Made by a program: the position numbers and the translations under genes. The notes under the pieces are model-generated. The model ran no database searches and was not told the DNA's origin. It saw only the letters and a list, made by a program, of their open reading frames with translations. A stretch of 64,000 bases of DNA from an uncultured delta proteobacterium (lineage in GTDB: Bacteria > Desulfobacterota > Binatia > Binatales > Binataceae). Location: positions 224,001 through 288,000 of the forward strand of contig CAVRVY010000002.1 in the NCBI GenBank assembly GCA_963724765.1, in the 5' to 3' direction. Shown here one piece after another: positions 1-64,000 of this stretch. The number at the start of each line of letters is the position of its first letter. Position 1 is the stretch's first letter.

Positions 1-836
1 CCGATCGGGCGCCCGAACACGATTCGTTCCTTCGCGTAGCGCACGGCCTTGTCGACCGCGGCGCGCCCGATTCCCACTGCCTCCGAGGCGATAAGGATTC
101 GCTCCGGGTTGAGTCCATCGAGAAGGTAGCGGAAGCCCTTGCCTTCCTCGCCGATCAGGTCGGCGGCCGAGACCTTGAGGTTGTCGATGAAGAGCATGTT
201 GGTGTCTACCGCGTGGCGGCCGAGCTTGAGCAGTTCGCGCACCTCGATCGCGTTGCGGTCGACGTCGGCGAAGAACAGGCTCATCCCCTCGGTTTTCTTC
301 GCCACCTGCTCGAACGGCGTAGTGCGCGTCAGCAGCAGCATCTTGTGCGCTTCCTGCGCCTTGGTGGTGAAAACCTTGCGCCCGTTGATCACGTAATTGT
401 CGCCTTCGCGCCGGGCGAAAGTCTTGATGTGCGTGATGTCGTTGCCGGCGTCGGGCTCGGTCACGGCGAAGGCGGCGTGCAGCTCGCCGCTGACCACGCG
501 CGGCAGATGGCGGCGCTTCATTTCCTCCGTGCCATGCATAACGATCGGCGTTAGACCGAAGATCGACAGATGGATCGCGCTGGCGGCGTTCATCGCGCCG
601 GCGTACGCGACCTCGCGCATCACCAGCGCGGCCTCCGTGATGCCCAGGCCGCTGCCGCCGAATTCCTCGGGGATGGCCACGCCCAGGTAACCGGCCTTGG
701 CGACCGCCTGGTAGAAGTCGTGCGGGAATTCATGCGCGGCATCCTTTGCGCGCCAGTACTCGTCGTTGAAGCGCGCACACATCGCGCGCACGCCCAGCAC
801 GATTTCCTGCTGCGCCTCGGTCAGATCGAAATCCAT
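1..836 (-). CDS. Acyl-CoA dehydrogenase (5' part; runs off the window start)
   Basis: Manual minus-strand translation from ATG at 836: MDFDLTEAQQEIV...YLGVAIPEEFGGSGLG...FAVTEPDAGND...INGRKVFT; ACAD motifs. Not in the ORF track because it is truncated. Confidence 0.92.
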   Translation of the reverse strand, partial: MDFDLTEAQQEIVLGVRAMCARFNDEYWRAKDAAHEFPHDFYQAVAKAGYLGVAIPEEFGGSGLGITEAALVMREVAYAGAMNAASAIHLSIFGLTPIVMHGTEEMKRRHLPRVVSGELHAAFAVTEPDAGNDITHIKTFARREGDNYVINGRKVFTTKAQEAHKMLLLTRTTPFEQVAKKTEGMSLFFADVDRNAIEVRELLKLGRHAVDTNMLFIDNLKVSAADLIGEEGKGFRYLLDGLNPERILIASEAVGIGRAAVDKAVRYAKERIVFGRPI

Positions 837-1119
837 GTCACCATCCCATTCAAACAAAATATTATGAAATGAAATTCTGCTTGATAAAAAATGCAGCTCG
901 CCCGCTGGTCACCGGCGGCAAGCTGGTCGCCCCGGCAAGCCGGTCGCCGCCGGTTTGACTACCGGCATCTTAACCGCTCACTCCATTATTACAACCCGAC
1001 TGCGGCCAAGCTAAAGCGTGCACGGCGGCTGCGGTGTTCGACTGCCCCGGCGCGCTCATTTATAAGAATCGGATGCGTTCGCGGACACGCGCAATCCCGA
1101 GACCGGCCATTTCATCCCG

Positions 1120-2159
1120 ATGAAATCCGCTGTCGCTGTGGCGCTGATCGGCTTGTTGCTCGTCGGGCCGGTTGTCTCGCGCACGATCGAAGAAGAGATC
1201 GAGATATTTTTCCTCGCGATCGGGCTGCTCACGATGACCCTGGCAGGGGCGTGGCGATGGGAGGTCGCGGGCGCCGCCGCCGAGGTGCCGTTGGCGATCA
1301 CGCTGGCCGTGATCGTCGCCGACGTCGTCTTCGGCCGCGTGCGAGGCTTGATGGATCGCGCGCTTGGATGGATACAGGCGCGGGTCGCGCGCCCGTGGCT
1401 TTGCGCCGGGGCCGTCCTCGTGATCGCTTTGCTGTCCGCGATGCTCAGCGCGATCGTCGCGGCCCTGATGCTGGCCGAGTTGGTCGAACTGATGCGCCTG
1501 GGGCCGCGCGCGCGAGCGCGGGTCACGGTCGCCGGATGTTTTGCGATAGGGCTGGGCTCCTCGCTGACGCCGCTGGGCGGACCGCTTTCGACGCTAGCCG
1601 CAAGCGGTCTGGGGATGGGCTTCGGCGGGCTGTTCGCGATGCTCGCGCCATACGTGCTGCCGGGGATGCTGGCCTGTGCGATCGTTGCCGGGTTTTTTGC
1701 AACCAGCGACGACGGTGCAGGCGCGAGCGCCGCCGCGGCAGCGCTGACGCTGGTGCTCATCCGCGAGTCAGTCGTCCGCGCCCTCATCCGCGGGCTTAAA
1801 ATCTATGTTTTCATCGCTGGCCTGGTGCTGGTCGGCGATGCCTTTGCTCCACTGGCGACGCGCTATGTGCCGATGCTTGGTCATTCGGCGCTCTACTGGG
1901 CCAACACGATTTCGGCCGCGATGGACAACGCGACGCTGGCCGCGCTGGAGGTCCATGCGATGGACCCGGCGCGGGCGCGCGAAGCGATAATTGCGCTGCT
2001 GGTGGCGGGCGGGATGCTCATCCCGGGCAACATCCCGAACATTGTCGCTGCCGGCGCGGCGCGCTGTGGATCGGCGCCGGCGAGTGGGCGAAAGTCGGCA
2101 TCCCGATGGGCCTCGCCCTGCTTGGCATCTACTTTGCGTTGCTGGGAGCCGCAAGATGA
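1120..2159 (+). pseudogene. DUF1646-family membrane protein with a frameshift near the 3' end
   Basis: Multi-TM protein with GSSLTPLGGPLST, DNATLAA and GGMLIPGNIPNI motifs. The GGCGC tandem duplication at 2053-2062 shifts the frame; removing it restores ...LWIGAGEWAKVGIPMGLALLGIYF..* ending at 2159. Confidence 0.75.
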
Positions 2160-2496
2160 AACGTGCGGCGCCGCGGTTCGTGAACGGCTGACTTTCCTTG
2201 CGAAACGCAGGCAGCTTGCAATGCCGTGCAACATCGCGGACCGCGGCGGAGCCCTCGCGGTCGGCATGGTGCTGCCTAAAAAGGCGTCAAAGCGAATGGA
2301 CCATGGGCGTTTGCGTTAGGCGAATTTTCGTGACACAAAGCGTGGGATGCCGCTCTGCCGGGATTGCAGGGCACCGCTCGCCCGGCGGATTTGGAAATGG
2401 TGCTCGATCCCACGAAAATGAAACGCGGGCGGTTTTTATCTTAAGCGGAAATATGGGATTGCCGCCCCTAAAGCGGCCAGGAGGGTTACGCGTTCG

Positions 2497-3909
2497 ATGA
2501 CTCCCAAACAAATTCTCCAGATGATCAAGGACAAGGGCGCCACGTCCGTGGACCTGAAGTTCATGGACCTGCTGGGGCAGTGGCAGCACTTCAGCGTGCC
2601 GATCAGTGAATTCCAGGACGAATCGCCGTTCGATGAGGGACTGGGATTCGACGGGTCGTCGATTCGCGGATGGCAGTCGATCGACAACAGCGACATGCTA
2701 GTCATCCCCGACCCCAAAAGCGCGGTGATGGAGCCCTTCACCAAAGAGCCCACGCTCACCATGATCTGTGACATCTCCGACCCGATTACCCGCGCCGACT
2801 ACTCGCGCGACCCGCGCAACGTCGCGCGCAAGGCCGAGGCCTACCTGAAGTCGACCGGTATCGGGGACACCGCCTATTTCGGTCCCGAGCCCGAGTTCTT
2901 CATCTTCAACGGCATCCGCTACGACAGCAACCAGCAATCGAGCTACTACTACATCGAGTCCGACGAAGGTATCTGGAACAGCGGGCGCGAGGGCACCAAC
3001 CTCGGCTACAAGCCGCGCTACAAAGAAGGCTACTTTCCGGTTCCGCCCAACGACAGCCTGCAGGACATCCGCGCCGAGATGGTGCGCGAGATGGAGCGCG
3101 TCGGCATCCGGGTCGAAAAGCAGCATCACGAAGTCGCCACCGCCGGCCAGGCCGAAATCGACATGCGCTTTCAGTCGCTGGTGAAAATGGCCGACTGGCT
3201 CACCTGGTACAAGTACATCTGCAAGAATGTCGCGATCCGTCACGGTATGACGGTAACTTTCATGCCCAAGCCGATCTTCGGCGACAATGGCTCTGGCATG
3301 CATACCCATCAGAGCATCTGGAAGGGCGAGACCCCGCTGTTCGCGGGCTCCGGTTATGCCGGAATTTCGGAGCTGGCGCTGCACTACATCGCCGGCATCC
3401 TGCATCATGCGCCGGCGCTGGCGGCCTTCACCAATCCGGGTACCAATTCGTATCGCCGCCTGGTGCCCGGTTTCGAGGCACCAATCAATCTGGCTTACTC
3501 CAGCCGCAACCGCTCGGCCGCCGTGCGCATCCCGATGTATTCGCCGTCGCCCAAGGCCAAGCGGATCGAGGTGCGTTTCCCCGACCCGACCTGTAATCCG
3601 TACCTCGCGTTCTCGGCGATGCTGATGGCGGGGCTCGACGGCATCCAGCGCCGGCTCGATCCGGGCCAGCCGCTGGACAAGGACATCTACGCGCTGACTC
3701 CGGCCGAACTGGCCGAGGTGCCCAACATGCCGCCGTCGTTGGAGGCCGCGCTTGACAATCTCAAGCGTAGCCATGAATTCCTGCTCAAGGGTGACGTCTT
3801 CACCGAAGACCTGATCGAGACCTGGATCGACTACAAGATGTCGAAAGAGGTCAGCCAGACGCGTCTGCGGCCTCATCCGTACGAGTTTGCGCTGTACTAC
3901 GACGCCTGA
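2497..3909 (+). CDS. glnA: Glutamine synthetase type I
   Basis: [50 protein letters not shown] and C-terminal [12 protein letters not shown]; 470 aa. Confidence 0.98.
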
Positions 3910-3970
3910 GCGCACGGTAACCGCGTAGCGCACGCGGCCACGCGGCGCTCGCGGCGAATCGATTGTGAAA

Positions 3971-4006
3971 GGAGCGGCGGACTATCGGTCCGCCGCCCCT
4001 TTTTTT
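3971..4006 (+). terminator. Intrinsic terminator of glnA
   Basis: Stem GCGGCGGAC/GTCCGCCGC followed by a T run. Confidence 0.85.
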
Positions 4007-4136
4007 CGTTTCCTGCGCGAGGCGCGCCGGACACAATCGAACTGGCGTGTTGCGCGCTCGTCGCTGATGATGGTTTGATCTGCAAGACGGCCTGCGCCCC
4101 GCGTAGAAGGGCGCGGGCCGTGCGGTAGAACCCTCG

Positions 4137-6512
4137 ATGCGTTCAACGAAGCAACCAGCCAGCGCTTCCCCGAGCGCCGCCGCGCCCGCCCGCCGGGCGG
4201 GCGCGGCGGCGCTCGGGCTCGCGCTGATGGTTTGCATCAGCGCAGGTGCGCCGCGGCGTGGGTGGGCGGCGGCGGAGAATCCGCCGCCGCCCACCCACGC
4301 CGCGAGCGCGGCGGCGGCGCCGAGCATCGCCGCGCACCCGGGCGCGGCGGCGTCGGTCGCGGTCGACGCGCACGCCGGGGCGCCGAGCGCCGCGGCGGCG
4401 GCGGAGCCGAGCCGGGCCGCGCAACCGCAGCCTACCGCATCGGCGCAACCCGATGAGCGCGCCGGCGTGATCAACTTTCTCGGGGAGGCAATCGCATGGT
4501 ACCAGCAGCTTTCCGCCGAGGAGCGCTTCGGGGCGGAGCCGGCCGAGATGCTGTTTGTCAACGACGACCGCCAGACCGCGCTCGAGGTGCTGAAGCTCGC
4601 CTTTCAGTACGCGCGCGCGACGGCCGCGCTGCTGAAATCGGAGAAGGCTCCTGTAGCGCAGCCACCGCGCAAGGGAAGCGCGGCCGGCGCGCCGGCGAAG
4701 AGCGAGACGGCCGCGTTGTCCGGTCTTGCCGGCCTGGTGGCTAGAGCCCAGCAGCAAGAGCAGAGCCTCGACCAGCTCAAGCAGCAGGCCGAGCAGCTCA
4801 AGGCCGCGAGCGCCGCCGCCAAAGCCGCACAGAGCACCCAGCTCGCGCGCCAGCTTGCAATCGTCCAGAGTCAGATCGAACTCGCCCAGGCAACCCTGGA
4901 TTCCTACAACGCGCTCATCCAGTTCGAGAACACGACGGCGATAGCCGGCACTCAGGGCACCGGGCTCTTGAGCCAGATCGACGCGCTCGAGCGTAGCGTG
5001 CCGCAGTTGAACGCGCCGGCCAAAGGATCTGCGCCGGGGCCGCCGCAGGGAGGGTTGCCCGCGGGGGCGGCGGCGGCGACGACGGTCAAGGCCGACGAGT
5101 CCGCGCCCGCGCCGGATAACGGCTTGCTGGGCACGATCGAGGCGTTGATCGGGCTGGGAAAGGAACGGAGCGCATTGGCTGACCGGCTCGGCGACACCCG
5201 CCGTCTGTCGGGGTTGAGCGTTGCCGCGCGCGCGCCGCTAATTGCGCGCCTGCACGAGCTCAGCGCGCGCGCCGACACGCTGGCGGCCGAGCCCGTCGGT
5301 GACTCGCTGGCCGCCAACCTCGCGCGCAAGCAGCAGTTCGGCGATCTGATCAAGCGCCACAAAATGATCACCGACGCGCTGGTGCCGCTTGCCAAGCAGA
5401 GCGTGCTCCTGCAGGTATACACCGCGAGTCTCCAGCAATGGCGAAGCACGCTCGATCAACGCTCAGACAGCCAGTTCCGCCGCCTCATCCTTCGGCTCGC
5501 CGCGCTTGGCGTAGTCCTGCTGGCGATTTTCATCGGCGCCTTCATCTGGCGCAGGCTCACTTTCCGCTACGTGCAGGACCTGCGCCGCCGCCGCCAGCTG
5601 CTCCAGTTGCGCAAGCTGACGGTGGCGCTGGTCGTGATCCTGGTGCTGTTATTCGACTTCGCCAGCCAATTGGGGACGCTGGCGACCGTGATGGGGTTGG
5701 CGGCGGCCGGTGTCGCCCTCGCGCTGCAGAACGTGATCCTTTCGTTTGCCGGCTACTTCTTCGTCACCGGCCGCTACGGCATCCGGGTCGGCGACCGCAT
5801 TCAGATTGCCGGCATCAGCGGCGACGTGATCGACATCGGGCTGTTCAAGCTGGCGCTGATGGAGCTGGCGGGCGACGGCAACTCGCGCCAGCCCACCGGG
5901 CGGGTGGTGGTTTTTCCCAACTCGATCGTTTTCCAGACCAACGGCAACTTCTTCAAGCAGGCGCCGGGCACCAGCTTCGTGTGGAACGAGTTCCGCCTCA
6001 CTCTGGCGCCAGACTGCGATTACCGCCTGGCCGAGAAGCGCTTGCTCGAGGTGGTCGAGGATGTCTACGCGCGCTACCGCGACACCGTTCAGCGTCAGTA
6101 CGGCGATCTCGAGCGCGACCTCAGCATGAAGTTAGAGTCCCCGCACCCGCAGAGCCGGTTGCGCCTGGGCTCCAGCGGTATCGAGCTGGCGATTCGTTAT
6201 CCGGTCGACGCGCGCTACGCGGTGCAGGTGGCCGACGAGATTTCGCGCCGCGCGCTCGACGCGATCGCACAGGAACCCGCGCTCTCGCTGGCGATGCCCG
6301 GTACGCCAAACCTGACGCCTCTGGCGCCGCCGCCGGCGACCGAGGTTGCGCATCCCTCCTCGGCCGGCGCCGGGGCCGATGGACGCAACGCGACGAGCGA
6401 GTCCGAAAGCGGGTCCGCAGACACGATGGTGCCTGCGGCCGCCGAAGTGGTAGTCGAGCCGCCGGCGAAGGATCCTCCAGTGCCCGAGCCACGCCCGCCG
6501 GCCAAGAGCTGA
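4137..6512 (+). CDS. MscS-family mechanosensitive channel with large periplasmic/coiled-coil N-terminus
   Basis: GLAAAGVALALQNVILS...IRVGDRIQIAGISGDVIDIGL...VVFPNS core preceded by TM helices. Confidence 0.88.
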   Translation: MRSTKQPASASPSAAAPARRAGAAALGLALMVCISAGAPRRGWAAAENPPPPTHAASAAAAPSIAAHPGAAASVAVDAHAGAPSAAAAAEPSRAAQPQPTASAQPDERAGVINFLGEAIAWYQQLSAEERFGAEPAEMLFVNDDRQTALEVLKLAFQYARATAALLKSEKAPVAQPPRKGSAAGAPAKSETAALSGLAGLVARAQQQEQSLDQLKQQAEQLKAASAAAKAAQSTQLARQLAIVQSQIELAQATLDSYNALIQFENTTAIAGTQGTGLLSQIDALERSVPQLNAPAKGSAPGPPQGGLPAGAAAATTVKADESAPAPDNGLLGTIEALIGLGKERSALADRLGDTRRLSGLSVAARAPLIARLHELSARADTLAAEPVGDSLAANLARKQQFGDLIKRHKMITDALVPLAKQSVLLQVYTASLQQWRSTLDQRSDSQFRRLILRLAALGVVLLAIFIGAFIWRRLTFRYVQDLRRRRQLLQLRKLTVALVVILVLLFDFASQLGTLATVMGLAAAGVALALQNVILSFAGYFFVTGRYGIRVGDRIQIAGISGDVIDIGLFKLALMELAGDGNSRQPTGRVVVFPNSIVFQTNGNFFKQAPGTSFVWNEFRLTLAPDCDYRLAEKRLLEVVEDVYARYRDTVQRQYGDLERDLSMKLESPHPQSRLRLGSSGIELAIRYPVDARYAVQVADEISRRALDAIAQEPALSLAMPGTPNLTPLAPPPATEVAHPSSAGAGADGRNATSESESGSADTMVPAAAEVVVEPPAKDPPVPEPRPPAKS

Positions 6513-6794
6513 CCAAACGGCCGTGCGCCGTTGAATCGAATCGAAGTCAACGCCGAAGTTACGGCGAGGATGACGGCCGCGGGGGCTCGGCGGCCAAAGC
6601 GGCGCCGTCGTCTTCACAGCTTAACTATTATGATCGAAGAAAAAGATCAGAGTAGGTGAATTTATTATGAAACCACCGATAGTCAGTGTAGTCAGCAATC
6701 AGCAACCATCGCCGCCGCCGCTCTAGCAGCGCCATAAAAGCCATCACTCCCAGCCTGTTCGAGTCGGCTTTTACAGCTTCTCTTTATTATTTGT

Positions 6795-8405
6795 TTGCGT
6801 ACAGATAAATTCCACTCGTCCGTCGGCGCGAAAATTATACATACTTGCTTCCGTGCGTGGGATATTCAGAAAATGAAGCGGTGTTCGGCGCGAGCCTCCC
6901 TGTTATGTCTTTGGTTCGGATTGGAAGTGGTATTGATCGAGGTTTTCGGTATTCCGTTCGGCTTGAACTTTGACATGTGGGCCTTCATGGATGCGGGCGG
7001 GAACCTCACGGCACAGTACCTTGTTCAGCAAGGCTATCGGCCGGTGATCGATTTCGGTTATCACTACGGTCTGTTGCCATTGCTGGTTTGTCATTTGTGG
7101 TTCAGCGTCGCGGGAGCAACTCCGGTCGCCTGCATTATTCTGGTTTCCATGCTTAATCTTTCGATCGGCTGGGCGTTTGCCCGGCTTGCGTTGAACCTCA
7201 GGCTTACGGCATGCGGTTTTTTCCTTCTGTCGGTCTCGATGCCATACGCCGTGCAGGCAAATTACCCGAATATCGCGCATGCACTCGAAGCCGCACTGCT
7301 CGCCAACGCTCTGGCTGAACAGGCTGCCGGCAGACGCGCGGCTTCGCTTGCCTTGGCTGCGGCAGCATGTTTCACGAAACCCAGCATGGGATATTTTTAT
7401 GGAGCCTTGCTGCTGGGGTTTGTCGTTCTGGATTTTGCCTCGCGCTCCCGGCTGAACTTGAATGCTTTGCGGCGTCTGCTTGCTCCGGCGCTGATAACGG
7501 CTTTGGCCTTGGGCGCGATCCTGGGCTTGGTGTATGGCCGTGTGCCGCTTTCGCGGACCCTTTTGCCGACCGTCGGAATGAAAGCCTACAAGGTGCAGCA
7601 CTATGGCTTTTTCGCGGCCGGTAGCCATTTCTGGCACTTCCCGGGAGTCCATATCGGCTACTACGCCGGCACTGTGGCCGGATTCTGGGTTTTAGGTACC
7701 GTCTGGCTCATAGCCAACGGAGCTACGGCACTCTGGCGCATATTTAGCGAGCCGTGGGGCGACACCGGGATCCGTAAAGATAGTGAAATAGTACTGTCGT
7801 GCGCTGCGATGCATCTCGCATTCGTGCTGTTCTTTTTCGGCAATCCTTTTTCCTGGTTTTACTACTCCTATGTGCTGGTTTTTGGTATCGCAGCGACCAG
7901 CGCAGGGCAGACTACGACGCGACACGTCGTCGTCTGGGGCTTGGCCCTGATAGCATTGGTTGGAGAGAAGACCTACCTGTATGATTCAACAACGCGCTGG
8001 CTTGCTAGCGCGCCCGAACCGGCCACGGCCGAACTTTGGGCGCCCGCGGATGAGCGTGCGGAGTGGCAAAAGGTCGTGGCGCTGATCAAGGGTGTCAATT
8101 CCCATGATCATAGTGCGGCGCTGCTCGCCAGGACGGGTTGTGCGGAGCTTTTATTCCCGGAATTTCGGTCACCGGTCTCACTGTTTCTCGACCCGGGGCT
8201 CGCGACCGAAGCGGAAATAATGCGTAAGCGCGCGCAAGTACAGCACGCGTCGACGATTGTGATACGTGCAGGATTTCTGAATTACACCTTCGAATCCGAT
8301 CTTGCCTCGCGCACGCTGATCTTTCATGGAAAGTTCTTTGACGTTTATCGTAAAGACCGGCCGGGCTGTTGTCAGCCGCAGCCGTCCTTCACCACCCGTC
8401 GGTAA
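6795..8405 (+). CDS. Polytopic membrane protein, GT-C glycosyltransferase-like; start may be ATG near 6873
   Basis: Many hydrophobic helices, D.G/DFGYHYG first loop, FTKPS motif and soluble C-terminal tail; more AT-rich than its neighbours. Confidence 0.55.
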   Translation: MRTDKFHSSVGAKIIHTCFRAWDIQKMKRCSARASLLCLWFGLEVVLIEVFGIPFGLNFDMWAFMDAGGNLTAQYLVQQGYRPVIDFGYHYGLLPLLVCHLWFSVAGATPVACIILVSMLNLSIGWAFARLALNLRLTACGFFLLSVSMPYAVQANYPNIAHALEAALLANALAEQAAGRRAASLALAAAACFTKPSMGYFYGALLLGFVVLDFASRSRLNLNALRRLLAPALITALALGAILGLVYGRVPLSRTLLPTVGMKAYKVQHYGFFAAGSHFWHFPGVHIGYYAGTVAGFWVLGTVWLIANGATALWRIFSEPWGDTGIRKDSEIVLSCAAMHLAFVLFFFGNPFSWFYYSYVLVFGIAATSAGQTTTRHVVVWGLALIALVGEKTYLYDSTTRWLASAPEPATAELWAPADERAEWQKVVALIKGVNSHDHSAALLARTGCAELLFPEFRSPVSLFLDPGLATEAEIMRKRAQVQHASTIVIRAGFLNYTFESDLASRTLIFHGKFFDVYRKDRPGCCQPQPSFTTRR

Positions 8406-8466
8406 CTTCGCAAGCCTCACCAGTCTACCTCGCGCACGTGCAAGACTTTGCGCCGCGCGGCGGCTG

Positions 8467-11169
8467 CTATGGAACACAGACCCAGATGTTGTTCAGCCCG
8501 TTAACCCACGCTCCGGTCTTGGCGCCCGCGCTCGTACAAGCCACCGGCGGATTCGCTGGCGGGTCGCAATCGACGCAGTAGCGACGCGCGCCGTTCGTCA
8601 CGCTGCCCGGCAGGTCGGCAAACTTCACGCCCAAGTCCTGGCCGCCCAGGCTTTCGTTCAGCCACCATGACTTTCCCGCGTTAGTGGGAGCGAGACCGCT
8701 GGCCTGGATCACGTCGCGCACCTCGACCGGCGACGATGGAGCGGCGATCACGTCGAGCAGCTCGGCCGGACTTCCGCCGCTGAACAGAGTACCTTTGACT
8801 AAGAATGGCGCGCCGCCGCTGATTGCGAGATAGGCGTTGCCGGTCGCGCCGCTGGTCAGTTGGCCGCCGTTGATGACGATCGGCGCATAGGCGCCGCCGG
8901 AATAGACGGCCGCAATCTCGTTGGGCGCGTTATCCTCAATGTCCAATTCAGGGCTGTCTAGCAGCGCCTGAGCATCGGAAAAGTATAGGGGCGCGACTGC
9001 GTATCCCCGGTCAGTGAAGTCGGGCATTATATAGTGTCCTGAGCCCGTGACCTGGCCGACGCAGGAGTATTGCCCGTCACACTGCAGATGGTCGTAGAGG
9101 TTGTTGTTCGACTGATTGCCGAAGAAAAACCCGACGCTGGTTAAGGTTTTGGGGACGACTACGCACCAGACGCGCCGCACCGTGTCCTGAAAGTCGTTAT
9201 TCGCGAGGTTGATGCAGGTGCGCCCGGCCGTGCCGTTTTCCGCAATGTTCTCGATCGTCGAGTTCAGCATCCAGGTCGCCCAGATGCCGTTGTCGTTCAG
9301 CGAAAGATTACTGATCGTAACCGGGTTGAGGTCGGCCGCGCCGTTGCTGGTTTCGATCGGGATGAAAGTATTAGCCGAATTGTCTACTACGCCTTCGATC
9401 GTCCCCGTGGGCGTGCCGGTTGGGAAGTTCTCCAGAAAGACCGTGTTCCCGTCGCCAACGAACTTTGCCGTTGGCGCGGTAAAGTGTGACGTATAGCGCG
9501 CAACACTGGAGATGCGGATCGAGTCATAAAAAGCTGGCATCAGTGGGGTGTTATATCCAGAGCCCAGGTAAACGCTCGACCCCTGACTAGCGAGCATGAA
9601 GCTCGAATAGGGCGGAATCGTGAGAGTACCCGAAGCCGACGCCGACCCTACCTGTGTGCCGTCAACAAAAAGCCGCACCGTCGTCCCGTCGTAGCTCAGC
9701 GCGACGTGATGAATCTTATTGATGGTTAGACTGTCGGCGGAACCCGACCCGTTCACCGTGACTATTGAACCACCGATATCTACAGAGGCGTGCAGGCAGT
9801 TGGATGAGCAACCGGAAGGAGCGCCGTTGGTCCCGAACCCGAGAGCGTTAACGCCGGAAGCCTCGGGCTGGTCCTGCGTAATAGTCAGAAAGCTGAAGTT
9901 GTCGTAACCACCACCATCGCTGAAGAACGGCTCAATATAGAACTCGAAGGTGAAGGCGGCGAGGCCATTCAAGCTGGTTTCGAAGTTGGCCGCATTCATG
10001 ATCTCGACAGTCGCGTTGTTCGAGCCATATCCCGCGCCGTTGAAGAACTCGCCATCGGCTACGTCGAGGCTGCCGCCAGTGCCGGTCGCGATTGCCTTAT
10101 TGCCACCAGTCGTCGCCAGCGCCCACACGCACGTTCCGTCGTTGACCGTGTTGGGTTGCGAGGTCGGCCAAACGGGCGTCGAACTCCCCGAAGTGCAGCC
10201 GTTGCCGCTGTTGGAGTAGGTCTGGACTTCGATATTGCCGTTGGAATCAACGATGTCAGAAGTGCCGCCGGTGCCAGATGGATACGAGCCGAAATGATGG
10301 TTCGCCTGCCAGGTGACCGTCACACTGGTGCTGAGTGGTGGCTTCCATCCCGTCTCGGCTTCCTGCGCAATAATCGCCGGGCCATTATAGTTCTGTTTGA
10401 TCTGAGTCTGTTGCCAGCCCGCGCCCTCAAACCTAATCGAACAGTTGATCAGGATCGGCGAGGTCGTCTTGTAGTACAGCCCGCCCGGCGTCGCCGGCAG
10501 ATAGACTTCCGGCTTGTTCGAACCGGATGCGCCGCATGCCGCATTGATCGCCGCCTGGATCGCCGCGGTGTCGTCGGTCGAGCCGTCGCCCTTGGCCAGG
10601 TAGGGCGGAGCCTTGACGTTGATCACGCCGTTGACGTTGCCGTTGATGTTCGCGCTCTCGTCGATCGCGACATATGGCGCCGCCGTTCCATTACTCACTT
10701 GCACGCCGGTGCCGGGCCTGAGCAGCTCGCGCCAGTTCGTGTCACCGGTGTTCTCGGTTTCGACCGGGCCGTTGGCCGCCTGCAGGCTCAGCACACCGAG
10801 GACGTTATGGCCGTTGGCGTTGAGGTCCTGCTCGAGCGCGCCGGCCGCGCAGGCCCAGGCCCCGCGCGAGCCCATCGCCCACGCGCCGGCCCCGCCGGCG
10901 CTGCACGGCGACGTGGCCTGGCAATCCTTGCACCACAACAGCAGTCCGTCCTGCTCCGCGGGCAGGCTCGCGAACGACAGGCCGGCGAACTGCGGCGAGA
11001 TCGGCTCGGCGCCGGATAAGCGCTGATTGATCGCCTGGCGGAAGTTGTAGCCTGCGCCGATGCCGGTGAAGTTCGGAATCGGCTGGTATTGCGCCGCCGC
11101 CGCTCCGGCGATCGCGGCCAGTATCAGGAGTGAGCCGAGGAGCGTTTTCGATAACGATTTATACATCAT
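8467..11169 (-). CDS. Putative receptor-binding/tailspike-like protein (signal peptide, pectate-lyase-3-like start, CBM-like insert, LamG-like domain, beta-helix)
   Basis: MYKSLSK+hydrophobic+AAA signal; INVKAPPYLAKGDGSTDDTAAIQAAINAA; HHVALSYDGTTVRLFVDG...DSIRISSVARY; last gene of the tail operon. Confidence 0.7.
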   Translation of the reverse strand: MMYKSLSKTLLGSLLILAAIAGAAAAQYQPIPNFTGIGAGYNFRQAINQRLSGAEPISPQFAGLSFASLPAEQDGLLLWCKDCQATSPCSAGGAGAWAMGSRGAWACAAGALEQDLNANGHNVLGVLSLQAANGPVETENTGDTNWRELLRPGTGVQVSNGTAAPYVAIDESANINGNVNGVINVKAPPYLAKGDGSTDDTAAIQAAINAACGASGSNKPEVYLPATPGGLYYKTTSPILINCSIRFEGAGWQQTQIKQNYNGPAIIAQEAETGWKPPLSTSVTVTWQANHHFGSYPSGTGGTSDIVDSNGNIEVQTYSNSGNGCTSGSSTPVWPTSQPNTVNDGTCVWALATTGGNKAIATGTGGSLDVADGEFFNGAGYGSNNATVEIMNAANFETSLNGLAAFTFEFYIEPFFSDGGGYDNFSFLTITQDQPEASGVNALGFGTNGAPSGCSSNCLHASVDIGGSIVTVNGSGSADSLTINKIHHVALSYDGTTVRLFVDGTQVGSASASGTLTIPPYSSFMLASQGSSVYLGSGYNTPLMPAFYDSIRISSVARYTSHFTAPTAKFVGDGNTVFLENFPTGTPTGTIEGVVDNSANTFIPIETSNGAADLNPVTISNLSLNDNGIWATWMLNSTIENIAENGTAGRTCINLANNDFQDTVRRVWCVVVPKTLTSVGFFFGNQSNNNLYDHLQCDGQYSCVGQVTGSGHYIMPDFTDRGYAVAPLYFSDAQALLDSPELDIEDNAPNEIAAVYSGGAYAPIVINGGQLTSGATGNAYLAISGGAPFLVKGTLFSGGSPAELLDVIAAPSSPVEVRDVIQASGLAPTNAGKSWWLNESLGGQDLGVKFADLPGSVTNGARRYCVDCDPPANPPVACTSAGAKTGAWVNGLNNIWVCVP

Positions 11170-11178
11170 GTGAATCCG

Positions 11179-11757
11179 TCAAAATCCGATTGCCAGCCAG
11201 GAGAACCCGTTACTCTGCTCGCTTACCAGACCAGCGCGCTGCATCAGGACTCCCGGAACGTCGAGCACGAAGGTCGCGCCGGACGCGCTGTAGCTGATAA
11301 CTGACGCCGCGGTATTGCCGCCTCCGGTGCTATAATAGACATTAGTCGCCAGCGGCGGCAGCAGGATTGCGTTGGGAAACGGGATCGGCCAGGTTACCGT
11401 GAATTGCGTGTCGTTGGGAATGCTCTCTTGAGCCAGTGCGTAGTAGCCCCACTGGATAATCGCGATCGATGAACCGCGGCTCACGTCGGTCAGCGGAATT
11501 TTCAGATAGCCCGCGGTCTTGAGCGACCCGGTGAAGCCGGCGACGAAGCTTTGCAGGGCCCCGATGTTCGCGATGTTGGTGTTCTGCCGCCCGTAAAGAA
11601 ACGCTGTGCGGTTGGCGAGTTGTTGATGGGGTTCGTTACTCACTCCGATACCGCTGAAGCTCGCGCCGGTGCCCGCACCCTCGACCGGGTCGGTTTGCTG
11701 AATCTCGTAAATCTCGTTGGCGGTAAATTCCGGACTATCGATAAGCGTGGCCATCAT
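11179..11757 (-). CDS. Short tail-fibre protein
   Basis: IYEIQQTDPVEG...GVSNEPHQQLANRTAFL fibre N-terminus; GYLKIP...IIQWG...VTWPIPFPNA...FSWLAIGF gp53-like C-terminus. Confidence 0.8.
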   Translation of the reverse strand: MMATLIDSPEFTANEIYEIQQTDPVEGAGTGASFSGIGVSNEPHQQLANRTAFLYGRQNTNIANIGALQSFVAGFTGSLKTAGYLKIPLTDVSRGSSIAIIQWGYYALAQESIPNDTQFTVTWPIPFPNAILLPPLATNVYYSTGGGNTAASVISYSASGATFVLDVPGVLMQRAGLVSEQSNGFSWLAIGF

Positions 11758-11762
11758 TCACC

Positions 11763-12416
11763 TCAGAACGTGAAGGTCCAGGTGCCCTGGTAATTCGCCG
11801 TGCCATTGAAGACGAAGCCCGGCACCACCGCGTGCGCCAGCATCGGAGCCGGCGCCGTATGCAGCGCGACCAGCGTCCAGACCAGGGTGCCGTCGCTGGT
11901 GGTGGCGCCGAGCGCCGTCGCCCAGGTCGGCGCCGTCGAGCCGCTGGTGCCCGCCGTCGTGCAGCGCTGAATATTGCCGTTGGCGTCGACGATCAAATTG
12001 CCGGCGGTCCAGGCCGTCGACCCCGCCCAGGCCGGATTCGCCGTGCCGATCGCGGATGGCATCGCGGCGCCCGCGCCGTTGGCGAACAGGCCCACCTCCT
12101 GCACGGTCATCCCGAGCGCTCCGTAGTCGGCGGTCGCCGAGAGCGCGTAGTTGAACTGCACGCTGCCGGAGCTGGGAAAAGTATGCGCGCCCACTGCGTT
12201 GTAGTATTTCGGCGCGGCGCCCAGATCGGTGTCATTCACGGTGGGCGCGGTGCTGCTGGAGCCGAAGCCGACCGCCAGTGCGTATTGGCCGGTTGTAACC
12301 CCCGCCATCAGGCTGGCCAGCGCCGGCAGCCCCGCGTTGACGAACAGATTGCGGCACTCCCACATCAGCGCGCCGCGCCTGAAGATTCTGACTATTCCCT
12401 GTGGCCGTTTCATCAT
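11763..12416 (-). CDS. Tail/baseplate-associated protein with CBM-like insert
   Basis: NLFVNAG...VGFGSSSTAPTVNDTDL...QEVGLF...WTFTF pattern; lies between gpI and the fibre gene. Confidence 0.7.
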   Translation of the reverse strand: MMKRPQGIVRIFRRGALMWECRNLFVNAGLPALASLMAGVTTGQYALAVGFGSSSTAPTVNDTDLGAAPKYYNAVGAHTFPSSGSVQFNYALSATADYGALGMTVQEVGLFANGAGAAMPSAIGTANPAWAGSTAWTAGNLIVDANGNIQRCTTAGTSGSTAPTWATALGATTSDGTLVWTLVALHTAPAPMLAHAVVPGFVFNGTANYQGTWTFTF

Positions 12417-12421
12417 TTGCT

Positions 12422-13249
12422 TTACCCATCTGCCGAAATAGGCACTCCGTTGGCGACCACCCCCGAGTCGGCTACTGCCGGTTCGTTGGCGCCGTATGTT
12501 ATCCCGATATGGTAGTAATGCCGATTGTATACCGGTGCGATCACTCGCTGGTCCGCCAGCGGCGCCAGTGGCGCAGTCAGCAGGTCACTCGGTGCGGGTG
12601 CGTTGTCGACCGCGCCGGTGAAGTCCCCCGGCGCCGGCGCCACGTCGCCCAGTGGCGCCGCCTCGAACACCAACGCGTCGAGCCAGCTTCGCGCCGGCTT
12701 GAAAAAATTTACCGCGGCGACGATCCGTGTCGCATCGTTCGCGCCCACCGTCTGTCCGGCTTCTAGACTCACCATCACGCGAAATACCGCCCAACCCTCT
12801 GAAGACGGCCATGCGCTGCCGCCCCAGCTCGCCTGTCCTTCCAGGAAGCTGACGCTGGTCCAGCCCAGCGAGCCCAGCGCCTGGCTTATCGAAGAGGGTG
12901 TGCCATGCACGCGATGCAGTGGAATGGCGGTTTGCAGCAGCGCTCGCCACGTATCGAAGTCGGTCGGCCCCGCGCTGCTCGACGACGACAACAACGTATC
13001 GACATCGGTCAGCGTGTCGATGTCGGTCAGCGCGTCGATGCTCTCGCCCGAGGTGCTCGCCGCTAGCTGCCACTGCGGATCGAGCATGTCGAATTGCCAG
13101 GCCAGGAAGGTCAGCGCTGAGTCGGGTGCCGAGTCGAGGCGGTAGACCAGCAATGGCGTGAGATCGAGCGCGTCGAGCCGTTCGATGGTTGCCAACAGCG
13201 ATTGCGAACGCAGGTCGTCTATCGACGGCGGTATTTGGAGTTGCGCCAT
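12422..13249 (-). CDS. Baseplate wedge protein, P2 gpI-like
   Basis: DSALTFLAWQFD, AIPLHRVHGTP..I..AL, WAVFRV and KPARS motifs. Confidence 0.85.
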   Translation of the reverse strand: MAQLQIPPSIDDLRSQSLLATIERLDALDLTPLLVYRLDSAPDSALTFLAWQFDMLDPQWQLAASTSGESIDALTDIDTLTDVDTLLSSSSSAGPTDFDTWRALLQTAIPLHRVHGTPSSISQALGSLGWTSVSFLEGQASWGGSAWPSSEGWAVFRVMVSLEAGQTVGANDATRIVAAVNFFKPARSWLDALVFEAAPLGDVAPAPGDFTGAVDNAPAPSDLLTAPLAPLADQRVIAPVYNRHYYHIGITYGANEPAVADSGVVANGVPISADG

Positions 13250-13500
13250 TAATCCACCAGCAATCCCGGCGCCGCCGCCCGGTCATGCCCCCCGCGTTCG
13301 CCGTTGCCGCGCTTCTCCGGCGCGCAATACATGTGCGGTTCCGGCGCAGGTATCGGCTTGGCCGTGTCGAACCGCGCGATTAGCTCGTCGGCCTCCGCCG
13401 CGCTGCGCTTGTGGTCAGCGATGAGATGCGCGCGCACCGCGTCCGCGATGCACAACGCGCCCCGGCAAAGCGGGCAGAACTGCGTGGCCGGCGCGCCCAT
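13249..13500 (-). CDS. Small C2H2 zinc-finger-like protein
   Basis: FCPLC...HLIADH; its ATG overlaps the gpJ stop (TGATG) and its stop overlaps the gpI start (TAATG). Confidence 0.6.
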   Translation of the reverse strand: MGAPATQFCPLCRGALCIADAVRAHLIADHKRSAAEADELIARFDTAKPIPAPEPHMYCAPEKRGNGERGGHDRAAAPGLLVD

Positions 13501-14669
13501 CACGAATGCTCCGAGGCGATCGCCTGCGCCAGTGTGATCGCGGTGCAGTTGGCCCATTGCCCGGCGGTGAGTTGCGTATAGGACGGCTGCGTCAGCACCA
13601 CCTGGTAGACGCCGGGGACCGATAGCGCCGCCACGATTTCGCTCGGCACGATGTCGCGCTGGATGCGTGCGGCCAGGTTGAGCGCGATGTCCTGTGCGGC
13701 GGTGTTGACCGCGGCCATGGTCGAGATCGGTTCGGCGTCGGCGAACAGTGTGACCGTGCCTGTGATCTGGTAGTCGATTTCGCTCACTGCCAGTGCGCTC
13801 ACCGTGTCGGTCAACGGCCGCACGTTATCGGCCCCAAGCGCCTGCTGCACCTGCGCGAGCAGCGCGGAATTTGCCACCCCCGCGCTGTTGGGCGAAGCGG
13901 CCGGCTGCGCCGCGATTGGCCCGGTCAGGATGTAAACCTGGACCGTGCCGGGCGCGGGTGAGACCACGGCGACGTCGATAATCGAGGGATCTACGCCGAG
14001 TGCGAAGAAGCGGTACGCGCCCGTCGGACCGGCCACGCTGAACTGATTGGGCGCGGCCTGGATGCGGGTGCGCAGATGGTCGTCGGTCTCGGGCGCCGAG
14101 CCGCCGCCGGTCGTGACGGTGTTGGTCACAGAAGCGATCAGCACGTTGGGATTGAGCAGCACGCTGACCTGGCCGGGAAGATAGCCGTTGGCATTCGGGC
14201 CCGCCGTGATGCAGGTCGCCGTGGTGCTCGCGACCGTCGTCGCGGCCGGCACGATGAGATCGGCGCCAGTCGCGAAAACGAACTCGCCATCGGCGGTGCC
14301 GGCCTGCGTGCCGGCCGGGATCGTATATGCCAGCGTGAGCGCGTTTTGCAGCGTGAACTGCAGCGTCGTCACTGCACCCTGCGCGCCGAGCCGGCTCACT
14401 CCGAGCAACTGCCCCAGGTAATCGATCATCGGAAAGACCGCGAAGGCGAGCAGGTTCTGCTGTCCGGCGTATTGGATCGCGTTGCGGACCAGAGACTCAC
14501 GGTAAGCGTACAGGTTGATCAGCAGGCGCTCCACCTGCGCTGGTTGCAAAGTGCGGCCGGCGGCGGTCTGGAAGGCCGTTATCATGTCGGCCAAAATCAG
14601 GTTGGGATTAAGCCCGTCGGCGTCATTGACGAATGTCGGTGGCGGCAGATTTGATATTCCGGCTCCCAT
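13500..14669 (-). CDS. Baseplate J-like protein
   Basis: AYRESLVR, QNLLAFA, ETDDHLRTRI, FSVAGPTGAYRFFAL and VRPLTDTV. Confidence 0.93.
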   Translation of the reverse strand: MGAGISNLPPPTFVNDADGLNPNLILADMITAFQTAAGRTLQPAQVERLLINLYAYRESLVRNAIQYAGQQNLLAFAVFPMIDYLGQLLGVSRLGAQGAVTTLQFTLQNALTLAYTIPAGTQAGTADGEFVFATGADLIVPAATTVASTTATCITAGPNANGYLPGQVSVLLNPNVLIASVTNTVTTGGGSAPETDDHLRTRIQAAPNQFSVAGPTGAYRFFALGVDPSIIDVAVVSPAPGTVQVYILTGPIAAQPAASPNSAGVANSALLAQVQQALGADNVRPLTDTVSALAVSEIDYQITGTVTLFADAEPISTMAAVNTAAQDIALNLAARIQRDIVPSEIVAALSVPGVYQVVLTQPSYTQLTAGQWANCTAITLAQAIASEHS

Positions 14670-14746
14670 CTGGCTTCCCTTCGCGATTTGCGCGCACGAT
14701 TCGCGCGTGTCCCCAACTTACTATCCTTATTTGCTAGCTCGACCTG

Positions 14747-15190
14747 CTATGCTGGCTGGCCCGCGCTCGCCGTTGTGACCGTCGTGTTCTGCGCCGGGCT
14801 CGGCGCGGTGCCGAGGTTGAGCTGCCACGACACCGTTATCTCGACGTGCGCTCCCGGTTGCGCCGCGACATCCAACAGCGGCGTGGTCGTGACCGAGAGC
14901 AGCTTCACACGGGGCTCCCACTGAGTAATCGCTTGAGTAACTTCGCGGACCACGGCCGGCCCCGCTTCGCTAATCGGTGCATCGATATATTTCCAGAAGT
15001 CGACGCCGAAAGTTGGACGCAGCACGTCAGTGCCTTTGGGCGTGGTCAAAATGATCGCGATACACTGGTCGACATCGGCGACCCCGGTGACCACGTTGCC
15101 GATTCCCGACCCCGGCTGTCCCGGCGTATCGAGCATCAGCGACCAATCCGCCGACGTGATATCCGCAAGTGTGATTGCTCCGGCCGGCAT
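14747..15190 (-). CDS. Baseplate gpW/gp25-like protein
   Basis: DVDQCIAIILTTPKGT..LRPTFG..YID.P...AITQWEPRVKL. Confidence 0.92.
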   Translation of the reverse strand: MPAGAITLADITSADWSLMLDTPGQPGSGIGNVVTGVADVDQCIAIILTTPKGTDVLRPTFGVDFWKYIDAPISEAGPAVVREVTQAITQWEPRVKLLSVTTTPLLDVAAQPGAHVEITVSWQLNLGTAPSPAQNTTVTTASAGQPA

Positions 15191-15264
15191 CTATGCGGCG
15201 CTCCTTCCGAAGCCCCTCCCCAAGACATAGGGACGGGGCTGCAGAATTGTCGAATCAAATGCGC

Positions 15265-15804
15265 TCATGACATCTGCTGGGTCGGCGGCGCCGAGTTTCC
15301 ACCTTGCGGGTCTGAATGGGTATGCCCGTTATAGGTGTTGATAATTCCGTCCACCGAGTCGTTATGCGCCGAGGTGATCAGGTTGATTCCGCTTGCGGCG
15401 TGGACGGTGACATTGCCGCTGTTATCGATCGCAATCGACGCGCCGTTGGCGCTGAGGTTCATTGTCGCTCCGTTGGGCAGGCTCACGGCAAGCGCATGCG
15501 CGGCGCGGTCGTACTCGACGCTCGCGCCGTCTTTGAACGAGATGTGGTATTTGTCAGCGCTCTGTACCGGCGGCGTGTCGGCGCTCGAATATATCGCTCC
15601 CATCACCGCGCCCGCCTCGTCGTGTTCATCCATCACGCATACTACCTGCTCTCCAATATCCGGTACCCAGTAACCTTTGTCGTTCTGCGTTTTTGGAAAA
15701 AGGATCGGTAGCCAGTACGAGAGCATCTGGTCGCGATCCGGAAATACGACTCGCACCCGGGCGCCCTGAAGGTCTTGCTGTTTCACCAGGCCTACGCGAA
15801 ACAT
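15265..15804 (-). CDS. Baseplate spike protein gpV-like
   Basis: RVRVVFPD..SYWLP..WVPDIGEQV..GAIYS..F.DGA.VEYD; C-terminal HTH metal-binding tip motif (NGHTHSD). Confidence 0.92.
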   Translation of the reverse strand: MFRVGLVKQQDLQGARVRVVFPDRDQMLSYWLPILFPKTQNDKGYWVPDIGEQVVCVMDEHDEAGAVMGAIYSSADTPPVQSADKYHISFKDGASVEYDRAAHALAVSLPNGATMNLSANGASIAIDNSGNVTVHAASGINLITSAHNDSVDGIINTYNGHTHSDPQGGNSAPPTQQMS

Positions 15805-15869
15805 GGATGCCGCCTCCTTCACCCCAGGGTTCGAAATCTCGCGTCACGCGTTTATGGTTCGGCGCCGCG

Positions 15870-16877
15870 TTACGACACCATTCTCAGGTCGGCCTCGGTG
15901 ATGTAGCCGGTGGCGCGCGAAAGACGATGCTGCGCGCGTTCGATCAGGTAGCTTCCGTCCATCACGTCCCATCCCGACAGCGTAACCACGTTACCCGCCA
16001 CCAGCAGCGTGGTGCCGGGCGCGACGAGATGGCAGGTCACCAGGAGCCGGTTGGCCTCGTGCAGCGCGGCGCTCGCGCGTTCCATGGCCTGCTGTCCGTT
16101 CTCGCAGCGTGCAATGACCTTGCGCACGTCTCCGGTTGCCACTGCGGGATTCGCTTGCGCGGTCTGCGTGTATAGCTGCTTGCTCTGCGGATCGAAGTAA
16201 GCGGCCTGCGCCTGTTTGTAAATCCGATGGGTCTTGGCCACGAAGCTGAAACGCTCGACCGTATTGCGCTGGAGCGTCAGCACCGCCGGCTGCGCTTCCA
16301 GCAGCGGGCGCGCGTAAAACACCAGCTGAGTGCCACGGACGGTGAAGTTGTAGTCATGCTCAGTCGCGATGCGATGAAGAAATTCGAGGTCGGTCTCCTG
16401 CTTTTGCGTGATCCGCAGATAGCTTACGTCGAGCTCGTTCGGCGCCCCGATCACGGTCATCCCATGCCGCGCCGCGACCGTCGCCGCAATCTGCAGCATC
16501 GTCTGGTTCTCGTATCCAAGACTGTTACGGGTTCGAAGCGACGGCGTGATCCAGGCCGGCAGACAGCGCAGATGGAAAACGTCGGGCGGCCCTTCGAGTT
16601 CGAGGTCGTCAACCTGGAAATCGCCGCATGGTAGCAGCAGTTCGCCAGCGTAGCCAATCAGCAGGCTGACCGCGTCCCCCTGCTGAGGGAACCATGCCCC
16701 CTGCCAGCGCTTGTCGCGATCCTCCAGCTCGATTTCAAGGTCGCCGGAGCGCCCGCCAAGTTCATCGGCATAGCGGATCGAGAGCACCATATGCGATATA
16801 TCCGCGGTGATATTCACGCCACTGTATAGAAGTATCCAGTTGGGCGAGCGGACCGGGTATGCAATCGCGGCAGTCAT
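15870..16877 (-). CDS. Tail hub / late control gpD-like protein
   Basis: SGDLEIELEDRD, GDFQVDDLE, RITQKQETDLEFLHRIA and YLIERAQHRLSRATGYIT. Confidence 0.9.
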   Translation of the reverse strand: MTAAIAYPVRSPNWILLYSGVNITADISHMVLSIRYADELGGRSGDLEIELEDRDKRWQGAWFPQQGDAVSLLIGYAGELLLPCGDFQVDDLELEGPPDVFHLRCLPAWITPSLRTRNSLGYENQTMLQIAATVAARHGMTVIGAPNELDVSYLRITQKQETDLEFLHRIATEHDYNFTVRGTQLVFYARPLLEAQPAVLTLQRNTVERFSFVAKTHRIYKQAQAAYFDPQSKQLYTQTAQANPAVATGDVRKVIARCENGQQAMERASAALHEANRLLVTCHLVAPGTTLLVAGNVVTLSGWDVMDGSYLIERAQHRLSRATGYITEADLRMVS

Positions 16878-16926
16878 TATTGTGAAGCTTCCGGCGTCAT
16901 TGGGTACAGGGTCGGCATCCGCGGCC

Positions 16927-17184
16927 TCAAGACGGTGTTCCCGCCGCGGCGGCCGTCGTAGCGGCGGTCTTCCAGGGCGGCAGATCGGCAGTCAGCACGC
17001 TTTGCTGCTGGATGATCGGAATCGCCAGCGCGATCCCGGCCTCGAATACAGGCTCGATTGGCACCCCCGGGTTGGCCATGACAATGATGCTGTAGTTGGT
17101 AGGGTCGCCGTAGTATTGCCACGCCAGCAAATCCCATCGCTCGCCGGCGTACGTGAGATGCTGGATGAACTGCGGAGCGCTCAT
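16927..17184 (-). CDS. Tail protein X (LysM-like)
   Basis: GERWDLLAWQYYGD...ANP...IPI...LPPWK. Confidence 0.9.
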   Translation of the reverse strand: MSAPQFIQHLTYAGERWDLLAWQYYGDPTNYSIIVMANPGVPIEPVFEAGIALAIPIIQQQSVLTADLPPWKTAATTAAAAGTPS

Positions 17185-17810
17185 TGCGGGGACCTAACGA
17201 TGGCGGCCGCTGGCACGTCGGTATAGGAAAGATCCGGTCCGCCGGCGCCTGCGGGCAGCGGGTTGTCGACCAGCGGCGAGACGCCAGGCTGATTGAAGGT
17301 CGGCGCGCTGTAGCTCGCGGCGGCAGCGCCGGTCCCGAGCACCGCCGCAGGGGAACTATAGCTGATAGCTACCGCCGCGATGCCCAGCGGTATGGTGACC
17401 GGGCGCGGCGGTGCGGACGGATCGAACTCGGAACCGGGCACCCATTCGCGCAGGCTGGTTCGCACCCGAATCGCGATCGGTGTGGCGTCTGCGCCGAGTT
17501 GGATATCGCTGGTGGCGACCGATTCCACCACGAAAAACCCGCGGAAGAGCCCGTTGCCAAGCACGAGTGCGCGGGCCTGATGGTCGTTGGCGGCGGCCAG
17601 CAGGGCGGTGAGTTGCGCCGCGGGGTCGGTGAACGAAATGTGGAAAAGCATCGCGAGCGTGATGTTTTCCAGTTCGGCGGCGAGCCATTGCAGGCGCGGC
17701 CGGTCCTCGACCACCCGATGCTCTGCGTAGTCGAAGCGCCGGCTGGATTCGAAGACCTCGGGCGAGCCGATCACTTGAAAGGAAATTTCACCAAGTAGTG
17801 CGAACATCAA
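17181..17810 (-). CDS. Tail protein gpU-like
   Basis: MFALLGEISF, YAEHRVVEDRPRLQW and LVLGNGLFRGFFV; Pro/Ala-rich C-terminal extension. Confidence 0.88.
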   Translation of the reverse strand: MMFALLGEISFQVIGSPEVFESSRRFDYAEHRVVEDRPRLQWLAAELENITLAMLFHISFTDPAAQLTALLAAANDHQARALVLGNGLFRGFFVVESVATSDIQLGADATPIAIRVRTSLREWVPGSEFDPSAPPRPVTIPLGIAAVAISYSSPAAVLGTGAAAASYSAPTFNQPGVSPLVDNPLPAGAGGPDLSYTDVPAAAIVRSPQ

Positions 17811-17829
17811 TGCTTCCTGGAGCCAATGG

Positions 17830-19293
17830 CTATTCGTCCAAAGCCGGATTTACAAAGTCTCTGCGTTGCTGCCGGACGACCTCGCGTGCCAGCACCTGGT
17901 GTAGCTCGCGGCCGTGGCGCTCGAGGATTTCCATTACACGCCGCTTGAGCGCGGCGGCGTCGGCCGCGTTCTCGGAATGAATAACCACGTTGGGCGCATA
18001 GTTAATAACGATCGGAGTTTGCGCCACGCCCACCGCTGACAGTGGAGCAGCGATACGCGCCGTATCGTTGGTCGAAATGAGCGGCGCGGTGAATGCACCG
18101 GCGCTGGCGCCCGCGAGCATCAGCGGCGCAACGAATGCGGCTGCTGCTGCGGCTCGCCTCATCGCGCGGATCATGGGTGTCGGCCGCGTGCCGGCGGCGG
18201 CGCGCTCGGCCGCTCGCGCGCGGTTCATGCCGCGCGTGGTTGCCGCTGCCTGCGCCGTTGCCGCCGCGGCGGTAGGTAAGCGCAGCGCGTTGGTCGTACC
18301 CGCTGCGACACTAGCGATCGAATTGCCCGCGTAGCCAGCCGCGTTCCTGATTTTATCGGCCGTCCACTTCATCAAGCGGACGACGGCTTTATGCGCCGAC
18401 TCGGTCCAACGCGAGAGCAGCCGTTTGGTGACGTCCCAGTACCCGCATAGTTCATATGCGGCAACGGCGAGCGCGACGATAGCGGCCAGTATGCCTCCGA
18501 GGACGAAGTATAAAGTGCGCCTGACCGCGGCGAGCATCACACCAAAGTCGGCTGCGGTGGCGAGCCAGCGGAGTGCAAAAACGGGGCTCAGTACCAGTCT
18601 CAAGCCCTCTTGGAGAGGCTCGATGATTGCGCTCTTTATGAATTTAACCGCAGAACCAAGGACCCACAGGGCACCCAAAGCATACACGGCCCACTTCGTT
18701 GGAGTGGACACCGTTGTATTATTCTTCACGAACTCTGCCATCTCGTTGATTATCTGGGCCCCGCGTACAAGCGCTCGCTTGAGAACTGGTGCCAATGGCG
18801 CGGCGAGTTGTCGTAACAGGCGAGGCACGCTCTGTTTCACATCTGCTAGCGGGTCAATTTCTGCTTTGTCGCGGTAAATTGGGTTGCCCTGGTGCGTTTG
18901 CTGATTGCGCGGGAGAGAAATGGCAAGAGAGTGATACACGCTCGAGAAAATGCCCAAGAGTGCTTTGACATTTAAAGAGGAAGAGTCGCTCCTGGAAGAT
19001 TTGGAAGAGTTATGATGGCGACGGGTCTTTTTGGGTTTCGTTGCCTCGTTTTCGATTGAGGAATTAGGTCTGTTTGAATTGGGAATGGCTGGAGCCGTTT
19101 GCTCGCCGTTAGCAACCGTGTCCGACGCTATGCAGAGGCGAGGACCCAGTGACAAGGCACCGTGCAGGCGTGCGTTTAAGACGAGTATCTTCGTCGCGCG
19201 CGTGATATGGCCGAAGTTACTGGCTGCCTGTCCAATGGCACCAGCCCCAGCAAGCGCGCGCTGCACCCCGAAGATATTGTCGCTCAGAATCAT
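17830..19293 (-). CDS. Short, divergent tape-measure-like protein
   Basis: Position between chaperone and gpU; amphipathic Ala/Leu-rich segment with ALAVAAYEL..YWD..K....W; atypical N-terminus. Confidence 0.62.
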   Translation of the reverse strand: MILSDNIFGVQRALAGAGAIGQAASNFGHITRATKILVLNARLHGALSLGPRLCIASDTVANGEQTAPAIPNSNRPNSSIENEATKPKKTRRHHNSSKSSRSDSSSLNVKALLGIFSSVYHSLAISLPRNQQTHQGNPIYRDKAEIDPLADVKQSVPRLLRQLAAPLAPVLKRALVRGAQIINEMAEFVKNNTTVSTPTKWAVYALGALWVLGSAVKFIKSAIIEPLQEGLRLVLSPVFALRWLATAADFGVMLAAVRRTLYFVLGGILAAIVALAVAAYELCGYWDVTKRLLSRWTESAHKAVVRLMKWTADKIRNAAGYAGNSIASVAAGTTNALRLPTAAAATAQAAATTRGMNRARAAERAAAGTRPTPMIRAMRRAAAAAAFVAPLMLAGASAGAFTAPLISTNDTARIAAPLSAVGVAQTPIVINYAPNVVIHSENAADAAALKRRVMEILERHGRELHQVLAREVVRQQRRDFVNPALDE

Positions 19294-19311
19294 AGGAGAT
19301 AAATGGTCAAA

Positions 19312-19491
19312 TTATGCATGGCGCTCGCTCATCGCTTTGTCGGCCGCGCGGTTGTAATCGGCGACCGCCGCCATCCAGAAGTCAATCTCATCGAACTCCA
19401 TCGCCGCTAGTTCTCCGACACCGAAGCCGAAGCGGACGAGTCCTGCGAAGCCGCCGGCGCTGGGGAGTCCGGCGCCGGCTCGGGAAAATTT
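19312..19491 (-). other. -1 programmed frameshift site and gpE'-like chaperone extension
   Basis: In-frame slippery heptamer A AAT TTT (plus 19485-19491); the -1 frame reads ...GFGVGELAAMEFDEIDFWMAAVADYN..* to 19312. Confidence 0.78.
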
Positions 19492-19766
19492 GCTCCCGTC
19501 ACCTCCGCCTGCAGCACCAGCACGTCGCCCAGGTCCATGTCGACCACGTCCTCATATACGATCGACGCGCCGTCGATCTGCGCCAGCTCGGCGATCAGAG
19601 CGAAGACTACTGCGGTCGGGTCGGGATTGCCGGCGACCGCGCGCTGCGCGCGCATCAGGTCGCGGCCCTTGCCCCGGCGGATCGCGGCGATCTTGCCGGA
19701 TGGCAGCGTGATGCTGCGCAAATGCGACGCTGCTGCGGGTTGCTCGAACGATGGTGTTTCGCCCAT
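19407..19766 (-). CDS. Tail assembly chaperone (gpE-like)
   Basis: ITLPSGK..IRRGKGRDLMRAQR..LIAELAQIDG..YEDVVDMDLGD; follows the tube gene. Confidence 0.85.
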   Translation of the reverse strand: MGETPSFEQPAAASHLRSITLPSGKIAAIRRGKGRDLMRAQRAVAGNPDPTAVVFALIAELAQIDGASIVYEDVVDMDLGDVLVLQAEVTGANFPEPAPDSPAPAASQDSSASASVSEN

Positions 19767-19848
19767 GAGGATCGTCTCCGGTGAGCCATGGTTGATTGCT
19801 TAAGAGGCCGCTCGTGAGAAGCGATTCAAGAAGGAGCCGGCGGACGGG

Positions 19849-20370
19849 CTAGCCGCCCAGGTTGGTGCGGAAGTTTGCGAGCTGGTCGACGCCGTTGACC
19901 ACGTATATGTTTGCCATCACGTCGAACAGGAATATCTGCGTGCCGGCAATATACAGTTCGGAGTGATAGACCGAGATCAGCGACGTGGTATCCACTCCTT
20001 CGTGCAGCTTGAAGTTCATCGAGCCGGCATCTTTGAATATCCCGGTCATCAGGTAGACCAGCGGCTGTTCCTGCGTGCGTCCCTGGCTGGTGTAGGTTTC
20101 GAGGCTGCCGCGAACCTGGAAGTAGTGCGCCGTGAAGGGGCTGTTCAGCGCCGTTTCGGCCTCGGGATAAATCGACGCCCACTTGATTTTGGCCTCGAGC
20201 TTGTCGACGCCGGCCCAGAACTCCGCCGAGCCCGCCATCCCGAGCCCCTTGTGGTCGACCATCTTGTGCTTGGGTTTGGCGACCTCGATTTCCTCGGCGC
20301 GGCCGAGGAGCCCGGTGCCGTCGAGGTAAACGTTGGCGTTGGTGATTCGATTTACGGCCAGATTTGACAT
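19849..20370 (-). CDS. Major tail tube protein (P2 FII-like)
   Basis: ITNANVYLDG..LLGRAEE, HKGLGM.G, GVDKLEAKIKW and NIYVVNGVDQLANFRTNLG. Confidence 0.93.
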   Translation of the reverse strand: MSNLAVNRITNANVYLDGTGLLGRAEEIEVAKPKHKMVDHKGLGMAGSAEFWAGVDKLEAKIKWASIYPEAETALNSPFTAHYFQVRGSLETYTSQGRTQEQPLVYLMTGIFKDAGSMNFKLHEGVDTTSLISVYHSELYIAGTQIFLFDVMANIYVVNGVDQLANFRTNLGG

Positions 20371-20430
20371 TGCGATGAACCTCGTCAGGCCCGGGCACGC
20401 GCGGTGCCCGGGGCCCCGATTAGTGTGACC

Positions 20431-22161
20431 TTAGGCGTTGAGCGTGGTCGCGGTCTGCGCGTTAGTATCGCCGAGCCCGCTTAGCAGCGTGGAGTCGATG
20501 TAGACGTTGAAGGTCAGACGTTCGGCCGGCGGCGGCGGCATCACGTCGATGTCGAAAACCAGTTGTCCGGCCGCCACCTGGTTGGACGGGTTCTCGGCGG
20601 GATTGTAGCTGGCGGAGCCGGCGACCAGCGCGCCGCGGCCGATGAGGCTGCGGATGAAGGCATTGACGCTGGCCAGGATCGCCGAGATGAGCGCGTTGCT
20701 AATCGGCTGATCGATGAACTGGAGCATCGCGAGTTCCACCGATTCCTCGATCACGTCCATCGTGCGGCGTATGCTGATGAAATTGTTGGGCGTGGTCACC
20801 GTGGGGTAGGCGGCCGAACGGTTGCCCCACACTCGCAGGCCGGTGCCGAAGGCGTTGAAGACGGTCACGATGCCCTGCGCGTTGAGGTTGTTTACGTCGC
20901 TCGCCGGATCCAGCACCGAGGCGTAAAGCGTCACGTCGGGACCGAGCGGGCCGGTCATCTGAGTATTTGAGGGCGACCACCAGTAACCCTGCGACAGGTC
21001 CTTGGCCGCGATCGTTCCAGCTACCCACTGCGAATACGGTCCAACCGCGGTGACGTTGGCTGCGTTCTGCACGGGCGTGCCCGCCGAATTGAGCGTAACA
21101 CCGGTCGGGACCAGACCCAGGTCGGAGAATTGCTCTTGCGGATAGCAGAGCAGGGCACGGTCCGAGCTGGTGTCGAACACGTTGCCTGCGACGCCGCGAT
21201 TGGCGATGGCGGTGGCCGGAGAGATCGACGGTGGAGAGTCGATCAGCGCCACCGCGCGAATTGTCAGCGCCGTCGAGAGCAATGCGCTGGCGGTCGCGGG
21301 ATCCTGCGAGTAGCCAGGCGCGATCAGAATCTTCGGGAAAAACCCCATCGTGCCGTAAGTCGTGCGCAGCGCCTGGATTCCCGTGTACATGGTGCCGGTG
21401 ACCGAACCGACGATGTCGCTGTCCTGCACCTTGCTCGGGTCGGCGTAGCTGAAGGAGACGCTGAGCGCTTCGCCGGTAGTGATTGCGCCGCCCGCTTTCT
21501 GCGTGACGATTCCGTTTATGGGGTCGAGCGTATAGTCAGTTCCGTTTATATAGGTAGTCGAACCGCCGCCGCTGTTCTTGACTAGCACATTCCAGACGCC
21601 CATATGTCCCAGGTTGAGTACCTGAGGTCCCGACGCCGGCATCGCCATCGCCTGTGCCGTGATGGCGGTGTAGTGGAGATAGGGGTTGAAGACGTTAACC
21701 ACGATCGCCTGGCCGGCGCCCTGGGCCTGGATGGCCGCGAGCGCGTAGGGAATCGTGTACCCCTGGATTAGCGGGCCGTACGCGGCGGTCGAGCCGGCGA
21801 TATTCGGATTGGCGGTAAAATTGACCAGCGTGGGCGCTTGCAACAGAGTCCCGGCGATGGTGACCAGCTTCCAGATTGCGGTGCCGTCGGCGGTGGTGGC
21901 GTTGAGCGTGGTCGACCAGGCCGGTGCGGCGGTGCCGGTAGTGCCGGCGGTGGAGCACTGCTGGATGTTGCCGTTGGGATCGACCAGTTGCAGGCCGGCC
22001 GCGACCACGCAACTGGGCTGCCACATCGCCGCCGCGCCGACGGCCGCCCACAGCGGCGCGGAGCCGACCAGGCCGATCACCGACGACTTGACGACTGTGA
22101 TTGGGACCGGTCCGGTGGAAGTTTCGATTGTTTCAATTCCATGTAGAAAGCTGGCTGCCAT
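20431..22161 (-). CDS. Contractile tail sheath protein with inserted CBM-like and Ig-like modules
   Basis: FLHGIETIE, PKILIAPG, GYWWSPSN, GLRVWGNRS, FISIRRT and PPPPAERLTF. Confidence 0.95.
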   Translation of the reverse strand: MAASFLHGIETIETSTGPVPITVVKSSVIGLVGSAPLWAAVGAAAMWQPSCVVAAGLQLVDPNGNIQQCSTAGTTGTAAPAWSTTLNATTADGTAIWKLVTIAGTLLQAPTLVNFTANPNIAGSTAAYGPLIQGYTIPYALAAIQAQGAGQAIVVNVFNPYLHYTAITAQAMAMPASGPQVLNLGHMGVWNVLVKNSGGGSTTYINGTDYTLDPINGIVTQKAGGAITTGEALSVSFSYADPSKVQDSDIVGSVTGTMYTGIQALRTTYGTMGFFPKILIAPGYSQDPATASALLSTALTIRAVALIDSPPSISPATAIANRGVAGNVFDTSSDRALLCYPQEQFSDLGLVPTGVTLNSAGTPVQNAANVTAVGPYSQWVAGTIAAKDLSQGYWWSPSNTQMTGPLGPDVTLYASVLDPASDVNNLNAQGIVTVFNAFGTGLRVWGNRSAAYPTVTTPNNFISIRRTMDVIEESVELAMLQFIDQPISNALISAILASVNAFIRSLIGRGALVAGSASYNPAENPSNQVAAGQLVFDIDVMPPPPAERLTFNVYIDSTLLSGLGDTNAQTATTLNA

Positions 22162-22211
22162 CTTCTTTCACCTTCTTCTAATGCCTGCGGGAGTTGGCCG
22201 CTCCGTTGCGC

Positions 22212-23048
22212 CTAGTTGGTCGGGGCCGTCGGCGATGAAGAGCCGTTGGCGACCGCGGTGACCGTGTCGGAATAGGTATAGGTAACGTTGACCGTCGCAT
22301 TCGGAGCGATCGCGCCGCCCGCGGCCTGTGTGATGATTCCATTGACCGCGTCCAGCGTGTAATCAGTGCCGGCGAGATAGGCATTGCCGCCGCCAGCCGG
22401 GCTAATTACAAGGTTGGCGACATTACCCACCGGCAACTGGATCACACCCTGCGAGTTGAATGTGTATGCGGCCTGCGTGGCTGCCGTGGCGGTCTGCCCG
22501 CCCTCTTTCAACGCAGTGCCTTTGATGAAGAGCGGGAAATTGTCCAGCGTCGAGGTTTCCAGCGCCATTGTCTCGAGCGCGTAGAGTGCCGACCAGGTCC
22601 ATACGCCGCCTTGCGGGTCGCGGCCCAGGAACTGTTCCCTAAGCGGGAACATCTTGCGGCATCCGGGAACGCGAAAACCGGTCAGTGCGGCGCGGATCGC
22701 TTCGAGCAGCGCGTAGGCGCCGGGGTTGGGCCCCGACGGGTCGGCGCCGAAACTCCATCCGAGGTCGCGCACCAGCAGGAGGATTTCGAATTCGAGCCGG
22801 CGCGCCTGCGCGATCGCTGCCGTATCGATCAACGCTCCGTATGTCGCGCCGCGCCAGGCCACCAGGGCTGCTCCGATACGATGGGTGAGGCGGTAGGCGG
22901 CCGGCTTGTCGGGAAATTGCGCGATCTCGATCGCGCTTATCTGCGCACGAAGCTGCGCCGCGACCGCCGACTCGATGGTTGCGATATCGAGCGGCGTGGG
23001 CGGCGTGAAAATCTGCCCGGCCCAGGCGCTGTCCAGCGTCACGCCCAT
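22212..23048 (-). CDS. Mu gp37-like tail completion protein with C-terminal Ig-like module
   Basis: FPDKPAAYRLTHRIGAALV, GAYALLEAIRAALTGF; position after gp36. Confidence 0.82.
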   Translation of the reverse strand: MGVTLDSAWAGQIFTPPTPLDIATIESAVAAQLRAQISAIEIAQFPDKPAAYRLTHRIGAALVAWRGATYGALIDTAAIAQARRLEFEILLLVRDLGWSFGADPSGPNPGAYALLEAIRAALTGFRVPGCRKMFPLREQFLGRDPQGGVWTWSALYALETMALETSTLDNFPLFIKGTALKEGGQTATAATQAAYTFNSQGVIQLPVGNVANLVISPAGGGNAYLAGTDYTLDAVNGIITQAAGGAIAPNATVNVTYTYSDTVTAVANGSSSPTAPTN

Positions 23049-23050
23049 CG

Positions 23051-23500
23051 TCAGAACCCCTTCAAACTGCCGCGGCTGAAAACGCGCTGCGGTAGCGCGC
23101 CTGCCTCGGTGACGACCGCGCCCGCGGCCTCGGGCGGTTCCTGGTTATCCGGCGCAAGGCCCAGCGTGAGGGTGCCGTCGGCGACGCGCACCAGGACCGC
23201 CACCGCGTCTTCGTAGCGCTTGCGCGCCTCGGCCAGATCGTGGAGCGGGCGCAACGCCTGCAAGCGGTACATCGCGACGTCGCAAGTCAGGCGCGCAAGT
23301 ACGGCGGGCGGATCGTTGAGCGGCAGGGTGAAGCGGCTTTCCAGGTAGCCGTCGATCTCGGCCGAGGCGTCGGCGAGCGCCTGCTGCAGGACGCCATCGT
23401 TGACGACGGTCTGAGTCGGATCCTCGTTGGTCAGCTGCACGAGATCGCGGTTGGGGTAGCGTGCGATCATGTCCGAGGGTTGCGCGTAAACCATGGCCAA
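23051..23500 (-). CDS. Mu gp36/DUF1320-like head-tail adaptor
   Basis: ALADASAEIDGYL..RF.LPL, CDVAMYRL and RYEDAV..L..VADG. Confidence 0.92.
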   Translation of the reverse strand: MAMVYAQPSDMIARYPNRDLVQLTNEDPTQTVVNDGVLQQALADASAEIDGYLESRFTLPLNDPPAVLARLTCDVAMYRLQALRPLHDLAEARKRYEDAVAVLVRVADGTLTLGLAPDNQEPPEAAGAVVTEAGALPQRVFSRGSLKGF

Positions 23501-23598
23501 TACTTCCTTATCGTTTGCCTAGCTCGCGTGCGGGGCGGGCGGCCCGGAACGGAGCCTGGCGGCTTCCGTCCCGGGCTCGCATCGGGAGGAGGGAGGGA

Positions 23599-24543
23599 CT
23601 AGGCGAGGTACTCGCTGACAATCAGGTCGGCGCTGTTGCGCCAGATGTTGGTGGTGGGCACGGAGGAGCTGGCGCCGGCGCCGACCATGAACTCCGAGTT
23701 GAGCAGCTGGCGGGCGACTTCCTCGAGCGAGGGCGGTACCAGCAGGTAGACGCCTTTGCGGCTGGAGAGCGCGCCGAACGGCAGTCCGCCGTCGGTTTTA
23801 ATCGAGCGCATCGCCGCGCGCGCCGCGCCATAGTTGGTCGGATTGCTGAGATCCGTGTTGCTCGCGTAACAGAGCTGCCACAGCCCGACCCCGGTGTTGG
23901 CGCGGCCGTCGACGCCGTAGCGGAATTCGCGCCGATTGAAGACCGCCTCGTCGGTGAGCGTGTTCATCCGCGTGACCGCGTACTCGCGGCGCAGCTGGAA
24001 GATGAACGGCCGGATCGGGCGCGAGGCGTCGATCAGGAACCAGTAGGCGCCGCTGCCGGTGGAGTTGACGTTGGCGACCTCCGTCGGCGTGTTGCCCATC
24101 GGCCCTACCGGATGGGTTGCGGAGAAAAAGGCCTGGCCGTCGTAGCCGAGAACGGAGGAGGGCGTGTTCACGGCCGCCTTGATGGTCGAGAAGAGCAGCA
24201 TGTCGGGATGTACCTTGGTGTCCCAGCCGAGCTGCTCGATGACCGGCTCGTAGACGCCGTAGGTGTCGTCCTCGACGTCGTTGCGGTCGATGCCGACGGT
24301 GTCCTCGAAGTTCTTGTTGACGATCGTGTAGGCGTGAGCCTCGAGCGCCTGGGCCACGCGGCTGCCGAGCCACTCGCGGAACTTGGTGGTGCGGCCGAGC
24401 CACGGGTAGGTCGTCTGCCGCGAGCCCGAGCGCACGATCGAGGCGATCTGCTCGTAGTAGCTCGGCGGCGTTTCGAACCCGCGCTGGAAGATAACGTCGA
24501 AGCCGGTGAACAGTGCGGTGAGATTTGCTGCGCTGATTTCCAT
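23599..24543 (-). CDS. Mu-like major capsid protein gpT
   Basis: Start MEISAANL at 24543; YPWLG..FREWLG.R, NKNFEDTV, YDGQAFF..THP, WFLIDASRPIRPFIFQ and YGVDGR.N.G.GLWQL. Confidence 0.95.
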   Translation of the reverse strand: MEISAANLTALFTGFDVIFQRGFETPPSYYEQIASIVRSGSRQTTYPWLGRTTKFREWLGSRVAQALEAHAYTIVNKNFEDTVGIDRNDVEDDTYGVYEPVIEQLGWDTKVHPDMLLFSTIKAAVNTPSSVLGYDGQAFFSATHPVGPMGNTPTEVANVNSTGSGAYWFLIDASRPIRPFIFQLRREYAVTRMNTLTDEAVFNRREFRYGVDGRANTGVGLWQLCYASNTDLSNPTNYGAARAAMRSIKTDGGLPFGALSSRKGVYLLVPPSLEEVARQLLNSEFMVGAGASSSVPTTNIWRNSADLIVSEYLA

Positions 24544-24602
24544 CGTTGCTACCGTGTGGGCCCGCGGCGCGGCCGCGAGCGGCTGGAGGTTGAGCGGTTG
24601 GC

Positions 24603-25334
24603 CTAGACCGCGAGTGCCGCCTGATGCCAGAAGTCGACCCAGACCTGGCCACTGGGGTCGAGGTTGACGATCGCGCCGGCGACGCTGCGCGCGGGGCCGC
24701 CCCAGTTGTACGAGACCAGGACCGTGGCGGCGGCCGCGATCGCGCCGCCGCTTGGCGCCAGCATGATCAGCCCCGCCTGGTAATCGACCACGTAGTCGGT
24801 GCCCTCGACGTAGGTGGTACCGGCGGGCGAAGAGGTCACCACGACCTTCGAGATGTTCTCGTGGCCGAGGCTGATGATCTGCGCGCTGGTCGAGACGGGA
24901 AACGTATGCGACTGCGCACTGACCGCGGTCGCGCCTGAGCCGTCGCTGAGCGACACCGAGTTGTCGTCGACCGCGAAACAGGGCATCCCGACCTGGGGCT
25001 GCGCGATCGATCCGTCGTTGATCGCGTAAAGAAAGACCCCGCGCGCGCAAATCACCGAGATCGCGCCGGCCGCGCCGGCCGGCAGGTTGGTTCCGGGAAT
25101 CGTCACCGACGACGTGTTGACCGCGTCCTGCCCCGGCATCCCGAGATAGGTGCCCTCGGCGCGGCCGACGATCCGCAGTCCCGCGGTGGAAGCGGCGGGC
25201 ACCGCGTTGCCGTTGGCGTTGAGCGCCACCATCGAACCCAGGTAAACCGTGGTGCTGGCCTCGACCGGGTAGATCTGCATCCGCCCGAAGTCGGACATCT
25301 CAGGCGTGTTGCGTGAGCTGGTTAGAGCCGCCAT
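24603..25334 (-). CDS. Capsid cement/decoration-like protein with Ig-like insert
   Basis: MAALTSSRNTP..PVEASTTVYLGSMVALNA..CFAVDDNSV..RSVAGAI..VWVDF; between protease and capsid. Confidence 0.78.
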   Translation of the reverse strand: MAALTSSRNTPEMSDFGRMQIYPVEASTTVYLGSMVALNANGNAVPAASTAGLRIVGRAEGTYLGMPGQDAVNTSSVTIPGTNLPAGAAGAISVICARGVFLYAINDGSIAQPQVGMPCFAVDDNSVSLSDGSGATAVSAQSHTFPVSTSAQIISLGHENISKVVVTSSPAGTTYVEGTDYVVDYQAGLIMLAPSGGAIAAAATVLVSYNWGGPARSVAGAIVNLDPSGQVWVDFWHQAALAV

Positions 25335-25391
25335 TTCGTCACCTCTTTGAATCCTGCCTTTGCCTGTCCGGCCACGCTGTGCGCGTCCGGT

Positions 25392-26546
25392 CTAGTCGTT
25401 GCCGCGGTTGAGCCGCAGAAAATCGCTGCGCCCGGAACGCTTGCGCCCGAGGTAGTCCTCGGGGCTCAAGCCGAGTTGCGTACAGATCGCGGTCTCGGCG
25501 GCCGTCAGTGCGGACCTCGCGGCGCGGGAGGGCGGCGCACTGAAAGTCGCGGCCGCGTTCTCGAAGCCCGCGCCGAAAGCCATCGGCTGGCGCGAGGCGA
25601 AGGCGGCGAAGCCCTTGAAGTCCGCCTGGCAATAGGAGATTGCCCATTGACGCTGGGCCGGAATCAGCTTGCCCGCTTTGATCGCGTCGTCGACCGCGCG
25701 CTCGGCGCGCTCGCTGGCGCGCTCGGCGCGCATTTGATTCAGCTCGGCCAGTACGCGCTGAAACTGCGCGACCGCCACGTAGCGCGCCGGGTCGGCGCCG
25801 GCTCCGGCCTGCATTGCACCGGCGCCATCGTCGTCGTCGTCGTCCGCGCAGTCATCGTCTTGCGCGCCGTCGCGCCCGCCGTCTTCATCGTCATCGCCGT
25901 GGGCGCTTTCGTTCAGCGCGCGCACCGCCGCGAGGACCTCCTCGGGCGAGCAGTCGTCGTCGAGTCCGAGCATTTCGCACAACTGTTGCAGCAGCGTGTC
26001 CATCGCTTTGTCCCCTTCGGGGTGCGGCTCAACCACTTCGGCCGCACGCGCCGAGATCGCGGTCAGATAGAGATTCGGATTGTTGGTCAGTCCCGCGCGC
26101 AAAAGCCGCGTGACCGCGCCGTCAGGCGAGTACTGGAAGACCGGCGAGATGTAGCGGTACTCGCGCGAAGTGATGGCTTTGGCACCATGCGGAGTCCATT
26201 CCACGCGGCCCCACAGCGCGCCGTCGCGCTCCGCGAGTTCCCGGATCCATCCGGCGGCGGGAGCCGGACGGCCCTTGGGTGCGGCGAAGTCGGTCGCATG
26301 ATCGTAATCGATCGGCACGCCTGCGGTGAGGCCGAGCGCCTCGGTCGCCGCGATTACGCGCGTCGGGCTGGCAAGCCGGAATGGGCCGCGGCCGTCGCGT
26401 CCGCTGAACTCGCCCCCCGGGATCAGCATCACCCACTCGGGCGGCGCGCTGGAGGAAAGATCGGCGTCCTCGATCGCGGTGCCATGCACCGCCAGCGGGC
26501 CGCCCCGTTCAATCTGCTCTATGGTTTTGAAGTGCGTCACGTCCAT
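25392..26546 (-). CDS. Mu-like head maturation protease gpI, with probable nested scaffold gpZ from internal ATG at 26003
   Basis: PIDYDHA, APAAGWI, LWGRVEWT, EYRYISPVF and AGLTNNPNL; internal AAGGGG...ATG (MDTLLQQL). Confidence 0.93.
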   Translation of the reverse strand: MDVTHFKTIEQIERGGPLAVHGTAIEDADLSSSAPPEWVMLIPGGEFSGRDGRGPFRLASPTRVIAATEALGLTAGVPIDYDHATDFAAPKGRPAPAAGWIRELAERDGALWGRVEWTPHGAKAITSREYRYISPVFQYSPDGAVTRLLRAGLTNNPNLYLTAISARAAEVVEPHPEGDKAMDTLLQQLCEMLGLDDDCSPEEVLAAVRALNESAHGDDDEDGGRDGAQDDDCADDDDDDGAGAMQAGAGADPARYVAVAQFQRVLAELNQMRAERASERAERAVDDAIKAGKLIPAQRQWAISYCQADFKGFAAFASRQPMAFGAGFENAAATFSAPPSRAARSALTAAETAICTQLGLSPEDYLGRKRSGRSDFLRLNRGND

Positions 26547-26552
26547 CGCGCG

Positions 26553-26602
26553 GAAGTGTGCCCGAATCCCCGAATCTGCATAAGGGTGAAATATTTTCAC
26601 CC
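26553..26602 (-). promoter_or_regulatory. Putative activator-dependent late promoter (PI-like)
   Basis: Minus strand: dyad GGGTGAAAATATTTCACCC, then TTATGC-N16-CACACT-N8-ATG; same layout upstream of the endolysin. Confidence 0.68.
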
Positions 26603-26867
26603 CCAGACGTGGGCGGACCTGCTGACGTTTGGATTCCCGCGCTGCAAGAATGACGAGAGCGGAGAGGCGACGTGAGGGCAGATGAAAATGGAGACGCGGC
26701 CGGTGCCTTCTCAAAACTTTTTAAGCCCTTTCCCGCATCCGATGCGGGCGAGGGCTCAGAAAGGCGTCCGACCTCGTTTGCTCGTTGAGTCGCGTGATCT
26801 CTATGGTGAAAAAAGGGGGACTATCCGGCACTTGACGGATAACGTCCCATGCTGTATATTTCTATCC

Positions 26868-27755
26868 ATGATGACGCTCAAAGAATTGCTGACGACTTTC
26901 CCGAACGAAGATGCGTGCCGCGAGTTCCTGATGGAGCGCCGCTGGCCTAACGGTGTGCGCTGTCCTCGCTGTGGCAAGACCGAAACGGTTTACAAGTTGG
27001 CGAAGCCTTGGAAGTGGGAGTGCTCCAATAAGGATTGCCGCAGGGGCAACGCTTACCGCTTCTCTATCATCAGTGGAACGGTTTTCGAGAATACGAAATA
27101 CCCGCTTCGCACGTGGTTTGAAGTTGTCTGGCAAATGCTCAACAGCAAAAAGGGCGTGAGCGCGCTTCAGATTCAGCGCCAGATCGGTTGCTCGTCGTAC
27201 CAGACGGCTTGGTACATGTGCCATCGCTTGCGCGCCGCAATGCACGATCCCGATTTCAAGCAACTGATGGGCATTGTTGAGGTGGACGAAACCTACATCG
27301 GCGGCAAAAACGCCAACCGTCCGCTGAGCAAGCGTTTCAATCTGAAGGGGCGTGGCGCGGTCGGTAAGGTTGCGCTCATCGGCGCGATCTCTCGCAAGGG
27401 CAACATCACTTGCCAAATCATCGAAGATACTTCGACGGCTACCATGTCGCGCTTTGTGCGTCAGATGGTTTCGGAGAAGGTCGATCTGGTCGCGACCGAT
27501 GAGGGCGCGGGCTACAAAAAGCTGTATCAGGCTTTCCCGCACAAGACGGTCGATCACAAGGCGTTTGAGTACGTGCGTGGCGAGGTCCACACGAACAATA
27601 TCGAAAGCTTCTGGTCGCTCCTGAAGCGCGGAGTCATTGGCACCTACCACAACGTAAGCAAGAAATATCTGCCGCTCTATCTCGCGGAGTTTCAGTTCCG
27701 TCATAACAATCGCAAGAACCCCGACATTTTCGGCGAGGCGATAGCGGGGGCCTGA
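26868..27755 (+). CDS. IS1595-family DDE transposase
   Basis: RWPNGVRCPRC zinc ribbon, VEVDETYIGG, ATDE and HTNNIESFWS; TTGACG-N17-TATATT 7 nt before ATG (leaderless-type). Confidence 0.95.
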   Translation: MMTLKELLTTFPNEDACREFLMERRWPNGVRCPRCGKTETVYKLAKPWKWECSNKDCRRGNAYRFSIISGTVFENTKYPLRTWFEVVWQMLNSKKGVSALQIQRQIGCSSYQTAWYMCHRLRAAMHDPDFKQLMGIVEVDETYIGGKNANRPLSKRFNLKGRGAVGKVALIGAISRKGNITCQIIEDTSTATMSRFVRQMVSEKVDLVATDEGAGYKKLYQAFPHKTVDHKAFEYVRGEVHTNNIESFWSLLKRGVIGTYHNVSKKYLPLYLAEFQFRHNNRKNPDIFGEAIAGA

Positions 27756-27842
27756 AGCTGAAGCGTACTGACTGGCGGTCGCTTCAGTGGACTGGAAGCG
27801 ACGCCAGCGAGTCGAGTCAATTGAAATTGCCATTCCCATCGC

Positions 27843-27998
27843 CTAAGCCTTGGATTCGGTTTGAGCCTCAGCTTGTGCTTGTTTTCGACGCTTCGCCGCG
27901 CGCCGCTTCTGCGCTCGATAGTGCGGGTGCGTCTTCTCGTGATACTCTTTGCAAGTCCAGCAATAGAAGTGAGTGATCTTTTGTGCGTACTTAGCCAT
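27843..27998 (-). CDS. Small basic CxxC protein (IS cargo)
   Basis: MAKYAQKITHFYCWTCKEYHEKTHPHYRAQKRR...; TAATG-coupled to the upstream gene; homolog at 57363-57521. Confidence 0.7.
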   Translation of the reverse strand: MAKYAQKITHFYCWTCKEYHEKTHPHYRAQKRRAAKRRKQAQAEAQTESKA

Positions 27999-28762
27999 TA
28001 GCTCCAGGGGGATGGTGGCCCGGACCAAGAGTCATCACCAATGATGATCATCATTTGATGCTCGGCCTCTGGCGTGGTAATGACGCCCGGGGTCCATCGA
28101 GCATCCAATCCTATTTTGGTGAGGGCCATTGCTATTTGCCTTCCGCTCCAATTGGACGGTCGCGTAAAGACATCTACGCTGTATCGCAGGGAACCGGGAT
28201 TGACGGTTTGTCCGTTTACGGTACACGGCTCAATTGTCTGCATTTGTTTGCTGGCCATTTCCACAAGCAAAGCGCGGAGTCGGCTGTGCTTTTGCGGACC
28301 GGCGATAGTTAAGAAACATGGCCGCGGGAGTGTGAGGAAAGCGCCCTGTACGTCTAAAAGACCGTCGAATGAAATGTGCGATTTCATTTCTGCGGTCTCT
28401 GCCACCCACGACGGAGAGGGAACAACATCGTGGTGTCGGTGGGTCGATTGTGAAACCGGCGTGCTCGTGGGCACAGCGGTAGAAACGCTGGACGCAACCA
28501 CCGGTAGCTTAACGGGAACCGATGTTGCAGGCGTATTATTGCCGTTCCACAGCACAAACGCCATCGAAGCCATCGTGACGACACCCAACGCTATGGCCGC
28601 ACCACGCATCTCCCGTTGAAGGGGCGAACTGCGGTACCACGCGACGGCCCAAGCAAGCGTCGTCAAAACTGTTGCTCCAAGGGACCATTCCCATAAAAAA
28701 TCGAAGGCTTTCCATAGCCCCCACCAAAAACCGATTGTCTGAACGTCGTGCCACATAAGCAC
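27998..28762 (-). CDS. Hypothetical membrane protein (IS cargo)
   Basis: N-terminal TM helices, S/T/P-rich linker and soluble C-terminal domain. Confidence 0.6.
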   Translation of the reverse strand: MLMWHDVQTIGFWWGLWKAFDFLWEWSLGATVLTTLAWAVAWYRSSPLQREMRGAAIALGVVTMASMAFVLWNGNNTPATSVPVKLPVVASSVSTAVPTSTPVSQSTHRHHDVVPSPSWVAETAEMKSHISFDGLLDVQGAFLTLPRPCFLTIAGPQKHSRLRALLVEMASKQMQTIEPCTVNGQTVNPGSLRYSVDVFTRPSNWSGRQIAMALTKIGLDARWTPGVITTPEAEHQMMIIIGDDSWSGPPSPWS

Positions 28763-28809
28763 GAGAAATACCGCAACAACCGCTATCCGTCAACACGCGG
28801 ATACTCCCC

Positions 28810-28845
28810 AAAAAAAGGCGGAGCGCGCGAGGTGCGCGCTCCGCC
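28810..28845 (-). terminator. Intrinsic terminator of gltA
   Basis: Stem GGCGGAGCGCGC/GCGCGCTCCGCC with a T7 tract on the minus strand. Confidence 0.85.
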
Positions 28846-28891
28846 TGCGATCGTGAATCACCCTGCGGCCGTGGACCGCCGTAACGAAAAA

Positions 28892-30223
28892 TCAGATCTG
28901 ATCGCTCACCGCGTCCTCGCGCGTGGTCGGTGCGGGCCGCTTCTCGATCGGCGTCCACTGCCGCAGAATCTCGCCAATATAAATCTGCCGCGGCCGCGCG
29001 ATCTTCTGCTCCGGATCGCGCACCATCTCGGCCCACTGCGCCATCCATCCCGAGGTCCGCGGAATCGCGAACAGCACCGGGAACATGGTCATCGGAAAAC
29101 CCATCGCCTGGTAGATGATCCCGGTGTAGAAGTCGACGTTGGGATAGAGGCGATGCGAGACGAAGTATTCGTCTTCTAGGCCGATTTTTTCCAGCTCCAG
29201 TGCGATATCGATCAGCGGGTTGCGGCCGGTGACCTCGAAGACCTCGTAGGCGAGCCGCTTCACGATCTTGGCGCGCGGGTCGTAGCTCTTGTAGACGCGA
29301 TGGCCGAAGCCCATCATCTTGCGCTCGCCTGCTTTGACGGTCTTGATGAATTCCGGCACGGCCTTGACCGAACCGATCTGGGTCAGCATCCGGATCACCG
29401 CCTCGTTGGCGCCCCCGTGCAGCGGCCCATAGAGCGCCGCGGTGGCCGCGGCGACGGCCGAGTAAGGATCGACCTGCGAGCTTCCCACCGAGCGCATCGC
29501 GTTGGCCGAGCAGTTCTGCTCGTGGTCGGCATGCAGGATGAACAGGATGTCGAGCGCGCGCTCGAGCGTCGGATTGGGCTTGTAGCGCAGCTCGGTCATC
29601 TTGAACAGCATCGAGAGGAAATTGCCGGCGTAGCTCAAATCGTTGTCGGGGTAAACGTAGGGCAGGCCGCGCGTGTGACGATAGGCCCACGCGGCCAGCG
29701 TCGGCAGCTTGCCGATCAGGCGGCGCGTCTGCAGCCGGCGCGATTCGAGGTTCATGATTTCCTTGGCGTCGGGGTAGAACGTCGACATCGCGCCGATCGT
29801 TCCCACCAGCATCCCCATCGGATGCGCGTCGTAGCGGAAGCCCTGCATGAAGGTCTTGAGATTCTCATGCACCATCGTGTGAGTCTTGATGTTCTCTTCC
29901 CAGGCGCGGAAATGGTGCTCGTTTGGCAGCTCGCCCTTGACCACCAGGTAGGCGACCTCGAGGTAGTTGCTGTGCTCGGCCAGTTCCTCGATCGGGTAGC
30001 CGCGGTAGCGCAGGATGCCTTTTTCGCCGTCGATATAGGTCACCTTGCTCCTGCACGAGGCGGTGTTGGTGAAGGCCGGGTCGTAGGCCATCAGGCCGAA
30101 ATCTTCGGGGCCGTTCTTGATCTCGCGGAGTGTGGCGGAGCGGATCGCGCCACCCTCCTCGATCGGAATCTCGTATTGTTTTCCGGTGCGGTTGTCGGTC
30201 ACGGTGAGCGTGTTTTTTGCCAT
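28892..30223 (-). CDS. gltA: Citrate synthase
   Basis: YIDGEKGILRYRGY, LHADHEQN, GPLHGGANE, MGFGHRVYK and LYPNVDFY; start MAKNTL. Confidence 0.97.
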   Translation of the reverse strand: MAKNTLTVTDNRTGKQYEIPIEEGGAIRSATLREIKNGPEDFGLMAYDPAFTNTASCRSKVTYIDGEKGILRYRGYPIEELAEHSNYLEVAYLVVKGELPNEHHFRAWEENIKTHTMVHENLKTFMQGFRYDAHPMGMLVGTIGAMSTFYPDAKEIMNLESRRLQTRRLIGKLPTLAAWAYRHTRGLPYVYPDNDLSYAGNFLSMLFKMTELRYKPNPTLERALDILFILHADHEQNCSANAMRSVGSSQVDPYSAVAAATAALYGPLHGGANEAVIRMLTQIGSVKAVPEFIKTVKAGERKMMGFGHRVYKSYDPRAKIVKRLAYEVFEVTGRNPLIDIALELEKIGLEDEYFVSHRLYPNVDFYTGIIYQAMGFPMTMFPVLFAIPRTSGWMAQWAEMVRDPEQKIARPRQIYIGEILRQWTPIEKRPAPTTREDAVSDQI

Positions 30224-30464
30224 GAGCGTTTTCCTTGTGTCGCGCGAGACTTCTTTGATCGGCAGTCTTGCCCGATCGGCCGCCCAAGACAAGTCTGCCA
30301 ATCAACATATATACAGTTAAACAAAGCCTCCGCTTAGGGCGCGCCACCTCGAACGGCGGCGCATCCGGCGCCCATCAGGCTGGCGTCGCCCGCCCTTGCG
30401 TGGCACCCTGTTCGATCATGAATCGCGCGTCCGTTTGCCCTTTGCAGGCCGGGGTTGCAGCACG

Positions 30465-31097
30465 ATGATCGATCGGCTGATGACCTCGGTCTCTCTGTTC
30501 ATTGTCGCGACCATCTCCGCGCTCGGCTATGGCGGAGTCATGCTGCTGATGGCGATTGAGAGCGCCTGCGTGCCGCTGCCCTCGGAAGTCACGATGCCGT
30601 TTTCGGGCTACTTGGTGTCGACCGGGCGCTTCGATCTCAACCTGGTGGCGATCGCCGGGGCGGTTGGATGCCTGCTTGGATCGTACGTCGCCTATTTCAT
30701 CGGCGCGAGCGGCGGACGCCGCGTGCTCTTGAAATATGGGCGCTATATTTTGATCGCGCCGCACGAAATTGAACTCGCCGATCGTTTTTTCGACCGCTGG
30801 GGCGCCCACGCGGTCTTCTTCAGCCGTCTGCTGCCGGTGGTCCGCACCTTTATCGCGCTGCCCGCGGGAGTGGCGCGGATGCGTCTGGTGCCCTTTACGA
30901 TCTATACGCTGCTCGGCTCATACATCTGGTGTTTGGGGCTCGCGTGGGCCGGGATGAAGCTCGGACAGCAGTGGAGCCATCTCGGCCCGTACTTTCATCG
31001 CTTCGACGGCGCGATCGCCGTGCTGCTGGTCGTGGGCGCCGCCGCGATACTGTACAATCGAGTCAAAGAAATCGCTTCCGCGCCCGCACCCGACTGA
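30465..31097 (+). CDS. dedA: DedA-family membrane protein
   Basis: IESACVPLPSE, RLLPVVRTFIALPAG. Confidence 0.92.
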   Translation: MIDRLMTSVSLFIVATISALGYGGVMLLMAIESACVPLPSEVTMPFSGYLVSTGRFDLNLVAIAGAVGCLLGSYVAYFIGASGGRRVLLKYGRYILIAPHEIELADRFFDRWGAHAVFFSRLLPVVRTFIALPAGVARMRLVPFTIYTLLGSYIWCLGLAWAGMKLGQQWSHLGPYFHRFDGAIAVLLVVGAAAILYNRVKEIASAPAPD

Positions 31098-31156
31098 CGA
31101 TTTGGTCCAGCCGGCGTGGGCCGGCGCAATTGCGGATCTTAAAGGACGCCCTCACG

Positions 31157-31393
31157 ATGGCAGACCAGCTTAATCCCGACGACCTGACCGAAGTTTTTGC
31201 CAGCATCGATTCGACGCAGGTTCAGATGGCGCACGACCTGCTCGACGGCAGCGGAATCGAAACCTTCATCTTCGACGACGACTCCTCGCGGATGCTCGGC
31301 AGCACCGGAGCGGTCCCGGCGCGCCTGATGGTGCATTCGGCCGACGCCGACGAAGCCCGCTCGCGGCTCAAGGAACTCGGCTTCGGGGAATAG
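31157..31393 (+). CDS. DUF2007-like small protein
   Basis: A..LLDGSGIETF..D....RLMVH..DADEAR..L pattern. Confidence 0.7.
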   Translation: MADQLNPDDLTEVFASIDSTQVQMAHDLLDGSGIETFIFDDDSSRMLGSTGAVPARLMVHSADADEARSRLKELGFGE

Positions 31394-31479
31394 CTGTCGA
31401 AGAGAGAAATCATTAGTGGTGCGGTACCTGCCAGAGTTGACCCGCTGCTTGTCGGGATCCTAACGGCCGGCGGAGAATT

Positions 31480-32142
31480 TTAGCTCGCGATCACATCCGC
31501 GAAACCGCGTAGCGCGGCTGCGATGAACGCGCGCACGCGCGCCGGATCCTTCTTCCCGCGATTTCCCGGCACGTCCGTATGGGTGAATGAATCGACGCCC
31601 CACGGGCGCACGGCGGCAATCGCCTGCGCCACGTTGTCCGCCGAGAGCCCGCCGGCGAGAATCACCGGGATGCGCGAGCGCTCGACGACTGCGCGGCTGA
31701 CCGACCAGTCGTGCGTTTCGCCGGCTGCGCCCTTCGCGCCCGAGTCGAGCATCAGGTAGTCGGCGGCCTCCTGATGGGCCTCGGCCTCGGCAATCGTTTC
31801 GCCGGCGCGCACCGCGATCGCGCGAAGCAGCCTGACCGGGGCGACTCGCTTGCGAATCCATGCGCAGTCCTCGGGTTCGATCTCGCGCGCGGCGATATGC
31901 ACGATATCCGGCCGCACCGCGTCGACCATCGCGCAAATTTCGTCGCGATCGTCCGCGAGCGAGAGCGCCACGCCACGGGCGCGCGGCCGCACCGCAGCCA
32001 GAATGCCGCGCGCCGCAGCGGCCTCGATTCCCTCGGCGACCACTCCAGGTTCGGCCACCACCACGCCGACCAGGTCGGCGCCGGCCTCTGCAGTCGCTAT
32101 CGCGTCGGCGATCGAGGTCATGCTGTAAATTTGAATGATCAT
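31480..32142 (-). CDS. trpF: Phosphoribosylanthranilate isomerase-like
   Basis: GADLVG, LMLDS, G..GETHDW, PVILAGGL..DNV and PWGVDS...KD. Confidence 0.85.
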   Translation of the reverse strand: MIIQIYSMTSIADAIATAEAGADLVGVVVAEPGVVAEGIEAAAARGILAAVRPRARGVALSLADDRDEICAMVDAVRPDIVHIAAREIEPEDCAWIRKRVAPVRLLRAIAVRAGETIAEAEAHQEAADYLMLDSGAKGAAGETHDWSVSRAVVERSRIPVILAGGLSADNVAQAIAAVRPWGVDSFTHTDVPGNRGKKDPARVRAFIAAALRGFADVIAS

Positions 32143-32171
32143 TTTTTCACCCGCCCTGGAAAAATCTCGCT

Positions 32172-33956
32172 CTACAGTGGACGGACGATCTGGCGCTCGA
32201 ACGCCTCGGCCATCGCGGCCAGCGTGTCGGCCTCCGCAGCCGTTTTGTCGTCGCGGATGCGCACGATGCGCGCAAAGCGCAGCGCCATACCGCTCTCGTA
32301 CTGCGGGCTGCGCTGAATATCGCTGTAGGCGACCTCGACCACGACTTCGGGCCGCACGAACACGGTGGCGCGCGTCTCGTCGGCCTTGAGCGCGAGCAAC
32401 CGCGCCGTCATCTGCTCGAATTGATCGTCGGTCAGCCCCTTGAAAGTCTTGCCGACCTCGACGAAGCCGCCGCGTTCCGGATCGCGCGCCGCCAGATGAT
32501 AGTTCGAGAGCCATCCGTGGCGCCGCCCATAGCCCCAGTCGGCGGCGATGATCACGAGGTCGAGCGTGTGCGCGTGTTTGACTTTGAGCCATCCTCGGCC
32601 GCGTACGCCGGGCGTGTAGCGGCTCGCGAGCGCCTTGGCCATCACGCCCTCATAACCCGCGGCGACCGCGGCCGCATAGAAGCGCTCGGCCTCTTCCAGA
32701 GCGGCCGGCACGATTCGGTCGGCGAGCCCCAGGCCGGCGTCGCCGGCGAGCCGGGCTAGTTCGCCGTAGCGCTCCTGGTATGGCCGATCGATCCACAGAT
32801 TACCATCGAGCGCGAGCAGATCGAACACGAATAGCCGTACCGGCTGCTCGACGCGCAGTCGCTCGACTTCGCGCACGCGCCCGAACCGTCGCATCACCTC
32901 CTGGAAGGCGAGCGGCCGGCCGGCCGGGTCGACGGCGATCACTTCGCCGTCGAGGATGGCGTGGCGGTCGCCGATGCGCGATGCTGCCTCGGCGACCTCG
33001 GGCAGGCTGGGCGTGATCTCGTTTAAGCGGCGCGAGAAGATTCGCACGCCGCCGGGCGCGTGATGGATTTGCACGCGCGCGCCGTCGATCTTGTGCTCGA
33101 GAGCGAAGCGCGGGCCGAGAATCGCGAAGGCGTCGGCGACCGCGCGCGCCGGCTGCGCAAGCATCGGGCGCAGCGCGCGCGCGTGCGCGACGCTGTTGGC
33201 GGCGGCGGGCGCGAATGCGCGCGCCGCCGCCAACGCTTCGTCAGCCGCGCGATCGCCGGGGCGGGCGGCTTCGCCGTCCGCCCCGGCGACGCTTTCCGCT
33301 GCGGCGCCGGCCTTTGCCCCGGCGCCGCGCGCGGCGACGTTGGGCGGCTGGCGCAGTCCCTGCGCCAGCCGCCCAACGTCGCCCTCCAGCATGTGCATCC
33401 GGCGCACTTCGTCCACCGGACGCCCGCCCATCCTGGCCAGCGCTTCCAGCATCAGGCCCTCGCTCATCCCGTGGCGCATCTCGCCGATCAGCACCTTGGC
33501 CGCGTACTTCGCCTCAAGCGGGGTCATCCGCGCGAACAGATCGCTGAGCCCCTCGAGCTTGCGCCGCCGCGCGCCGCGTCCCTCGACGTCCGCGATCTCC
33601 TCGAAGGCGCGGCTGACCTCGGCGAGCGTGAGCGTCGGCGCGGGCTCGTCGCGCCGCAGCCGCATCACCATCTCGATCGCTTCGCCGAAGTCGGAGGCGG
33701 CAGTGAAGATATCTTCGCCCTGGTCCTCGCCACCGCCGAGCGCGGCGGCGATTTTCCACACTGCGCGGCCGCTCACGTGCAGGCGCGGTTCGCCGCCCTG
33801 CTCGAGTGCGCGGCCGACCATGAAGCGCGCGGCGATTGCGGCCTCCGCGGGCGCGAGGCGGGCGAGAAAGTCGGCGGCGAGCGCGGCTATCTGGAGGCGG
33901 CTATGGGTCTGGCTGAGCGACTGGCAGACCTCGGCGAAATCGAAGAAGGAACCCAC
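32172..33956 (-). CDS. lig: ATP-dependent DNA ligase (archaeal/LigB type)
   Basis: RPMLAQ, EHKIDGARVQ, LDGEV, FDLL, EGVMAK, WLKVK and ALRFAR motifs. Confidence 0.93.
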   Translation of the reverse strand: MGSFFDFAEVCQSLSQTHSRLQIAALAADFLARLAPAEAAIAARFMVGRALEQGGEPRLHVSGRAVWKIAAALGGGEDQGEDIFTAASDFGEAIEMVMRLRRDEPAPTLTLAEVSRAFEEIADVEGRGARRRKLEGLSDLFARMTPLEAKYAAKVLIGEMRHGMSEGLMLEALARMGGRPVDEVRRMHMLEGDVGRLAQGLRQPPNVAARGAGAKAGAAAESVAGADGEAARPGDRAADEALAAARAFAPAAANSVAHARALRPMLAQPARAVADAFAILGPRFALEHKIDGARVQIHHAPGGVRIFSRRLNEITPSLPEVAEAASRIGDRHAILDGEVIAVDPAGRPLAFQEVMRRFGRVREVERLRVEQPVRLFVFDLLALDGNLWIDRPYQERYGELARLAGDAGLGLADRIVPAALEEAERFYAAAVAAGYEGVMAKALASRYTPGVRGRGWLKVKHAHTLDLVIIAADWGYGRRHGWLSNYHLAARDPERGGFVEVGKTFKGLTDDQFEQMTARLLALKADETRATVFVRPEVVVEVAYSDIQRSPQYESGMALRFARIVRIRDDKTAAEADTLAAMAEAFERQIVRPL

Positions 33957-34123
33957 GATTGCAGATTAGACTCGCCCACCCGCGCCCAGCGCAAGAGTCT
34001 TTTTCACTAACACTCGCTCCGCCGCTCCGAGGTCGCGGCTGGCTGCGTTGGAGTGGCGTCATCGCTGTGGCCTTGCGTTACTGTTGGCGAGGCCTCAAGC
34101 GACAGGCTGGTGGCAGCTTCATG

Positions 34124-34945
34124 CTACTCCCGCGGGTGCATCGGATGCGCTTCAAGAAAGGGCAGCAGCGCGGCCACGAACGCCTCGCGTTCCTGGTTGA
34201 AGAACATATGGCTCGCGTTGGGGACGAGCTTGAGCTGCGCGCCGGGGATGCGCTCGGCGATGATCTCGGAGTTGCGCGCCGGCAACAGGGCGTCGTCGGC
34301 GCCGGTGATGACGAGCGTCGGCGCCTTGATTTCCGGCAGGCGATCGTAGGTGTTGAACTTGAAGGTCGCGGCGAGCTGGCGCTTGTAAGCGTGGGCCGGC
34401 GTGGGATGGGTGAGCACGCGGACGATCGCCTGCTCGAGTTCGGCGCGATGGCTTTGGAGGTAGGCCGCGGTGTAGTTGAGCGGCCACGCGCGGCGGATGA
34501 GGTCGGCGTCGGAGAGGCCGTCGCGCGGCCCGATCAGGATCGCCATCGCCGCGGGCGGCGCCGCCACCGCATTCCGTCCGCCCGCCGTGGTGCATCCGAG
34601 CGTCAGCGTCTGCACGCGCGCCGGATAGTGCAGCGCGAACTCCTGCGCGATCATCCCGCCCATCGAAACGCCGAAGATGTGGGCGCGTTCGATGCCGAGC
34701 GCGTCGAGCAGCGCGGCGGCGTCGGCGGCGAGGCCGTCGATCGAGTACACCTCGTCCGGCTGGTCGCTGCGCCCGGTCCCGCGATTATCGTACACGATGG
34801 TGCGCAACGATCGCGCAAGCCCGGCCACCAGCGCCGGCTCCCACGCCAGCGCGCTGCCGCCGAGCCCCATGATCATCAGCAGCGGATCGCCGTCGCCGTG
34901 GCTTTCATAATAGAGGTTGACGTCGCGGAGGCTGACGGTGGGCAT
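34124..34945 (-). CDS. Alpha/beta hydrolase
   Basis: YDNRGTGRS, GVSMGG nucleophile elbow, ITGADD and C-terminal His. Confidence 0.92.
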   Translation of the reverse strand: MPTVSLRDVNLYYESHGDGDPLLMIMGLGGSALAWEPALVAGLARSLRTIVYDNRGTGRSDQPDEVYSIDGLAADAAALLDALGIERAHIFGVSMGGMIAQEFALHYPARVQTLTLGCTTAGGRNAVAAPPAAMAILIGPRDGLSDADLIRRAWPLNYTAAYLQSHRAELEQAIVRVLTHPTPAHAYKRQLAATFKFNTYDRLPEIKAPTLVITGADDALLPARNSEIIAERIPGAQLKLVPNASHMFFNQEREAFVAALLPFLEAHPMHPRE

Positions 34946-34968
34946 CGCTTTCTCTCGCTTGCGCGCGC

Positions 34969-36285
34969 TCAGGCCGTAGCGGTACGGGCCGGCGCCGGCG
35001 CGGTGACCGGCGCGCTCTCGGCCTCGGGTTTGCGAAAGCGCATGATCAACTCGCTCTTGAGGATGTAGGCGGTCTCTTCATAGATGAAGCCGTGGCGCTC
35101 GAGGATCTCGGCCAGGCGCACGCGGGTATAGTGCGTGATGTGCTCGTCCTTGTAGCCGCCGGGCTGCAGCAGGCCGTAGAGCGGCTCGATCGTGCGCCAT
35201 CCGACGGTGTCGTAGTCGGGCGTGCCGATCACCAGCATCCCGCCTGGCCGCAGCACGCGCTTCATCTCGGTGAACAGCACTTCGTCGTACGGTATGTGCT
35301 CGATCACCTGCGAGCTGATCACACAATCGAAGCTCTGGTCGCGAAACGGCAGCGCGAAAGCCGACCCGCGCACCAGTGGAATCCCGTAGCGCCGCAGAAA
35401 CCTCACCTTGTGCGCGCTGTAGTCCATCCCGACCGCGTTGTTGAGGCTCTGGATGATGATGCTCGAGCCGCAGCCAGCGTCCAGGATGCGCCCGGCGTTG
35501 CGCGTCCACGAGACCGTGATCGCGTGGCGGCGGCGCTGCCAGTAGCGCTGCAGCGGGATGACGCTGTAGAACGCGCGCTCGTCGTAGTCGGCCGACGCGA
35601 TCGAGTTGCGCAGCCGCCACAGGCTTATCGACGCGCGCAGGATGTCGATCCCGAAGCGCAGCATCCGTGCGTGCGAGCGCCCGGCCTCGCGCGGGAAATA
35701 AGTGAAGGGAACTTCGGCCACGCTAAAGCCCTGGGCCCAGGACTTGACCAGGATTTCCTCCTGGACTTCGAAGTTGCGGCTGGTGAGTTCGAGATTTTCG
35801 ACCGCCGCGCGCCGGTAGAGCCGAAAGCCGCTGGACAGATCGCCGATCGGCACGCTCAGCAGCCGGCGCAGAAACCCATTGAGTACGTAACTCGAAAAGC
35901 GCCGGCTGAGATCGGTGTAGGCGACCCCGCCGCGGACGTAGCGCGAGGCGATTACGATGTCGGCGCGCTCGCGCGCCCGCCACATCTTGGCCACGAAGGC
36001 CGGGTCGTGCGACATGTCGGCGTCCAGCGTCAACAGATACTCGCCGCGCGCTTCGGCGAAACCGGTGGTCAGCGCCCCGGCGTAGCCGCGCCGCCGTTCG
36101 GGCACCACGCGCGCGCCCAACTCGGCGGCGGTCTCGCGAGTGCCGTCGATCGAGCCGCCGTCGACGACGATGATTTCGTACTTGAGATGAAACAGTTCGG
36201 CGATTTCGCCCAGGCGGGGAATCAGCGCGCGCAGGTTATCGCGCTCGTTCATCACCGGCAGAATCACCGATAGATCGATAGCCAT
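34969..36285 (-). CDS. GT2 (DPM1-like) glycosyltransferase fused to SAM methyltransferase
   Basis: VVDGGSIDGT, LDADMSHDP and DLSSGFRLY, then ILDAGCG, FDCVISSQVIEH and RVLRPGG. Confidence 0.9.
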   Translation of the reverse strand: MAIDLSVILPVMNERDNLRALIPRLGEIAELFHLKYEIIVVDGGSIDGTRETAAELGARVVPERRRGYAGALTTGFAEARGEYLLTLDADMSHDPAFVAKMWRARERADIVIASRYVRGGVAYTDLSRRFSSYVLNGFLRRLLSVPIGDLSSGFRLYRRAAVENLELTSRNFEVQEEILVKSWAQGFSVAEVPFTYFPREAGRSHARMLRFGIDILRASISLWRLRNSIASADYDERAFYSVIPLQRYWQRRRHAITVSWTRNAGRILDAGCGSSIIIQSLNNAVGMDYSAHKVRFLRRYGIPLVRGSAFALPFRDQSFDCVISSQVIEHIPYDEVLFTEMKRVLRPGGMLVIGTPDYDTVGWRTIEPLYGLLQPGGYKDEHITHYTRVRLAEILERHGFIYEETAYILKSELIMRFRKPEAESAPVTAPAPARTATA

Positions 36286-36410
36286 GGCACAATCCAATAG
36301 TCGGAATCGGTGGCGAATGGAACCATCCACCGCCAGCGAAAAGCGCCGTTTGCCTTGATTATCAAGCGCGTCACGCCGTAGTTTTAAGTACGCGGAGGCG
36401 GCGGCAGTCG

Positions 36411-37658
36411 ATGGACGTGCGGGGTAATTTTCGATTCAGCTTAGCGATCGTTGCGATGGTGATGGCGGCGGCGATGCTCGCGCTTGGTGCATCGCCAGCG
36501 GCCGCGGCGGCGCGGCGCGCCCGGCATGCGGCGGCTGCGGAGCCCTCGGTACCGCTCGATCAGATCCACGTGCTCGGCGATCGGCCGGCGCCATTCGGGC
36601 TAAACGCCAAGGCCGCGATGATGATCGACGCGCGCTCGGGCGCGACCCTCTACGCCTACAACGAGCACGTCAAGATCCAGCCCGCCAGCCTGGCCAAGCT
36701 GATGACCTTCTACCTGACGCTCAAGGCCTTGCATCAGGGGCGCATCACGACCGACACGATGGTGACGGTGAGCGAGCAGGCGTGGCGGCTCTCGATGAAC
36801 AGCACGGTGTCGCGGATGTTCCTGCAGGTCGGACAGCACGTCTCGGTTCACGATCTGCTGTTCGGCCTGATGGTCTCGTCGGGCAACGACGCCGCGGTCG
36901 CGCTGGCCGAATACCTGGGCGGCTCGAGCCAGGCGTTCGCCGATCAGATGAATCAGCAGGCCAAGGAATTGGGGCTTGACGAGACGCACTTCGAGAATCC
37001 CGACGGCCTGCCGGTGCCCGAGATGTACACCACCGCGTTCGACATGGTGAAACTCGGCCGCGCGATCACCCAGCGCTTTCCCGACGCTATCACCTACACC
37101 TCGGCCAAGGATTTCACCTTCGACAAGATCCATCAGCCCAATTTCAACTCGCTGCTGTTCTACGACGCGCGGGTCAACGGGCTTAAGACTGGCCACGTCG
37201 AGGAGGCCGGCTACCATCTGGTCGCCAGCGCCCACTCGGGTGGGATGGACCTGATCTCGGCCGTGCTCGGGACGCCGTCGTCCGCGGCCCGGCGGGTCGA
37301 GACCGAGAAGCTGATCGATTGGGCCTTCCGCACTTTCGCGAGCGTGCAGCCTGACTGGCATAAGACGCTGCCCGACAAGATGCGCGTGTACGGCGGCGCC
37401 GCCGACACGGTCGCGGTGGCGCCGGCCGAGGTCCCGTTCGTCACCGTCGAGCACGGGCAGGAGGGCAAGGTGACGCTCGCAGGGTCGCTCAGCGAGAAAT
37501 ATCTTGTCGCGCCGGTAAGCAAGGGACAGCAGGTGGGGACGCTGACACTGATGGTGGACGGCAAGCCGCAGTCGACGATTCCGATGCTGACGAAGACGGC
37601 GGTCGGAAGCGGCGGATTGCTCAAGCGGATGGTCGATCGATTGCGGATGCGGTTGTAG
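36411..37658 (+). CDS. dacA: D-alanyl-D-alanine carboxypeptidase (PBP5-like, S11)
   Basis: ASLAK (SxxK), SGNDA (SxN), GLKTGH (KTG); signal peptide. Confidence 0.9.
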   Translation: MDVRGNFRFSLAIVAMVMAAAMLALGASPAAAAARRARHAAAAEPSVPLDQIHVLGDRPAPFGLNAKAAMMIDARSGATLYAYNEHVKIQPASLAKLMTFYLTLKALHQGRITTDTMVTVSEQAWRLSMNSTVSRMFLQVGQHVSVHDLLFGLMVSSGNDAAVALAEYLGGSSQAFADQMNQQAKELGLDETHFENPDGLPVPEMYTTAFDMVKLGRAITQRFPDAITYTSAKDFTFDKIHQPNFNSLLFYDARVNGLKTGHVEEAGYHLVASAHSGGMDLISAVLGTPSSAARRVETEKLIDWAFRTFASVQPDWHKTLPDKMRVYGGAADTVAVAPAEVPFVTVEHGQEGKVTLAGSLSEKYLVAPVSKGQQVGTLTLMVDGKPQSTIPMLTKTAVGSGGLLKRMVDRLRMRL

Positions 37659-37808
37659 GAGAGGAGCGGCGCCACGCTCCTGATTTGCGGGAGCGAGGTT
37701 GTTTCTTCGCTCATCCTGAGAGTTTGTGAATTTGGCGATTATCCGATTGTTGACAGAAAGTACGATTACGTCCAAAATCGGGATCGACGTGACAGACCGC
37801 AAGTATTC

Positions 37809-38585
37809 CTAATTCTGTATGTAGTATTTCTGATACTCGTCGGTCAGATTGTGGGCGGTACAGGAACCAGCGCGGTAAGTGCGATTAGCTACAAAACCTT
37901 GCCAGCCGCAAAAGCTTACCCAATGAGACTGCTTGAACACGTCATAATACACAGCGATGCCGTGGACCATAAGCCACGCTTTGCCAGAGTCGAGAGAATC
38001 CTTTTGGACTTTTGTCAGTGGGGCGACGCTAGTTACCTCCATCGGATATGCGACGGCATTGGGCGTTACCTCACCCGCAAAAACTCTGGACACATTAGGC
38101 ATTCCCAACTCAGGATCGTCGAGTTTGAGCTTAAACGCTGGAGTGTCGTTTTCTTTGACTACATCAATAGTGGCTCTACAGGTCACAAAAAATGCTGGCG
38201 TCTTTCCGGTATTGGCAATCTTTACTTGAGCCGACATCTGCTTTCCGATGATGAGGTCTTTTTGGCTTACGCTGGTAAGAGTTGTGGTCAACCAGGCTCT
38301 CTCATCTTGGCGCATAACATCCAACTGCCCGTTCAAGAGAATGAATTGATAAATGGCGGTGGCGAAGAGGCCAGCGGTAAAGAGGGCCAAAAGCCAATCA
38401 GTAGCGCTGCTTTGTTTGAAAAATTCCCACAATCTCACCCATTGGTTATCTGTGTCGTGAACATCGCTGTTGTGTGCCTCGGATTTGGCGTCGCCTTTTT
38501 TATCCGAGAGCAGAGTCTGGGCGGTATCATTTTGTGTCTCTTGTTTGCTGTTTGCTGCTTCGCGGTCGTCTTTGTCCTTGCTCAT
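37809..38585 (-). CDS. Single-TM protein with beta-rich domain (IS cargo)
   Basis: Charged N-terminus, TM DWLLALFTAGLFATAIYQF, ERAWL and NTGKTPA; similar architecture to 57518-58369. Confidence 0.72.
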   Translation of the reverse strand: MSKDKDDREAANSKQETQNDTAQTLLSDKKGDAKSEAHNSDVHDTDNQWVRLWEFFKQSSATDWLLALFTAGLFATAIYQFILLNGQLDVMRQDERAWLTTTLTSVSQKDLIIGKQMSAQVKIANTGKTPAFFVTCRATIDVVKENDTPAFKLKLDDPELGMPNVSRVFAGEVTPNAVAYPMEVTSVAPLTKVQKDSLDSGKAWLMVHGIAVYYDVFKQSHWVSFCGWQGFVANRTYRAGSCTAHNLTDEYQKYYIQN

Positions 38586-38736
38586 GTTTCTCTGGCTTCA
38601 CCTTTAGCAGTGCCTTGGCAATTTTCGATGCAAGCGAATGCGTCGTATGTTCATTCTTCTTGTCAGCCATGACATTGGCCTCACAGATTGAAAATGAAGT
38701 TGTTCCGGCCTACGCGCCGGTCCGCCGCTGGCCTCA

Positions 38737-39309
38737 TCAAGCCGCTGAGCACGACGCCAACTTTTCGTGCTCAGCGCCCTTACGGGAGATCGCGCCGATA
38801 ACTGCGGTTTTATCGGACGGGCCACGCCCGCGTTGCTCTTTGCGCTTGTTCCAGTGGCGATTGCGATTGAGGCCACCAACATAAGTTTCGTCCACTTCGA
38901 CAATGCCCATCAATTGCGCGAACTCATCGTTGTTCATCGCGGCGCGGATGCGAGTGCACATATACCAGACGGTTTCGTAGCTCGCCTTGCCGTGAAAGAC
39001 CATACGCTTGATCTGAAGCGCGCTCATTCCCTTTTTGGAATGGAGCATCATGAACGCGACTGTGAACCAAGTCTTGAGCGGGTACTTTGTATTCTCGAAA
39101 ACGGTTCCCGTAATCAGCGAGAACCGGTAGCCCTTCTTTGCGCATTGATGGCACTGCCAGTGCCAAGGCCGATGCGTCAGCTTGTAAACCTTGTCGCTGC
39201 CGCAACGCGGGCAAGCGACTTTGCTTTCCGGCCAGCGGTGCTCAAAAAGGAACTGTTTGCAGGCTTCTTCGGTCGGGAAAAGGACGTTGAGTTCGCTCAG
39301 CTTGATCAT
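38737..39309 (-). pseudogene. Truncated IS1595 transposase
   Basis: Zinc ribbon and VEVDETYVGG present, but similarity stops after IGAISRKG; the second D and the E region are missing. Confidence 0.88.
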
Positions 39310-39402
39310 CCATGAGAAATAACAATGCCAAGGGTCACTGTCGACAATCGGATAATCGCCAATTTGAGCCATGCGGGTCCGCTTCTTCGATAGAGCTCTT
39401 TT

Positions 39403-39463
39403 GTTCGGTCATCCTGAACGAAGGTTACCGAAGTGAATGATGACGCGGAGCGATTTTTGTGCT
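39403..39463 (+). repeat. REP-like repeat copy 1
   Basis: TTCGGTCATCCTGAACGAAGGTTACCGAAGTGAA..GACGCGGAGCGATTTTTGTGCT recurs at about 44434-44495. Confidence 0.75.
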
Positions 39464-39541
39464 TTTCGCCACCCGCAAATAATGCGCGTGAGGCCTTAGA
39501 AATAGAGCACAAATAATGCGCGCGAGGGTCGGGGGCCGTTC

Positions 39542-40792
39542 TCAGTAGGCGAAAAACGGCCCCACGCCGGCGCCGGAGGTGGTCTGTCCGTCGATTCCCG
39601 TGTAGACGTTGCGCCCGAAGAAAAACGGCAGACCGAAGTCGAAAAAGTCGCCGCCATAGGTTCCCGCCACGTCGTAGAAGGCCTTGTTGCCGGTGTCTGC
39701 CAGCGCAAGTGCGTTAGCCACGCTGATTGAAACTTCCCCGCTAGCGCTGCCCAGCCGGCCGCTGTTTATCGCGCCGAGGACCAAAAGCCTTGACGGGCAG
39801 TAGAAGCCTGGCGCCAGCGACGGATCGCATTGCGGGATCGATTCGTTGTCGAAGAACAGCGCGTTGGATCCGCTGTCGAGGAAACCATCCATCGTGACGC
39901 TGTCGTAGGTGGTGCCGATATTGCCGGCGTCATCGGTCTTGTAGACAAATGCTCCAGCCAGTTGGTTGTTGGCGCGCGTGTTGATCCCGAGCACGAGCTT
40001 GCCCGAGACCAGGGTCGTACCGAGAAACGGAATCGTCGGCAGCTCGAGTACTACACCGTTGTTGTCGCCGGCGAGCAGCGGCACCGGATTCTGCACCTGT
40101 TTGGCGTCCGCCACCGGGGTGACGCCGCATCCGGCCCCCGAACACTGAAAATACATCGAGGGGTTCTGCGGCCCCAGCGTCGCGCAGACATCGCCGCAAT
40201 CGGCGCCGAACGGTCCCACGCCCAGGATTCCGTTGTAACCGATTTGCGCCGGGCTTTTGGCCACCGGCGGACCAGTCCTGCACACCGACGGCATTATCCC
40301 GTAATTCGGATTGATGATCTGAATCGGCAGCTTCGAGATAGCCGGCTCGCCGCCCAACTTCACGTCGGCGTACGCAACCCGGCCCCAGGTCGAGAGCGTA
40401 CCGAACGGCGCGCACTCCACGACCGGATTGCCGTTGGACGCGGTCTCCGTCGCCAGTTTCAAATGATTTACCTGACTGAAAATTCTCAGCCCGAACGAGC
40501 CGGTATCGACGAGTATGCCGCTGATAGTCTCGCAGGAGGTAGTGCCGCTTTCACAAATCGTCACACTGGTGAATGGACCGTTGAAGTAATTCCCATACAT
40601 CCCGGCCCATACGTTGGCTTTCATCACGTTGGGTGCAGCCGTGGGCGCCGCCGCCGGCACTGGCGACACCGCCGTTGGCACCCTCATCGCCACGCTTTCG
40701 TCCGCCAGGCCTTGGAAAGGACCGCACGCGGCGAATATCGCCAGCACCGTCATCAGTGCGGCGGCCAACTTGTACCCCTTCAGGCGCATCAT
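39542..40792 (-). CDS. DUF3443-family secreted protein (pepsin-like motifs), copy 1
   Basis: LVDTGSFGLR, NGILGVG, QVQNPV, FLDSGSN and FDFGLPFFFGR. Confidence 0.85.
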   Translation of the reverse strand: MMRLKGYKLAAALMTVLAIFAACGPFQGLADESVAMRVPTAVSPVPAAAPTAAPNVMKANVWAGMYGNYFNGPFTSVTICESGTTSCETISGILVDTGSFGLRIFSQVNHLKLATETASNGNPVVECAPFGTLSTWGRVAYADVKLGGEPAISKLPIQIINPNYGIMPSVCRTGPPVAKSPAQIGYNGILGVGPFGADCGDVCATLGPQNPSMYFQCSGAGCGVTPVADAKQVQNPVPLLAGDNNGVVLELPTIPFLGTTLVSGKLVLGINTRANNQLAGAFVYKTDDAGNIGTTYDSVTMDGFLDSGSNALFFDNESIPQCDPSLAPGFYCPSRLLVLGAINSGRLGSASGEVSISVANALALADTGNKAFYDVAGTYGGDFFDFGLPFFFGRNVYTGIDGQTTSGAGVGPFFAY

Positions 40793-41295
40793 CGTATCTC
40801 CGACTGCTCGACGCCACGCGGCAGCATCGCGGGCAGCAGGGCGCGTCCCCGCATGTCGCGCATATGGCCCGCCGTCTCGACCAGCACGTCGCTTCCGCGG
40901 ACCGACGCATGATGGAGTCCGTGCGCGGTTAACCCGCCCGTGTTGGCGGCGTCCTGGTATTGCGTGAAGTAGGGCCCGAGCAGAATCGACAGATCGGGCG
41001 GCCTGCGCCCGCGCCACGTCACCGCAAAGACCTTGCGGTCGGGGCCGACATATTCGTTGACGGCGATTCCGGACGCGGTCGTGATCTGCTCGACCGTGTA
41101 GGCCGTAAGCGCCGGTGCATTGAGGGCCGGATGGGCCACCGAAGTGGTAGCGCTGGCCGCAAATGAAGCGGCGTCGGCAGCTATCGAATCAGCGGTCTCG
41201 CCCAGGGCCGCGCTCGCGGTCGGCGGGGAGGCTACGACAAGGAGCAGCGCAAGTCCGATGAAAGCGGAAGTTGCGGTTTGTAGCGGTGCGCTCAA
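40789..41295 (-). CDS. DUF2844-family secreted protein, copy 1
   Basis: ALG, V.EYV...VFAVTWRG..PPDL..LLG.YF and GHMRDMRGRA.LP..LP.GV...EI. Confidence 0.85.
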   Translation of the reverse strand: MSAPLQTATSAFIGLALLLVVASPPTASAALGETADSIAADAASFAASATTSVAHPALNAPALTAYTVEQITTASGIAVNEYVGPDRKVFAVTWRGRRPPDLSILLGPYFTQYQDAANTGGLTAHGLHHASVRGSDVLVETAGHMRDMRGRALLPAMLPRGVEQSEIR

Positions 41296-41744
41296 AGCAA
41301 AGTTTCCTCACCAGAAAATATGTTACGCATGATTAGACAAGTCAATTTATTTTTACAGATGTTTATGCTACTCTGTGCTTGTGTGTTCTATTTTACGTGC
41401 TGTTTGGCGACGTTTGGCGGATTCGCGCTTGATCGCCGTCGAACTCAAATGATTAATGCGCAAAAGCCGAGCCAGCTCGCTGAGGGAGCTTTTTCCATTC
41501 TTCCCGTGGGGATTTGCGCTTCGGTGGGACTGTTGTTCACGGGCGTGGATAGCCTGGAAGGCAGTTAACACTACAATTGGTTAACCTGCGGCGACAGTCG
41601 GGCGTTTACGGAATCGGGCTCGCAAATGAGACGGCTGCGGTCGTTCGAGACAATACCCGATGTTATTCTGATCCGCGAAAACGCAGCTCATGGCGGTTAA
41701 CGAAAAGATGTAATCGTAAGCGCGTTTGAATGTGCTCAGCTAAC

Positions 41745-41788
41745 TTGAACATTCGGTGCTGTCCTATAGGACAGCACCGAATGTTCAA
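41745..41788. repeat. Perfect 44-bp spacerless palindrome
   Basis: TTGAACATTCGGTGCTGTCCTA|TAGGACAGCACCGAATGTTCAA. Confidence 0.95.
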
Positions 41789-44329
41789 CCTCGGATAATT
41801 CAATGCGGGAGGCCGCGGTATCGTCACGTGGAATCGGAACCAATCATTGAGCTGTTATGTGAACTGGCGCTCGACCTCGGCGTAACCTGGAACCGTTACA
41901 GCGACGACATTTGGCGGCAGATAGATCCTGAGGTCTGGAGGATCACCCGTAATCCCTGGCTGATGCTGCAACAGGCGTCGGACAAGATGCTGAAGTCGAT
42001 GGCTGAGGACCGTGACCTGCGCCGTCGCCTCGAGCAACTGGTCGGAGCGAGGCGCAAAGCCTTACAGGCGCCAGGATGGTTCCAGAAGGCCCATCCCGGC
42101 TCGGCTCTCAACCACGTTGCGTACTTCAGCATGGAGTTCGGCCTGAGTGCGGCGCTGCCAATCTATTCGGGCGGTTTGGGCAACGTCGCCGGCGATCAAC
42201 TCAAGGCGGGCGGCGATCTGGGGGTGCCGATCGTGGGAGTCGGCTTGCTTTATCAGCAGGGCTATTCCAGGCAGGCGATCGACCATAGTGGTCAGCAACG
42301 CGACTTGTTTCCCTACAATCCGCCTTCCTGGCTGCCGATCACGGCGGTGCGCAATGCGGATGGCGAATTGATGCGGATCGAATTGGACCTTCCGGATTAC
42401 CACGTGCGGCTTCGAATATGGGAGGCCAAGGTCGGCCGCCTCAAACTCTATCTGCTCGACAGCAACGACCCTGGCAATATGCCGATGCATCGCGGAATCA
42501 CCAGCGAACTCTATGGTGGCGGCCCGGAGTTGCGGCTTCAGCAGGAACTCGTGCTGGGGATCGGCGGCTGGCGCCTGCTGAGAAGACTGGGGCACAACCC
42601 TGAAGTTTGCCATTTGAATGAGGGGCATGCGGCGTTCGCAGTTTTGGAGCGCGCGCTCGCGTTCATGAATGACTACAACCAGCCCTTTGACGTCGCGATC
42701 GCCGCGACCCGCGCCGGCAACGTGTTCACGACGCATACTCCCGTGGCGGCGGGTTTTGACCGATTCTCTCCCGCGCTCATTCAGCTTTACCTCGCGCGAT
42801 ACGCCCTCGAGCGCCTGCACATAAGCTTCAAGGAACTGATGGCGCTCGGGCGGGCCAATCCCGACGATGACGACGAACCATTCAATATGGCGTATCTGGC
42901 GGTTCGCGGCGCTGGAGCGATCAACGGCGTTAGCAAGCTCCACGGTAAGGTCAGCCGATCAATCTTCGAGCCGCTTTTCCCAGGGTGGCCAGTCGAGGAG
43001 ATTCCCATCGGCAGTGTCACCAACGGGGTGCATACGGCGAGCTGGGAGTCGGAGTTCGCCAACCGGCTCTGGACCGAGGCCTGCGGCACCGAGCGCTGGC
43101 TCGGCACGGCGAAGGGAATCGCCGAAAAAATCATGGCCGTCAGCGACGAGGCACTTTGGGATCTGCGGAGTAAGAACTGTCAGGAGTTGGTGCGTTTTGT
43201 GCGCTTGCGATCCCAGGTTCAGATGGCGGCGTATGGGGCGCCGAGCGAAAGAATCCAACGCGCAAAAACAATGTTCGATCCGAACGCGCTAACAATTGGC
43301 TTTGCGCGGCGGTTTGCCGCCTATAAACGGCCCGACCTGCTGCTCAACGATCCGGATCGCTTGGCCAGGATTCTTACCAACTCGCAGTATCCGGTGCAGT
43401 TGGTGGTCGCCGGCAAGGCGCATCCGGCGGACCAGCCCGGCAAACAGATGATCCATCAGATGATTCAATTCATTCGGCGCCCCGACATCGCCCAGCATGC
43501 CGTATTTCTGGTCGACTACGACATGCTCCTGGCGCAGCGCATCGTCGGCGGCGTCGACGTCTGGATCAACACTCCGCGCCGCCCCTGGGAAGCCTGCGGG
43601 ACCAGCGGAATGAAGGTGCTCGTCAACGGAGGCTTGAATCTTTCGACGCTTGATGGCTGGTGGGCTGAAGCCTACGAGCCGCAAGTCGGCTGGGCGATTG
43701 GTGACGGAAAAGGGCATGACGATGACGCCGCACGGGATGCGATCGAAGCTCGGCAGTTATACGACATCCTGGAGCGCGAGATCATTCCGAAATTTCACCA
43801 TCGCGACGCCGGCGGAGTGCCGCGCGAATGGATCGCCATCAAGCGCGAAAGCATGGCGCGCCTGACGCCGGAGTTTTCAGCCAACCGCGCGGTTCGCGAA
43901 TATACTGAGAAGTACTATCTTCCTGCCGCAGCCGCGTATCGCAAGCGCGCAGCGTCTCAAGGCGCGCTGACCCGAGACCTCGTGGATTGGCGCAAGTCTA
44001 TCGCGGAGCACTGGCCCGAGCTCAAGTTTGGTTCCGTCCACGTCGAGACCGCAGGCGGCTTTCACCAATTCCGCGTCCAGGTTTTTCTAGGGAGCCTCGA
44101 GCCGGAGGTGGTGCACGTCGAATTGTACGCAAATTCTCAAAACGGCGGTCACCCGTTGCGCCAGCCGATGGTCGTGGCCGAGGCTTTGGTCGGGGCGGCC
44201 GGCGGTTTTATCTTCGCCGCGCAGGTGCCGTCGAGCCGGCCCATCGGCGACTACACGGCGCGGATTATGCCGACGCATCACGACGTTAGCGTTCCGCTCG
44301 AAGAGATGGAGATCCTTTGGCAGCGATGA
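41756..44329 (+). CDS. glgP: Alpha-glucan (glycogen) phosphorylase; true start probably near 41828
   Basis: AYFSMEFG, YSGGLG, HLNEGH, ARRFAAYKR and EACGTSGMK (PLP lysine). Confidence 0.96.
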   Translation: MLSYRTAPNVQPRIIQCGRPRYRHVESEPIIELLCELALDLGVTWNRYSDDIWRQIDPEVWRITRNPWLMLQQASDKMLKSMAEDRDLRRRLEQLVGARRKALQAPGWFQKAHPGSALNHVAYFSMEFGLSAALPIYSGGLGNVAGDQLKAGGDLGVPIVGVGLLYQQGYSRQAIDHSGQQRDLFPYNPPSWLPITAVRNADGELMRIELDLPDYHVRLRIWEAKVGRLKLYLLDSNDPGNMPMHRGITSELYGGGPELRLQQELVLGIGGWRLLRRLGHNPEVCHLNEGHAAFAVLERALAFMNDYNQPFDVAIAATRAGNVFTTHTPVAAGFDRFSPALIQLYLARYALERLHISFKELMALGRANPDDDDEPFNMAYLAVRGAGAINGVSKLHGKVSRSIFEPLFPGWPVEEIPIGSVTNGVHTASWESEFANRLWTEACGTERWLGTAKGIAEKIMAVSDEALWDLRSKNCQELVRFVRLRSQVQMAAYGAPSERIQRAKTMFDPNALTIGFARRFAAYKRPDLLLNDPDRLARILTNSQYPVQLVVAGKAHPADQPGKQMIHQMIQFIRRPDIAQHAVFLVDYDMLLAQRIVGGVDVWINTPRRPWEACGTSGMKVLVNGGLNLSTLDGWWAEAYEPQVGWAIGDGKGHDDDAARDAIEARQLYDILEREIIPKFHHRDAGGVPREWIAIKRESMARLTPEFSANRAVREYTEKYYLPAAAAYRKRAASQGALTRDLVDWRKSIAEHWPELKFGSVHVETAGGFHQFRVQVFLGSLEPEVVHVELYANSQNGGHPLRQPMVVAEALVGAAGGFIFAAQVPSSRPIGDYTARIMPTHHDVSVPLEEMEILWQR

Positions 44330-44433
44330 CTTGACCAGCCCTCACGCCGCGCCTTGGCTGTCGGCGCTTGTGCCGCTGCCATAATTCGCGCGGCGCAAAG
44401 CCGTTGCGCTCTGGCCCATTTCGCTCCGGCTTC

Positions 44434-44495
44434 TTCGGTCATCCTGAGCGAAGGTTGCCGAAGTGAAGGATCGACGCGGAGCGATTTTTGTGCTC
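44434..44495 (+). repeat. REP-like repeat copy 2
   Basis: Near-identical to 39403-39463; GTCATCCTGAGCGAA...GAAGGATC hairpin. Confidence 0.75.
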
Positions 44496-44559
44496 ATCGA
44501 TGCCCGCGGCGCTGAAAGGACTGTGTCGCGATCGGCCGCGAAATAGTCCGCCGCTATAT

Positions 44560-45726
44560 CTACTTATAGGCCCATAGCGGCGTCGATTCGGCTACCCCGC
44601 TGATGCTCTTTCCTTCCATCCCGATGAACACCTTGCGGCCGAGAAAAAACGGCAGTCCCCAATCGAAGATCGATTCGCCGATATTGGCGCCCAGGTCCGA
44701 GAAGACCGCGTTGGGCGTTGAGAACAGGGTATTGGCGTCGGCGATGTCGAAGTCGACCACGCCCGAGACGAGATCGTCATAACTGGTGTTGGTCGCGCTT
44801 TGAGCGGACAGCGCCCCCGGGCAGTACCATCCCCCAGGGCATACCGGCAAATTGGGGTTGTCATAGAAAAAGCCGTTGGAGCCGCTGTCGATGAAACTGG
44901 GAATACCACTTTCGCCGTGGAAGGTGGTCGTGAACATGAGAGTGCTGGGGTCGGCGGTATAGACACTGAAAGTGTCGGGGATCTGATTATTGCTCTCGGT
45001 ATTGACCCCGAAGATCAATTGTCCGGTCAGCGTCAGGGCGCCGCCAGTCGGCGGCAGCTCGAAGTTCAGCATTACGCCATTATTATCGACCGGGAGCAGC
45101 CCGACCGGGTTCTGTACCTGGTCGGCGAGCGCAGGTGGGGTGTTCAATTTACTGCACACGTTGGCCGAGTTGCAGCTGTAGTAGTCGGTGAAGGCGCCAT
45201 CGTACTGGAGCAGCCCCACGCCGAGGATGCCGTTGAAGTTCGACGCCAGCGGCGCCCAGGCGATCGGCGTGCCGTCGTAGCATTGCGAGGGACGATGTCC
45301 CGCGGAGGGGAAGCTAGCATTGATGACCTGCACTGGCAGATTCTGGATTTTTGGTTCGCCGCCCATCTGCACGTCGGCCGTCGCGACCCGTCCCCAGGCG
45401 GTCATCGAGCCGAAATAGGCGCACTCCGCGATCTTGTCGGAACCCGAGGTCTGCACCGGCAGCGCCACGGTGAGCGCCTTCGCAAAGATCCTCAGCCCGA
45501 AGGAGCCGGTGTCGATCAGGAGATTGCCGACGGTCTGGCATTGCGTCGTGCCGGGCACGCACACCGTGATGTGGCCGTAGGGGATATCAACGCCATCGCC
45601 GTTTAAGCCGGCGTTGATGTTGGCGTTCATCTCATTGCTGGCCGCCGCGAAACCCGGCGTCGCGGAGGCCAGCGTCGCCAGCACCATCGCCACAATCGCG
45701 AACATCGTCACGTTGCGCAGCTTCAT
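44560..45726 (-). CDS. DUF3443-family secreted protein, copy 2
   Basis: LIDTGSFGLR, NGILGVG, FIDSGSN and FDWGLPFFLGR; signal peptide. Confidence 0.87.
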   Translation of the reverse strand: MKLRNVTMFAIVAMVLATLASATPGFAAASNEMNANINAGLNGDGVDIPYGHITVCVPGTTQCQTVGNLLIDTGSFGLRIFAKALTVALPVQTSGSDKIAECAYFGSMTAWGRVATADVQMGGEPKIQNLPVQVINASFPSAGHRPSQCYDGTPIAWAPLASNFNGILGVGLLQYDGAFTDYYSCNSANVCSKLNTPPALADQVQNPVGLLPVDNNGVMLNFELPPTGGALTLTGQLIFGVNTESNNQIPDTFSVYTADPSTLMFTTTFHGESGIPSFIDSGSNGFFYDNPNLPVCPGGWYCPGALSAQSATNTSYDDLVSGVVDFDIADANTLFSTPNAVFSDLGANIGESIFDWGLPFFLGRKVFIGMEGKSISGVAESTPLWAYK

Positions 45727-46238
45727 TTGATCTCCGAAGGATTAACGCCCGCAGGCATCGCTGCCGGGAGATATGCGCGTCCCCACATGAAGCCCATATG
45801 GCCCGCCGTCTCGACCGTCACGTCGCTCGCGTGCACCGACGACGTATGAAGTCCGAACGGGCTTGGCGCGCCGGTGTTGGCGGCGTCGCTGTACTGTTTG
45901 AAATAACTACCGAGCAGAGTTGCGACGTCAGGCGGTTTCGGCCCGCGCCAGCTCACCGCGAACACCGTCCCGTTCTGGCCAACGTATTCGCTCACCACGG
46001 TGCCGTCGGGAGTCGTAAGCTGCTCGATGCTGAAATTGCCCGAAGCGGGAGCGTTTTGCGCCGGCAGTCCAGGCAGCGGCTGCGCAGTATTCGCCCCAGC
46101 CGTCGCATTCATTTGTGATGCGTCGGCGGCGACCGACGCGGCCGGCTCACCCAGCGTGGCGCGCGCGCTAGATGGCGCTCCTATGAGAATAAGGCCGCCC
46201 GCCAGCAGCGCCAGATTCAGGAAAGGTAGAATTTTCAT
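45723..46238 (-). CDS. DUF2844-family secreted protein, copy 2
   Basis: ATLG, EYV..VFAVSWRGP and GHMGFMWGRAYLP; ATGA overlap with DUF3443. Confidence 0.87.
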   Translation of the reverse strand: MKILPFLNLALLAGGLILIGAPSSARATLGEPAASVAADASQMNATAGANTAQPLPGLPAQNAPASGNFSIEQLTTPDGTVVSEYVGQNGTVFAVSWRGPKPPDVATLLGSYFKQYSDAANTGAPSPFGLHTSSVHASDVTVETAGHMGFMWGRAYLPAAMPAGVNPSEIK

Positions 46239-47040
46239 TGATTTTGGCCCCTCAAAAGTCTAACGGCTCGGCTATAGCCTTGCAACGTGAAGTGATGCCA
46301 AGAATCGCCAATCATCGAGAATGAGTCTTACGTCATCGTGCCTATATGAAGCCTAGAACGGTCGATTCAGTCAGCGATAACAAAATTACTCGATCTGCAT
46401 GTTTATTAGATGCTCAACGATGAAAATCAGAAGTACGAGCATTTTAATAGCGTTTAACAGTTGCAATAGATGCTGAAACATGTTTAGATTGTGTCCATGA
46501 TGTTTCACATCGAGACATCACGGAGGCCGGGGATCGATATCGCCGCGTGACCGGCGTGAGAAATGAAACGAAGGGTGGGACACCGAGTAATGCGAACCAT
46601 CGCGCTCAGCTTCCATGCCTCGACGCCCATGCCGGCCTGATGGAGGACTGGCGTGGTGCTCGGTGGAGCCGCGAGGTGATCAGGACCGCCAGCGGTGGCC
46701 CTTGATGACACTCACACGCGCTGAAGATACCGCGCCCCCGCCCGTATAGTTTCCCGTCCTTTACCCCCGTGGCGCAGTCCGCTGACCCCGGCCGCGCCAC
46801 AACCCCAGACCCGCCGCCGCGCGCCCCCCGACGCGCGGCGGCGGGCACCCCCTCGCTAGTTCCCTGCATCAGCATATTCGCTTTCTATCGCGCCCGCCCG
46901 ACCCCTGCGCCGACACGCCCGGGCCTCCGTTTATGTCGTCCGCCAGCCCGAAGTTGTACGATGGAAGCGGCCCTTGGGCCGCCCCTTTAGCGGGTGTTCA
47001 TCCGGGCCACACAATCCTTCCGCCATGAAAGGGGCAAAAG

Positions 47041-47661
47041 ATGATCAATAAGGACCGTTGGAGCAATTTCGCGATGGCAATCGCAGGTGGCGTGGTCGGT
47101 GCGATAGTGGCCGGCTCGGGACTGCCCGGGCGGCTATGGCCTGCGGCCACCGCCGAGGCCGCCGCGACGCATCATCATGTGCGCGCGATCGAGGCTCAGC
47201 AGTTTATCCTGGTCGATCAGTTGGGGATTAAGCGGGCCGAACTCGTGATGGACCGTGGCGAGCCGCTGCTCGAGTTTTACGGACCGACCGGCAAGACCCA
47301 GCGCGCCTCGATCGGCGTGGATATGAAGGGCACGGCGCGAGTGCGCTTTTATTCCAGCACCGGAGTTTCACAGGCTGCGCTCGGCGTGACCGGCGAAGGA
47401 CGCGCGGGACTGGCGCTGCTCGACCGCTCGGAGCATCTGCGCGCCACCTTCGACGTGGCGATCGGTGGCGAGCCGACACTGCGGCTCTATGACGAAAAGG
47501 GCGCCCGCATCGGGCTGGACATCACCGAGGCCGGCTCACCCGGGCTCGCGCTGCTCGCCCCTGACGGCAAGACGCGCGAGGCGATGGTGCTGAGCAACGA
47601 CGGCAATCCGTCGCTGACGCTGTATGGTGCCGACGGCAATCCCATAAAAGCGCTGCCGTAG
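47041..47661 (+). CDS. Hypothetical exported protein with ~22-aa beta repeats
   Basis: N-terminal TM; repeats like G.P.L.(F/L)Y...G..RA. Confidence 0.7.
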   Translation: MINKDRWSNFAMAIAGGVVGAIVAGSGLPGRLWPAATAEAAATHHHVRAIEAQQFILVDQLGIKRAELVMDRGEPLLEFYGPTGKTQRASIGVDMKGTARVRFYSSTGVSQAALGVTGEGRAGLALLDRSEHLRATFDVAIGGEPTLRLYDEKGARIGLDITEAGSPGLALLAPDGKTREAMVLSNDGNPSLTLYGADGNPIKALP

Positions 47662-47692
47662 CGTCTCGCCGCGACCCTCCACCCCCCAGGAC

Positions 47693-47739
47693 GCGCGGAT
47701 GGCGCCGGGGGGCGACGCGCCCCCCGGCGCCATCCGCGC
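47693..47739. terminator. 22-bp perfect-stem hairpin between convergent genes (end of portal operon)
   Basis: GCGCGGATGGCGCCGGGGGGCG-acg-CGCCCCCCGGCGCCATCCGCGC; no U tract. Confidence 0.65.
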
Positions 47740-47813
47740 TCGCACCATCGCCCGCACGCGCGAGCGCCGCGGCGCTCGCGCGTGCGGGCATCCGCGGCGG
47801 CGGCGCGCCCGCG

Positions 47814-49229
47814 CTACGCGCGGCGCGCCGCCGCCGCCGGCTCCAGCAGCGGCTCGTCGGCTGCCGGCTCCGGCAGCCCGAGCCGCCGCAGCACTTCGCG
47901 CTGGCCGACCCGCAGGCCGCGGTCGGCCAGCTCGGACACCATATCGGCGAACAGCTTGACGTCGTTGTCGGCGCTGAGGCCCAGCGCGATCTGCGGATAG
48001 CGGCGCTGCGGTCCCAGGTTGAGATCGACGATCGGCCGCACCAGATCGCGCGTGAGCGTCGCCCCCAGGCGGCGCGCGTCGGACTCCATGATGTCGCGGC
48101 GCACCGCGTCGTGCACCTGGGCCGCCGCCCGCGAGCCGCCGCCCTCGCGCGGCGTCTCGGTGGTCAGCGTCTGCCCCAGCACGGCCTTGCTCACCTGCTT
48201 GTCGAGGTACTCGCAGAAGCGCTCGTAGACTTCGGCGCCGCCGCCCTGGCGGGTCTCGACGAATTCGATCAGCATCGACTCCGGAATTATCGCGGCCGCA
48301 TCCGTGCCGATATTCGCGACCGCGCTCAGCAGCGCCTGCTTGTCGGCTTCGGTTGCGCCGGGGCTGTATTTGCCCAGACGCAGCGGCTGGCCGAAGACCT
48401 CGGCGAACGTCACCCAGTCCTTGAGCACGTAATTCTTGAACAGGTAGGCCCATCCGGCCGCCCGCGCAATTCCGCCGCGCACCGGCAGTCCGGCCTTGGC
48501 CTTGGCCGTGTGCACGATAAACTTGAACGGCGCGAGCGGCGCCGTCAGCGGCTGGATTCCAATTCGCGCCTCCCCGCCGGCCCCGGCGTACCATCGCGAT
48601 CGCCCGTAATGCGGCGCGTGCGCCGCCGGCGCATCGGGCGACAGTTTCGCGGGCGAGACCGCCGCGGCGTCCGCCGGCACCAGCGGTCCTTCGTCGCGCA
48701 GCGTGCGCACCAGCAGTTCCTCGCCCGAGATCCAGTCGAACATGAACCAGCGCGGGTCGCGCCACAGCAGGCGCTTGGGGATCCATTCGCGGCCGCTCGT
48801 GTCCCAGATTATTTCGGTTGCGGAGAAGCCCTTGCCGACCGCGTCGAGGATATCGTAGAGCGCGCTTTCGAGGTCGAACGCGCCGCCGCCGACGAAGTCG
48901 CGCACCAGGTCGGCCGCGCGCCGATCTTCGGGCGCAGCGGAGGCCGGCGTGACGATCAGCTCGGCCCCGGCGACGGCCTGTTTGCGGGTGCTGATCACGG
49001 CCAGGTAATGCAGGTCCTTCTCTTCCATCTCCTCGGCCAGTTCGAGGTAGAGATAAGGATCGCCGGCTTCGGCCTCGCGCTGGATCGCGATCAGCTTTTC
49101 GGGCGTGAGCCCGACCGACGGATGCATCATCGAGTAGATATTGCGCACGCCGGCCATGGTGGGCGCGGCCTGCTCGCCGCGCAGTTGTGCGGTATCGACC
49201 TCGCGCCCGTACGCGTCATACAACTTCAT
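47814..49229 (-). CDS. Mu gp29/DUF935 portal protein
   Basis: ELAEEMEEKDLHY, ILDAVGKGFS, FKNYVLKDW..FAEVFGQPLRLGKY and SKAVLGQTLT. Confidence 0.94.
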   Translation of the reverse strand: MKLYDAYGREVDTAQLRGEQAAPTMAGVRNIYSMMHPSVGLTPEKLIAIQREAEAGDPYLYLELAEEMEEKDLHYLAVISTRKQAVAGAELIVTPASAAPEDRRAADLVRDFVGGGAFDLESALYDILDAVGKGFSATEIIWDTSGREWIPKRLLWRDPRWFMFDWISGEELLVRTLRDEGPLVPADAAAVSPAKLSPDAPAAHAPHYGRSRWYAGAGGEARIGIQPLTAPLAPFKFIVHTAKAKAGLPVRGGIARAAGWAYLFKNYVLKDWVTFAEVFGQPLRLGKYSPGATEADKQALLSAVANIGTDAAAIIPESMLIEFVETRQGGGAEVYERFCEYLDKQVSKAVLGQTLTTETPREGGGSRAAAQVHDAVRRDIMESDARRLGATLTRDLVRPIVDLNLGPQRRYPQIALGLSADNDVKLFADMVSELADRGLRVGQREVLRRLGLPEPAADEPLLEPAAAARRA

Positions 49230-49306
49230 GCTTTCTCACCAACCTGGTTCTTATGCTTTCTTCTTTTAAGCAAGGGGGCAGCGGCGCAATTCTCCCGGCC
49301 CCCCCT

Positions 49307-50839
49307 CTACATCCACGCCCACGCGCGCGCGCGGCTCCCGCGCGCGGCCAGCGGCGCCGCGTCCTCGTCCGGCGGCCCGAACGGATCGCGCTCGCGGCGC
49401 GCGGACGCCGTCGCCGCCGCGCGCCGCGGCGCGGGCGTGTAAGCGGGTTCCTGGGCGCGGATACTGCTCGCATAGTAGGCGAGCGCGCCGGCGATCGCCG
49501 CGTCGCCGTGGCGTCCCTTCTGATCGCGCCGCTCCGACACATGGGCGTAGCCGTGCTCGATTTCGAGTGCGCGATGGTCCGCGAGGATTTCCGCGTCGCA
49601 CGGCAGCTCGACCATCCCGTCCTCGAACGCCGCCTTGTAGCGCGGCATATTCTCGCGGTACCACTGCGCCGAGAGCATCACCTGCTCGACCCGTGCGCCG
49701 TAGCGCTGGCGCGCGGTCTCGGCCAGGTATTGCCCGTTGCCGCGCGCGTCCAGCGCGCCGCCGATGAGGCGCGGCAGCCGGTCCACGATATAAAACAGAA
49801 TCTGTTCCTGCTGGCGGAAGGGCACCCGGCGCAGCTCGACCACGAACGGCGTGCGCCGCACCAGGTTGGGCTGAATCTGCAGCGGCCAGAAGACGCTCAG
49901 GTCGCCGTTGCGCCCGAAGTCCTCGCCGAAGCAGCTCATCAGGTTGTCCAGCCGCTTGAGCGCCGGGTCGAGGTTGCGCTCGCACCATTCGCGCGCCGCG
50001 CCCACCCGATACTCCTCGGGCCGTTCGCTGAACTCCTCCGCCACTTCCCAGCGCAGCACCGGCACGCCCGCGCGCATCCGGCTCTCGACCAGCATCGAGC
50101 TCAAAAACGCGCCCGAACTCGCGCGCGGCACGCACAGCAGTTCCTCGCTCGCGGCGTCGCCGTACTCGGCGAAGATCCGCGCGCGCCACTCGCGCTCGGC
50201 CGCCGCGCTGAAGCGCCGCCCCGCCTTCTGGCACATCCGATGGTACAGCCCCTCGCAGAGCGCGTCGTCCAGCGTCACGCGATGGAGCGAGAACGGACGG
50301 CGGCCGGCACGGATGTCGTTGACCAGCTCGTTGAACGGGTTCTCGGCCCCGTTGTGAGTCGAGATCACGCGCACCAGCCCGCCCCACATGGTGAACGCCA
50401 TCGCGGCCTTCATCAGTTCGGGGAGGTTGTCGTGGAAGGCGGCCTCGTCGATCACGGCGCGGCCCTGTTTGCCGCGCAGGTTGGAGGGGCGCGAGCTGAG
50501 CGCGACGATTTTGTGTCCGGAGGCGAAGCGGATTCGATAGGCGAGCAGGTCGCGGCGCTCGTCCTCCAGCGCGATCTCTTCGATCGCGTGCGCCGCCTTG
50601 TTGAACTGGCGCGCCCACGCGGCCGCCGTCTCGACAAACTCGCGCGCCATGTCGCGGTTGTAGCCGAGGTACCAGGTGTCCATCCCGGCCGTGGCCGCGG
50701 CCGAGAGCGCGGCGTCGGCGGCCTCGGCCCAGGTGATCCCGACGCGGCGCGATTTCTCGGCCACCTTGACCGCGGCGTTGTCGGCGATCCAGCGCACCTG
50801 GTAGGGCAGGAGGACGTCGCGCGCGACGGTGTGAATCAT
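49307..50839 (-). CDS. Mu gp28-like terminase large subunit
   Basis: LLPYQ.RW, EKSRRVGITW, LRGKQG..VIDEAAF, ISTHNG, GEDFGR.GDLS and RHGDAAIA. Confidence 0.95.
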   Translation of the reverse strand: MIHTVARDVLLPYQVRWIADNAAVKVAEKSRRVGITWAEAADAALSAAATAGMDTWYLGYNRDMAREFVETAAAWARQFNKAAHAIEEIALEDERRDLLAYRIRFASGHKIVALSSRPSNLRGKQGRAVIDEAAFHDNLPELMKAAMAFTMWGGLVRVISTHNGAENPFNELVNDIRAGRRPFSLHRVTLDDALCEGLYHRMCQKAGRRFSAAAEREWRARIFAEYGDAASEELLCVPRASSGAFLSSMLVESRMRAGVPVLRWEVAEEFSERPEEYRVGAAREWCERNLDPALKRLDNLMSCFGEDFGRNGDLSVFWPLQIQPNLVRRTPFVVELRRVPFRQQEQILFYIVDRLPRLIGGALDARGNGQYLAETARQRYGARVEQVMLSAQWYRENMPRYKAAFEDGMVELPCDAEILADHRALEIEHGYAHVSERRDQKGRHGDAAIAGALAYYASSIRAQEPAYTPAPRRAAATASARRERDPFGPPDEDAAPLAARGSRARAWAWM

Positions 50840-51001
50840 GCTGGGGGGGGCGCGGTTTGTTCGCCGGCTTTTTCCGCACTCTGGGCGGCACCGGCGCCGC
50901 CAGTTTTGTCGCTCTTGACCCGCCGCGGCTGCGCCTGGGGAGGTGCGTCGCCGTCCGTTTGCGCTCGCGTAGTCCTGCGATTCATCGCGTCACCTCCCAT
51001 T

Positions 51002-51081
51002 TTTTCATTGACACTCGCGACGCCCCTCCGATGTCGGCGCTTGTGCGATGCTGGGCGTTCTGTTTGCTGGCTCGCGCAAAC
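51002..51081 (+). repeat. Dispersed intergenic repeat (related copies at 54735-54814, 34001-34041, 51098-51125, 51850-51878)
   Basis: TTTTCA-N4-(C/G)ACTCGC..CGCC.CTCC.A.GTCG..GCT; long copies add CGTTC.GTTTGCTG.CTCGCGCAA. Confidence 0.72.
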
Positions 51082-51138
51082 GTCTTACTCACAAATCCCT
51101 CGTCGCCGCTCCGACGCCGCGGCTGATAGCGTTGCCAC

Positions 51139-51837
51139 TCATCCCTCACTCCGCGTCAGCTCATCGCTCGGCGCTGGGGCCGCCTCGATCGCTTCGCCCG
51201 CAGGCGGCGCCATCTCCGCGCGCCCCGGCGCACCGGCGCCGGCCGCCAGGCGATGCGCCGCCGCGGACGCCTGATCGTTGCTCGCCATCGGCATCTCGAC
51301 GATTTCGAGCAGCGCGGCGCGGATCCGCTTCTCGGCCGTGGCCGACAGTCCCCCCTGCGCCCCGCGGCGCGCCGCCGCGACCACTTTGCGCTCGGCCGTC
51401 ATCACCCGCCGACCGATCCCGCTGCGCATTTCCTCGGCCGCCCGCCGCATATGCACCGCGGAGCGGCAGATCGAAGCGACGTTGCGCGCGAGCGCATTGA
51501 TGTCGATCTTTTTGGGATCGACCTCCTTGAGTTCGACCAGCACGCGGAAGAGATCGCCCTGCACCAGGCGCATCAGGCCCTCGTTGACCGTGTCGTCGGC
51601 GCCGCCCGAGGCGTCGACCACGGCGCGCGCCTGCTCGGTTGCGAGCTTGAGCGCGTTCAGCTTGCGCTCCAGCGCATTGCCGTAACGCTGGAGCGCCGAA
51701 TGCGTGATCTCGCATCCATGCTCGCCGAGCCATCGCGCCAGCCCGCGATAGTCAGAGAAGGAGCCCGCGACCAGACGGCGGTCAAACTCGGCCCGCAGCT
51801 CAGGCGCCAGGCTCTTGATCTTTCCATTGCGCGGCAT
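51139..51837 (-). CDS. Mu gp27/DUF3486 terminase small subunit-like
   Basis: MPR..KI..L..E.R..L....FSDY..L..WL...G.EITHSALQRYG; directly upstream of terminase. Confidence 0.88.
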   Translation of the reverse strand: MPRNGKIKSLAPELRAEFDRRLVAGSFSDYRGLARWLGEHGCEITHSALQRYGNALERKLNALKLATEQARAVVDASGGADDTVNEGLMRLVQGDLFRVLVELKEVDPKKIDINALARNVASICRSAVHMRRAAEEMRSGIGRRVMTAERKVVAAARRGAQGGLSATAEKRIRAALLEIVEMPMASNDQASAAAHRLAAGAGAPGRAEMAPPAGEAIEAAPAPSDELTRSEG

Positions 51838-51991
51838 GCTTTACCGATCCTCGCGGCGCCGCTCCGAGGTCGCGGCTGTTCGCATTGAGCAACGATGATT
51901 TCCGTGGCCTCGCATTCTCATTCCCGCGCATCGCGCTTTTTTCACCATCACTCGCACTGCCGCGTTTTTTCCTCTCCCGCTTTTTTTCAAT

Positions 51992-52023
51992 GCCCTCGCC
52001 CGCAAAACGATGCGGGCGAGGGC
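51992..52023. repeat. Hairpin repeat, related copy at 26724-26762
   Basis: 13-bp stem GCCCTCGCCCGCA/TGCGGGCGAGGGC; CGATGCGGGCGAGGGCTCAGAAA shared with the 26.7 kb copy. Confidence 0.7.
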
Positions 52024-52086
52024 TCAGAAAAGATGCCGCGAATTCCTCCCTTGGCCGTTCTCCTCAACCCGGCCCATCGCCCGTCC

Positions 52087-52407
52087 TCACCAATACTTGC
52101 GCGGGCGCGCGATCCCGGCGGGCGCCGGCGCGGTGTACTCGACCACGTCGACGCCGCTCGCGGTCATCCGCGCATACCAGGTCTCGTTGTCCTCGCCCTC
52201 GATTTCGAGCAGGCCGCGGTCGCGCAGGTAGGTCAGCTCGCGGCGCAGCGCATTGAGCGTGATCGCGAGCTTGATATCGGCCAGCACGCGCCACACGATA
52301 GTTTCCGAAACCGCGATCGGGCGGCCGGCGTCGAGCACGCGCAGGATCCGCCAACGGGCCTCCTCGCGTTGCTTCTGCTCCAGGTTCATCACATCCATCT
52401 GCTTCAC
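52087..52407 (-). CDS. Mu gp26-like winged-helix protein
   Basis: REEARWRILRVL..LRRELTYL.DRGL..T..G.DVVEY....PAGIARP.KYW. Confidence 0.82.
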   Translation of the reverse strand: MKQMDVMNLEQKQREEARWRILRVLDAGRPIAVSETIVWRVLADIKLAITLNALRRELTYLRDRGLLEIEGEDNETWYARMTASGVDVVEYTAPAPAGIARPRKYW

Positions 52408-52475
52408 TCTTTCACCGTTTCGCTTTGACGCGAGCTGCGCTCGCTGCCGTCCGCCGCGCGGCGGCCTGCGCGCCG

Positions 52476-52811
52476 CTAGAGCGCGTCGATACGTTCGCCG
52501 ATACGCTCTTTGAGTTCGGTGATTTCGGCCCGCAACTCGGCCCGCATCGCGTCCAGCTTGGCGTCCAGCGTGCTCGAGAAACGAATCCAGTCCTCGCGCC
52601 GCACGTACTCCAGCGGCAATTGCGCCTTGAGCTTCATCACCTGGCGCTCGACCTCGTGCGAGAAGTCGCTGCCCTCGCGCTTGAGCGAGGCCATCTGTTC
52701 CGCGGTCGCGCCTTCATGCCGCTCGAACAGCCATCGCAGCGTCCCCGCGTTGAGCGCGATGAAAGCCATCAGCGCCGCCGCCATCGTCCCCAGCGCGTTC
52801 CAGCCCATCAT
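52476..52811 (-). CDS. Mu-like TM/coiled-coil protein (gp25 position)
   Basis: N-terminal TM; LPLEYVRREDWIR..LDAKLD. Confidence 0.75.
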   Translation of the reverse strand: MMGWNALGTMAAALMAFIALNAGTLRWLFERHEGATAEQMASLKREGSDFSHEVERQVMKLKAQLPLEYVRREDWIRFSSTLDAKLDAMRAELRAEITELKERIGERIDAL

Positions 52812-53044
52812 TTGCGTTCGGGCTCCGTACGCGACTTGATTGCCAGCGCCCCCGCCATCGCCAGCAGCACCATTCCGAGCCCACGCCCGTACGCGTCCGC
52901 GTCGCCCGGCGTGAAGCGCCAGGTCGCCAGCACCTGCACCACCCAGAACACCACGTACATCAATGCGCCCAGCACACCGATCACCCGGCCGGCGTCGTAG
53001 GTCAGGTTGTCCTTGCCGGTCAGGCAGTCACTCACGAACTTCAT
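52808..53044 (-). CDS. Small 2-TM holin-like protein
   Basis: LTGKDNLTYD.GR plus two TMs and KSRTEP end; within the lysis cassette. Confidence 0.55.
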   Translation of the reverse strand: MKFVSDCLTGKDNLTYDAGRVIGVLGALMYVVFWVVQVLATWRFTPGDADAYGRGLGMVLLAMAGALAIKSRTEPERK

Positions 53045-53418
53045 TGCGTATTCTCCGCCTGCGGCTGTGCCGCCGGATGGCCGGCGTGCGTGCATCCCGC
53101 AAGCACCGCATCGCGCTCGCGTACCGCACCCTTCAAAATCGCCACCGCGGCCGCGTACGCGCGCATCGTGTCGGCGGGCGGTGAGTCGGGCTTGAGCGAG
53201 GCCAGCGGCAGCGCCGGATCAGTGAGCGTTGGCGCCGGACAGGCGGTCTCGTGCAGCACCGGCACCTGCACCATCAGCGGACGTACCGCGGGCGCGGAGC
53301 CCGCGCCGGCGGCGCATCCGGCGATCGTTACGGCGGCGCTCGCAGCGATCGCAGCGAGCATCGCAAGCGCGCCGAAAGATCCCGCGCGGCGCGAGGTCTC
53401 GCTGGCAACGGCCAGCAC
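53041..53418 (-). CDS. o-spanin (Rz1)-like lipoprotein; start uncertain
   Basis: Lipobox IAGC, Pro-rich VPV..CP.P..P.LP and late Cys. Confidence 0.7.
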   Translation of the reverse strand: MLAVASETSRRAGSFGALAMLAAIAASAAVTIAGCAAGAGSAPAVRPLMVQVPVLHETACPAPTLTDPALPLASLKPDSPPADTMRAYAAAVAILKGAVRERDAVLAGCTHAGHPAAQPQAENTQ

Positions 53419-53708
53419 ATTCGCGCCCTGTTCTTTTTCCTGCTCTCGCCCGCGCGACTTCTTATGTCTGTGCGCGGGAGCGGGCAGGGTGAGGTCCCCC
53501 CCTTCGTGGCGCAATCGCACGCTCCAAAGTCGAGCGCGTTGAAACGATGGACTCTCACCCGCACCCGCTCCCGCAAATAAGGCGGGCGAGCGCTCAGACC
53601 GCAACGCCGCGTGCGAGAGATCGCGCGCGCCTGGAGTGTCGAGGGCGCTCTCCGGCTCCCACTCCTTGTCCAAGGAGAGGATTGGAGAGAGGTTCATTGC
53701 CTCGCGTA

Positions 53709-54110
53709 TCACCATCGGCCGAGCTCCGCCGCTTGCGCGTTGCCCCAGCGGACCGCCGCCGCGCAGCCGGCGTCGATCCGCGCGCCCTCCAGCGTTTGCG
53801 CGCCGCTCGTCGCCGTGCGCATCGCCGCCGTTGCTTTCTCCGTCGCCGCGCGCTCGCGCGCCGCCGCCTCTTGCACGCCTTGCTCGAGCTGCGCGCGCAG
53901 TTGCGTCACCGCCGAGTTCTGGGTCGCGATCGCGCCCTGCAGTGCCGTGTTGCTCGCCTCGGCGTCGGCCAGCGAGGCGCTCAGATGCGTGGCTTCGGCG
54001 CGCGCGGCGTCGCGCTGATGAAGCAGCAGCGCGCGGTAACCCAGCGCCGCCGCGATCACCAGCGCGATCGCCGCCGGCCGCCAGAGCTTCGCCGCCAATA
54101 GAGGAAACAT
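53709..54110 (-). CDS. i-spanin (Rz)-like protein
   Basis: N-terminal TM, Ala-rich coiled coil (I..QN.AV) and C-terminal Cys. Confidence 0.72.
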   Translation of the reverse strand: MFPLLAAKLWRPAAIALVIAAALGYRALLLHQRDAARAEATHLSASLADAEASNTALQGAIATQNSAVTQLRAQLEQGVQEAAARERAATEKATAAMRTATSGAQTLEGARIDAGCAAAVRWGNAQAAELGRW

Positions 54111-54133
54111 CGCCTTGCCGTGCGCCTGCCGGC

Positions 54134-54721
54134 TCAGCTCTGCGGCGCGGCCGCGACCGCTGCGGCCGCCACCGGCGTCACGCTCGCGCCCATCGCCGCA
54201 CCAGCCGCGTGCAGCGGCGTGGCAAACGTCGCCGCGGACATCGTGGCAGGCGCCGGATGCGATCCCATCTCGACCGCCGCGGCCACTGTCGCCGCGCCGT
54301 GATCGTCGACCGCCTGCGCATGCTTATCGACCGCCGCCGCCAGCTTCTCGACCGCGCTGGCATGATGCTCGAGCGCGACGGCCTGCGCCGCCGCTGCGCT
54401 TGCGGCCGTGGGTGCGGTTGATGCCGCCGGCGCGGGCTGAAGTGCGGCAGCCGGTTGCATCGCCGCCGCCGTCGACACCGCCGACACCGTCGACACCGTC
54501 GATCGGACCGGTGCGGCCGAGTTGCCGTTGGCCGCGGTCGTCGAGCCAGCCGTGGTGCTGTGGCCGAGTACCAGTTGTTCGAGCGAAGACAGACGCGTCT
54601 GCACGGTGCTCAGCGCGGTGCCCACCTCCGTCATCATCCAGCGCCCGACAAGCGCGCCGATCGCAAAGCCGCCCACCGCGACCATCATGTAGCCTGCTGC
54701 CATTCCTGGATCGATATTCAT
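54134..54721 (-). CDS. TM-anchored Ala-rich protein with His-heptad segment
   Basis: Start MNIDPG; TM; low-complexity linker; ALEHHASAVEKLAAAVDKHAQAVDDHGAA. Confidence 0.55.
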   Translation of the reverse strand: MNIDPGMAAGYMMVAVGGFAIGALVGRWMMTEVGTALSTVQTRLSSLEQLVLGHSTTAGSTTAANGNSAAPVRSTVSTVSAVSTAAAMQPAAALQPAPAASTAPTAASAAAAQAVALEHHASAVEKLAAAVDKHAQAVDDHGAATVAAAVEMGSHPAPATMSAATFATPLHAAGAAMGASVTPVAAAAVAAAPQS

Positions 54722-54872
54722 CTTTTCACCTTTTTTTTCACCGAGACTCGCGACGCCCCTCCAATGTCGGCGCTTGTTCCGCCGCCGGACGTTCCGTTTG
54801 CTGACTCGCGCAACTTTTTTCACCAACGAAAAGCCGCCGCCGCTGCCGCTGCTTCTGTGATGCGGCCGCGCA

Positions 54873-55406
54873 CTACTCATACGCTCGATTCAACCATCCA
54901 CTGAGGAAGTCTCGATCGCCGTCGACGCGCCGCCCGCGCTCGAGCGCCGCCAGCGCGCGGTAGTATCCGGCTGCCTCGGAGCGCAACGCCGCGAGCAGCG
55001 CGAGTTGGTTGGCAGCGGCCGCCGCCGTAATCGTCGCGCGGCCCAACGCTCCGTCCTCCGTGACCCGGCGACCGCACGCGCGCAGCGCGCGCTGGACGCA
55101 TCGGACCGCATGATCGGGACCGATATTCACCGCCAGGTCGAAAACCTTCGCCGCGATCGGCCCCGGCAATTCGCTGTAGCGGTAGCGCTGCCACCAGTCG
55201 CGGAAGTAAATCGCGATTGCTGCGGTCCGCGTCAGCGCCGCGATATCGAGGTTGGGATACTCGCGCTTGGTGATGCCGAACTTGGTTTCGCCGCCGGGGT
55301 CGGCCGGATTATCGACGTAGCCGCCCTCGTCGCCGAGCAGCCGGGCGATCGCGCGCTCGAAGGCCGGCGGATAGTTTTGTGTTTGCGTGCTGTCTTGCGG
55401 GTCCAT
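54873..55406 (-). CDS. GH108-family endolysin
   Basis: EGGYVDNPADPGGETKFGIT, FDLAVN.G, DG.LG..T and FLSGWLNR. Confidence 0.93.
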   Translation of the reverse strand: MDPQDSTQTQNYPPAFERAIARLLGDEGGYVDNPADPGGETKFGITKREYPNLDIAALTRTAAIAIYFRDWWQRYRYSELPGPIAAKVFDLAVNIGPDHAVRCVQRALRACGRRVTEDGALGRATITAAAAANQLALLAALRSEAAGYYRALAALERGRRVDGDRDFLSGWLNRAYE

Positions 55407-55412
55407 CGCAGG

Positions 55413-55458
55413 TGGGATTCTCGCAGCCCCGCCGGCTTCGCATAAGGGTGAAATATTT
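55413..55458 (-). promoter_or_regulatory. Putative late promoter (Plys-like) with its dyad interrupted by IS element 3
   Basis: Minus: AAATATTTCACCC-TTATGC-N17-GAGAAT-N10-ATG; the other half of the dyad is at 58533-58545. Confidence 0.65.
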
Positions 55459-55510
55459 GGCGAGTATGCTGGACTTGACTCCAACCCCGCCGTGCGCTAA
55501 GTTAATTTTC

Positions 55511-56416
55511 ATGAGCAACACCCCCGAACCGAAAATCACGCGTCAGATGACGCTTGCGGAGTTTGACCGGCTGTTCCCGAACGAGGACGCCTGCAAGACC
55601 TACCTGGTCGCCAGCAGGTGGCCGAAGGCTGTCAGTTGCCCGCGCTGCGGCAACGAAAAGGTCTGGGCGCTCAAAACCCGCCCGTTCAATTGGGTCTGCA
55701 AGAAATGCGGCGATACGCCCTATCGGTTCTCCGTGCTGGTCGGAACCATCTTTGAAAACACGAATTACAAACTGCTCGTGTGGTTCAAGGTTCTGTACCT
55801 GATGCTCACCAGCAAGAAGGGCATCAGCGCGCTTCAGATTCACCGCATGATCGGATCTGGCTCGTACCGCACGGCATGGTTTATGTGCCATCGGTTGCGC
55901 GCCGGTCTGGCCGATCCTGATTTCCGCAAGCTGATGGGAATCGTCGAAGTAGACGAAACCTACATCGGTGGTTTGAACCGCAATCGCCACTGGAATAAGA
56001 AACAGCCGGGGCGCGGCCCGTCCGGTAAGACTACAGTCATCGGCGCGATCTCCCGCAAAGGCAATGTGGTTTGCAAAATCATCGAAGATACTTCGATGGA
56101 GACTATGAGCCGCTTTGTCCGCAGCGCCGTGTCCGACAAGGTTAGCTTGGTCGCAACCGATGAAGGCGCGGGATACCAAAAGCTTCATCAGGCATTCAAG
56201 CACGACACCGTGGATCACAAAGCACACGAATATGTGCGCGGCGAAGTGCATACCAACAATATCGAATCGTTCTGGTCGCTGCTCAAGCGTGGCGTAATCG
56301 GCACCTACCACAACGTCAGTAAGAAGTATCTGCCGCTGTACTTGAATGAGTTTCAGTTCCGCCACAACAATCGCAAGAATCCCGATATCTTCGGGGCGGC
56401 GGTAAGAGGATGCTGA
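55511..56416 (+). CDS. IS1595-family DDE transposase
   Basis: CPRC/CKKC, VEVDETYIGG, ATDE and HTNNIESFWS; TTGACT-N17-TAAGTT-N7-ATG. Confidence 0.95.
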   Translation: MSNTPEPKITRQMTLAEFDRLFPNEDACKTYLVASRWPKAVSCPRCGNEKVWALKTRPFNWVCKKCGDTPYRFSVLVGTIFENTNYKLLVWFKVLYLMLTSKKGISALQIHRMIGSGSYRTAWFMCHRLRAGLADPDFRKLMGIVEVDETYIGGLNRNRHWNKKQPGRGPSGKTTVIGAISRKGNVVCKIIEDTSMETMSRFVRSAVSDKVSLVATDEGAGYQKLHQAFKHDTVDHKAHEYVRGEVHTNNIESFWSLLKRGVIGTYHNVSKKYLPLYLNEFQFRHNNRKNPDIFGAAVRGC

Positions 56417-56622
56417 AGCGTCCGAACTGGCGGATGCTTCTGCATCACGCGTCCAGTAGGCCGGTTCAATTGAAGTTGAAATTCTAAGAGGCTGCATGAG
56501 ACGATCTAATGCCCAAACAAATCAAACAGACCCCGCCACAACCCGTCCCTGTCAAATCACCACCGCCGCTGACAATTCCGCCGAACAAGACTTCGATACA
56601 CACTCAAGAAAGTCCGCCGCCA

Positions 56623-57246
56623 CTAAGACATCCACCCCACAAAGAAGTGAAGAAAGGCGGTTAGCTGCGGGCCAGCACCCAAACTCCAAATCTCAACTAA
56701 AGGCGGGATGAGCACGACGACCAACCCCGCCAGCAGAAGATAATGGCTCCAACGAACATACAACGCTTTTCCAAGATTGATCTGGTCTGCCGACTTGACC
56801 GCGCGGTACATGGCAATGAGATAAAATCGCCTCAATTGATCGGGGAAATCCAAGAAATCCTCAGCAAACCAAGTGTCCTTTTCTTGGATGCCCTCAAAGA
56901 TTCGAACGCGGAAGGCGAGAACCGCAAGCCCTGCGGCAACCATCAGCATGATAAGTCCAAGGAATATAAATATTCCGCCTCCAGTAACCTCGGTTATCAA
57001 TCCTTTCCAGTACGAAAAGGTCGAAATTAGAAGAGCGACAATGCCACCCACGAAACTGGCGGACAGTTGGGCTTTCGAATCAAGCACATCCGTTATCTTG
57101 TTTGTCTGTTCGAGCAGCAAAGAACCGAAATCGTACAGGACTGGTGTGCTTTCTTTGTTCGAGTGGCGGGTAAGTCTACAGAGCACCTCTCTCTCTCCTG
57201 GCACCGGCGTTCCGTTTGAATGTTGTTCCGTCAAAAGGCTTTCCAT
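56623..57246 (-). CDS. 3-TM protein resembling the Pycsar effector (PycTM) fold
   Basis: LDSKA+TM+TM...N.GKA..V..S+TM; homolog at 60053-60667. Confidence 0.6.
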   Translation of the reverse strand: MESLLTEQHSNGTPVPGEREVLCRLTRHSNKESTPVLYDFGSLLLEQTNKITDVLDSKAQLSASFVGGIVALLISTFSYWKGLITEVTGGGIFIFLGLIMLMVAAGLAVLAFRVRIFEGIQEKDTWFAEDFLDFPDQLRRFYLIAMYRAVKSADQINLGKALYVRWSHYLLLAGLVVVLIPPLVEIWSLGAGPQLTAFLHFFVGWMS

Positions 57247-57362
57247 CGGTTTTATGACCTCACTTCAATCACGACCCGATCTTAATCGACATGCAATATA
57301 AGTTTATCAAACAGGGTAGGCGTGCCTGAAGATGCTTCCTGTCTGCTCTTGTGGAGGCCGTT

Positions 57363-57521
57363 ATGTCTAAGGAAGGCGAGGCCAAAAAGAAGATCATTCA
57401 CTTCTACTGCCACACCTGTAAGGCATACGAACTGAAAACCAGTCCGCACTATCGCGCTCAGAAGGTGCGCTTCGCAAAGCGGCGCAAGGCGGAAAAGGCG
57501 CAAGCAGAAATGCCGAAATGA
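57363..57521 (+). CDS. Small basic CxxC protein, 52 aa (IS cargo; not in the ORF track)
   Basis: GGAGG RBS; MSKEGEAKKKIIHFYCHTCKAYELKTSPHYRAQKVRFAKRRKAEKAQAEMPK; ATGA overlap with the next gene. Confidence 0.72.
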   Translation: MSKEGEAKKKIIHFYCHTCKAYELKTSPHYRAQKVRFAKRRKAEKAQAEMPK

Positions 57522-58369
57522 AGCATTCATCGATTCTGATTGCAGCAACAGTTCTGCTCCTAGCCGCCGCAAACAGTAGAGTGCCAAGCGGTCCACAACA
57601 AACACCCCAAAGCGAAGCAACAACCAAAGATAGCAACGGCAGCAGCCGTCCAAGGCGAGTTGCCGCTCAGAATGAGCCAACAATAAACAGCGCCGCTCCC
57701 CATAGCGACCACGACACCTATAACTATTACGGCGACCTCAAGTATGTTTCCTATAATTCCGCACTCAAGGGCTTCTGGGCTAAAATTGGGCAAATAGCAG
57801 ACGCAATTTCGGCGGTATTGATAGCCTTTTTTACGGGGGCTCTGCTGTGGCTCACCAGAATGCAGTTTGTTGCCGAACACCGGCCAAGGATGCGGCTCCG
57901 TAGAGTGAAATTGTTGACCGATATCTCTAATCCCGACGATTGGATCGACACGACCCTTGAATTTGAGTTGCTGATTACAAATCAAGGCGGGACTAAGGCA
58001 ATGTTCACTAGCAGCAATATAGCCATCGGCATAGGTCGGAGGACTGAACCAGACCCGACGACATTGTTTACCATTGAGCCCGCAAATATCCTCAAAGGAT
58101 ATAAATTGAATCCAGGGGTCGAGTACACCCACAAATTCACTGCCAATAAATGTCAGTCTTTGTTGGATATCTTGGTCAGAATGAGAGTTCGGAATGATAT
58201 GTTCCTTTATGTTGTAGGAGACTTCTGGTATCGAGATCGCCTGAGACAACGGTATTACAAGACGGCTTTTTGTAGACGCCTGACCGAAGGTGAGAAAGTT
58301 TTGAACATACAAAAGACGCTCCCGCGATTTATTGTCGTGAACAACCCCGAATATGAGTACGCCGACTAA
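57518..58369 (+). CDS. Exported/TM protein with beta-rich domain (IS cargo)
   Basis: Signal-like N-terminus, TM AISAVLIAFFTGALLW, EHRPRM, ITNQGGTKA and YVVGDFWYRD. Confidence 0.72.
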   Translation: MKHSSILIAATVLLLAAANSRVPSGPQQTPQSEATTKDSNGSSRPRRVAAQNEPTINSAAPHSDHDTYNYYGDLKYVSYNSALKGFWAKIGQIADAISAVLIAFFTGALLWLTRMQFVAEHRPRMRLRRVKLLTDISNPDDWIDTTLEFELLITNQGGTKAMFTSSNIAIGIGRRTEPDPTTLFTIEPANILKGYKLNPGVEYTHKFTANKCQSLLDILVRMRVRNDMFLYVVGDFWYRDRLRQRYYKTAFCRRLTEGEKVLNIQKTLPRFIVVNNPEYEYAD

Positions 58370-58623
58370 AATCAGGGCCAGCGCCAGCGGCCACGCTACG
58401 TAGCCCGCTTGATGCGGGCATCTTAACGGCGGATCGTCGCCCCCGTCCGACGAACCCCCTGAGTCAGAATCCGGCCTGTCCCTGCCTACGGTAGGCGAAC
58501 CGGACATTGGAGTCAAGTTCAGCATACTCGCCAAATATTTCACCCATAGCCTTGCGCAAGGCGGCGCTTCGCACGCTCTGCATCGTGGCAGCCAAAGCGA
58601 AACAGCTACCCCCGCAAATCCGA

Positions 58624-58791
58624 CCGCCGGGGTCGGCCGGATTATAGACGTAGCCGCCCTCGTCGCTGAGCAGCCGGGCGATCGCGCGCTCGAAGGCCGA
58701 CGGATAGTTTTGTGTTTGCGTGCTGTCTTGCGGGTCCATCGCAGGCGGGATTCTCGCAGTCCCGCCGGCTACGCATAAGGGTAAAATATTT
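58624..58791 (-). repeat. Diverged duplicate of endolysin 5' end plus promoter (copy of 55291-55458)
   Basis: Encodes MDPQDSTQTQNYPSAFERAIARLLSDEGGYVYNPADPGG and then breaks; 58533-58626 likewise duplicates 61646-61739. Confidence 0.93.
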
Positions 58792-59031
58792 AGGGATGAT
58801 TCACTTGACGAAGGGATATGGGTTTGCTAGTATCCCCTAAATGCAGCGGTTCACTTCTTCTTTTTGGCCTCGTCTTCAAGCTCTCTGCGGCGCTTGTCCG
58901 CTTGCTCGGCTAGGGTCTTTCGTATCGAGCGCACAAGGTCTTGCGTTGGCACTTTCTCGATATTGGGCGTGCGCGGTTCGTCTGTCTGTTTACGGCTCGG
59001 CTTTGACATATCCCCGCTCCGGAGAATCGTT

Positions 59032-59916
59032 ATGAATCTGTCCGCCATCAACCATCTGTTTTCGACTAAAGAACAGTGTCGCGAACTGCTCAAGCGGCTG
59101 CGTTGGCCCAAAGACGTTAGCTGCCCGCGTTGTAATCACGACGCCGTTTGTTGGCTCAACACTCAGGAAAAATTTGAATGCTCTAAGTGTTCCTATCAGT
59201 TCAGCGTCACTGCTGGGACCATTTTTCACGATTCCCATTTGCCGCTCGAAAAATGGTTCTTCGCTACCTTCCTCATGTGCGAGGCCAAGAAGGGCATCTC
59301 GGCTCGCCAGATGCATCGGATGCTTGGCGTCGGTTCTTACAAAACCGCCTGGTATCTCTGCCATCGCATACGCGCCGCGATGAAAGAGGAATTGCCCGCG
59401 CGGCTCAAGGGCGTTATCGAGGCTGACGAAACCTATGTCGGCGGACGCGCGCGCGGCGCTGGCAAAGGCCACTATCACGATACCAAGGCAATCATTCTTG
59501 GGGCAGTCCAGCGCGGCGGCCCGATCCGTCTCAAGGTCGCGAACGACAATCGCAAAGCAACCTTGCACGAATTCATCCGGAGTAACGTTGATCCAGAAAG
59601 TAAGCTCTACACTGACGAATGGCCCGGCTATAACGATCTTCCTAATCGCGAGACCGTCAATCACCGCGCGAAGGAATACGTGCGCGCCGATGTCCATACC
59701 AACTCGGTTGAGTCTGTATGGAGCTTGTTCAAACGCTCGATTGTCGGTCCGTATCATCATCTGAGCGAGAAACATATGCAGTCGTACTTGGATGAAATCA
59801 GCTTCCGGTTTAACCGTCGCAAGAGCGATGAATTGTTCATCGAGACTTTGCGCGCATTGGTACAAACGCCAGCATTAACGTTTAGCCGTCTGACGCGCGA
59901 GCAGGTGGCTGTTTAA
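59032..59916 (+). CDS. IS1595-family DDE transposase (divergent from elements 1-3)
   Basis: CPRC/CSKC, IEADETYVGG, YTDE, HTNSVESVWS and YLDE..FRFNRR. Confidence 0.95.
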   Translation: MNLSAINHLFSTKEQCRELLKRLRWPKDVSCPRCNHDAVCWLNTQEKFECSKCSYQFSVTAGTIFHDSHLPLEKWFFATFLMCEAKKGISARQMHRMLGVGSYKTAWYLCHRIRAAMKEELPARLKGVIEADETYVGGRARGAGKGHYHDTKAIILGAVQRGGPIRLKVANDNRKATLHEFIRSNVDPESKLYTDEWPGYNDLPNRETVNHRAKEYVRADVHTNSVESVWSLFKRSIVGPYHHLSEKHMQSYLDEISFRFNRRKSDELFIETLRALVQTPALTFSRLTREQVAV

Positions 59917-60052
59917 GTTATCTGGTGCTGATTTTTCCTTCATAGGGGGATTCTTGATGGCTAATGACGATCAATCAAAATCTACCGGTACCGGTAGCAC
60001 TGGCTCTTCTGGCTCCAACCAAAGTGGTGGTGGCGAATCATCACAAAAACCA

Positions 60053-60667
60053 TCATTGCATCCTTCCCGCGATGCCAAGCCTCGGCCAAACATTGCCATT
60101 AAGAGCAACCAAGGTGGGAACGTGAAAAAATAGAGTTAGTACGTGCACGACCAATCCACCAGCTAGAAATGCTGCTGCGAAGAGCAGCAAACGTTGACTG
60201 GATAGCAGGAGCCTGCCCTTCTGCTCGGCTAAAGCATTTTGCGATTTGCGCACTCCGTGCCAACAGCGAATATGGAAGCGCTTCAATTCGTCTCCATTGA
60301 CTAGCGCGCTTTTCTCAAACCAATCTGCATCACTCGGACATTCCCATGCGTAACGCGCGCGCAACGCCCGATACGCCTGGATCGCTGCAAATAAGGCGCA
60401 GAGAGCGCCCAGCACGATAAATCCTAGGCTTAACGTAACACTATGGGGAGGATCAAGAAGAAAAGCTAAGACCGCAGTGGACCAGCCAAGAACCATCGCC
60501 GCTTTGGAATCAATTTGGCTACTGCGCTGCTGAACTTCTGCCATTAACATTTGTCCGAACGATGCCAATTCGTCAGTCACTCCCTCCTCTTCATATGAAT
60601 AGACAAGTTCTTGTACTTCCTCACTAGAGAGGTCGTTCTGCTGAACAGTAAATCTAGCCATCATCAA
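60053..60667 (-). CDS. 3-TM protein resembling the Pycsar effector (PycTM) fold
   Basis: QIDSKA+TM+TM..WF....L.RF...KG..L..S+TM. Confidence 0.6.
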   Translation of the reverse strand: MMMARFTVQQNDLSSEEVQELVYSYEEEGVTDELASFGQMLMAEVQQRSSQIDSKAAMVLGWSTAVLAFLLDPPHSVTLSLGFIVLGALCALFAAIQAYRALRARYAWECPSDADWFEKSALVNGDELKRFHIRCWHGVRKSQNALAEQKGRLLLSSQRLLLFAAAFLAGGLVVHVLTLFFHVPTLVALNGNVWPRLGIAGRMQ

Positions 60668-60673
60668 GCTCCC

Positions 60674-61567
60674 TTAAAATGCCTCAACTTCGCCGCTTAA
60701 CGCTTTCAAAACTAAAGGTAGCGAAGGTGTCGTTTCTTTTAGCTCGCAGGCCATGGCTGTTATCGCACTTTTACAAACGTCGAAGAGAACTAGGGCCTTG
60801 TCTTCGTCCAAATTGTCTTCAGGGTGAATAATAGGATTCCTGTGCATCTCTCTAATCTGGTCAATGAGGGCAATAGTCTTGACGTCTGGCCTCAGAGTCT
60901 TGTTTGGATCGTTGGCACATTTGGTCAAAATCTTTGTATAAGCTCCCCAATTGCGCATCTTCGGTTTTGGTTTAGTGCCGACAAAGCGCTCATAGTAGAT
61001 ACGCAAGACAGCATCTGTCGCGCGAAGAATGTGAAAGCCAGTGGCGGTGAACAGATCGAATGCGAGGCATTTGCCAGCTTGTCGAAAATCATTGACAGCT
61101 TGACCTGAAATTTCAGCGCGCAGACTAGCTGACAAAGCATTTTCGGCACGTTCAATCAGATCGGCTGTGGAGTATATACCTTTTTTTGAAACCGTATATG
61201 TATCCGCCGTACTTAACTCAGCGGACAATACGGTCTGAAATTCACTAATGGCATCGCGCACATAATACGATGCCATGACGTCTAGTGTCGGCGGGTCGGT
61301 TTCGTTCGTACCTTTGTCAATGGCTTGGCGTATAATTTTGGTGGCTTCGGCGTTTTGTTCGTTGACCAACTCCTTGAGCTTAAGCGTAGTTGCACGAACG
61401 ACCTGAAGGGTCAGCGCCTCTACCTTGAGAAGAGCGCTCAACCAACGAGACGCATTGAAATAATCATAAGTCAAATCCTGAAGCGGGGTGCCGCTCTCAG
61501 ACTTTAGCCCCAGCGCACGAATAATCGCCCCACCCTCGTAGAAGAAAAATGAATTTAGACGCTCCAA
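60674..61567 (-). CDS. HEPN-like (DUF4145-type) protein; start inferred at TTG 61567
   Basis: AGKCLAFD..TA.GFHILRATDAVLR and RNPIIH (RxxxxH). Confidence 0.65.
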   Translation of the reverse strand: MERLNSFFFYEGGAIIRALGLKSESGTPLQDLTYDYFNASRWLSALLKVEALTLQVVRATTLKLKELVNEQNAEATKIIRQAIDKGTNETDPPTLDVMASYYVRDAISEFQTVLSAELSTADTYTVSKKGIYSTADLIERAENALSASLRAEISGQAVNDFRQAGKCLAFDLFTATGFHILRATDAVLRIYYERFVGTKPKPKMRNWGAYTKILTKCANDPNKTLRPDVKTIALIDQIREMHRNPIIHPEDNLDEDKALVLFDVCKSAITAMACELKETTPSLPLVLKALSGEVEAF

Positions 61568-61784
61568 TTTACTTTCCCCCAAAGGCACTATGGCCCATTG
61601 GGCAGCATACGGTTCGGTTGTCCCTTCGTCAAGTGAATCATCTCGAGATTTTTCACCCATAGCCTTGCACAAGGCGGCGCTTCGCACGCTCTGCGTCGTG
61701 GCAGCCGAAGCGAAACAGCTACCCGCGCAAATCCGACCGGCGATTGCGATCAGCGATTGAAGGACCGCGCGCTGCTGCGATTCG

Positions 61785-62126
61785 TCAAACCGAGCGCGGG
61801 TCCGCGCAAATCTCGCGGCGTGCGTCGGCCAGCACCTGGAATACGCGCCGGCGCGTGCAGCTCAGCGTGCGCGCGATCTCCTCGACGCTGCGGCCCGCGG
61901 CGCGCAGCGCCAGAATCTGCGTGCGGCGCGGCGGCGGCTTGGGCAACTCCACTCGCTCGCCGCCAAACATCTCGGCCAGCTTCATTGCCGCTCCCGTGCC
62001 GACCGCGCGCGCCAGGGCGTCGTTGGCGCTCGGGCTATGCGGGACATACAGGCGGGTACCTCCGAAGCTGGCGATCAGCTTGGCGGCCGCTTCTTCGCCT
62101 ATGATCTCGACGATGAACCCCAGCAT
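61785..62126 (-). CDS. Mor/C-family late transcription activator
   Basis: IGEEAAAKL...FGGTRLYVP, a second GGERVELP and C-terminal HTH (RSVEEIARTL..TRRRV.QVL); GGAGG RBS. Confidence 0.85.
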   Translation of the reverse strand: MLGFIVEIIGEEAAAKLIASFGGTRLYVPHSPSANDALARAVGTGAAMKLAEMFGGERVELPKPPPRRTQILALRAAGRSVEEIARTLSCTRRRVFQVLADARREICADPRSV

Positions 62127-62416
62127 GGATATCTACCTCCCCCGGGTTTCGCTTCGCCTGCGGCTCCGCGCCATCCTCTTCCGCCACCTTTGGCAGTGCG
62201 AAATGGTCCTCTTTGATGGGCTGTGCTTCGACCGTCCGCTCGCGCCGCCCAGCGACGGCCGCGAAAGGTTCGGATTGAAGCGGAAATGTTCCAGATTGTG
62301 ACAGCGGCGTTACAGTCGGAGCGCGCGGATGAGATGCCGCCGCATTGCGACGAGCGTCGACAAATTGGCGCGCGACGCCATCGAATTGTCGCTCCGATCG
62401 GCATACGCATAAGGTC

Positions 62417-62776
62417 TCAGGCGGCTTGCGCGGGTTTGTGTGCCGCCGCGGTTAGCTCGTGCGCGATACGGTCGAGCAGCCCGGCGAAGTCGGCGTCGGC
62501 CAGCCGGCGGCGCGCGACCACGTTGCAGGCGTGGATGACGCTGGTGTGATCGCGCGCGAAAGCCATGCCGATACGAGGAAATGAGGCCGCCTGGCGCCGC
62601 CGTCCCATCCATCCGCCGCCTGCCAGCTCGCGGCTGAGATACATCGCCACCTGGCGCGCACCGGCGACGCGATGGCGGCGCTTACGCGAGAGCATCTCGC
62701 TGATATTGAGGCAAAACGCACGCGCCACGGCGTGCTGGACATCGGCGATCGATATGCAACCGGGACGGTCTTCCAT
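62417..62776 (-). CDS. Stand-alone DnaA C-terminal (domain IV) DNA-binding protein
   Basis: I.DVQ.AVA..F......MLSRKR...VA.ARQVAMYLSREL...SFPRIG..F.RDHTSVIHA; GGAGGA RBS. Confidence 0.85.
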   Translation of the reverse strand: MEDRPGCISIADVQHAVARAFCLNISEMLSRKRRHRVAGARQVAMYLSRELAGGGWMGRRRQAASFPRIGMAFARDHTSVIHACNVVARRRLADADFAGLLDRIAHELTAAAHKPAQAA

Positions 62777-62819
62777 TGCAACGGTCCTCCTGTCATTGGC
62801 GCGCCTGGCGCATGGCGCG

Positions 62820-62964
62820 AACACTTGTTGGATAATGCGAGGCACGCTAATTGCGTATTCCGGGTGATCGAGTCGTGAATTGGGAATCCATGGCCGGCGC
62901 TGCGCGCCGTGCGCGCGCGTAGTATCGGACAGACCGCGCTGGCGGTGAGGATTTAACACTTGTT
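62820..62964. promoter_or_regulatory. Two AACACTTGTT dyads, candidate repressor operators
   Basis: Identical 10-mers at 62820-62829 and 62955-62964 in the divergent promoter region. Confidence 0.45.
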
Positions 62965-63078
62965 TGAAGATCGAGACCGAAAAGCTTTGTGCGGGCGACG
63001 AAAATAGCCCATAAAAATGGTTCAACGAGCGAATCCAGCAAACATAGCCACGGGCATTTATCCCACAGTGGGAGGAAG

Positions 63079-63735
63079 ATGTCAACTACAGTAGGAGAAG
63101 AGGAGTTCCGCCGGCGTCTGCGCCTGATCATGCAACAGTTTGGATCGGTCGCGGATCTCGCGCGGGCTGTCGGAGTATCGGACAACGCCATCTACAAATG
63201 GGTTTCCGGCCGCGGGCAGCCAAGTATGATCAGTCTCGTTAATCTGGCGCGTGCCGCGCGGGTCTCGATCGAGTGGCTGGCGACCGGACAAGACGCCCCC
63301 AAGGGCGAAGTGCGGGGAGCGGAATCCGGCGAGTACGTATATCTGCCGCGCAACTCGGTGCGCAGCTCAGTTGGCCGGGGTACTGTGCAGAGCCACCAGA
63401 TTGTCGACTACCTGGCGCTCAAGGCTGAATGGCTGCGGCGCCGTATCAATATCGATCCGAAGAGCCTGATGCTGATCGAGGCGGTGAGCGACTCGATGAC
63501 GCCCACGATCGAAGAGGGCGATCTGGCGCTGGTTGACTTGCGGGATCCGCGTTTTCGTCATGACGGAGTTTACGTACTGCGGACGGGCGGAGATCTGTCG
63601 ATCAAGCGTATCCAGCGCCGCCCCGACGGCAAGCTGATCATCCGCAACGACAACGCCGCCTATGAGCCGACGGTCGTGACCGCCGACAGCGTCAATGTCG
63701 TGGGTCATGTAATATGGATCGCTGGACGGCTGTGA
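63079..63735 (+). CDS. CI-like repressor (HTH + S24 peptidase)
   Basis: SVADLARAVGVS..AIYKW..G...P, VSIEWLATG, DSMTPTI.EGD and IKRIQ; GGAGG RBS. Confidence 0.92.
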   Translation: MSTTVGEEEFRRRLRLIMQQFGSVADLARAVGVSDNAIYKWVSGRGQPSMISLVNLARAARVSIEWLATGQDAPKGEVRGAESGEYVYLPRNSVRSSVGRGTVQSHQIVDYLALKAEWLRRRINIDPKSLMLIEAVSDSMTPTIEEGDLALVDLRDPRFRHDGVYVLRTGGDLSIKRIQRRPDGKLIIRNDNAAYEPTVVTADSVNVVGHVIWIAGRL

Positions 63736-64000
63736 AAGCACGCTGTGCGGGGAGGGTGGCGGCGATCGTCTGACGCGGCGCACGCTGACGGCGGAGGCGG
63801 AGGCCGTCCCGCGCGAGTTTCGCGAATGGCCCACGCGAATGGCCCAATTGATTAGTTCGTAGAAAAATCCTACAAAACGTAATGGCTGGCGTTGCTAAAG
63901 ACGCTTCCACGGCCTCTTCGGCGTATCCTCCGGTCGGTTTCTTCTGAACGGTCCTTTTTCAGAGTCGCTCCGCCTGCGGTGCAATTTCTCGCCTGAGGAA

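What the first reader, a model, noticed from the sequence alone, without database searches (positions are those of the whole stretch)
8467..63735. Split, replication-less Mu-derived head-and-tail system: candidate domesticated gene-transfer-agent-like particle
Seen: terminases, portal, protease/scaffold, capsid, neck, sheath, tube, chaperone, baseplate, fibres and lysis genes are open reading frames, many translationally coupled. Between the repressor and Mor, where Mu-like phages keep the early operon (ner, MuA, MuB, gam), there is only a 119-aa gene. No gin, mom or integrase is visible. The set is cut in two by about 21 kb containing gltA, trpF, ligase, dacA and glgP, so it cannot mobilise as a normal phage genome. 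Established: Mu packages by headful directly from the chromosome, and GTAs and tailocins are replication-less, often dispersed phage modules under host control. Inference: a host-retained, contractile-tailed DNA-packaging particle of Mu ancestry. I do not know of a characterised GTA with this ancestry.
Basis: partly seen in the sequence, partly recalled or inferred. Interest (0 to 1): 0.9.

Follow-up and report, generated by a model that had tools for sequence, protein, structure and literature searches.

The report
Domesticated Mu-like particle genes in Binataceae
An uncultured soil bacterium carries a complete set of Mu-type phage head, tail, DNA-packaging and lysis genes with no means of copying or moving itself, and related species have inherited and kept it intact, as expected of a phage tamed into a gene-transfer-agent-like particle.

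Summary
Window 8467-63735 holds the late genes of a BcepMu/Mu-type myovirus in two collinear minus-strand blocks: I protease to fibres at 8467-26546, and endolysin to portal at 47814-55406. About 21 kb of host genes (gltA, trpF, ligase, dacA, glgP) lies between them. Only a 119-aa DnaA_C-like HTH gene separates the S24 repressor from Mor. No transposase, MuB, F or G gene is present.

New here:
- The split, the chromosomal locus and the open frames recur in other species of the genus. The halves are joined by host genes in 5 of 7 examined.
- Median dN/dS is 0.14 for element genes and 0.16 for host flank genes. dS is similar, and the trees match.
- Across the family (related loci are titled Candidatus Binataceae), the TerL and rpoB trees share 19 of 30 splits.
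- The repressor-to-lys distance is 0.9-2.7 kb in 20 of 20 loci.
- One palindrome, GGGTGAAATATTTCACCC, sits 38-39 nt upstream of both lys and I. The split therefore falls at an operon boundary, and both halves can answer to one regulator.
- IS1595-family elements insert into this palindrome. In this genome they disrupt the lys copy.

Domestication is well supported. DNA transfer, as opposed to PBSX-like killing, is untested. I found no paper describing this element.

The parts
8467..11169 (-). Tail fibre (900 aa) with pectate-lyase-like and ConA-like lectin domains. It is among the most diverged proteins of the element.
   Evidence: Pfam PF12708 and PF13385. 58-72% aa identity in 5 genus relatives; 45% in G012. 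dN/dS 0.19, dS 1.3.
11179..13557 (-). gp53-like C-terminal fibre protein (11179-11757), a 217-aa virion protein (11763-12416), P2 gpI-like baseplate protein (12422-13249) and a 102-aa ORF (13249-13557).
   Evidence: PF21882 and PF09684. BcepMu gp51 match. Conserved in 7 of 7 genus relatives, except the 102-aa ORF (6 of 7).
13500..17810 (-). Baseplate and hub module: J, gp25/W, V spike, gpD-like hub, X, gpU-like.
   Evidence: PF04865, PF04965, PF04717, PF05954, PF05489, PF06995. Collinear with BcepMu gp45-gp50. dN/dS 0.09-0.18.
17830..19766 (-). Tape measure (487 aa, assigned by position) and tail assembly chaperone.
   Evidence: No Pfam hit for the tape measure; weak PF10109 for the chaperone. 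Tape measure 45-59% identity in relatives, dN/dS 0.49.
19849..22161 (-). Tail tube and contractile sheath.
   Evidence: PF04985, PF04984, PF17482. 88-97% and 79-95% identity in 7 of 7 relatives. dN/dS 0.055 and 0.10.
22212..23500 (-). Mu gp37-like and Mu gp36-like head-tail connector proteins.
   Evidence: PF09646 and PF07030.
23599..24543 (-). Major capsid protein, Mu gpT family (314 aa; corrected start).
   Evidence: PF10124 over its full length, E 1e-93. The start codon is conserved in 8 of 8 genomes. dN/dS 0.089.
24603..25334 (-). 243-aa gene of unknown family between I and T, possibly a decoration protein. Its C-terminal beta-rich domain resembles stretches of the sheath and gp37.
   Evidence: GC3 0.89, no Pfam hit. 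The stop is conserved in 8 of 8 genomes (TAG in 7, TGA in G012). dN/dS 0.155. Internal similarity seen.
25392..26546 (-). Mu I-type head protease/scaffold (384 aa; corrected start).
   Evidence: PF10123, E 4e-74. Start read. dN/dS 0.23.
26585..26603 (.). Control palindrome GGGTGAAAATATTTCACCC upstream of I. It carries one extra A relative to the consensus.
   Evidence: It lies 38 nt before the ATG of I. The same motif stands upstream of I in split and unsplit elements across the family.
26682..27755 (+). IS1595-family transposase, divergent from I. This copy is specific to this species.
   Evidence: PF12762 and PF12760. No IS between gltA and I in G005, G009, G012, G014 or G016. Non-orthologous IS copies (59-66% identity) at the same place in G001 and G013.
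27843..47661 (.). Host gene block between the halves: gltA, a VTT/DedA-like gene, trpF, ATP-dependent ligase, hydrolase, GT2-methyltransferase, dacA, a broken IS1595, two DUF3443 genes, DUF2844, a glgP-like gene and a 206-aa gene.
   Evidence: Pfam. The same genes sit between the halves in G001, G005, G012, G014 and G016. gltA has only ~32% paralogues in the 5 relatives searched.
47814..51837 (-). DNA packaging and portal genes: Mu portal, large terminase, Mu gp27 (small-terminase-like).
   Evidence: PF06074, phrog_2, PF11985. TerL is 57% identical to BcepMu gp28. TerL is 90-95% identical in 10 species of the genus and 79% in G012. dN/dS 0.14, 0.145 and 0.33.
52087..55406 (-). BcepMu gp26-like (52087-52407) and gp25-like (52476-52811) genes, a 95-aa two-TM holin candidate (52808-53095), a lipobox protein (within 53041-53715), an Rz-like protein (53709-54110), a TM protein (54134-54724) and a GH108-type endolysin (54873-55406).
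   Evidence: phrog_436, phrog_214, phrog_315. BcepMu matches. Hydropathy and GC3. dN/dS 0.12-0.31.
55446..55458 (.). The lys-proximal half of the control palindrome (AAATATTTCACCC on the minus strand), 39 nt before the ATG of lys. The other half lies at 58533-58548.
   Evidence: The motif is intact upstream of lys in G001, G009, G012, G014 and G016.
55459..61646 (.). Two tandem low-GC IS1595-family units. Each has a transposase (55379-56416; 58864-59916) and two passenger ORFs. Each is inserted in a copy of the palindrome, with a duplicated ~270-bp stretch between them.
   Evidence: Short contigs of runs X1 and X6 match the lys/IS junction with no differences; these may not be independent of the assembly.
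61785..62126 (-). Mor/C-family transcription activator (113 aa).
   Evidence: PF08765, 40.9 bits. dN/dS 0.20. Conserved between the repressor and lys family-wide.
62417..62776 (-). 119-aa DnaA C-terminal-like HTH protein. It is the only gene between the repressor and Mor.
   Evidence: PF08299, E 8e-20. dN/dS 0.18.
62989..63735 (+). CI/LexA-like repressor (HTH_3 plus S24 peptidase), transcribed divergently.
   Evidence: PF00717 and PF01381. 70-89% identity in relatives. dN/dS 0.12.

Best explanation
This is a vertically inherited, domesticated derivative of a BcepMu/Mu-type transposable myovirus. It keeps everything needed to build a DNA-filled head, a contractile tail and a lysis apparatus. 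It has lost the whole transposition-replication module and the F and G genes.

The system consists of two late operons. One runs from lys through the terminase to the portal. The other runs from the I protease through the capsid and tail to the fibres. Each operon is preceded, 38-39 nt before its start codon, by the same palindrome, GGGTGAAATATTTCACCC. Because of this, the host-gene block inserted between the portal stop and the palindrome of I separates the two operons without uncoupling their control.

Proposed sequence of events:
1. DNA damage leads to self-cleavage of the S24 repressor.
2. The short leftward transcript (DnaA_C-like HTH gene, then Mor) is expressed.
3. The Mor-family activator, or another factor that binds the palindrome, switches on both operons in trans.
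4. Heads are filled by the terminase with chromosomal DNA, since no element genome is replicated.
5. Tails attach, and holin, endolysin and spanin release the particles.

Shown here: gene content, loss of mobility genes, the shared motif, conservation of locus and split, purifying selection, and co-divergence with the host.

Inferred: induction by cleavage, Mor acting at the palindrome, packaging of host DNA, and delivery of that DNA to other cells (the GTA function).

In this genome the lys palindrome is split by IS insertions, so output here may be reduced.
For: Gene content. The element is collinear with BcepMu gp25-gp51.

Loss of mobility genes:
- Only the 119-aa HTH gene and Mor lie between the repressor and lys. 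Repressor-to-lys distance is 0.9-2.7 kb in 20 of 20 loci where all three genes were detected, out of 39 family loci examined. It is 2.7 kb in G012.
- PF02914 and PF09299 gave no hit in the genome. PF02914 hit 3 of 81 family genomes, none in this genus and each on a different contig from TerL.
- The BcepMu transposase gave no hit (no positive control).
- F and GemA homologues occur only in an unrelated remnant on contig C1.

Inheritance within the genus:
- The layout glnA, mscS, half 1, gltA ... dacA ... 206-aa gene, half 2, Mor, HTH, repressor is seen whole in G001, G005, G012, G014 and G016. In G009 and G013 the halves lie on separate contigs with the same neighbours.
- 218 of 231 gene-by-genome cells were found and 190 were intact. 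For host flank genes the figures are 54 and 44 of 63.
- Median dN/dS is 0.14 for 22 element genes and 0.16 for 10 host genes. Mean dS is 0.67 versus 0.54, with r = 0.86 over 28 non-independent pairs.
- Genus trees share the groups (G001,G009) and (G013,G016) and have nearly equal branch lengths.

Inheritance across the family:
- TerL of at least 64% identity was found in 50 of 80 genomes, present or absent by whole clades.
- Genus labels need 21 changes on the TerL tree against a minimum of 20. Shuffled labels give a mean of 39.1.
- rpoB and TerL trees of 33 genomes share 19 of 30 splits. Label shuffles give a mean of 0.17 and a maximum of 2. No conflict exists between splits supported at 95 or more.

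Motif: it stands upstream of lys and of I in most of the 22 regions scanned (both copies in 10 elements), split and unsplit. It occurs nowhere else in this genome except one chance hit inside a gene.
Against: - No particle, packaged DNA, transcript or transfer was observed. No RNA run holds the sequence.
- In this genome the lys palindrome is cut by two IS units, and the I palindrome has an extra A, which could be a homopolymer sequencing error.
- F and G, which the BcepMu record annotates as a minor head protein/DNA pilot and a neck/tail-completion protein, are missing family-wide. Assembly or DNA delivery may therefore differ or be impaired.
- Some species show partial loss. G005 (96% complete) has no endolysin hit anywhere, and G007 (94% complete) has neither lys nor TerL.
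- 5 of 16 genus genomes lack a capsid hit and 5 of 16 lack a TerL hit. Several of these are incomplete.
- In genus g3 (G018) the element sits in a different chromosomal neighbourhood, so the locus is not conserved family-wide.
- All relatives whose titles I saw are metagenome-assembled genomes, and frameshifts occur even in essential host genes.
- Nothing here separates gene transfer from a PBSX-like killing role.
Confidence: 0.62

Rival explanations
1. PBSX-type defective-phage bacteriocin. The same domesticated particle is made and filled with host DNA, but its selected role is to kill or compete with related strains, or to cause altruistic lysis, and not to deliver DNA.
For: The particle has a contractile tail, a lysis cassette and a repressor with an S24 cleavage domain. 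The fibre is among the most diverged proteins (58-72% identity in 5 relatives, 45% in G012; dS 1.3). F, which the BcepMu record labels a DNA pilot, is lost. That PBSX has these properties is recalled, not tested here.
Against: Terminase, portal and gp27 are under purifying selection as strong as that on tail genes (dN/dS 0.14-0.33). This is hard to explain if packaged DNA were irrelevant, although PBSX also keeps its packaging genes.
Confidence: 0.2
2. A still-mobile phage or helper-dependent satellite. The element is mobilised by a transposase supplied in trans by another Mu-like phage, and its conservation reflects selection at the level of the phage.
For: MuA-type transposases exist in 3 of 81 family genomes. 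A second Mu-like TerL lineage circulates in the family: genus g27, G020, G048b and the C1 remnant of this genome. The element sits at a different locus in G018.
Against: The locus and the host-gene split are the same across species of the genus. Element trees track host trees. There is a single copy per genome in nearly all cases. No MuA hit occurs in the 5 genus genomes searched. In this genome the loci span 55 kb, more than a Mu head is recalled to hold.
Confidence: 0.05
3. A non-functional prophage relic that is simply decaying.
For: IS insertions occur in and near the element. The lysis cassette is lost in G005 and half 2 is not found in G007. Early genes and F/G are missing.
Against: At dS of about 0.3-1.0 between species, roughly 30 genes stay open, with dN/dS 0.05-0.33, matching host genes. 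The real relic on contig C1 of this genome, by contrast, is rearranged and truncated, and no match at its level of identity appeared in the other 15 genus genomes searched.
Confidence: 0.04
4. Assembly or binning artefact that joined two pieces of one ordinary prophage around host DNA.
For: The genomes are metagenome-assembled, and IS copies lie at junctions.
Against: The same split with the same neighbours appears in 5 separate assemblies of different species. The IS copies in the window are only 40-77% alike, so they cannot confuse an assembler.
Confidence: 0.01

Closest known systems
Burkholderia phage BcepMu (Bcepmuvirus) and phage Mu
   Same: BcepMu is the nearest sequenced phage: TerL 57% and sheath 45% identity. 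Gene order is collinear with BcepMu gp25 to gp51. The element carries the Mu families PF11985, PF06074, PF10123, PF10124, PF07030, PF09646 and PF08765. The split falls where Mu is recalled to start its I late operon.
   Different: It has no transposase, no MuB-like ATPase, no GemA or other early genes, and no F or G. Its chromosomal locus is fixed and inherited, not random. The element is cut in two by host genes. Its repressor carries an S24 cleavage domain.
RcGTA-type gene transfer agents of Alphaproteobacteria
   Same: Phage structural genes without replication genes, vertical inheritance under purifying selection, genes at more than one locus, and co-divergence with the host. For RcGTA I saw the abstract of PMC5026251 in a search listing and passages of PMC8987985.
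   Different: No sequence kinship. The structural families are Mu-type, not those recalled for RcGTA. The tail is contractile rather than the short non-contractile tail recalled for RcGTA. Control is a phage-type repressor plus Mor, not the host CtrA/GafA circuit (recalled). The host phylum is Binatota.
PBSX-like defective prophages of Bacillus
   Same: Heads, contractile tails, terminase, lysis genes and repressor control at a fixed locus (recalled; only the Xre reference was seen, in PMC8987985).
   Different: Different ancestry. PBSX is recalled as one contiguous locus and as a killing particle. Here the element is split at an operon boundary and conserved across many genera.
R-type tailocins (pyocins)
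   Same: A domesticated contractile tail with a lysis cassette and a cleavable repressor (recalled).
   Different: Tailocins have no capsid, portal or terminase. This element keeps all three under purifying selection.

Membership tests
Gene transfer agent (functional class) | Phage-like head and tail genes encoded in the host chromosome | tested here: met
Gene transfer agent (functional class) | No replication, integration or transposition genes; not self-transmissible | tested here: met
   Repressor-to-lys distance 0.9-2.7 kb in 20 of 20 loci. PF02914 and PF09299 absent from the genome, with PF02914 positive in 3 of 81 family genomes. BcepMu transposase not found (no positive control).
Gene transfer agent (functional class) | Vertical inheritance with purifying selection | tested here: met
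Gene transfer agent (functional class) | Particles package essentially random host DNA, less than is needed to encode the particle | not testable with these tools
   The only hint is indirect: the loci span 55 kb in this genome, and a Mu head is recalled to hold about 37-39 kb.
Gene transfer agent (functional class) | Packaged DNA is delivered to recipient cells | not testable with these tools
   No cultured host. No RNA or virome evidence.
Mu/BcepMu-like transposable phage | Mu-type head and packaging families (gp27, TerL, portal, I, T, gp36, gp37) and a Mor/C activator | tested here: met
Mu/BcepMu-like transposable phage | DDE transposase and transposition ATPase in an early operon next to the repressor | tested here: not met
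Mu/BcepMu-like transposable phage | F (PF04233) and G morphogenesis genes between portal and I | tested here: not met
   PF04233 is found only on contig C1. The portal-to-I gap is under 400 bp in 8 unsplit loci and under 330 bp in 7 unsplit loci (the two sets may share genomes). The F protein has no hit in relatives. BcepMu gp31 has no hit.
Mu/BcepMu-like transposable phage | Insertion at essentially random sites, differing between lysogens | tested here: not met
   Same neighbours in 7 of 7 genus relatives examined.
R-type tailocin | Tail and lysis genes only, no capsid or packaging genes | tested here: not met
   Capsid, portal and terminase are present and conserved.
RcGTA family (by homology) | Sequence kinship with RcGTA structural genes | tested here: not met
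   All head genes hit Mu-specific Pfam families. The nearest phage is BcepMu. No direct comparison with RcGTA proteins was run.

The most novel reading that the evidence does not exclude
This is an independently evolved GTA family, the first derived from a transposable Mu/BcepMu-type myovirus, and it has been maintained across about 17 genera of the uncultured Binataceae. Its portal/I-operon junction is a hot spot that repeatedly captures blocks of host genes (2.9 to about 25 kb, with different content in different genera). If packaging still starts near the repressor end and runs one way by the headful, as recalled for Mu, these captured genes (here gltA to glgP) would be the preferentially exported cargo. 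That would be a built-in lateral-transduction device. In addition, a lineage of IS1595-family elements has specialised on the system's control palindrome as its insertion target.
Probability: 0.12. Interest if true: 0.92.

Novelty: new variant of a known kind. Interest (0 to 1): 0.8.

Why it matters
Only a handful of independently domesticated DNA-packaging particles are known (recalled). None I know of derives from a transposable Mu-type phage or comes from Binatota, a phylum without cultured members. I found no such report in four searches.

Several features make the case useful:
- Unsplit, lightly split and widely split versions coexist in related genera. They show step by step how a prophage becomes a dispersed host 'organelle'.
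- The break falls exactly at an operon boundary that keeps its own copy of a shared control motif. This gives a concrete rule for how such systems can be dispersed without loss of co-regulation.
- The IS1595 elements that insert into that motif point to a parasite of the domesticated system.
- The gene set is small and defined: two operons plus Mor. Particle formation and DNA content could therefore be tested by heterologous expression, even though the host is uncultured.

Tried and rejected
- Misassembly was rejected. The same split appears in 5 assemblies.
- I first thought an IS-mediated rearrangement specific to this genome explained the split. The IS next to I is species-specific, while the split is shared by the genus.
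- A third locus carrying the palindrome was rejected. The only other hit in the genome lies inside a glyoxalase-like coding sequence.
- Three ORFs were dropped as artefacts or shadow frames: the 483-aa 'capsid fusion', 'u185' and 'u191'.
- The F gene on contig C1 is not a trans-acting part of the system. It belongs to a rearranged remnant of another TerL lineage, and no match at its level of identity appeared in the other 15 genus genomes searched.
- A single origin of the split could not be settled. Inserts at the portal/I junction occur in the genus of the window, in g3 and in a large clade, but not in the clade g26/g29/g31/g33, and their content differs.
- Expression: no RNA holder is listed.
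- Read laying gave only short contigs. Some match the lys/IS junctions exactly, but they may come from the same sample as the assembly, and none bridges the portal/host junction.
- Pfam and PHROG gave nothing for the IS passenger ORFs, the 243-aa gene, the 206-aa gene and several lysis-region ORFs.
- The search with the BcepMu transposase hit nothing anywhere, so it has no positive control.
- PMC7947584 held no passage relevant to Mu-type GTAs.
Supplementary files of papers were not requested.

Tallies include the unpublished genomes G049, G073, G089, G101 and G075. All five have TerL hits, and genus g34 rests on three of them. Without them the TerL tally is 45 of 75 genomes. No sequence from them was fetched or put in a tree.

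Full report
**What is in the window.** The window is G000:C2:224001-288000, from a 5.4-Mb genome in 4 contigs. Pfam and PHROG scans of about 75 ORFs show two minus-strand blocks of phage late genes.

- Half 1 (8467-26546) reads, in the direction of transcription: Mu I protease/scaffold, a 243-aa gene, Mu gpT capsid, Mu gp36, Mu gp37, sheath, tube, chaperone, tape measure, gpU-, X- and gpD-like proteins, V spike, gp25/W, baseplate J, P2-I-like protein, a 217-aa protein, a gp53-like protein and a 900-aa fibre.
- Half 2 (47814-55406) reads: GH108-type endolysin, a TM protein, an Rz-like protein, a lipobox protein, a two-TM holin candidate, BcepMu gp25- and gp26-like genes, Mu gp27, large terminase and Mu portal.
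- Upstream of half 2 lie Mor (61785-62126), a 119-aa DnaA_C-like HTH gene (62417-62776) and, divergently, an HTH plus S24 repressor (62989-63735).
- Between the halves lie gltA, a VTT/DedA-like gene, trpF, an ATP-dependent ligase, a hydrolase, a GT2-methyltransferase, dacA, DUF3443/DUF2844 genes and a glgP-like gene.

The 483-aa capsid ORF is a frame artefact: T is 23599-24543, and a separate 243-aa gene precedes it. Two plus-strand ORFs are shadows of minus-strand genes. The real starts of I and lys are 26546 and 55406. Four IS1595-family transposase genes went unmentioned.

**Closest phage, and what is missing.** The nearest sequenced phage is Burkholderia phage BcepMu, with TerL 57% and sheath 45% identical. 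The element is collinear with BcepMu gp25-gp51. Missing are the whole early operon (BcepMu gp2-gp16, including transposase gp9 and ATPase gp8) and the F and G genes that sit between portal and I in BcepMu.

- PF02914 and PF09299 (MuA domains) gave no hit in the genome.
- PF02914 did find 3 of 81 family genomes, on contigs other than those carrying TerL. The search can therefore see such genes.
- The BcepMu transposase gave no hit in this genome or in 81 family genomes. That search has no positive control.
- The strongest argument is space. Only the 119-aa gene and Mor lie between the repressor and the late genes.
- F (PF04233) and GemA homologues exist only on contig C1. There they sit in a rearranged remnant (TerL 69%, a portal C-terminal fragment on the opposite strand) of a different TerL lineage.

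**Conservation within the genus.** A capsid search found matches of 83-96% identity in 11 of 16 other species of the genus. TerL matched at 79-95% in 11 of 16. Several of the genomes without hits are incomplete. I fetched 60-100 kb around the hits in 7 of these species and mapped the window's proteins onto them.

- In G001, G005, G012, G014 and G016 the full order recurs: glnA, mscS-like gene, fibres to I protease, gltA, VTT, ligase, GT2-methyltransferase, dacA, DUF3443/DUF2844, the 206-aa gene, portal to lys, Mor, HTH, repressor, and the same right-hand host genes.
- In G009 and G013 the halves lie on different contigs but next to the same host genes.
- The split is thus older than these species and is not an assembly error.
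- Of 231 element gene-by-genome cells, 218 were found and 190 were intact by a strict test (single alignment, at least 80% cover, no stop). For 9 host flank genes the figures are 54 and 44 of 63. Apparent frameshifts are therefore no commoner in the element than in essential host genes, and probably reflect assembly indels.

**Selection and co-divergence.**

- NG86 pairwise estimates over 8 species give median dN/dS of 0.055 (tube), 0.089 (capsid), 0.09 (J), 0.10 (sheath), 0.14 (portal), 0.145 (TerL), 0.20 (Mor), 0.18 (HTH) and 0.12 (repressor). The highest are 0.49 (tape measure) and 0.40 (the 102-aa ORF).
- The median is 0.14 over 22 element genes and 0.16 over 10 host flank genes.
- Mean dS is 0.67 for the element and 0.54 for the host. 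The two correlate across the 28 species pairs (r = 0.86), although the pairs are not independent.
- Trees of concatenated host, half-1 and half-2 genes share (G001,G009) and (G013,G016) and have almost identical terminal branch lengths.

**Conservation across the family.** The search for related loci with TerL returned 34 loci. All but one are titled Candidatus Binataceae, delta proteobacterium or proteobacterium MAGs. The exception, a Cypionkella contig at 44% identity, has F between portal and I. Binataceae belongs to Candidatus Binatota.

- In a sample of 80 family genomes, TerL of at least 64% identity occurs in 50. It is present or absent by whole genera, for example 5 of 5, 4 of 4 and 4 of 4 against 0 of 5, 0 of 5 and 0 of 4, and is nearly always single-copy. 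Five of the 50 genomes are unpublished; see Tried and rejected.
- On a 50-row TerL tree, genus labels need 21 changes where 20 is the minimum. Shuffled labels give a mean of 39.1, and none of 200 shuffles is as low.
- Hits from genus g27, G020, a second copy in G048 and the C1 remnant form a separate lineage with different neighbours. That leaves about 17 genera with the element.
- I fetched rpoB for the same genomes. rpoB and TerL trees of 33 genomes share 19 of 30 splits. In 1000 label shuffles the mean is 0.17 and the maximum 2. No TerL split supported at 95 or more conflicts with an rpoB split supported at 95 or more.
- The regulatory end is the same everywhere: repressor, sometimes the HTH gene, Mor, then lys. 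Repressor-to-lys distance is 0.9-2.7 kb in 20 of 20 loci where all three genes were detected, out of 39 examined.
- The transposition module was therefore lost before these genera diverged.
- In G018 (genus g3) the element lies among genes that map elsewhere in this genome. Locus conservation holds within the genus but not across the family.

**The split and the shared control motif.** In the clade g26/g29/g31/g33 the portal stop is followed within 400 bp by I (8 loci; 7 loci with gaps under 330 bp, which may overlap that set).

- Elsewhere the same junction holds inserts: 2.9 kb (G053); 5-8 kb (G018, G063, G077 and others); about 10-17 kb (G103, G105, G055); and 13-25 kb in the genus of the window.
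- In 14 further loci, I does not appear within the 6-8 kb fetched beyond the portal.
- The content differs between genera. G018 carries a methyltransferase and a Kelch-repeat protein.
- Upstream of I, the palindrome GGGTGAAATATTTCACCC is conserved in the genus and, with small changes, in most family loci examined.
- A scan of 22 regions placed it upstream of lys, of I, or of both. Both copies were seen in 10 elements, counting the IS-split copies.
- In this genome it stands 38 nt before the ATG of I and 39 nt before the ATG of lys. Both genes begin ATGGAC.
- Genome-wide it occurs only there, apart from one hit inside a coding sequence.
- In unsplit elements the order is: portal stop, 60-90 nt, palindrome, about 40 nt, I. 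In the genus of the window, GC-rich hairpins follow the portal stop in most of the 8 genomes, and in the species without an IS at this junction the palindrome follows the gltA terminator by roughly 40-100 nt.

The host block therefore entered exactly between two transcription units, and each unit kept its own copy of the motif. From memory, Mu has late promoters before lys and before I that the Mor-related protein C activates through a dyad site. By analogy I propose that Mor acts at the palindrome. This is inference.

**IS elements.** IS1595-family elements insert in the centre of the palindrome and duplicate AAATATTT.

- G013 shows a clean case upstream of I.
- G001 and G013 carry non-orthologous copies there (59-66% identity). 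G005, G013 and G014 carry copies beside the lys motif.
- In this genome two low-GC units, each a transposase plus two passenger ORFs, split two tandem copies of the lys motif. This puts 6.2 kb between Mor and lys and leaves only half a palindrome next to lys.
- The I motif carries one extra A.
- This copy of the system may therefore be impaired, although all its genes are open.
- The affinity of these IS elements for the motif may also explain why this junction collects foreign DNA. That is speculation.

**Verdict.** The evidence strongly supports a host-retained, non-mobile derivative of a Mu-type phage that still encodes a DNA-packaging head, a contractile tail and lysis. It was inherited vertically for as long as about 17 genera have been diverging. 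Terminase, gp27 and portal are as constrained as the tail, and there is no element genome to package, so filling with chromosomal DNA is the natural inference. Whether the particles transfer genes (a GTA) or mainly kill (PBSX-like) cannot be decided here.

Counter-evidence:
- No expression or particle data exist.
- F and G are missing.
- G005 and G007 show partial losses.
- The lys motif is IS-disrupted in this genome.
- All relatives whose titles I saw are metagenome-assembled genomes.

Four full-text searches found no paper describing a Mu-derived GTA or any such element in Binatia. Of the papers, I read passages of PMC8987985 and PMC7947584 and saw only search listings of the others. Statements about Mu late promoters, Mu head capacity, PBSX, pyocins, RcGTA morphology and regulation, and the usual 8-bp duplication of IS1595 are recalled, not tested.

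Noticed in passing
window 55443-55484, 58507-58548, 58776-58816, 61621-61661; G013 stretch L028-L031 at 25561 and 27720 of the joined 80 kb: IS1595-family elements insert in the centre (AAATATTT, duplicated) of the element's control palindrome. Non-orthologous copies sit at the lys and I motifs in several species. This looks like an IS lineage specialised on the motif.
   Followed up: partly
window 55459-61646: Two tandem low-GC (about 0.51) units each hold an IS1595-type transposase plus two passenger ORFs. The passengers of the first unit are 207 and 327 aa, both multi-TM. Those of the second are 204 aa (2 TM) and 337 aa (soluble). None has a family hit. A duplicated ~270-bp piece of the Mor-lys spacer lies between the units.
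   Followed up: partly
G000 contig C1, about 459900-469300: A second, rearranged Mu/BcepMu-like remnant: TerL 69%, gp27, a gp26-like gene, GemA, a lys-like stretch, a portal C-terminal fragment and F on the opposite strand. It belongs to another TerL lineage (with genus g27 and G020). No match at its level of identity appeared in the other 15 genus genomes searched. It contrasts with the conserved element as a truly decaying prophage.
   Followed up: partly
window 20431-22161, 22212-23048, 11763-12416, 24603-25334: A 50-80-aa stretch recurs (38-55% identity) in the sheath, the C-terminus of gp37, the 217-aa protein and the 243-aa protein. It may be a shared surface-exposed beta domain.
   Followed up: no
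window 33999-34043, 44327-44371, 51000-51044, 51836-51880, 54733-54777: A 45-nt repeat (67-91% alike) lies in intergenic spots of half 2 and of the host block. Its function is unknown.
   Followed up: no
G087:C16, G072:C41, G070:C5 (L087-L089): MuA-type DDE_2 transposases (open frames of 725-809 aa) occur in 3 of 81 family genomes, on contigs other than the element's TerL. Transposable Mu-like phages probably still circulate in the family.
   Followed up: no
G005 (L019+L048) and G016 (L027+L047): Half 2 has further inserts of 15-24 kb. In G005, 24 kb lies between the gp25-like/holin genes and Mor, and no endolysin is found anywhere in the assembly. In G016, 15 kb lies between the gp25-like/holin genes and the rest of the lysis genes.
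   Followed up: partly
G018 L033:9289-13677: The 5-kb insert at the portal/I junction in genus g3 carries a methyltransferase, a Kelch-repeat protein and an unknown 446-aa ORF. This content is unrelated to the gltA-glgP block of the window's genus.
   Followed up: partly
window 39542-41017, 44560-46238: Two paralogous DUF3443 genes are in the host block, one with an adjacent DUF2844 gene. There is 71% DNA identity between 40796-41093 and 45730-46027, which points to an old local duplication.
   Followed up: no
window 6795-8405: A 536-aa ORF with no family hit lies between the mscS-like gene and the fibre. tblastn found no match to it in the 5 genus relatives or the regions, which hold 2.8-4.6 kb of other sequence at this end. 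The fibre-distal end of the element is variable.
   Followed up: no

Follow-up and report, generated by a model that had tools for sequence, protein, structure and literature searches.

Results

Genes and late promoters at the locus

The window, meaning the whole 64,000-nucleotide stretch that was analysed, carries a cluster of Mu-like genes in which Mor/C-family, endolysin, Mu gp27, Mu portal, gpI and gpT members were recognized. The cluster features used below are as follows.

25392-26546, minus strand: Mu gpI homologue
26584-26602: second dyad, empty, its core longer by one T, some 40 bp upstream of the gpI homologue
47814-49229, minus strand: Mu portal gene, downstream of the endolysin gene on the same strand
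51139-51837, minus strand: Mu gp27 gene, downstream of the endolysin gene on the same strand
54873-55406, minus strand: GH108 endolysin gene (PF05838 and PF09374), which opens the lysis/packaging late operon
61785-62126, minus strand: Mor/C-family transcription activator gene (113 aa; PF08765, E 2e-10, 40.9 bits against a cut-off of 24.9), adjoining the array

An 18-nt palindrome, GGGTGAAATATTTCACCC, for which 0 chance matches are expected in the window, recurs as a conserved dyad in two late promoters, one for lysis/packaging (Plys; lysis, terminase and portal genes) and one for the head genes (PI; gpI and major head genes). In the lysis promoter the dyad is followed by 23 nt, the hexamer GAGAAT, 10 nt and the ATG, and the spacing of dyad, 23 nt and hexamer is common to lys-type and I-type promoters. 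The predicted layout, with the dyad centred at about -44.5, a -10-like hexamer and no -35, agrees with that of Mu-type late promoters; in Mu, protein C binds an imperfect dyad of 16 bp whose centre lies at -43.5 in late promoters without a -35 (PMC2582627). An intact dyad was located upstream of the endolysin gene in 11 of 12 same-genus loci (L002-L013), the exception (L002, in genome G013) being occupied, and about 40 bp upstream of gpI in 9/9 additional same-genus sites. By analogy with Mu, the dyad is probably the operator of a Mor/C-type late activator, which would bind to it.

A genome-wide family search returned one Mor/C-family match only. To the right of the Mor gene, 18 kb holding 10 ORFs were scanned; these encode an S24/HTH repressor and then host-type proteins, and no Mu A/B-type transposition genes and no early region were found among them. 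Since the cluster adjoins the same host gene in another species, it looks domesticated. It also looks degenerate here: unrelated genes take up about 19 kb between the portal gene and gpI, and the PI dyad has its extra T. Relaxed selection could therefore have helped insertions to persist.

Two different IS1595-family elements with cargo

Between the endolysin gene and the Mor/C gene lie two transposons, E3 and E4, with the following features.

55459-58532, plus strand: E3, a 3074-bp transposon of the IS1595 family with cargo (GC 0.52); its 8-bp target duplication, AAATATTT, is perfect
55511-56416, plus strand: E3 transposase, 301 aa (PF12762, E 3e-41; PF12760; NF033547)
56623-57246, minus strand: E3 cargo, 207-aa membrane protein, distantly akin to the 204-aa protein of E4
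57351-57521, plus strand: E3 small basic Cys/His protein, 56 aa, kept beside the transposase across the E3 clade
57518-58369, plus strand: E3 cargo, 283-aa protein with a hydrophobic N-terminus, found in unnamed Atlas clusters only
58792-61645, plus strand: E4, IS1595-family cargo transposon unrelated to E3, 2854 bp, GC 0.50, flanked by AAATATTT and AGATTTTT
59032-59916, plus strand: E4 transposase, 294 aa (PF12762, E 1e-36; PF12760; NF033547)
60053-60667, minus strand: E4 cargo, 204-aa membrane protein (weak PycTM match, E 2e-3)
60674-61567, minus strand: E4 cargo, 297-aa HEPN-like (DUF4145-like) protein

Both elements have the traits of the IS1595 family, namely PF12762 together with PF12760 (DDE domain and N-terminal zinc ribbon), terminal inverted repeats (TIRs) and an 8-bp duplication; NF033547 matched the E3 and E4 transposases with 207 and 226 bits (cut-off 75). 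The TIRs of E3 are 26 nt long (25/26 matching) with AAATATTT at both flanks (duplication 8/8), and those of E4 are 25 nt long (23/25 matching) with a 6/8 duplication, the ends of E4 lying at the same positions as in relatives such as L171. Both transposase reading frames are open, and the two proteins share only 39-42% identity. A genome search detected no second copy of E3 or E4.

Cargo function was searched with little return: NCBIfam gave no match, PADLOC weak PycTM matches only and the Atlas unnamed clusters. The 207-aa protein of E3 (weak PycTM match, E 8e-4) aligned with the 204-aa protein of E4 by blastp at 26% identity over 123 aa (E 5e-7). The 56-aa Cys/His protein gave 26 tblastn matches among the collected loci and no reliable family in Pfam or NCBIfam, and the 283-aa protein had no match in Pfam, NCBIfam or PADLOC. 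The 297-aa protein of E4 has 126 homologues, all unnamed. Proteins of the HEPN superfamily are marked by an all-helical domain with a conserved R-x4-6-H motif. In 43 sequences of its family R243-N244-x3-H248 is invariant, and members match DUF4145 (10/43), HEPN (2/43) and Csm6_HEPN (3/43), while the window protein itself matches none of these. Its model is all-helical (pLDDT 90), and the best fold-search matches were Csm6/HEPN, the top Csm6 match having E 0.039 and 0 matches reaching E <= 0.001.

A promoter unit present twice in tandem

A promoter unit of about 260 bp is present twice in tandem, each copy consisting of a 168-bp left part (endolysin 5' end, promoter and left half-dyad) and a 91-bp upstream right part, with a transposon between the two.

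55291-55458, minus strand: L1, proximal left part, with 116 nt of endolysin coding sequence, core promoter, left half-dyad GGGTG and AAATATTT
58533-58623: R1, with the second AAATATTT copy, right half-dyad CACCC and 78 nt of upstream sequence, meeting L2 in a CCG junction at 58624
58624-58791, minus strand: L2, distal and apparently decaying left part; its endolysin fragment bears P14S, G25S and D32Y, and its half-dyad a G>A change
61646-61742: R2, distal right part, running on uninterrupted into the sequence toward the Mor/C gene

A repeat search in the window recovered the left parts as a direct repeat of 173 nt (55291-55463 and 58624-58796, 95%) and the right parts as one of 102 nt (58528-58629 and 61641-61742, 91%), together with inverted-repeat pairs flanking E3 (55443-55484 and 58507-58548) and E4 (58776-58816 and 61621-61661). 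In the alignment, L1 and L2 had 7 differences in 168 nt, R1 and R2 had 6 in their first 94 nt, and the unit copies were 4-6% apart. R1 ends in ...GACCG and L2 starts with CCGCCGGGG, giving a CCG overlap of 2-3 nt. The sequence-only reading had described a unit of about 250 bp occurring twice with scattered SNPs, joined by a CCG microhomology near 58624, with E3 and its target duplication in the first copy, E4 with imperfect flanks in the second, clearly different transposases, and both elements in the centre of the palindrome. The repeats, alignments and element ends bear out this anatomy throughout, each element abutting the AAATATTT core.

Metagenome contigs bridge the joints of the array

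Logan contigs (contigs, not single reads) from four runs of four studies were placed on the window. Record 6 of X1 (644 nt, 0 differences, 0 gaps) covers 58467-59110 and passes from the right end of E3 through R1, the R1/L2 junction and L2 into 319 nt of E4, and record 30 of X4 (58411-58674) runs from the E3 end through the same junction. The L1/E3 joint was bridged by X1 record 1 and X4 record 26, the L2/E4 joint by X2 record 13 and X3 record 19, and the E4/R2 joint by X4 record 32, which reaches the Mor gene. X1, the best-covering sample, may be the sample behind the window's own assembly; zero-difference pieces of the array were found in runs of all four studies. No joints of single-occupancy or empty alleles were present among the placed Logan contigs, which carries little weight with thin cover and many bins uncovered.

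These contigs confirmed that the tandem array is physically real. The sequence-only reading had allowed that the assembler might have concatenated two strain alleles should no read span both elements; one Logan contig joins E3, the junction and E4. The genome is apparently metagenome-assembled, the related records are all metagenome-assembled genomes and contamination is 5.16%, which would suit such an artefact, but the R1/L2 junction would exist in neither allele, yet independent Logan contigs, X1 record 6 and X4 record 30, carry it between E3 and E4, and difference-free pieces recur across studies. We consider an assembly artefact exceedingly improbable.

Asymmetric decay of the left parts and the origin of the array

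Among the L1/L2 differences, L2 holds 5 derived states against 1 in L1. Those of L2 are 3 amino-acid changes with 0 silent changes in 38 codons, including residues otherwise conserved in 10 relatives, 1 non-coding change and 1 change in the otherwise invariant half-dyad. Because of the three amino-acid changes, the lack of silent ones and the half-dyad change, L2 is read as a decaying spare copy and not as a second working allele. The right parts are without such asymmetry (2 derived states in R1, 1 in R2). The pattern of substitutions fits an old local duplication with two later, separate insertions better than it fits the recent joining of two functional alleles.

The earlier proposal of recombination between two alleles is thus not favoured, as the states of L2 fit a decaying spare copy. 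In such a fusion, illegitimate or Campbell-type recombination would have joined two diverged alleles whose dyads carried E3 and E4 respectively, and the unit copies would have been different at the outset. The unit copies are as far apart as given above, yet E3 looks young, and the right-hand parts have no clear asymmetry; moreover, genome G003 carries a tandem duplication of the promoter region (746-bp unit) whose copies are 5.4% apart, so that diverged copies are a recurring feature. A working allele would, however, be expected to have mainly silent changes, contrary to what L2 shows, and the Logan contigs gave no single-occupancy joint, an absence of little weight at their thin cover. We judge the fusion of alleles unlikely, though it keeps a real share of the probability.

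Recurrent occupancy of the dyad in related genomes

The survey covered 165 genomes of the family, which are kin, so that the counts overstate independence. The junction pattern was found in 5/165 genomes and a reversed control pattern in 0; the E4 insertion was missed by the junction pattern and was counted additionally. Five genomes together hold seven IS1595 insertions that split a dyad at its AAATATTT core, and both promoters are affected: two insertions lie in the source genome (G000), two in G013, and one each in G001, G014 (a half-site) and G126. Plys was occupied in G000 and G013, with the half-site of G014 near Plys, and PI (head, gpI) in G001, G013 and G126, that is 3/7. All seven fall between GTG AAATATTT and the mirror half, and none was seen in late-gene interiors. 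Intact exact dyads numbered 26, in 16/165 genomes, with 1-3 dyads per genome.

The right end of the G014 element was not located. E3 and the Plys element of G013 are 80% identical over 1638 nt in an alignment continuous through the junction; therefore they possibly descend from one old insertion, and the independent events would be six. The suggested targeting hotspot is strongly supported, the same 8-mer in the same dyad being occupied in five genomes, against 26 dyads left intact. The companion suggestion, repeated selection to silence the lysis/packaging operon, fared less well: selection against lysis fails as the sole cause because the head (gpI) promoter, which received 3/7 insertions, does not control lysis; moreover, the interiors of late genes were free of the insertions seen.

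Base composition and target choice

Among 33 clean 8-bp duplications of the E3 clade the A/T count ranged from 3 to 8, and 1/33 was all-A/T. In the source genome, 8-mers made up entirely of A/T occur at 3903 positions and AAATATTT itself occurs 44 times; its occupied copies lie only in dyads, and the other 41 are empty. Because only 1/33 of the E3-clade duplications is all-A/T, a general preference for AT-rich 8-mers, which the sequence-only reading had named as a possible simple explanation of the targets, does not account for the data.

The preference for the dyad is partial and not exclusive, since, of 39 E3-clade sites whose duplications were usable, 37 lie outside dyads. Only a subset of these non-dyad sites resembles the dyad: 3/37 match it at 12-13/18 positions (P 0.001 against an AT-matched background) and 3/37 have palindromic arms matching at >=5/6 positions (permutation P 0.006), whereas mean dyad similarity was not raised (5.27 vs 5.38, P 0.65). 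The dyad-like sites of L030, L031 and L045 were checked for a location in Mu-like clusters, and no Mu-type protein match was present in these loci; their neighbours are ordinary genes or another IS. For E4, the closest relative in 60 related genomes had <=45% identity, and in E4-clade metagenome loci, where both ends were found in 35/80, the duplications were diverse with AAATATTT in 1/35, too few data to define a preference for E4 itself. As a separate observation, contig C4 carries a nest of three IS1595 elements at 176.6-185.9 kb.

It might still be argued that no specific targeting exists, that AT-rich 8-mers are favoured and are rare in a genome of 62% G+C, and that dyad insertions persist where the cluster is dispensable or silencing is selected. 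The AT-rich 8-bp duplications of the IS1595-family element ISEc69/Tn7052, obtained in experiments (PMC7835479), agree with this, as do the degenerate appearance of the cluster and the presence of just 4 all-A/T 8-mers besides the dyad cores in the phage-derived parts of the window. Against it stand the near absence of all-A/T duplications in the E3 clade and the emptiness of the 41 other AAATATTT sites and some 3900 all-A/T positions in the source genome. If each of the roughly 117 first-look IS1595 candidates counted in the 17 genomes of the genus had a chance of about 3/3903 of landing on a dyad, about 0.1 such insertions would be expected; six were seen. Insertions at the head promoter (3/7) would give no protection from lysis, and dyad-like sites are also occupied outside a phage context. 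Together these points leave the absence of targeting quite improbable.

Discussion

Taken together, the data make it likely that the Mor/C operator of a Mu-derived, chromosomally fixed gene cluster is a preferred IS1595 site, and that the promoter unit was duplicated and then received E4 and E3, uncoupling the operon. The observed basis is formed by the repeats, element ends, target duplications, linkage, dyad conservation and placement, recurrent occupancy and asymmetric decay. The loss of expression and the order of events are read from the sequence and would run as follows. First, an illegitimate join at the CCG microhomology would have given rise to a tandem duplicate of the unit of about 260 bp. 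The distal, redundant copy would have taken E4 and then decayed, and the proximal, working copy would have taken E3 later, in keeping with its perfect target duplication. By duplicating the 8-bp AAATATTT core, the IS1595 cargo transposons would halve the dyad, each insertion parting the promoter-proximal half-site from the distal one, and the predicted outcome is a lysis/packaging operon uncoupled from its activator. The elements might recognize either the sequence or shape of the DNA or the state of the operator when the activator is bound.

A bolder and rather doubtful extension is that a subclade of IS1595 cargo elements homes to the Mor/C operator of Mu-type late promoters, acting as promoter-knockout elements with defence-like cargo. 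The operator might be recognized by direct reading of its sequence, through the small Cys/His protein, or by sensing DNA distorted by the activator. Such elements would disarm phage-derived late operons while delivering HEPN-like and membrane-protein cargo, and the local tandem duplications of two genomes would be a product of repeated hits and their repair.

DDE-type insertion sequences are usually thought to be loose in target choice. Here at least five distinct elements have split a predicted operator that occurs only 1-3 times per genome, and about one in five of the copies counted across the family are affected. Should the preference be intrinsic, this would be a simple and testable case of operator-directed transposition and a natural route for hosts or transposons to switch off phage-derived late genes, and it might supply a programmable, sequence-biased DDE transposase. 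The array also suggests that an insertion hotspot can turn into a hotspot for local duplication.

Comparison with known systems

A published hotspot of this kind for the IS1595 family was not found in the literature searched. Siguier, Gagnevin and Chandler (2009, as cited in PMC3129680) reportedly described IS1595-family insertion sequences with passenger genes, the 'transporter IS'. E3 and E4 resemble these in their zinc-ribbon DDE transposases, TIRs, 8-bp duplications and passenger genes unrelated to transposition; they differ in that elements of their type recur at one regulatory dyad, and in the conserved small Cys/His gene beside the transposase of the E3 clade.

Insertion at a palindrome has a parallel in IS1397, a palindrome/REP-targeting insertion sequence. 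REP elements are insertion-sequence targets (PMC1525189), and the likeness lies in a fixed position within a short palindrome that is hit repeatedly and by different elements; the target here is instead a putative low-copy transcription-factor operator (1-3 per genome), not a high-copy REP, the elements belong to the IS1595 family, and specificity is partial. ISEc69/Tn7052 in E. coli likewise makes 8-bp duplications, in which A/T is required at the outer positions, a pattern that AAATATTT fits, but its preference is for AT-rich targets in general, with no one site dominating (PMC7835479).

[quoted passage not shown] As in Mu, a Mor-family gene lies just upstream of the lysis promoter, one element precedes both lys-type and I-type operons, and the predicted promoter has a -10, a dyad about 44 bp upstream of it and no -35 (PMC2582627 for Mu). 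Unlike Mu, the dyad is a perfect 18-bp palindrome of another sequence, and the cluster has one Mor/C gene in the genome and no Mu A/B genes in the adjoining 18 kb.

Structure and physical linkage of the array

The repeat search, direct reading of the sequence and alignment of the copies all confirmed that the window carries a tandem promoter unit with a different IS1595 transposon in each copy, as the sequence-only reading had proposed. Direct repeats were found at 55291-55463 and 58624-58796 (173 nt, 95%) and at 58528-58629 and 61641-61742 (102 nt, 91%), together with stretches of 3.0 and 2.8 kb, each bracketed by a long inverted-repeat pair. The sequence and the copy alignment give the layout L1-E3-R1-L2-E4-R2, in which L and R are the left and right parts of the unit and R1 joins L2 at 58624 via a CCG overlap:

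L, 168 nt (copy alignment): first 116 nt of the GH108 endolysin gene (minus strand), its promoter and the left half of an 18-bp palindrome (the dyad)
R, 91 nt (copy alignment): right half of the palindrome and upstream sequence
Endolysin gene, minus strand: GH108, with PF05838 and PF09374
E3, 55459-58532: 26-nt inverted ends, 25/26 matching; AAATATTT at each side
E4, 58792-61645: 25-nt ends, 23/25 matching; flanks AAATATTT and AGATTTTT
61785-62126, minus strand: Mor/C activator family gene (family match), directly upstream of the array

The transposases of E3 and E4 are both of IS1595 type and share only 39-42% identity. Both elements carry extra genes, and their G+C content is 0.50-0.52 versus 0.62 for the genome.

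Part of 58300-59100 was present in 10 of the 12 listed public runs. Logan contigs from four runs, each of a different study, were placed on 54800-62400. Record 6 of run X1, possibly the source sample, is 644 nt with 0 differences; it begins with the last 66 nt of E3, takes in R1, the junction and L2, and ends 319 nt into E4. Record 30 of run X4 extends from E3 over the R1/L2 junction, and further contigs bridge L1/E3, L2/E4 and E4/R2-Mor. Since the R1/L2 junction would be absent from either of two separate alleles, yet contigs span it, the array is no assembly chimera, the linkage coming from contigs rather than reads. The concern that the assembler had concatenated two strain alleles was therefore dispelled.

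The palindrome as a putative late-promoter operator

The Mor/C gene is the sole such gene in the genome according to a genome-wide family search. Mu gp27 and Mu portal genes lie downstream of the endolysin, with the gpI protease/scaffold and gpT major head protein genes further left. Other features of the cluster are as follows:

26584-26602: second dyad, about 40 bp before gpI; unoccupied, with one extra T in the core (19 bp)
26817-28810: element 1, IS1595; target duplication AAAAAAGG; 215 bp from the head-promoter dyad
37734-39360: element 2, IS1595; truncated transposase, imperfect duplication (6/8)
62452-63735: HTH and S24 peptidase repressor to host genes; bounds the Mu-like late cluster

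The extra-T core is the sole such variant among the 26 intact dyads in 165 genomes. Because the head-promoter dyad has the extra T and the lysis dyads are split, this genome has no unaltered dyad among its three. Among 61 related genomes searched, the endolysin-promoter unit was found in 14 of 16 same-genus genomes (81-88% identity), and 11 loci of these genomes hold the intact site ...CATAAGGGTGAAATATTTCACCC... even with differing flanks. Weaker forms occur in other genera (loci L015, L017 and L020; L017 is from the unpublished genome G033), and the further same-genus dyads fetched lie about 40 bp before the gpI homologue (9/9).

At both the lysis/packaging promoter (Plys) and the head-gene promoter (PI), the dyad is followed by 23 nt, the hexamer (G/C)A(G/C)A(A/C)T, a further 8 to 10 nt and the ATG. 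This spacing places the dyad centre near -44.5 in a promoter without a -35 element. [quoted passage not shown] By this analogy, we infer that a Mor/C-type activator would bind the dyad. The -10-like hexamer and the ATG are only 8-10 nt apart at both late promoters (window 55400-55450 and 26547-26583), so late transcripts would be nearly leaderless as read from the sequence.

The Mor gene is followed on its right by a 114-aa ORF, the HTH and S24 peptidase repressor and, beyond these, host-type genes (acyltransferase, methylamine dehydrogenase); no transposition genes (Mu A/B) were present there in the region scanned. Between portal and gpI are about 19 kb of genes lacking a phage signature (28900-47800; two DUF3443 proteins, DUF2844 and others) and elements 1 and 2, the former inserted at an A-run adjoining a terminator-like hairpin, and no Mu F/G-type genes were seen in this interval. 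The cluster falls short of a full Mu-like prophage. Since the order acyltransferase - repressor - ORF - Mor is repeated in the related genome G014 (L203), it looks like a phage-derived particle cluster that has been domesticated and inherited vertically.

Recurrent occupancy of the dyad

The scan of the family's 165 genomes looked for half a dyad running into an IS1595-type end, with the reversed pattern as control. Junctions were found in 5/165 genomes and the control gave 0:

G000 (this genome), Plys: E3
G013, Plys: 2124-bp element; transposase 81% identical to that of E3, cargo different
G013, PI: 2.15-kb element
G001, PI: 4.1-kb element
G126 (another genus): PI-like site
G014: single junction at a half-site about 100 bp from the intact Plys dyad; transposase frameshifted

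With E4 included, there are seven events, and five or more distinct elements are involved. The count drops to six if E3 and the G013 Plys element, which align through the junction (80%, 1638 nt), are one old insertion. The transposase end abuts the promoter-proximal half-site in all six orientation-readable events (two-sided binomial probability 0.03). Exact intact dyads number 26, in 16/165 genomes, and each of the 23 within the genus has a Plys-type or PI-type position. IS1595 elements have entered the dyad repeatedly, which bears out the suspected targeting hotspot.

Contig C4 of this genome holds a nest of three different IS1595 elements (176621-185893) with the right flank ...ATATTTC TTATGCGAAGCCG..., whose 13-mer and half core are in common with the lysis promoter; judged by this flank, the nest could be what is left of a further dyad hit.

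Target preference, selection and sequence component

A general AT preference, or selection to silence lysis, had been considered as the cause of the dyad hits. AT-rich 8-bp duplications are documented for one IS1595-family element (PMC7835479). However, in a catalogue of 45 elements with transposases related to that of E3 (E3 clade; one scan of genome contigs plus this genome), 33 had clean 8-bp duplications with A/T counts of 3-8, and only that of E3 was all-A/T (1/33). In this genome, all-A/T positions number 3903 and AAATATTT occurs 44 times; none outside the dyads is occupied. With about 117 IS1595 candidates at first look across the genus, a figure that does not count copies, and with dyads making up about 3 of some 3900 all-A/T sites, arithmetic predicts roughly 0.1 dyad hits against six seen, so AT preference is not a sufficient cause. 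Selection against lysis cannot account for the hits at PI, and no insertion inside a late gene was seen. Neither AT preference nor selection alone explains the dyad hits.

A sequence component in target choice is indicated because 3 of 37 non-dyad sites (L030, L031 and L045) resemble the dyad, with 12-13 of 18 positions the same (P 0.001), and 3 of 37 have palindromic arms beside the duplication (P 0.006). The neighbours of the three dyad-like sites are ordinary genes, and the closest transposase relatives of E3 include L030, L031 and the G013 element. Mean dyad similarity over all non-dyad E3-clade sites was not raised, which counts against a simple rule. Element X6 on contig C3 of this genome and L063, E3-clade elements in different genomes, agree in their duplication (CTTGACGA) and in the right flank, which could mean either a further recurrent target or insertion into the end of an IS.

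Origin of the array

The states of L1 and L2 were polarised with 10 relatives, L010 and L013 being dropped by an anchor filter. Seven differences were derived in L2 (5), in L1 (1) or ambiguous (1). The 38 shared codons contain three differences, all amino-acid changes in L2 (P14S, G25S, D32Y) with 0 silent, and the invariant half-dyad is changed in L2. The target duplication is perfect for E3 and has two changes for E4. The simplest history would be a local microhomology-mediated duplication of the promoter unit, entry of E4 into the spare copy and, more recently, entry of E3 into the working copy. Recombination between two occupied alleles had been put forward instead; the decay asymmetry in L2 speaks against it, and a fusion is the less likely history. 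R1 and R2 have no such asymmetry.

Genome G003 (L023, contig C17) has an independent tandem duplication of the same region (unit 746 bp, copies 94.6% identical, period 2787 bp), with a junction differing from that here and both dyads intact; an IS1595 element with duplication AAAACTTG is in one copy only, and the other is an empty site. On three contigs of G013 (L025, L026, L027), three repeats of >6 kb are 98-99% identical, and a 49-nt endolysin 5'-end fragment is fused to unrelated sequence in each.

Cargo and diversity of the IS1595 elements

E3, 207-aa membrane protein
E3, 57351-57521: 56-aa basic Cys/His protein
E3, 283-aa protein, no assigned family
E4, 204-aa membrane protein, weakly related to the E3 207-aa protein
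E4, 297-aa protein of a large unnamed family (126 homologues)

The 56-aa protein with its Cys/His pairs recurs just downstream of the transposase across the E3 clade (26 locus matches) and may be an accessory factor. The family of the 297-aa protein has an invariant R-N-x3-H motif, a DUF4145 match in 10 of 43 members and HEPN models in a few; the protein's structural model is confident and all-helical, with best fold matches to Csm6/HEPN that are not significant. A HEPN-like nuclease with a membrane partner in E4 is a lead, not a finding. Within the E3/E4 inverted ends, TTGAC followed after 17 nt by a TAnnnT-like hexamer was read by eye, facing inward, at 55475-55505, 58805-58835 and 61600-61632; these look like putative promoters for the transposase and, at the E4 right end, for cargo genes.

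This genome has 16 IS1595 transposase loci, nearly all mutually different (one identical pair, two other loci near-identical). Loci with ends found measure 1.6-3.8 kb each, and every complete one has cargo of its own. Such diversity within a genome is unusual for an IS family.

Comparison with known systems

Homing to a Mor/C operator, whether by IS1595 elements or by any other IS, was not described in the open-access papers that the searches covered. Palindromes are known as IS targets in the case of REP elements (PMC1525189). As IS1595-family transposons with passenger genes, E3 and E4 are ordinary, and the promoter that they enter is of the same type as the Mu C/Mor-type promoters.
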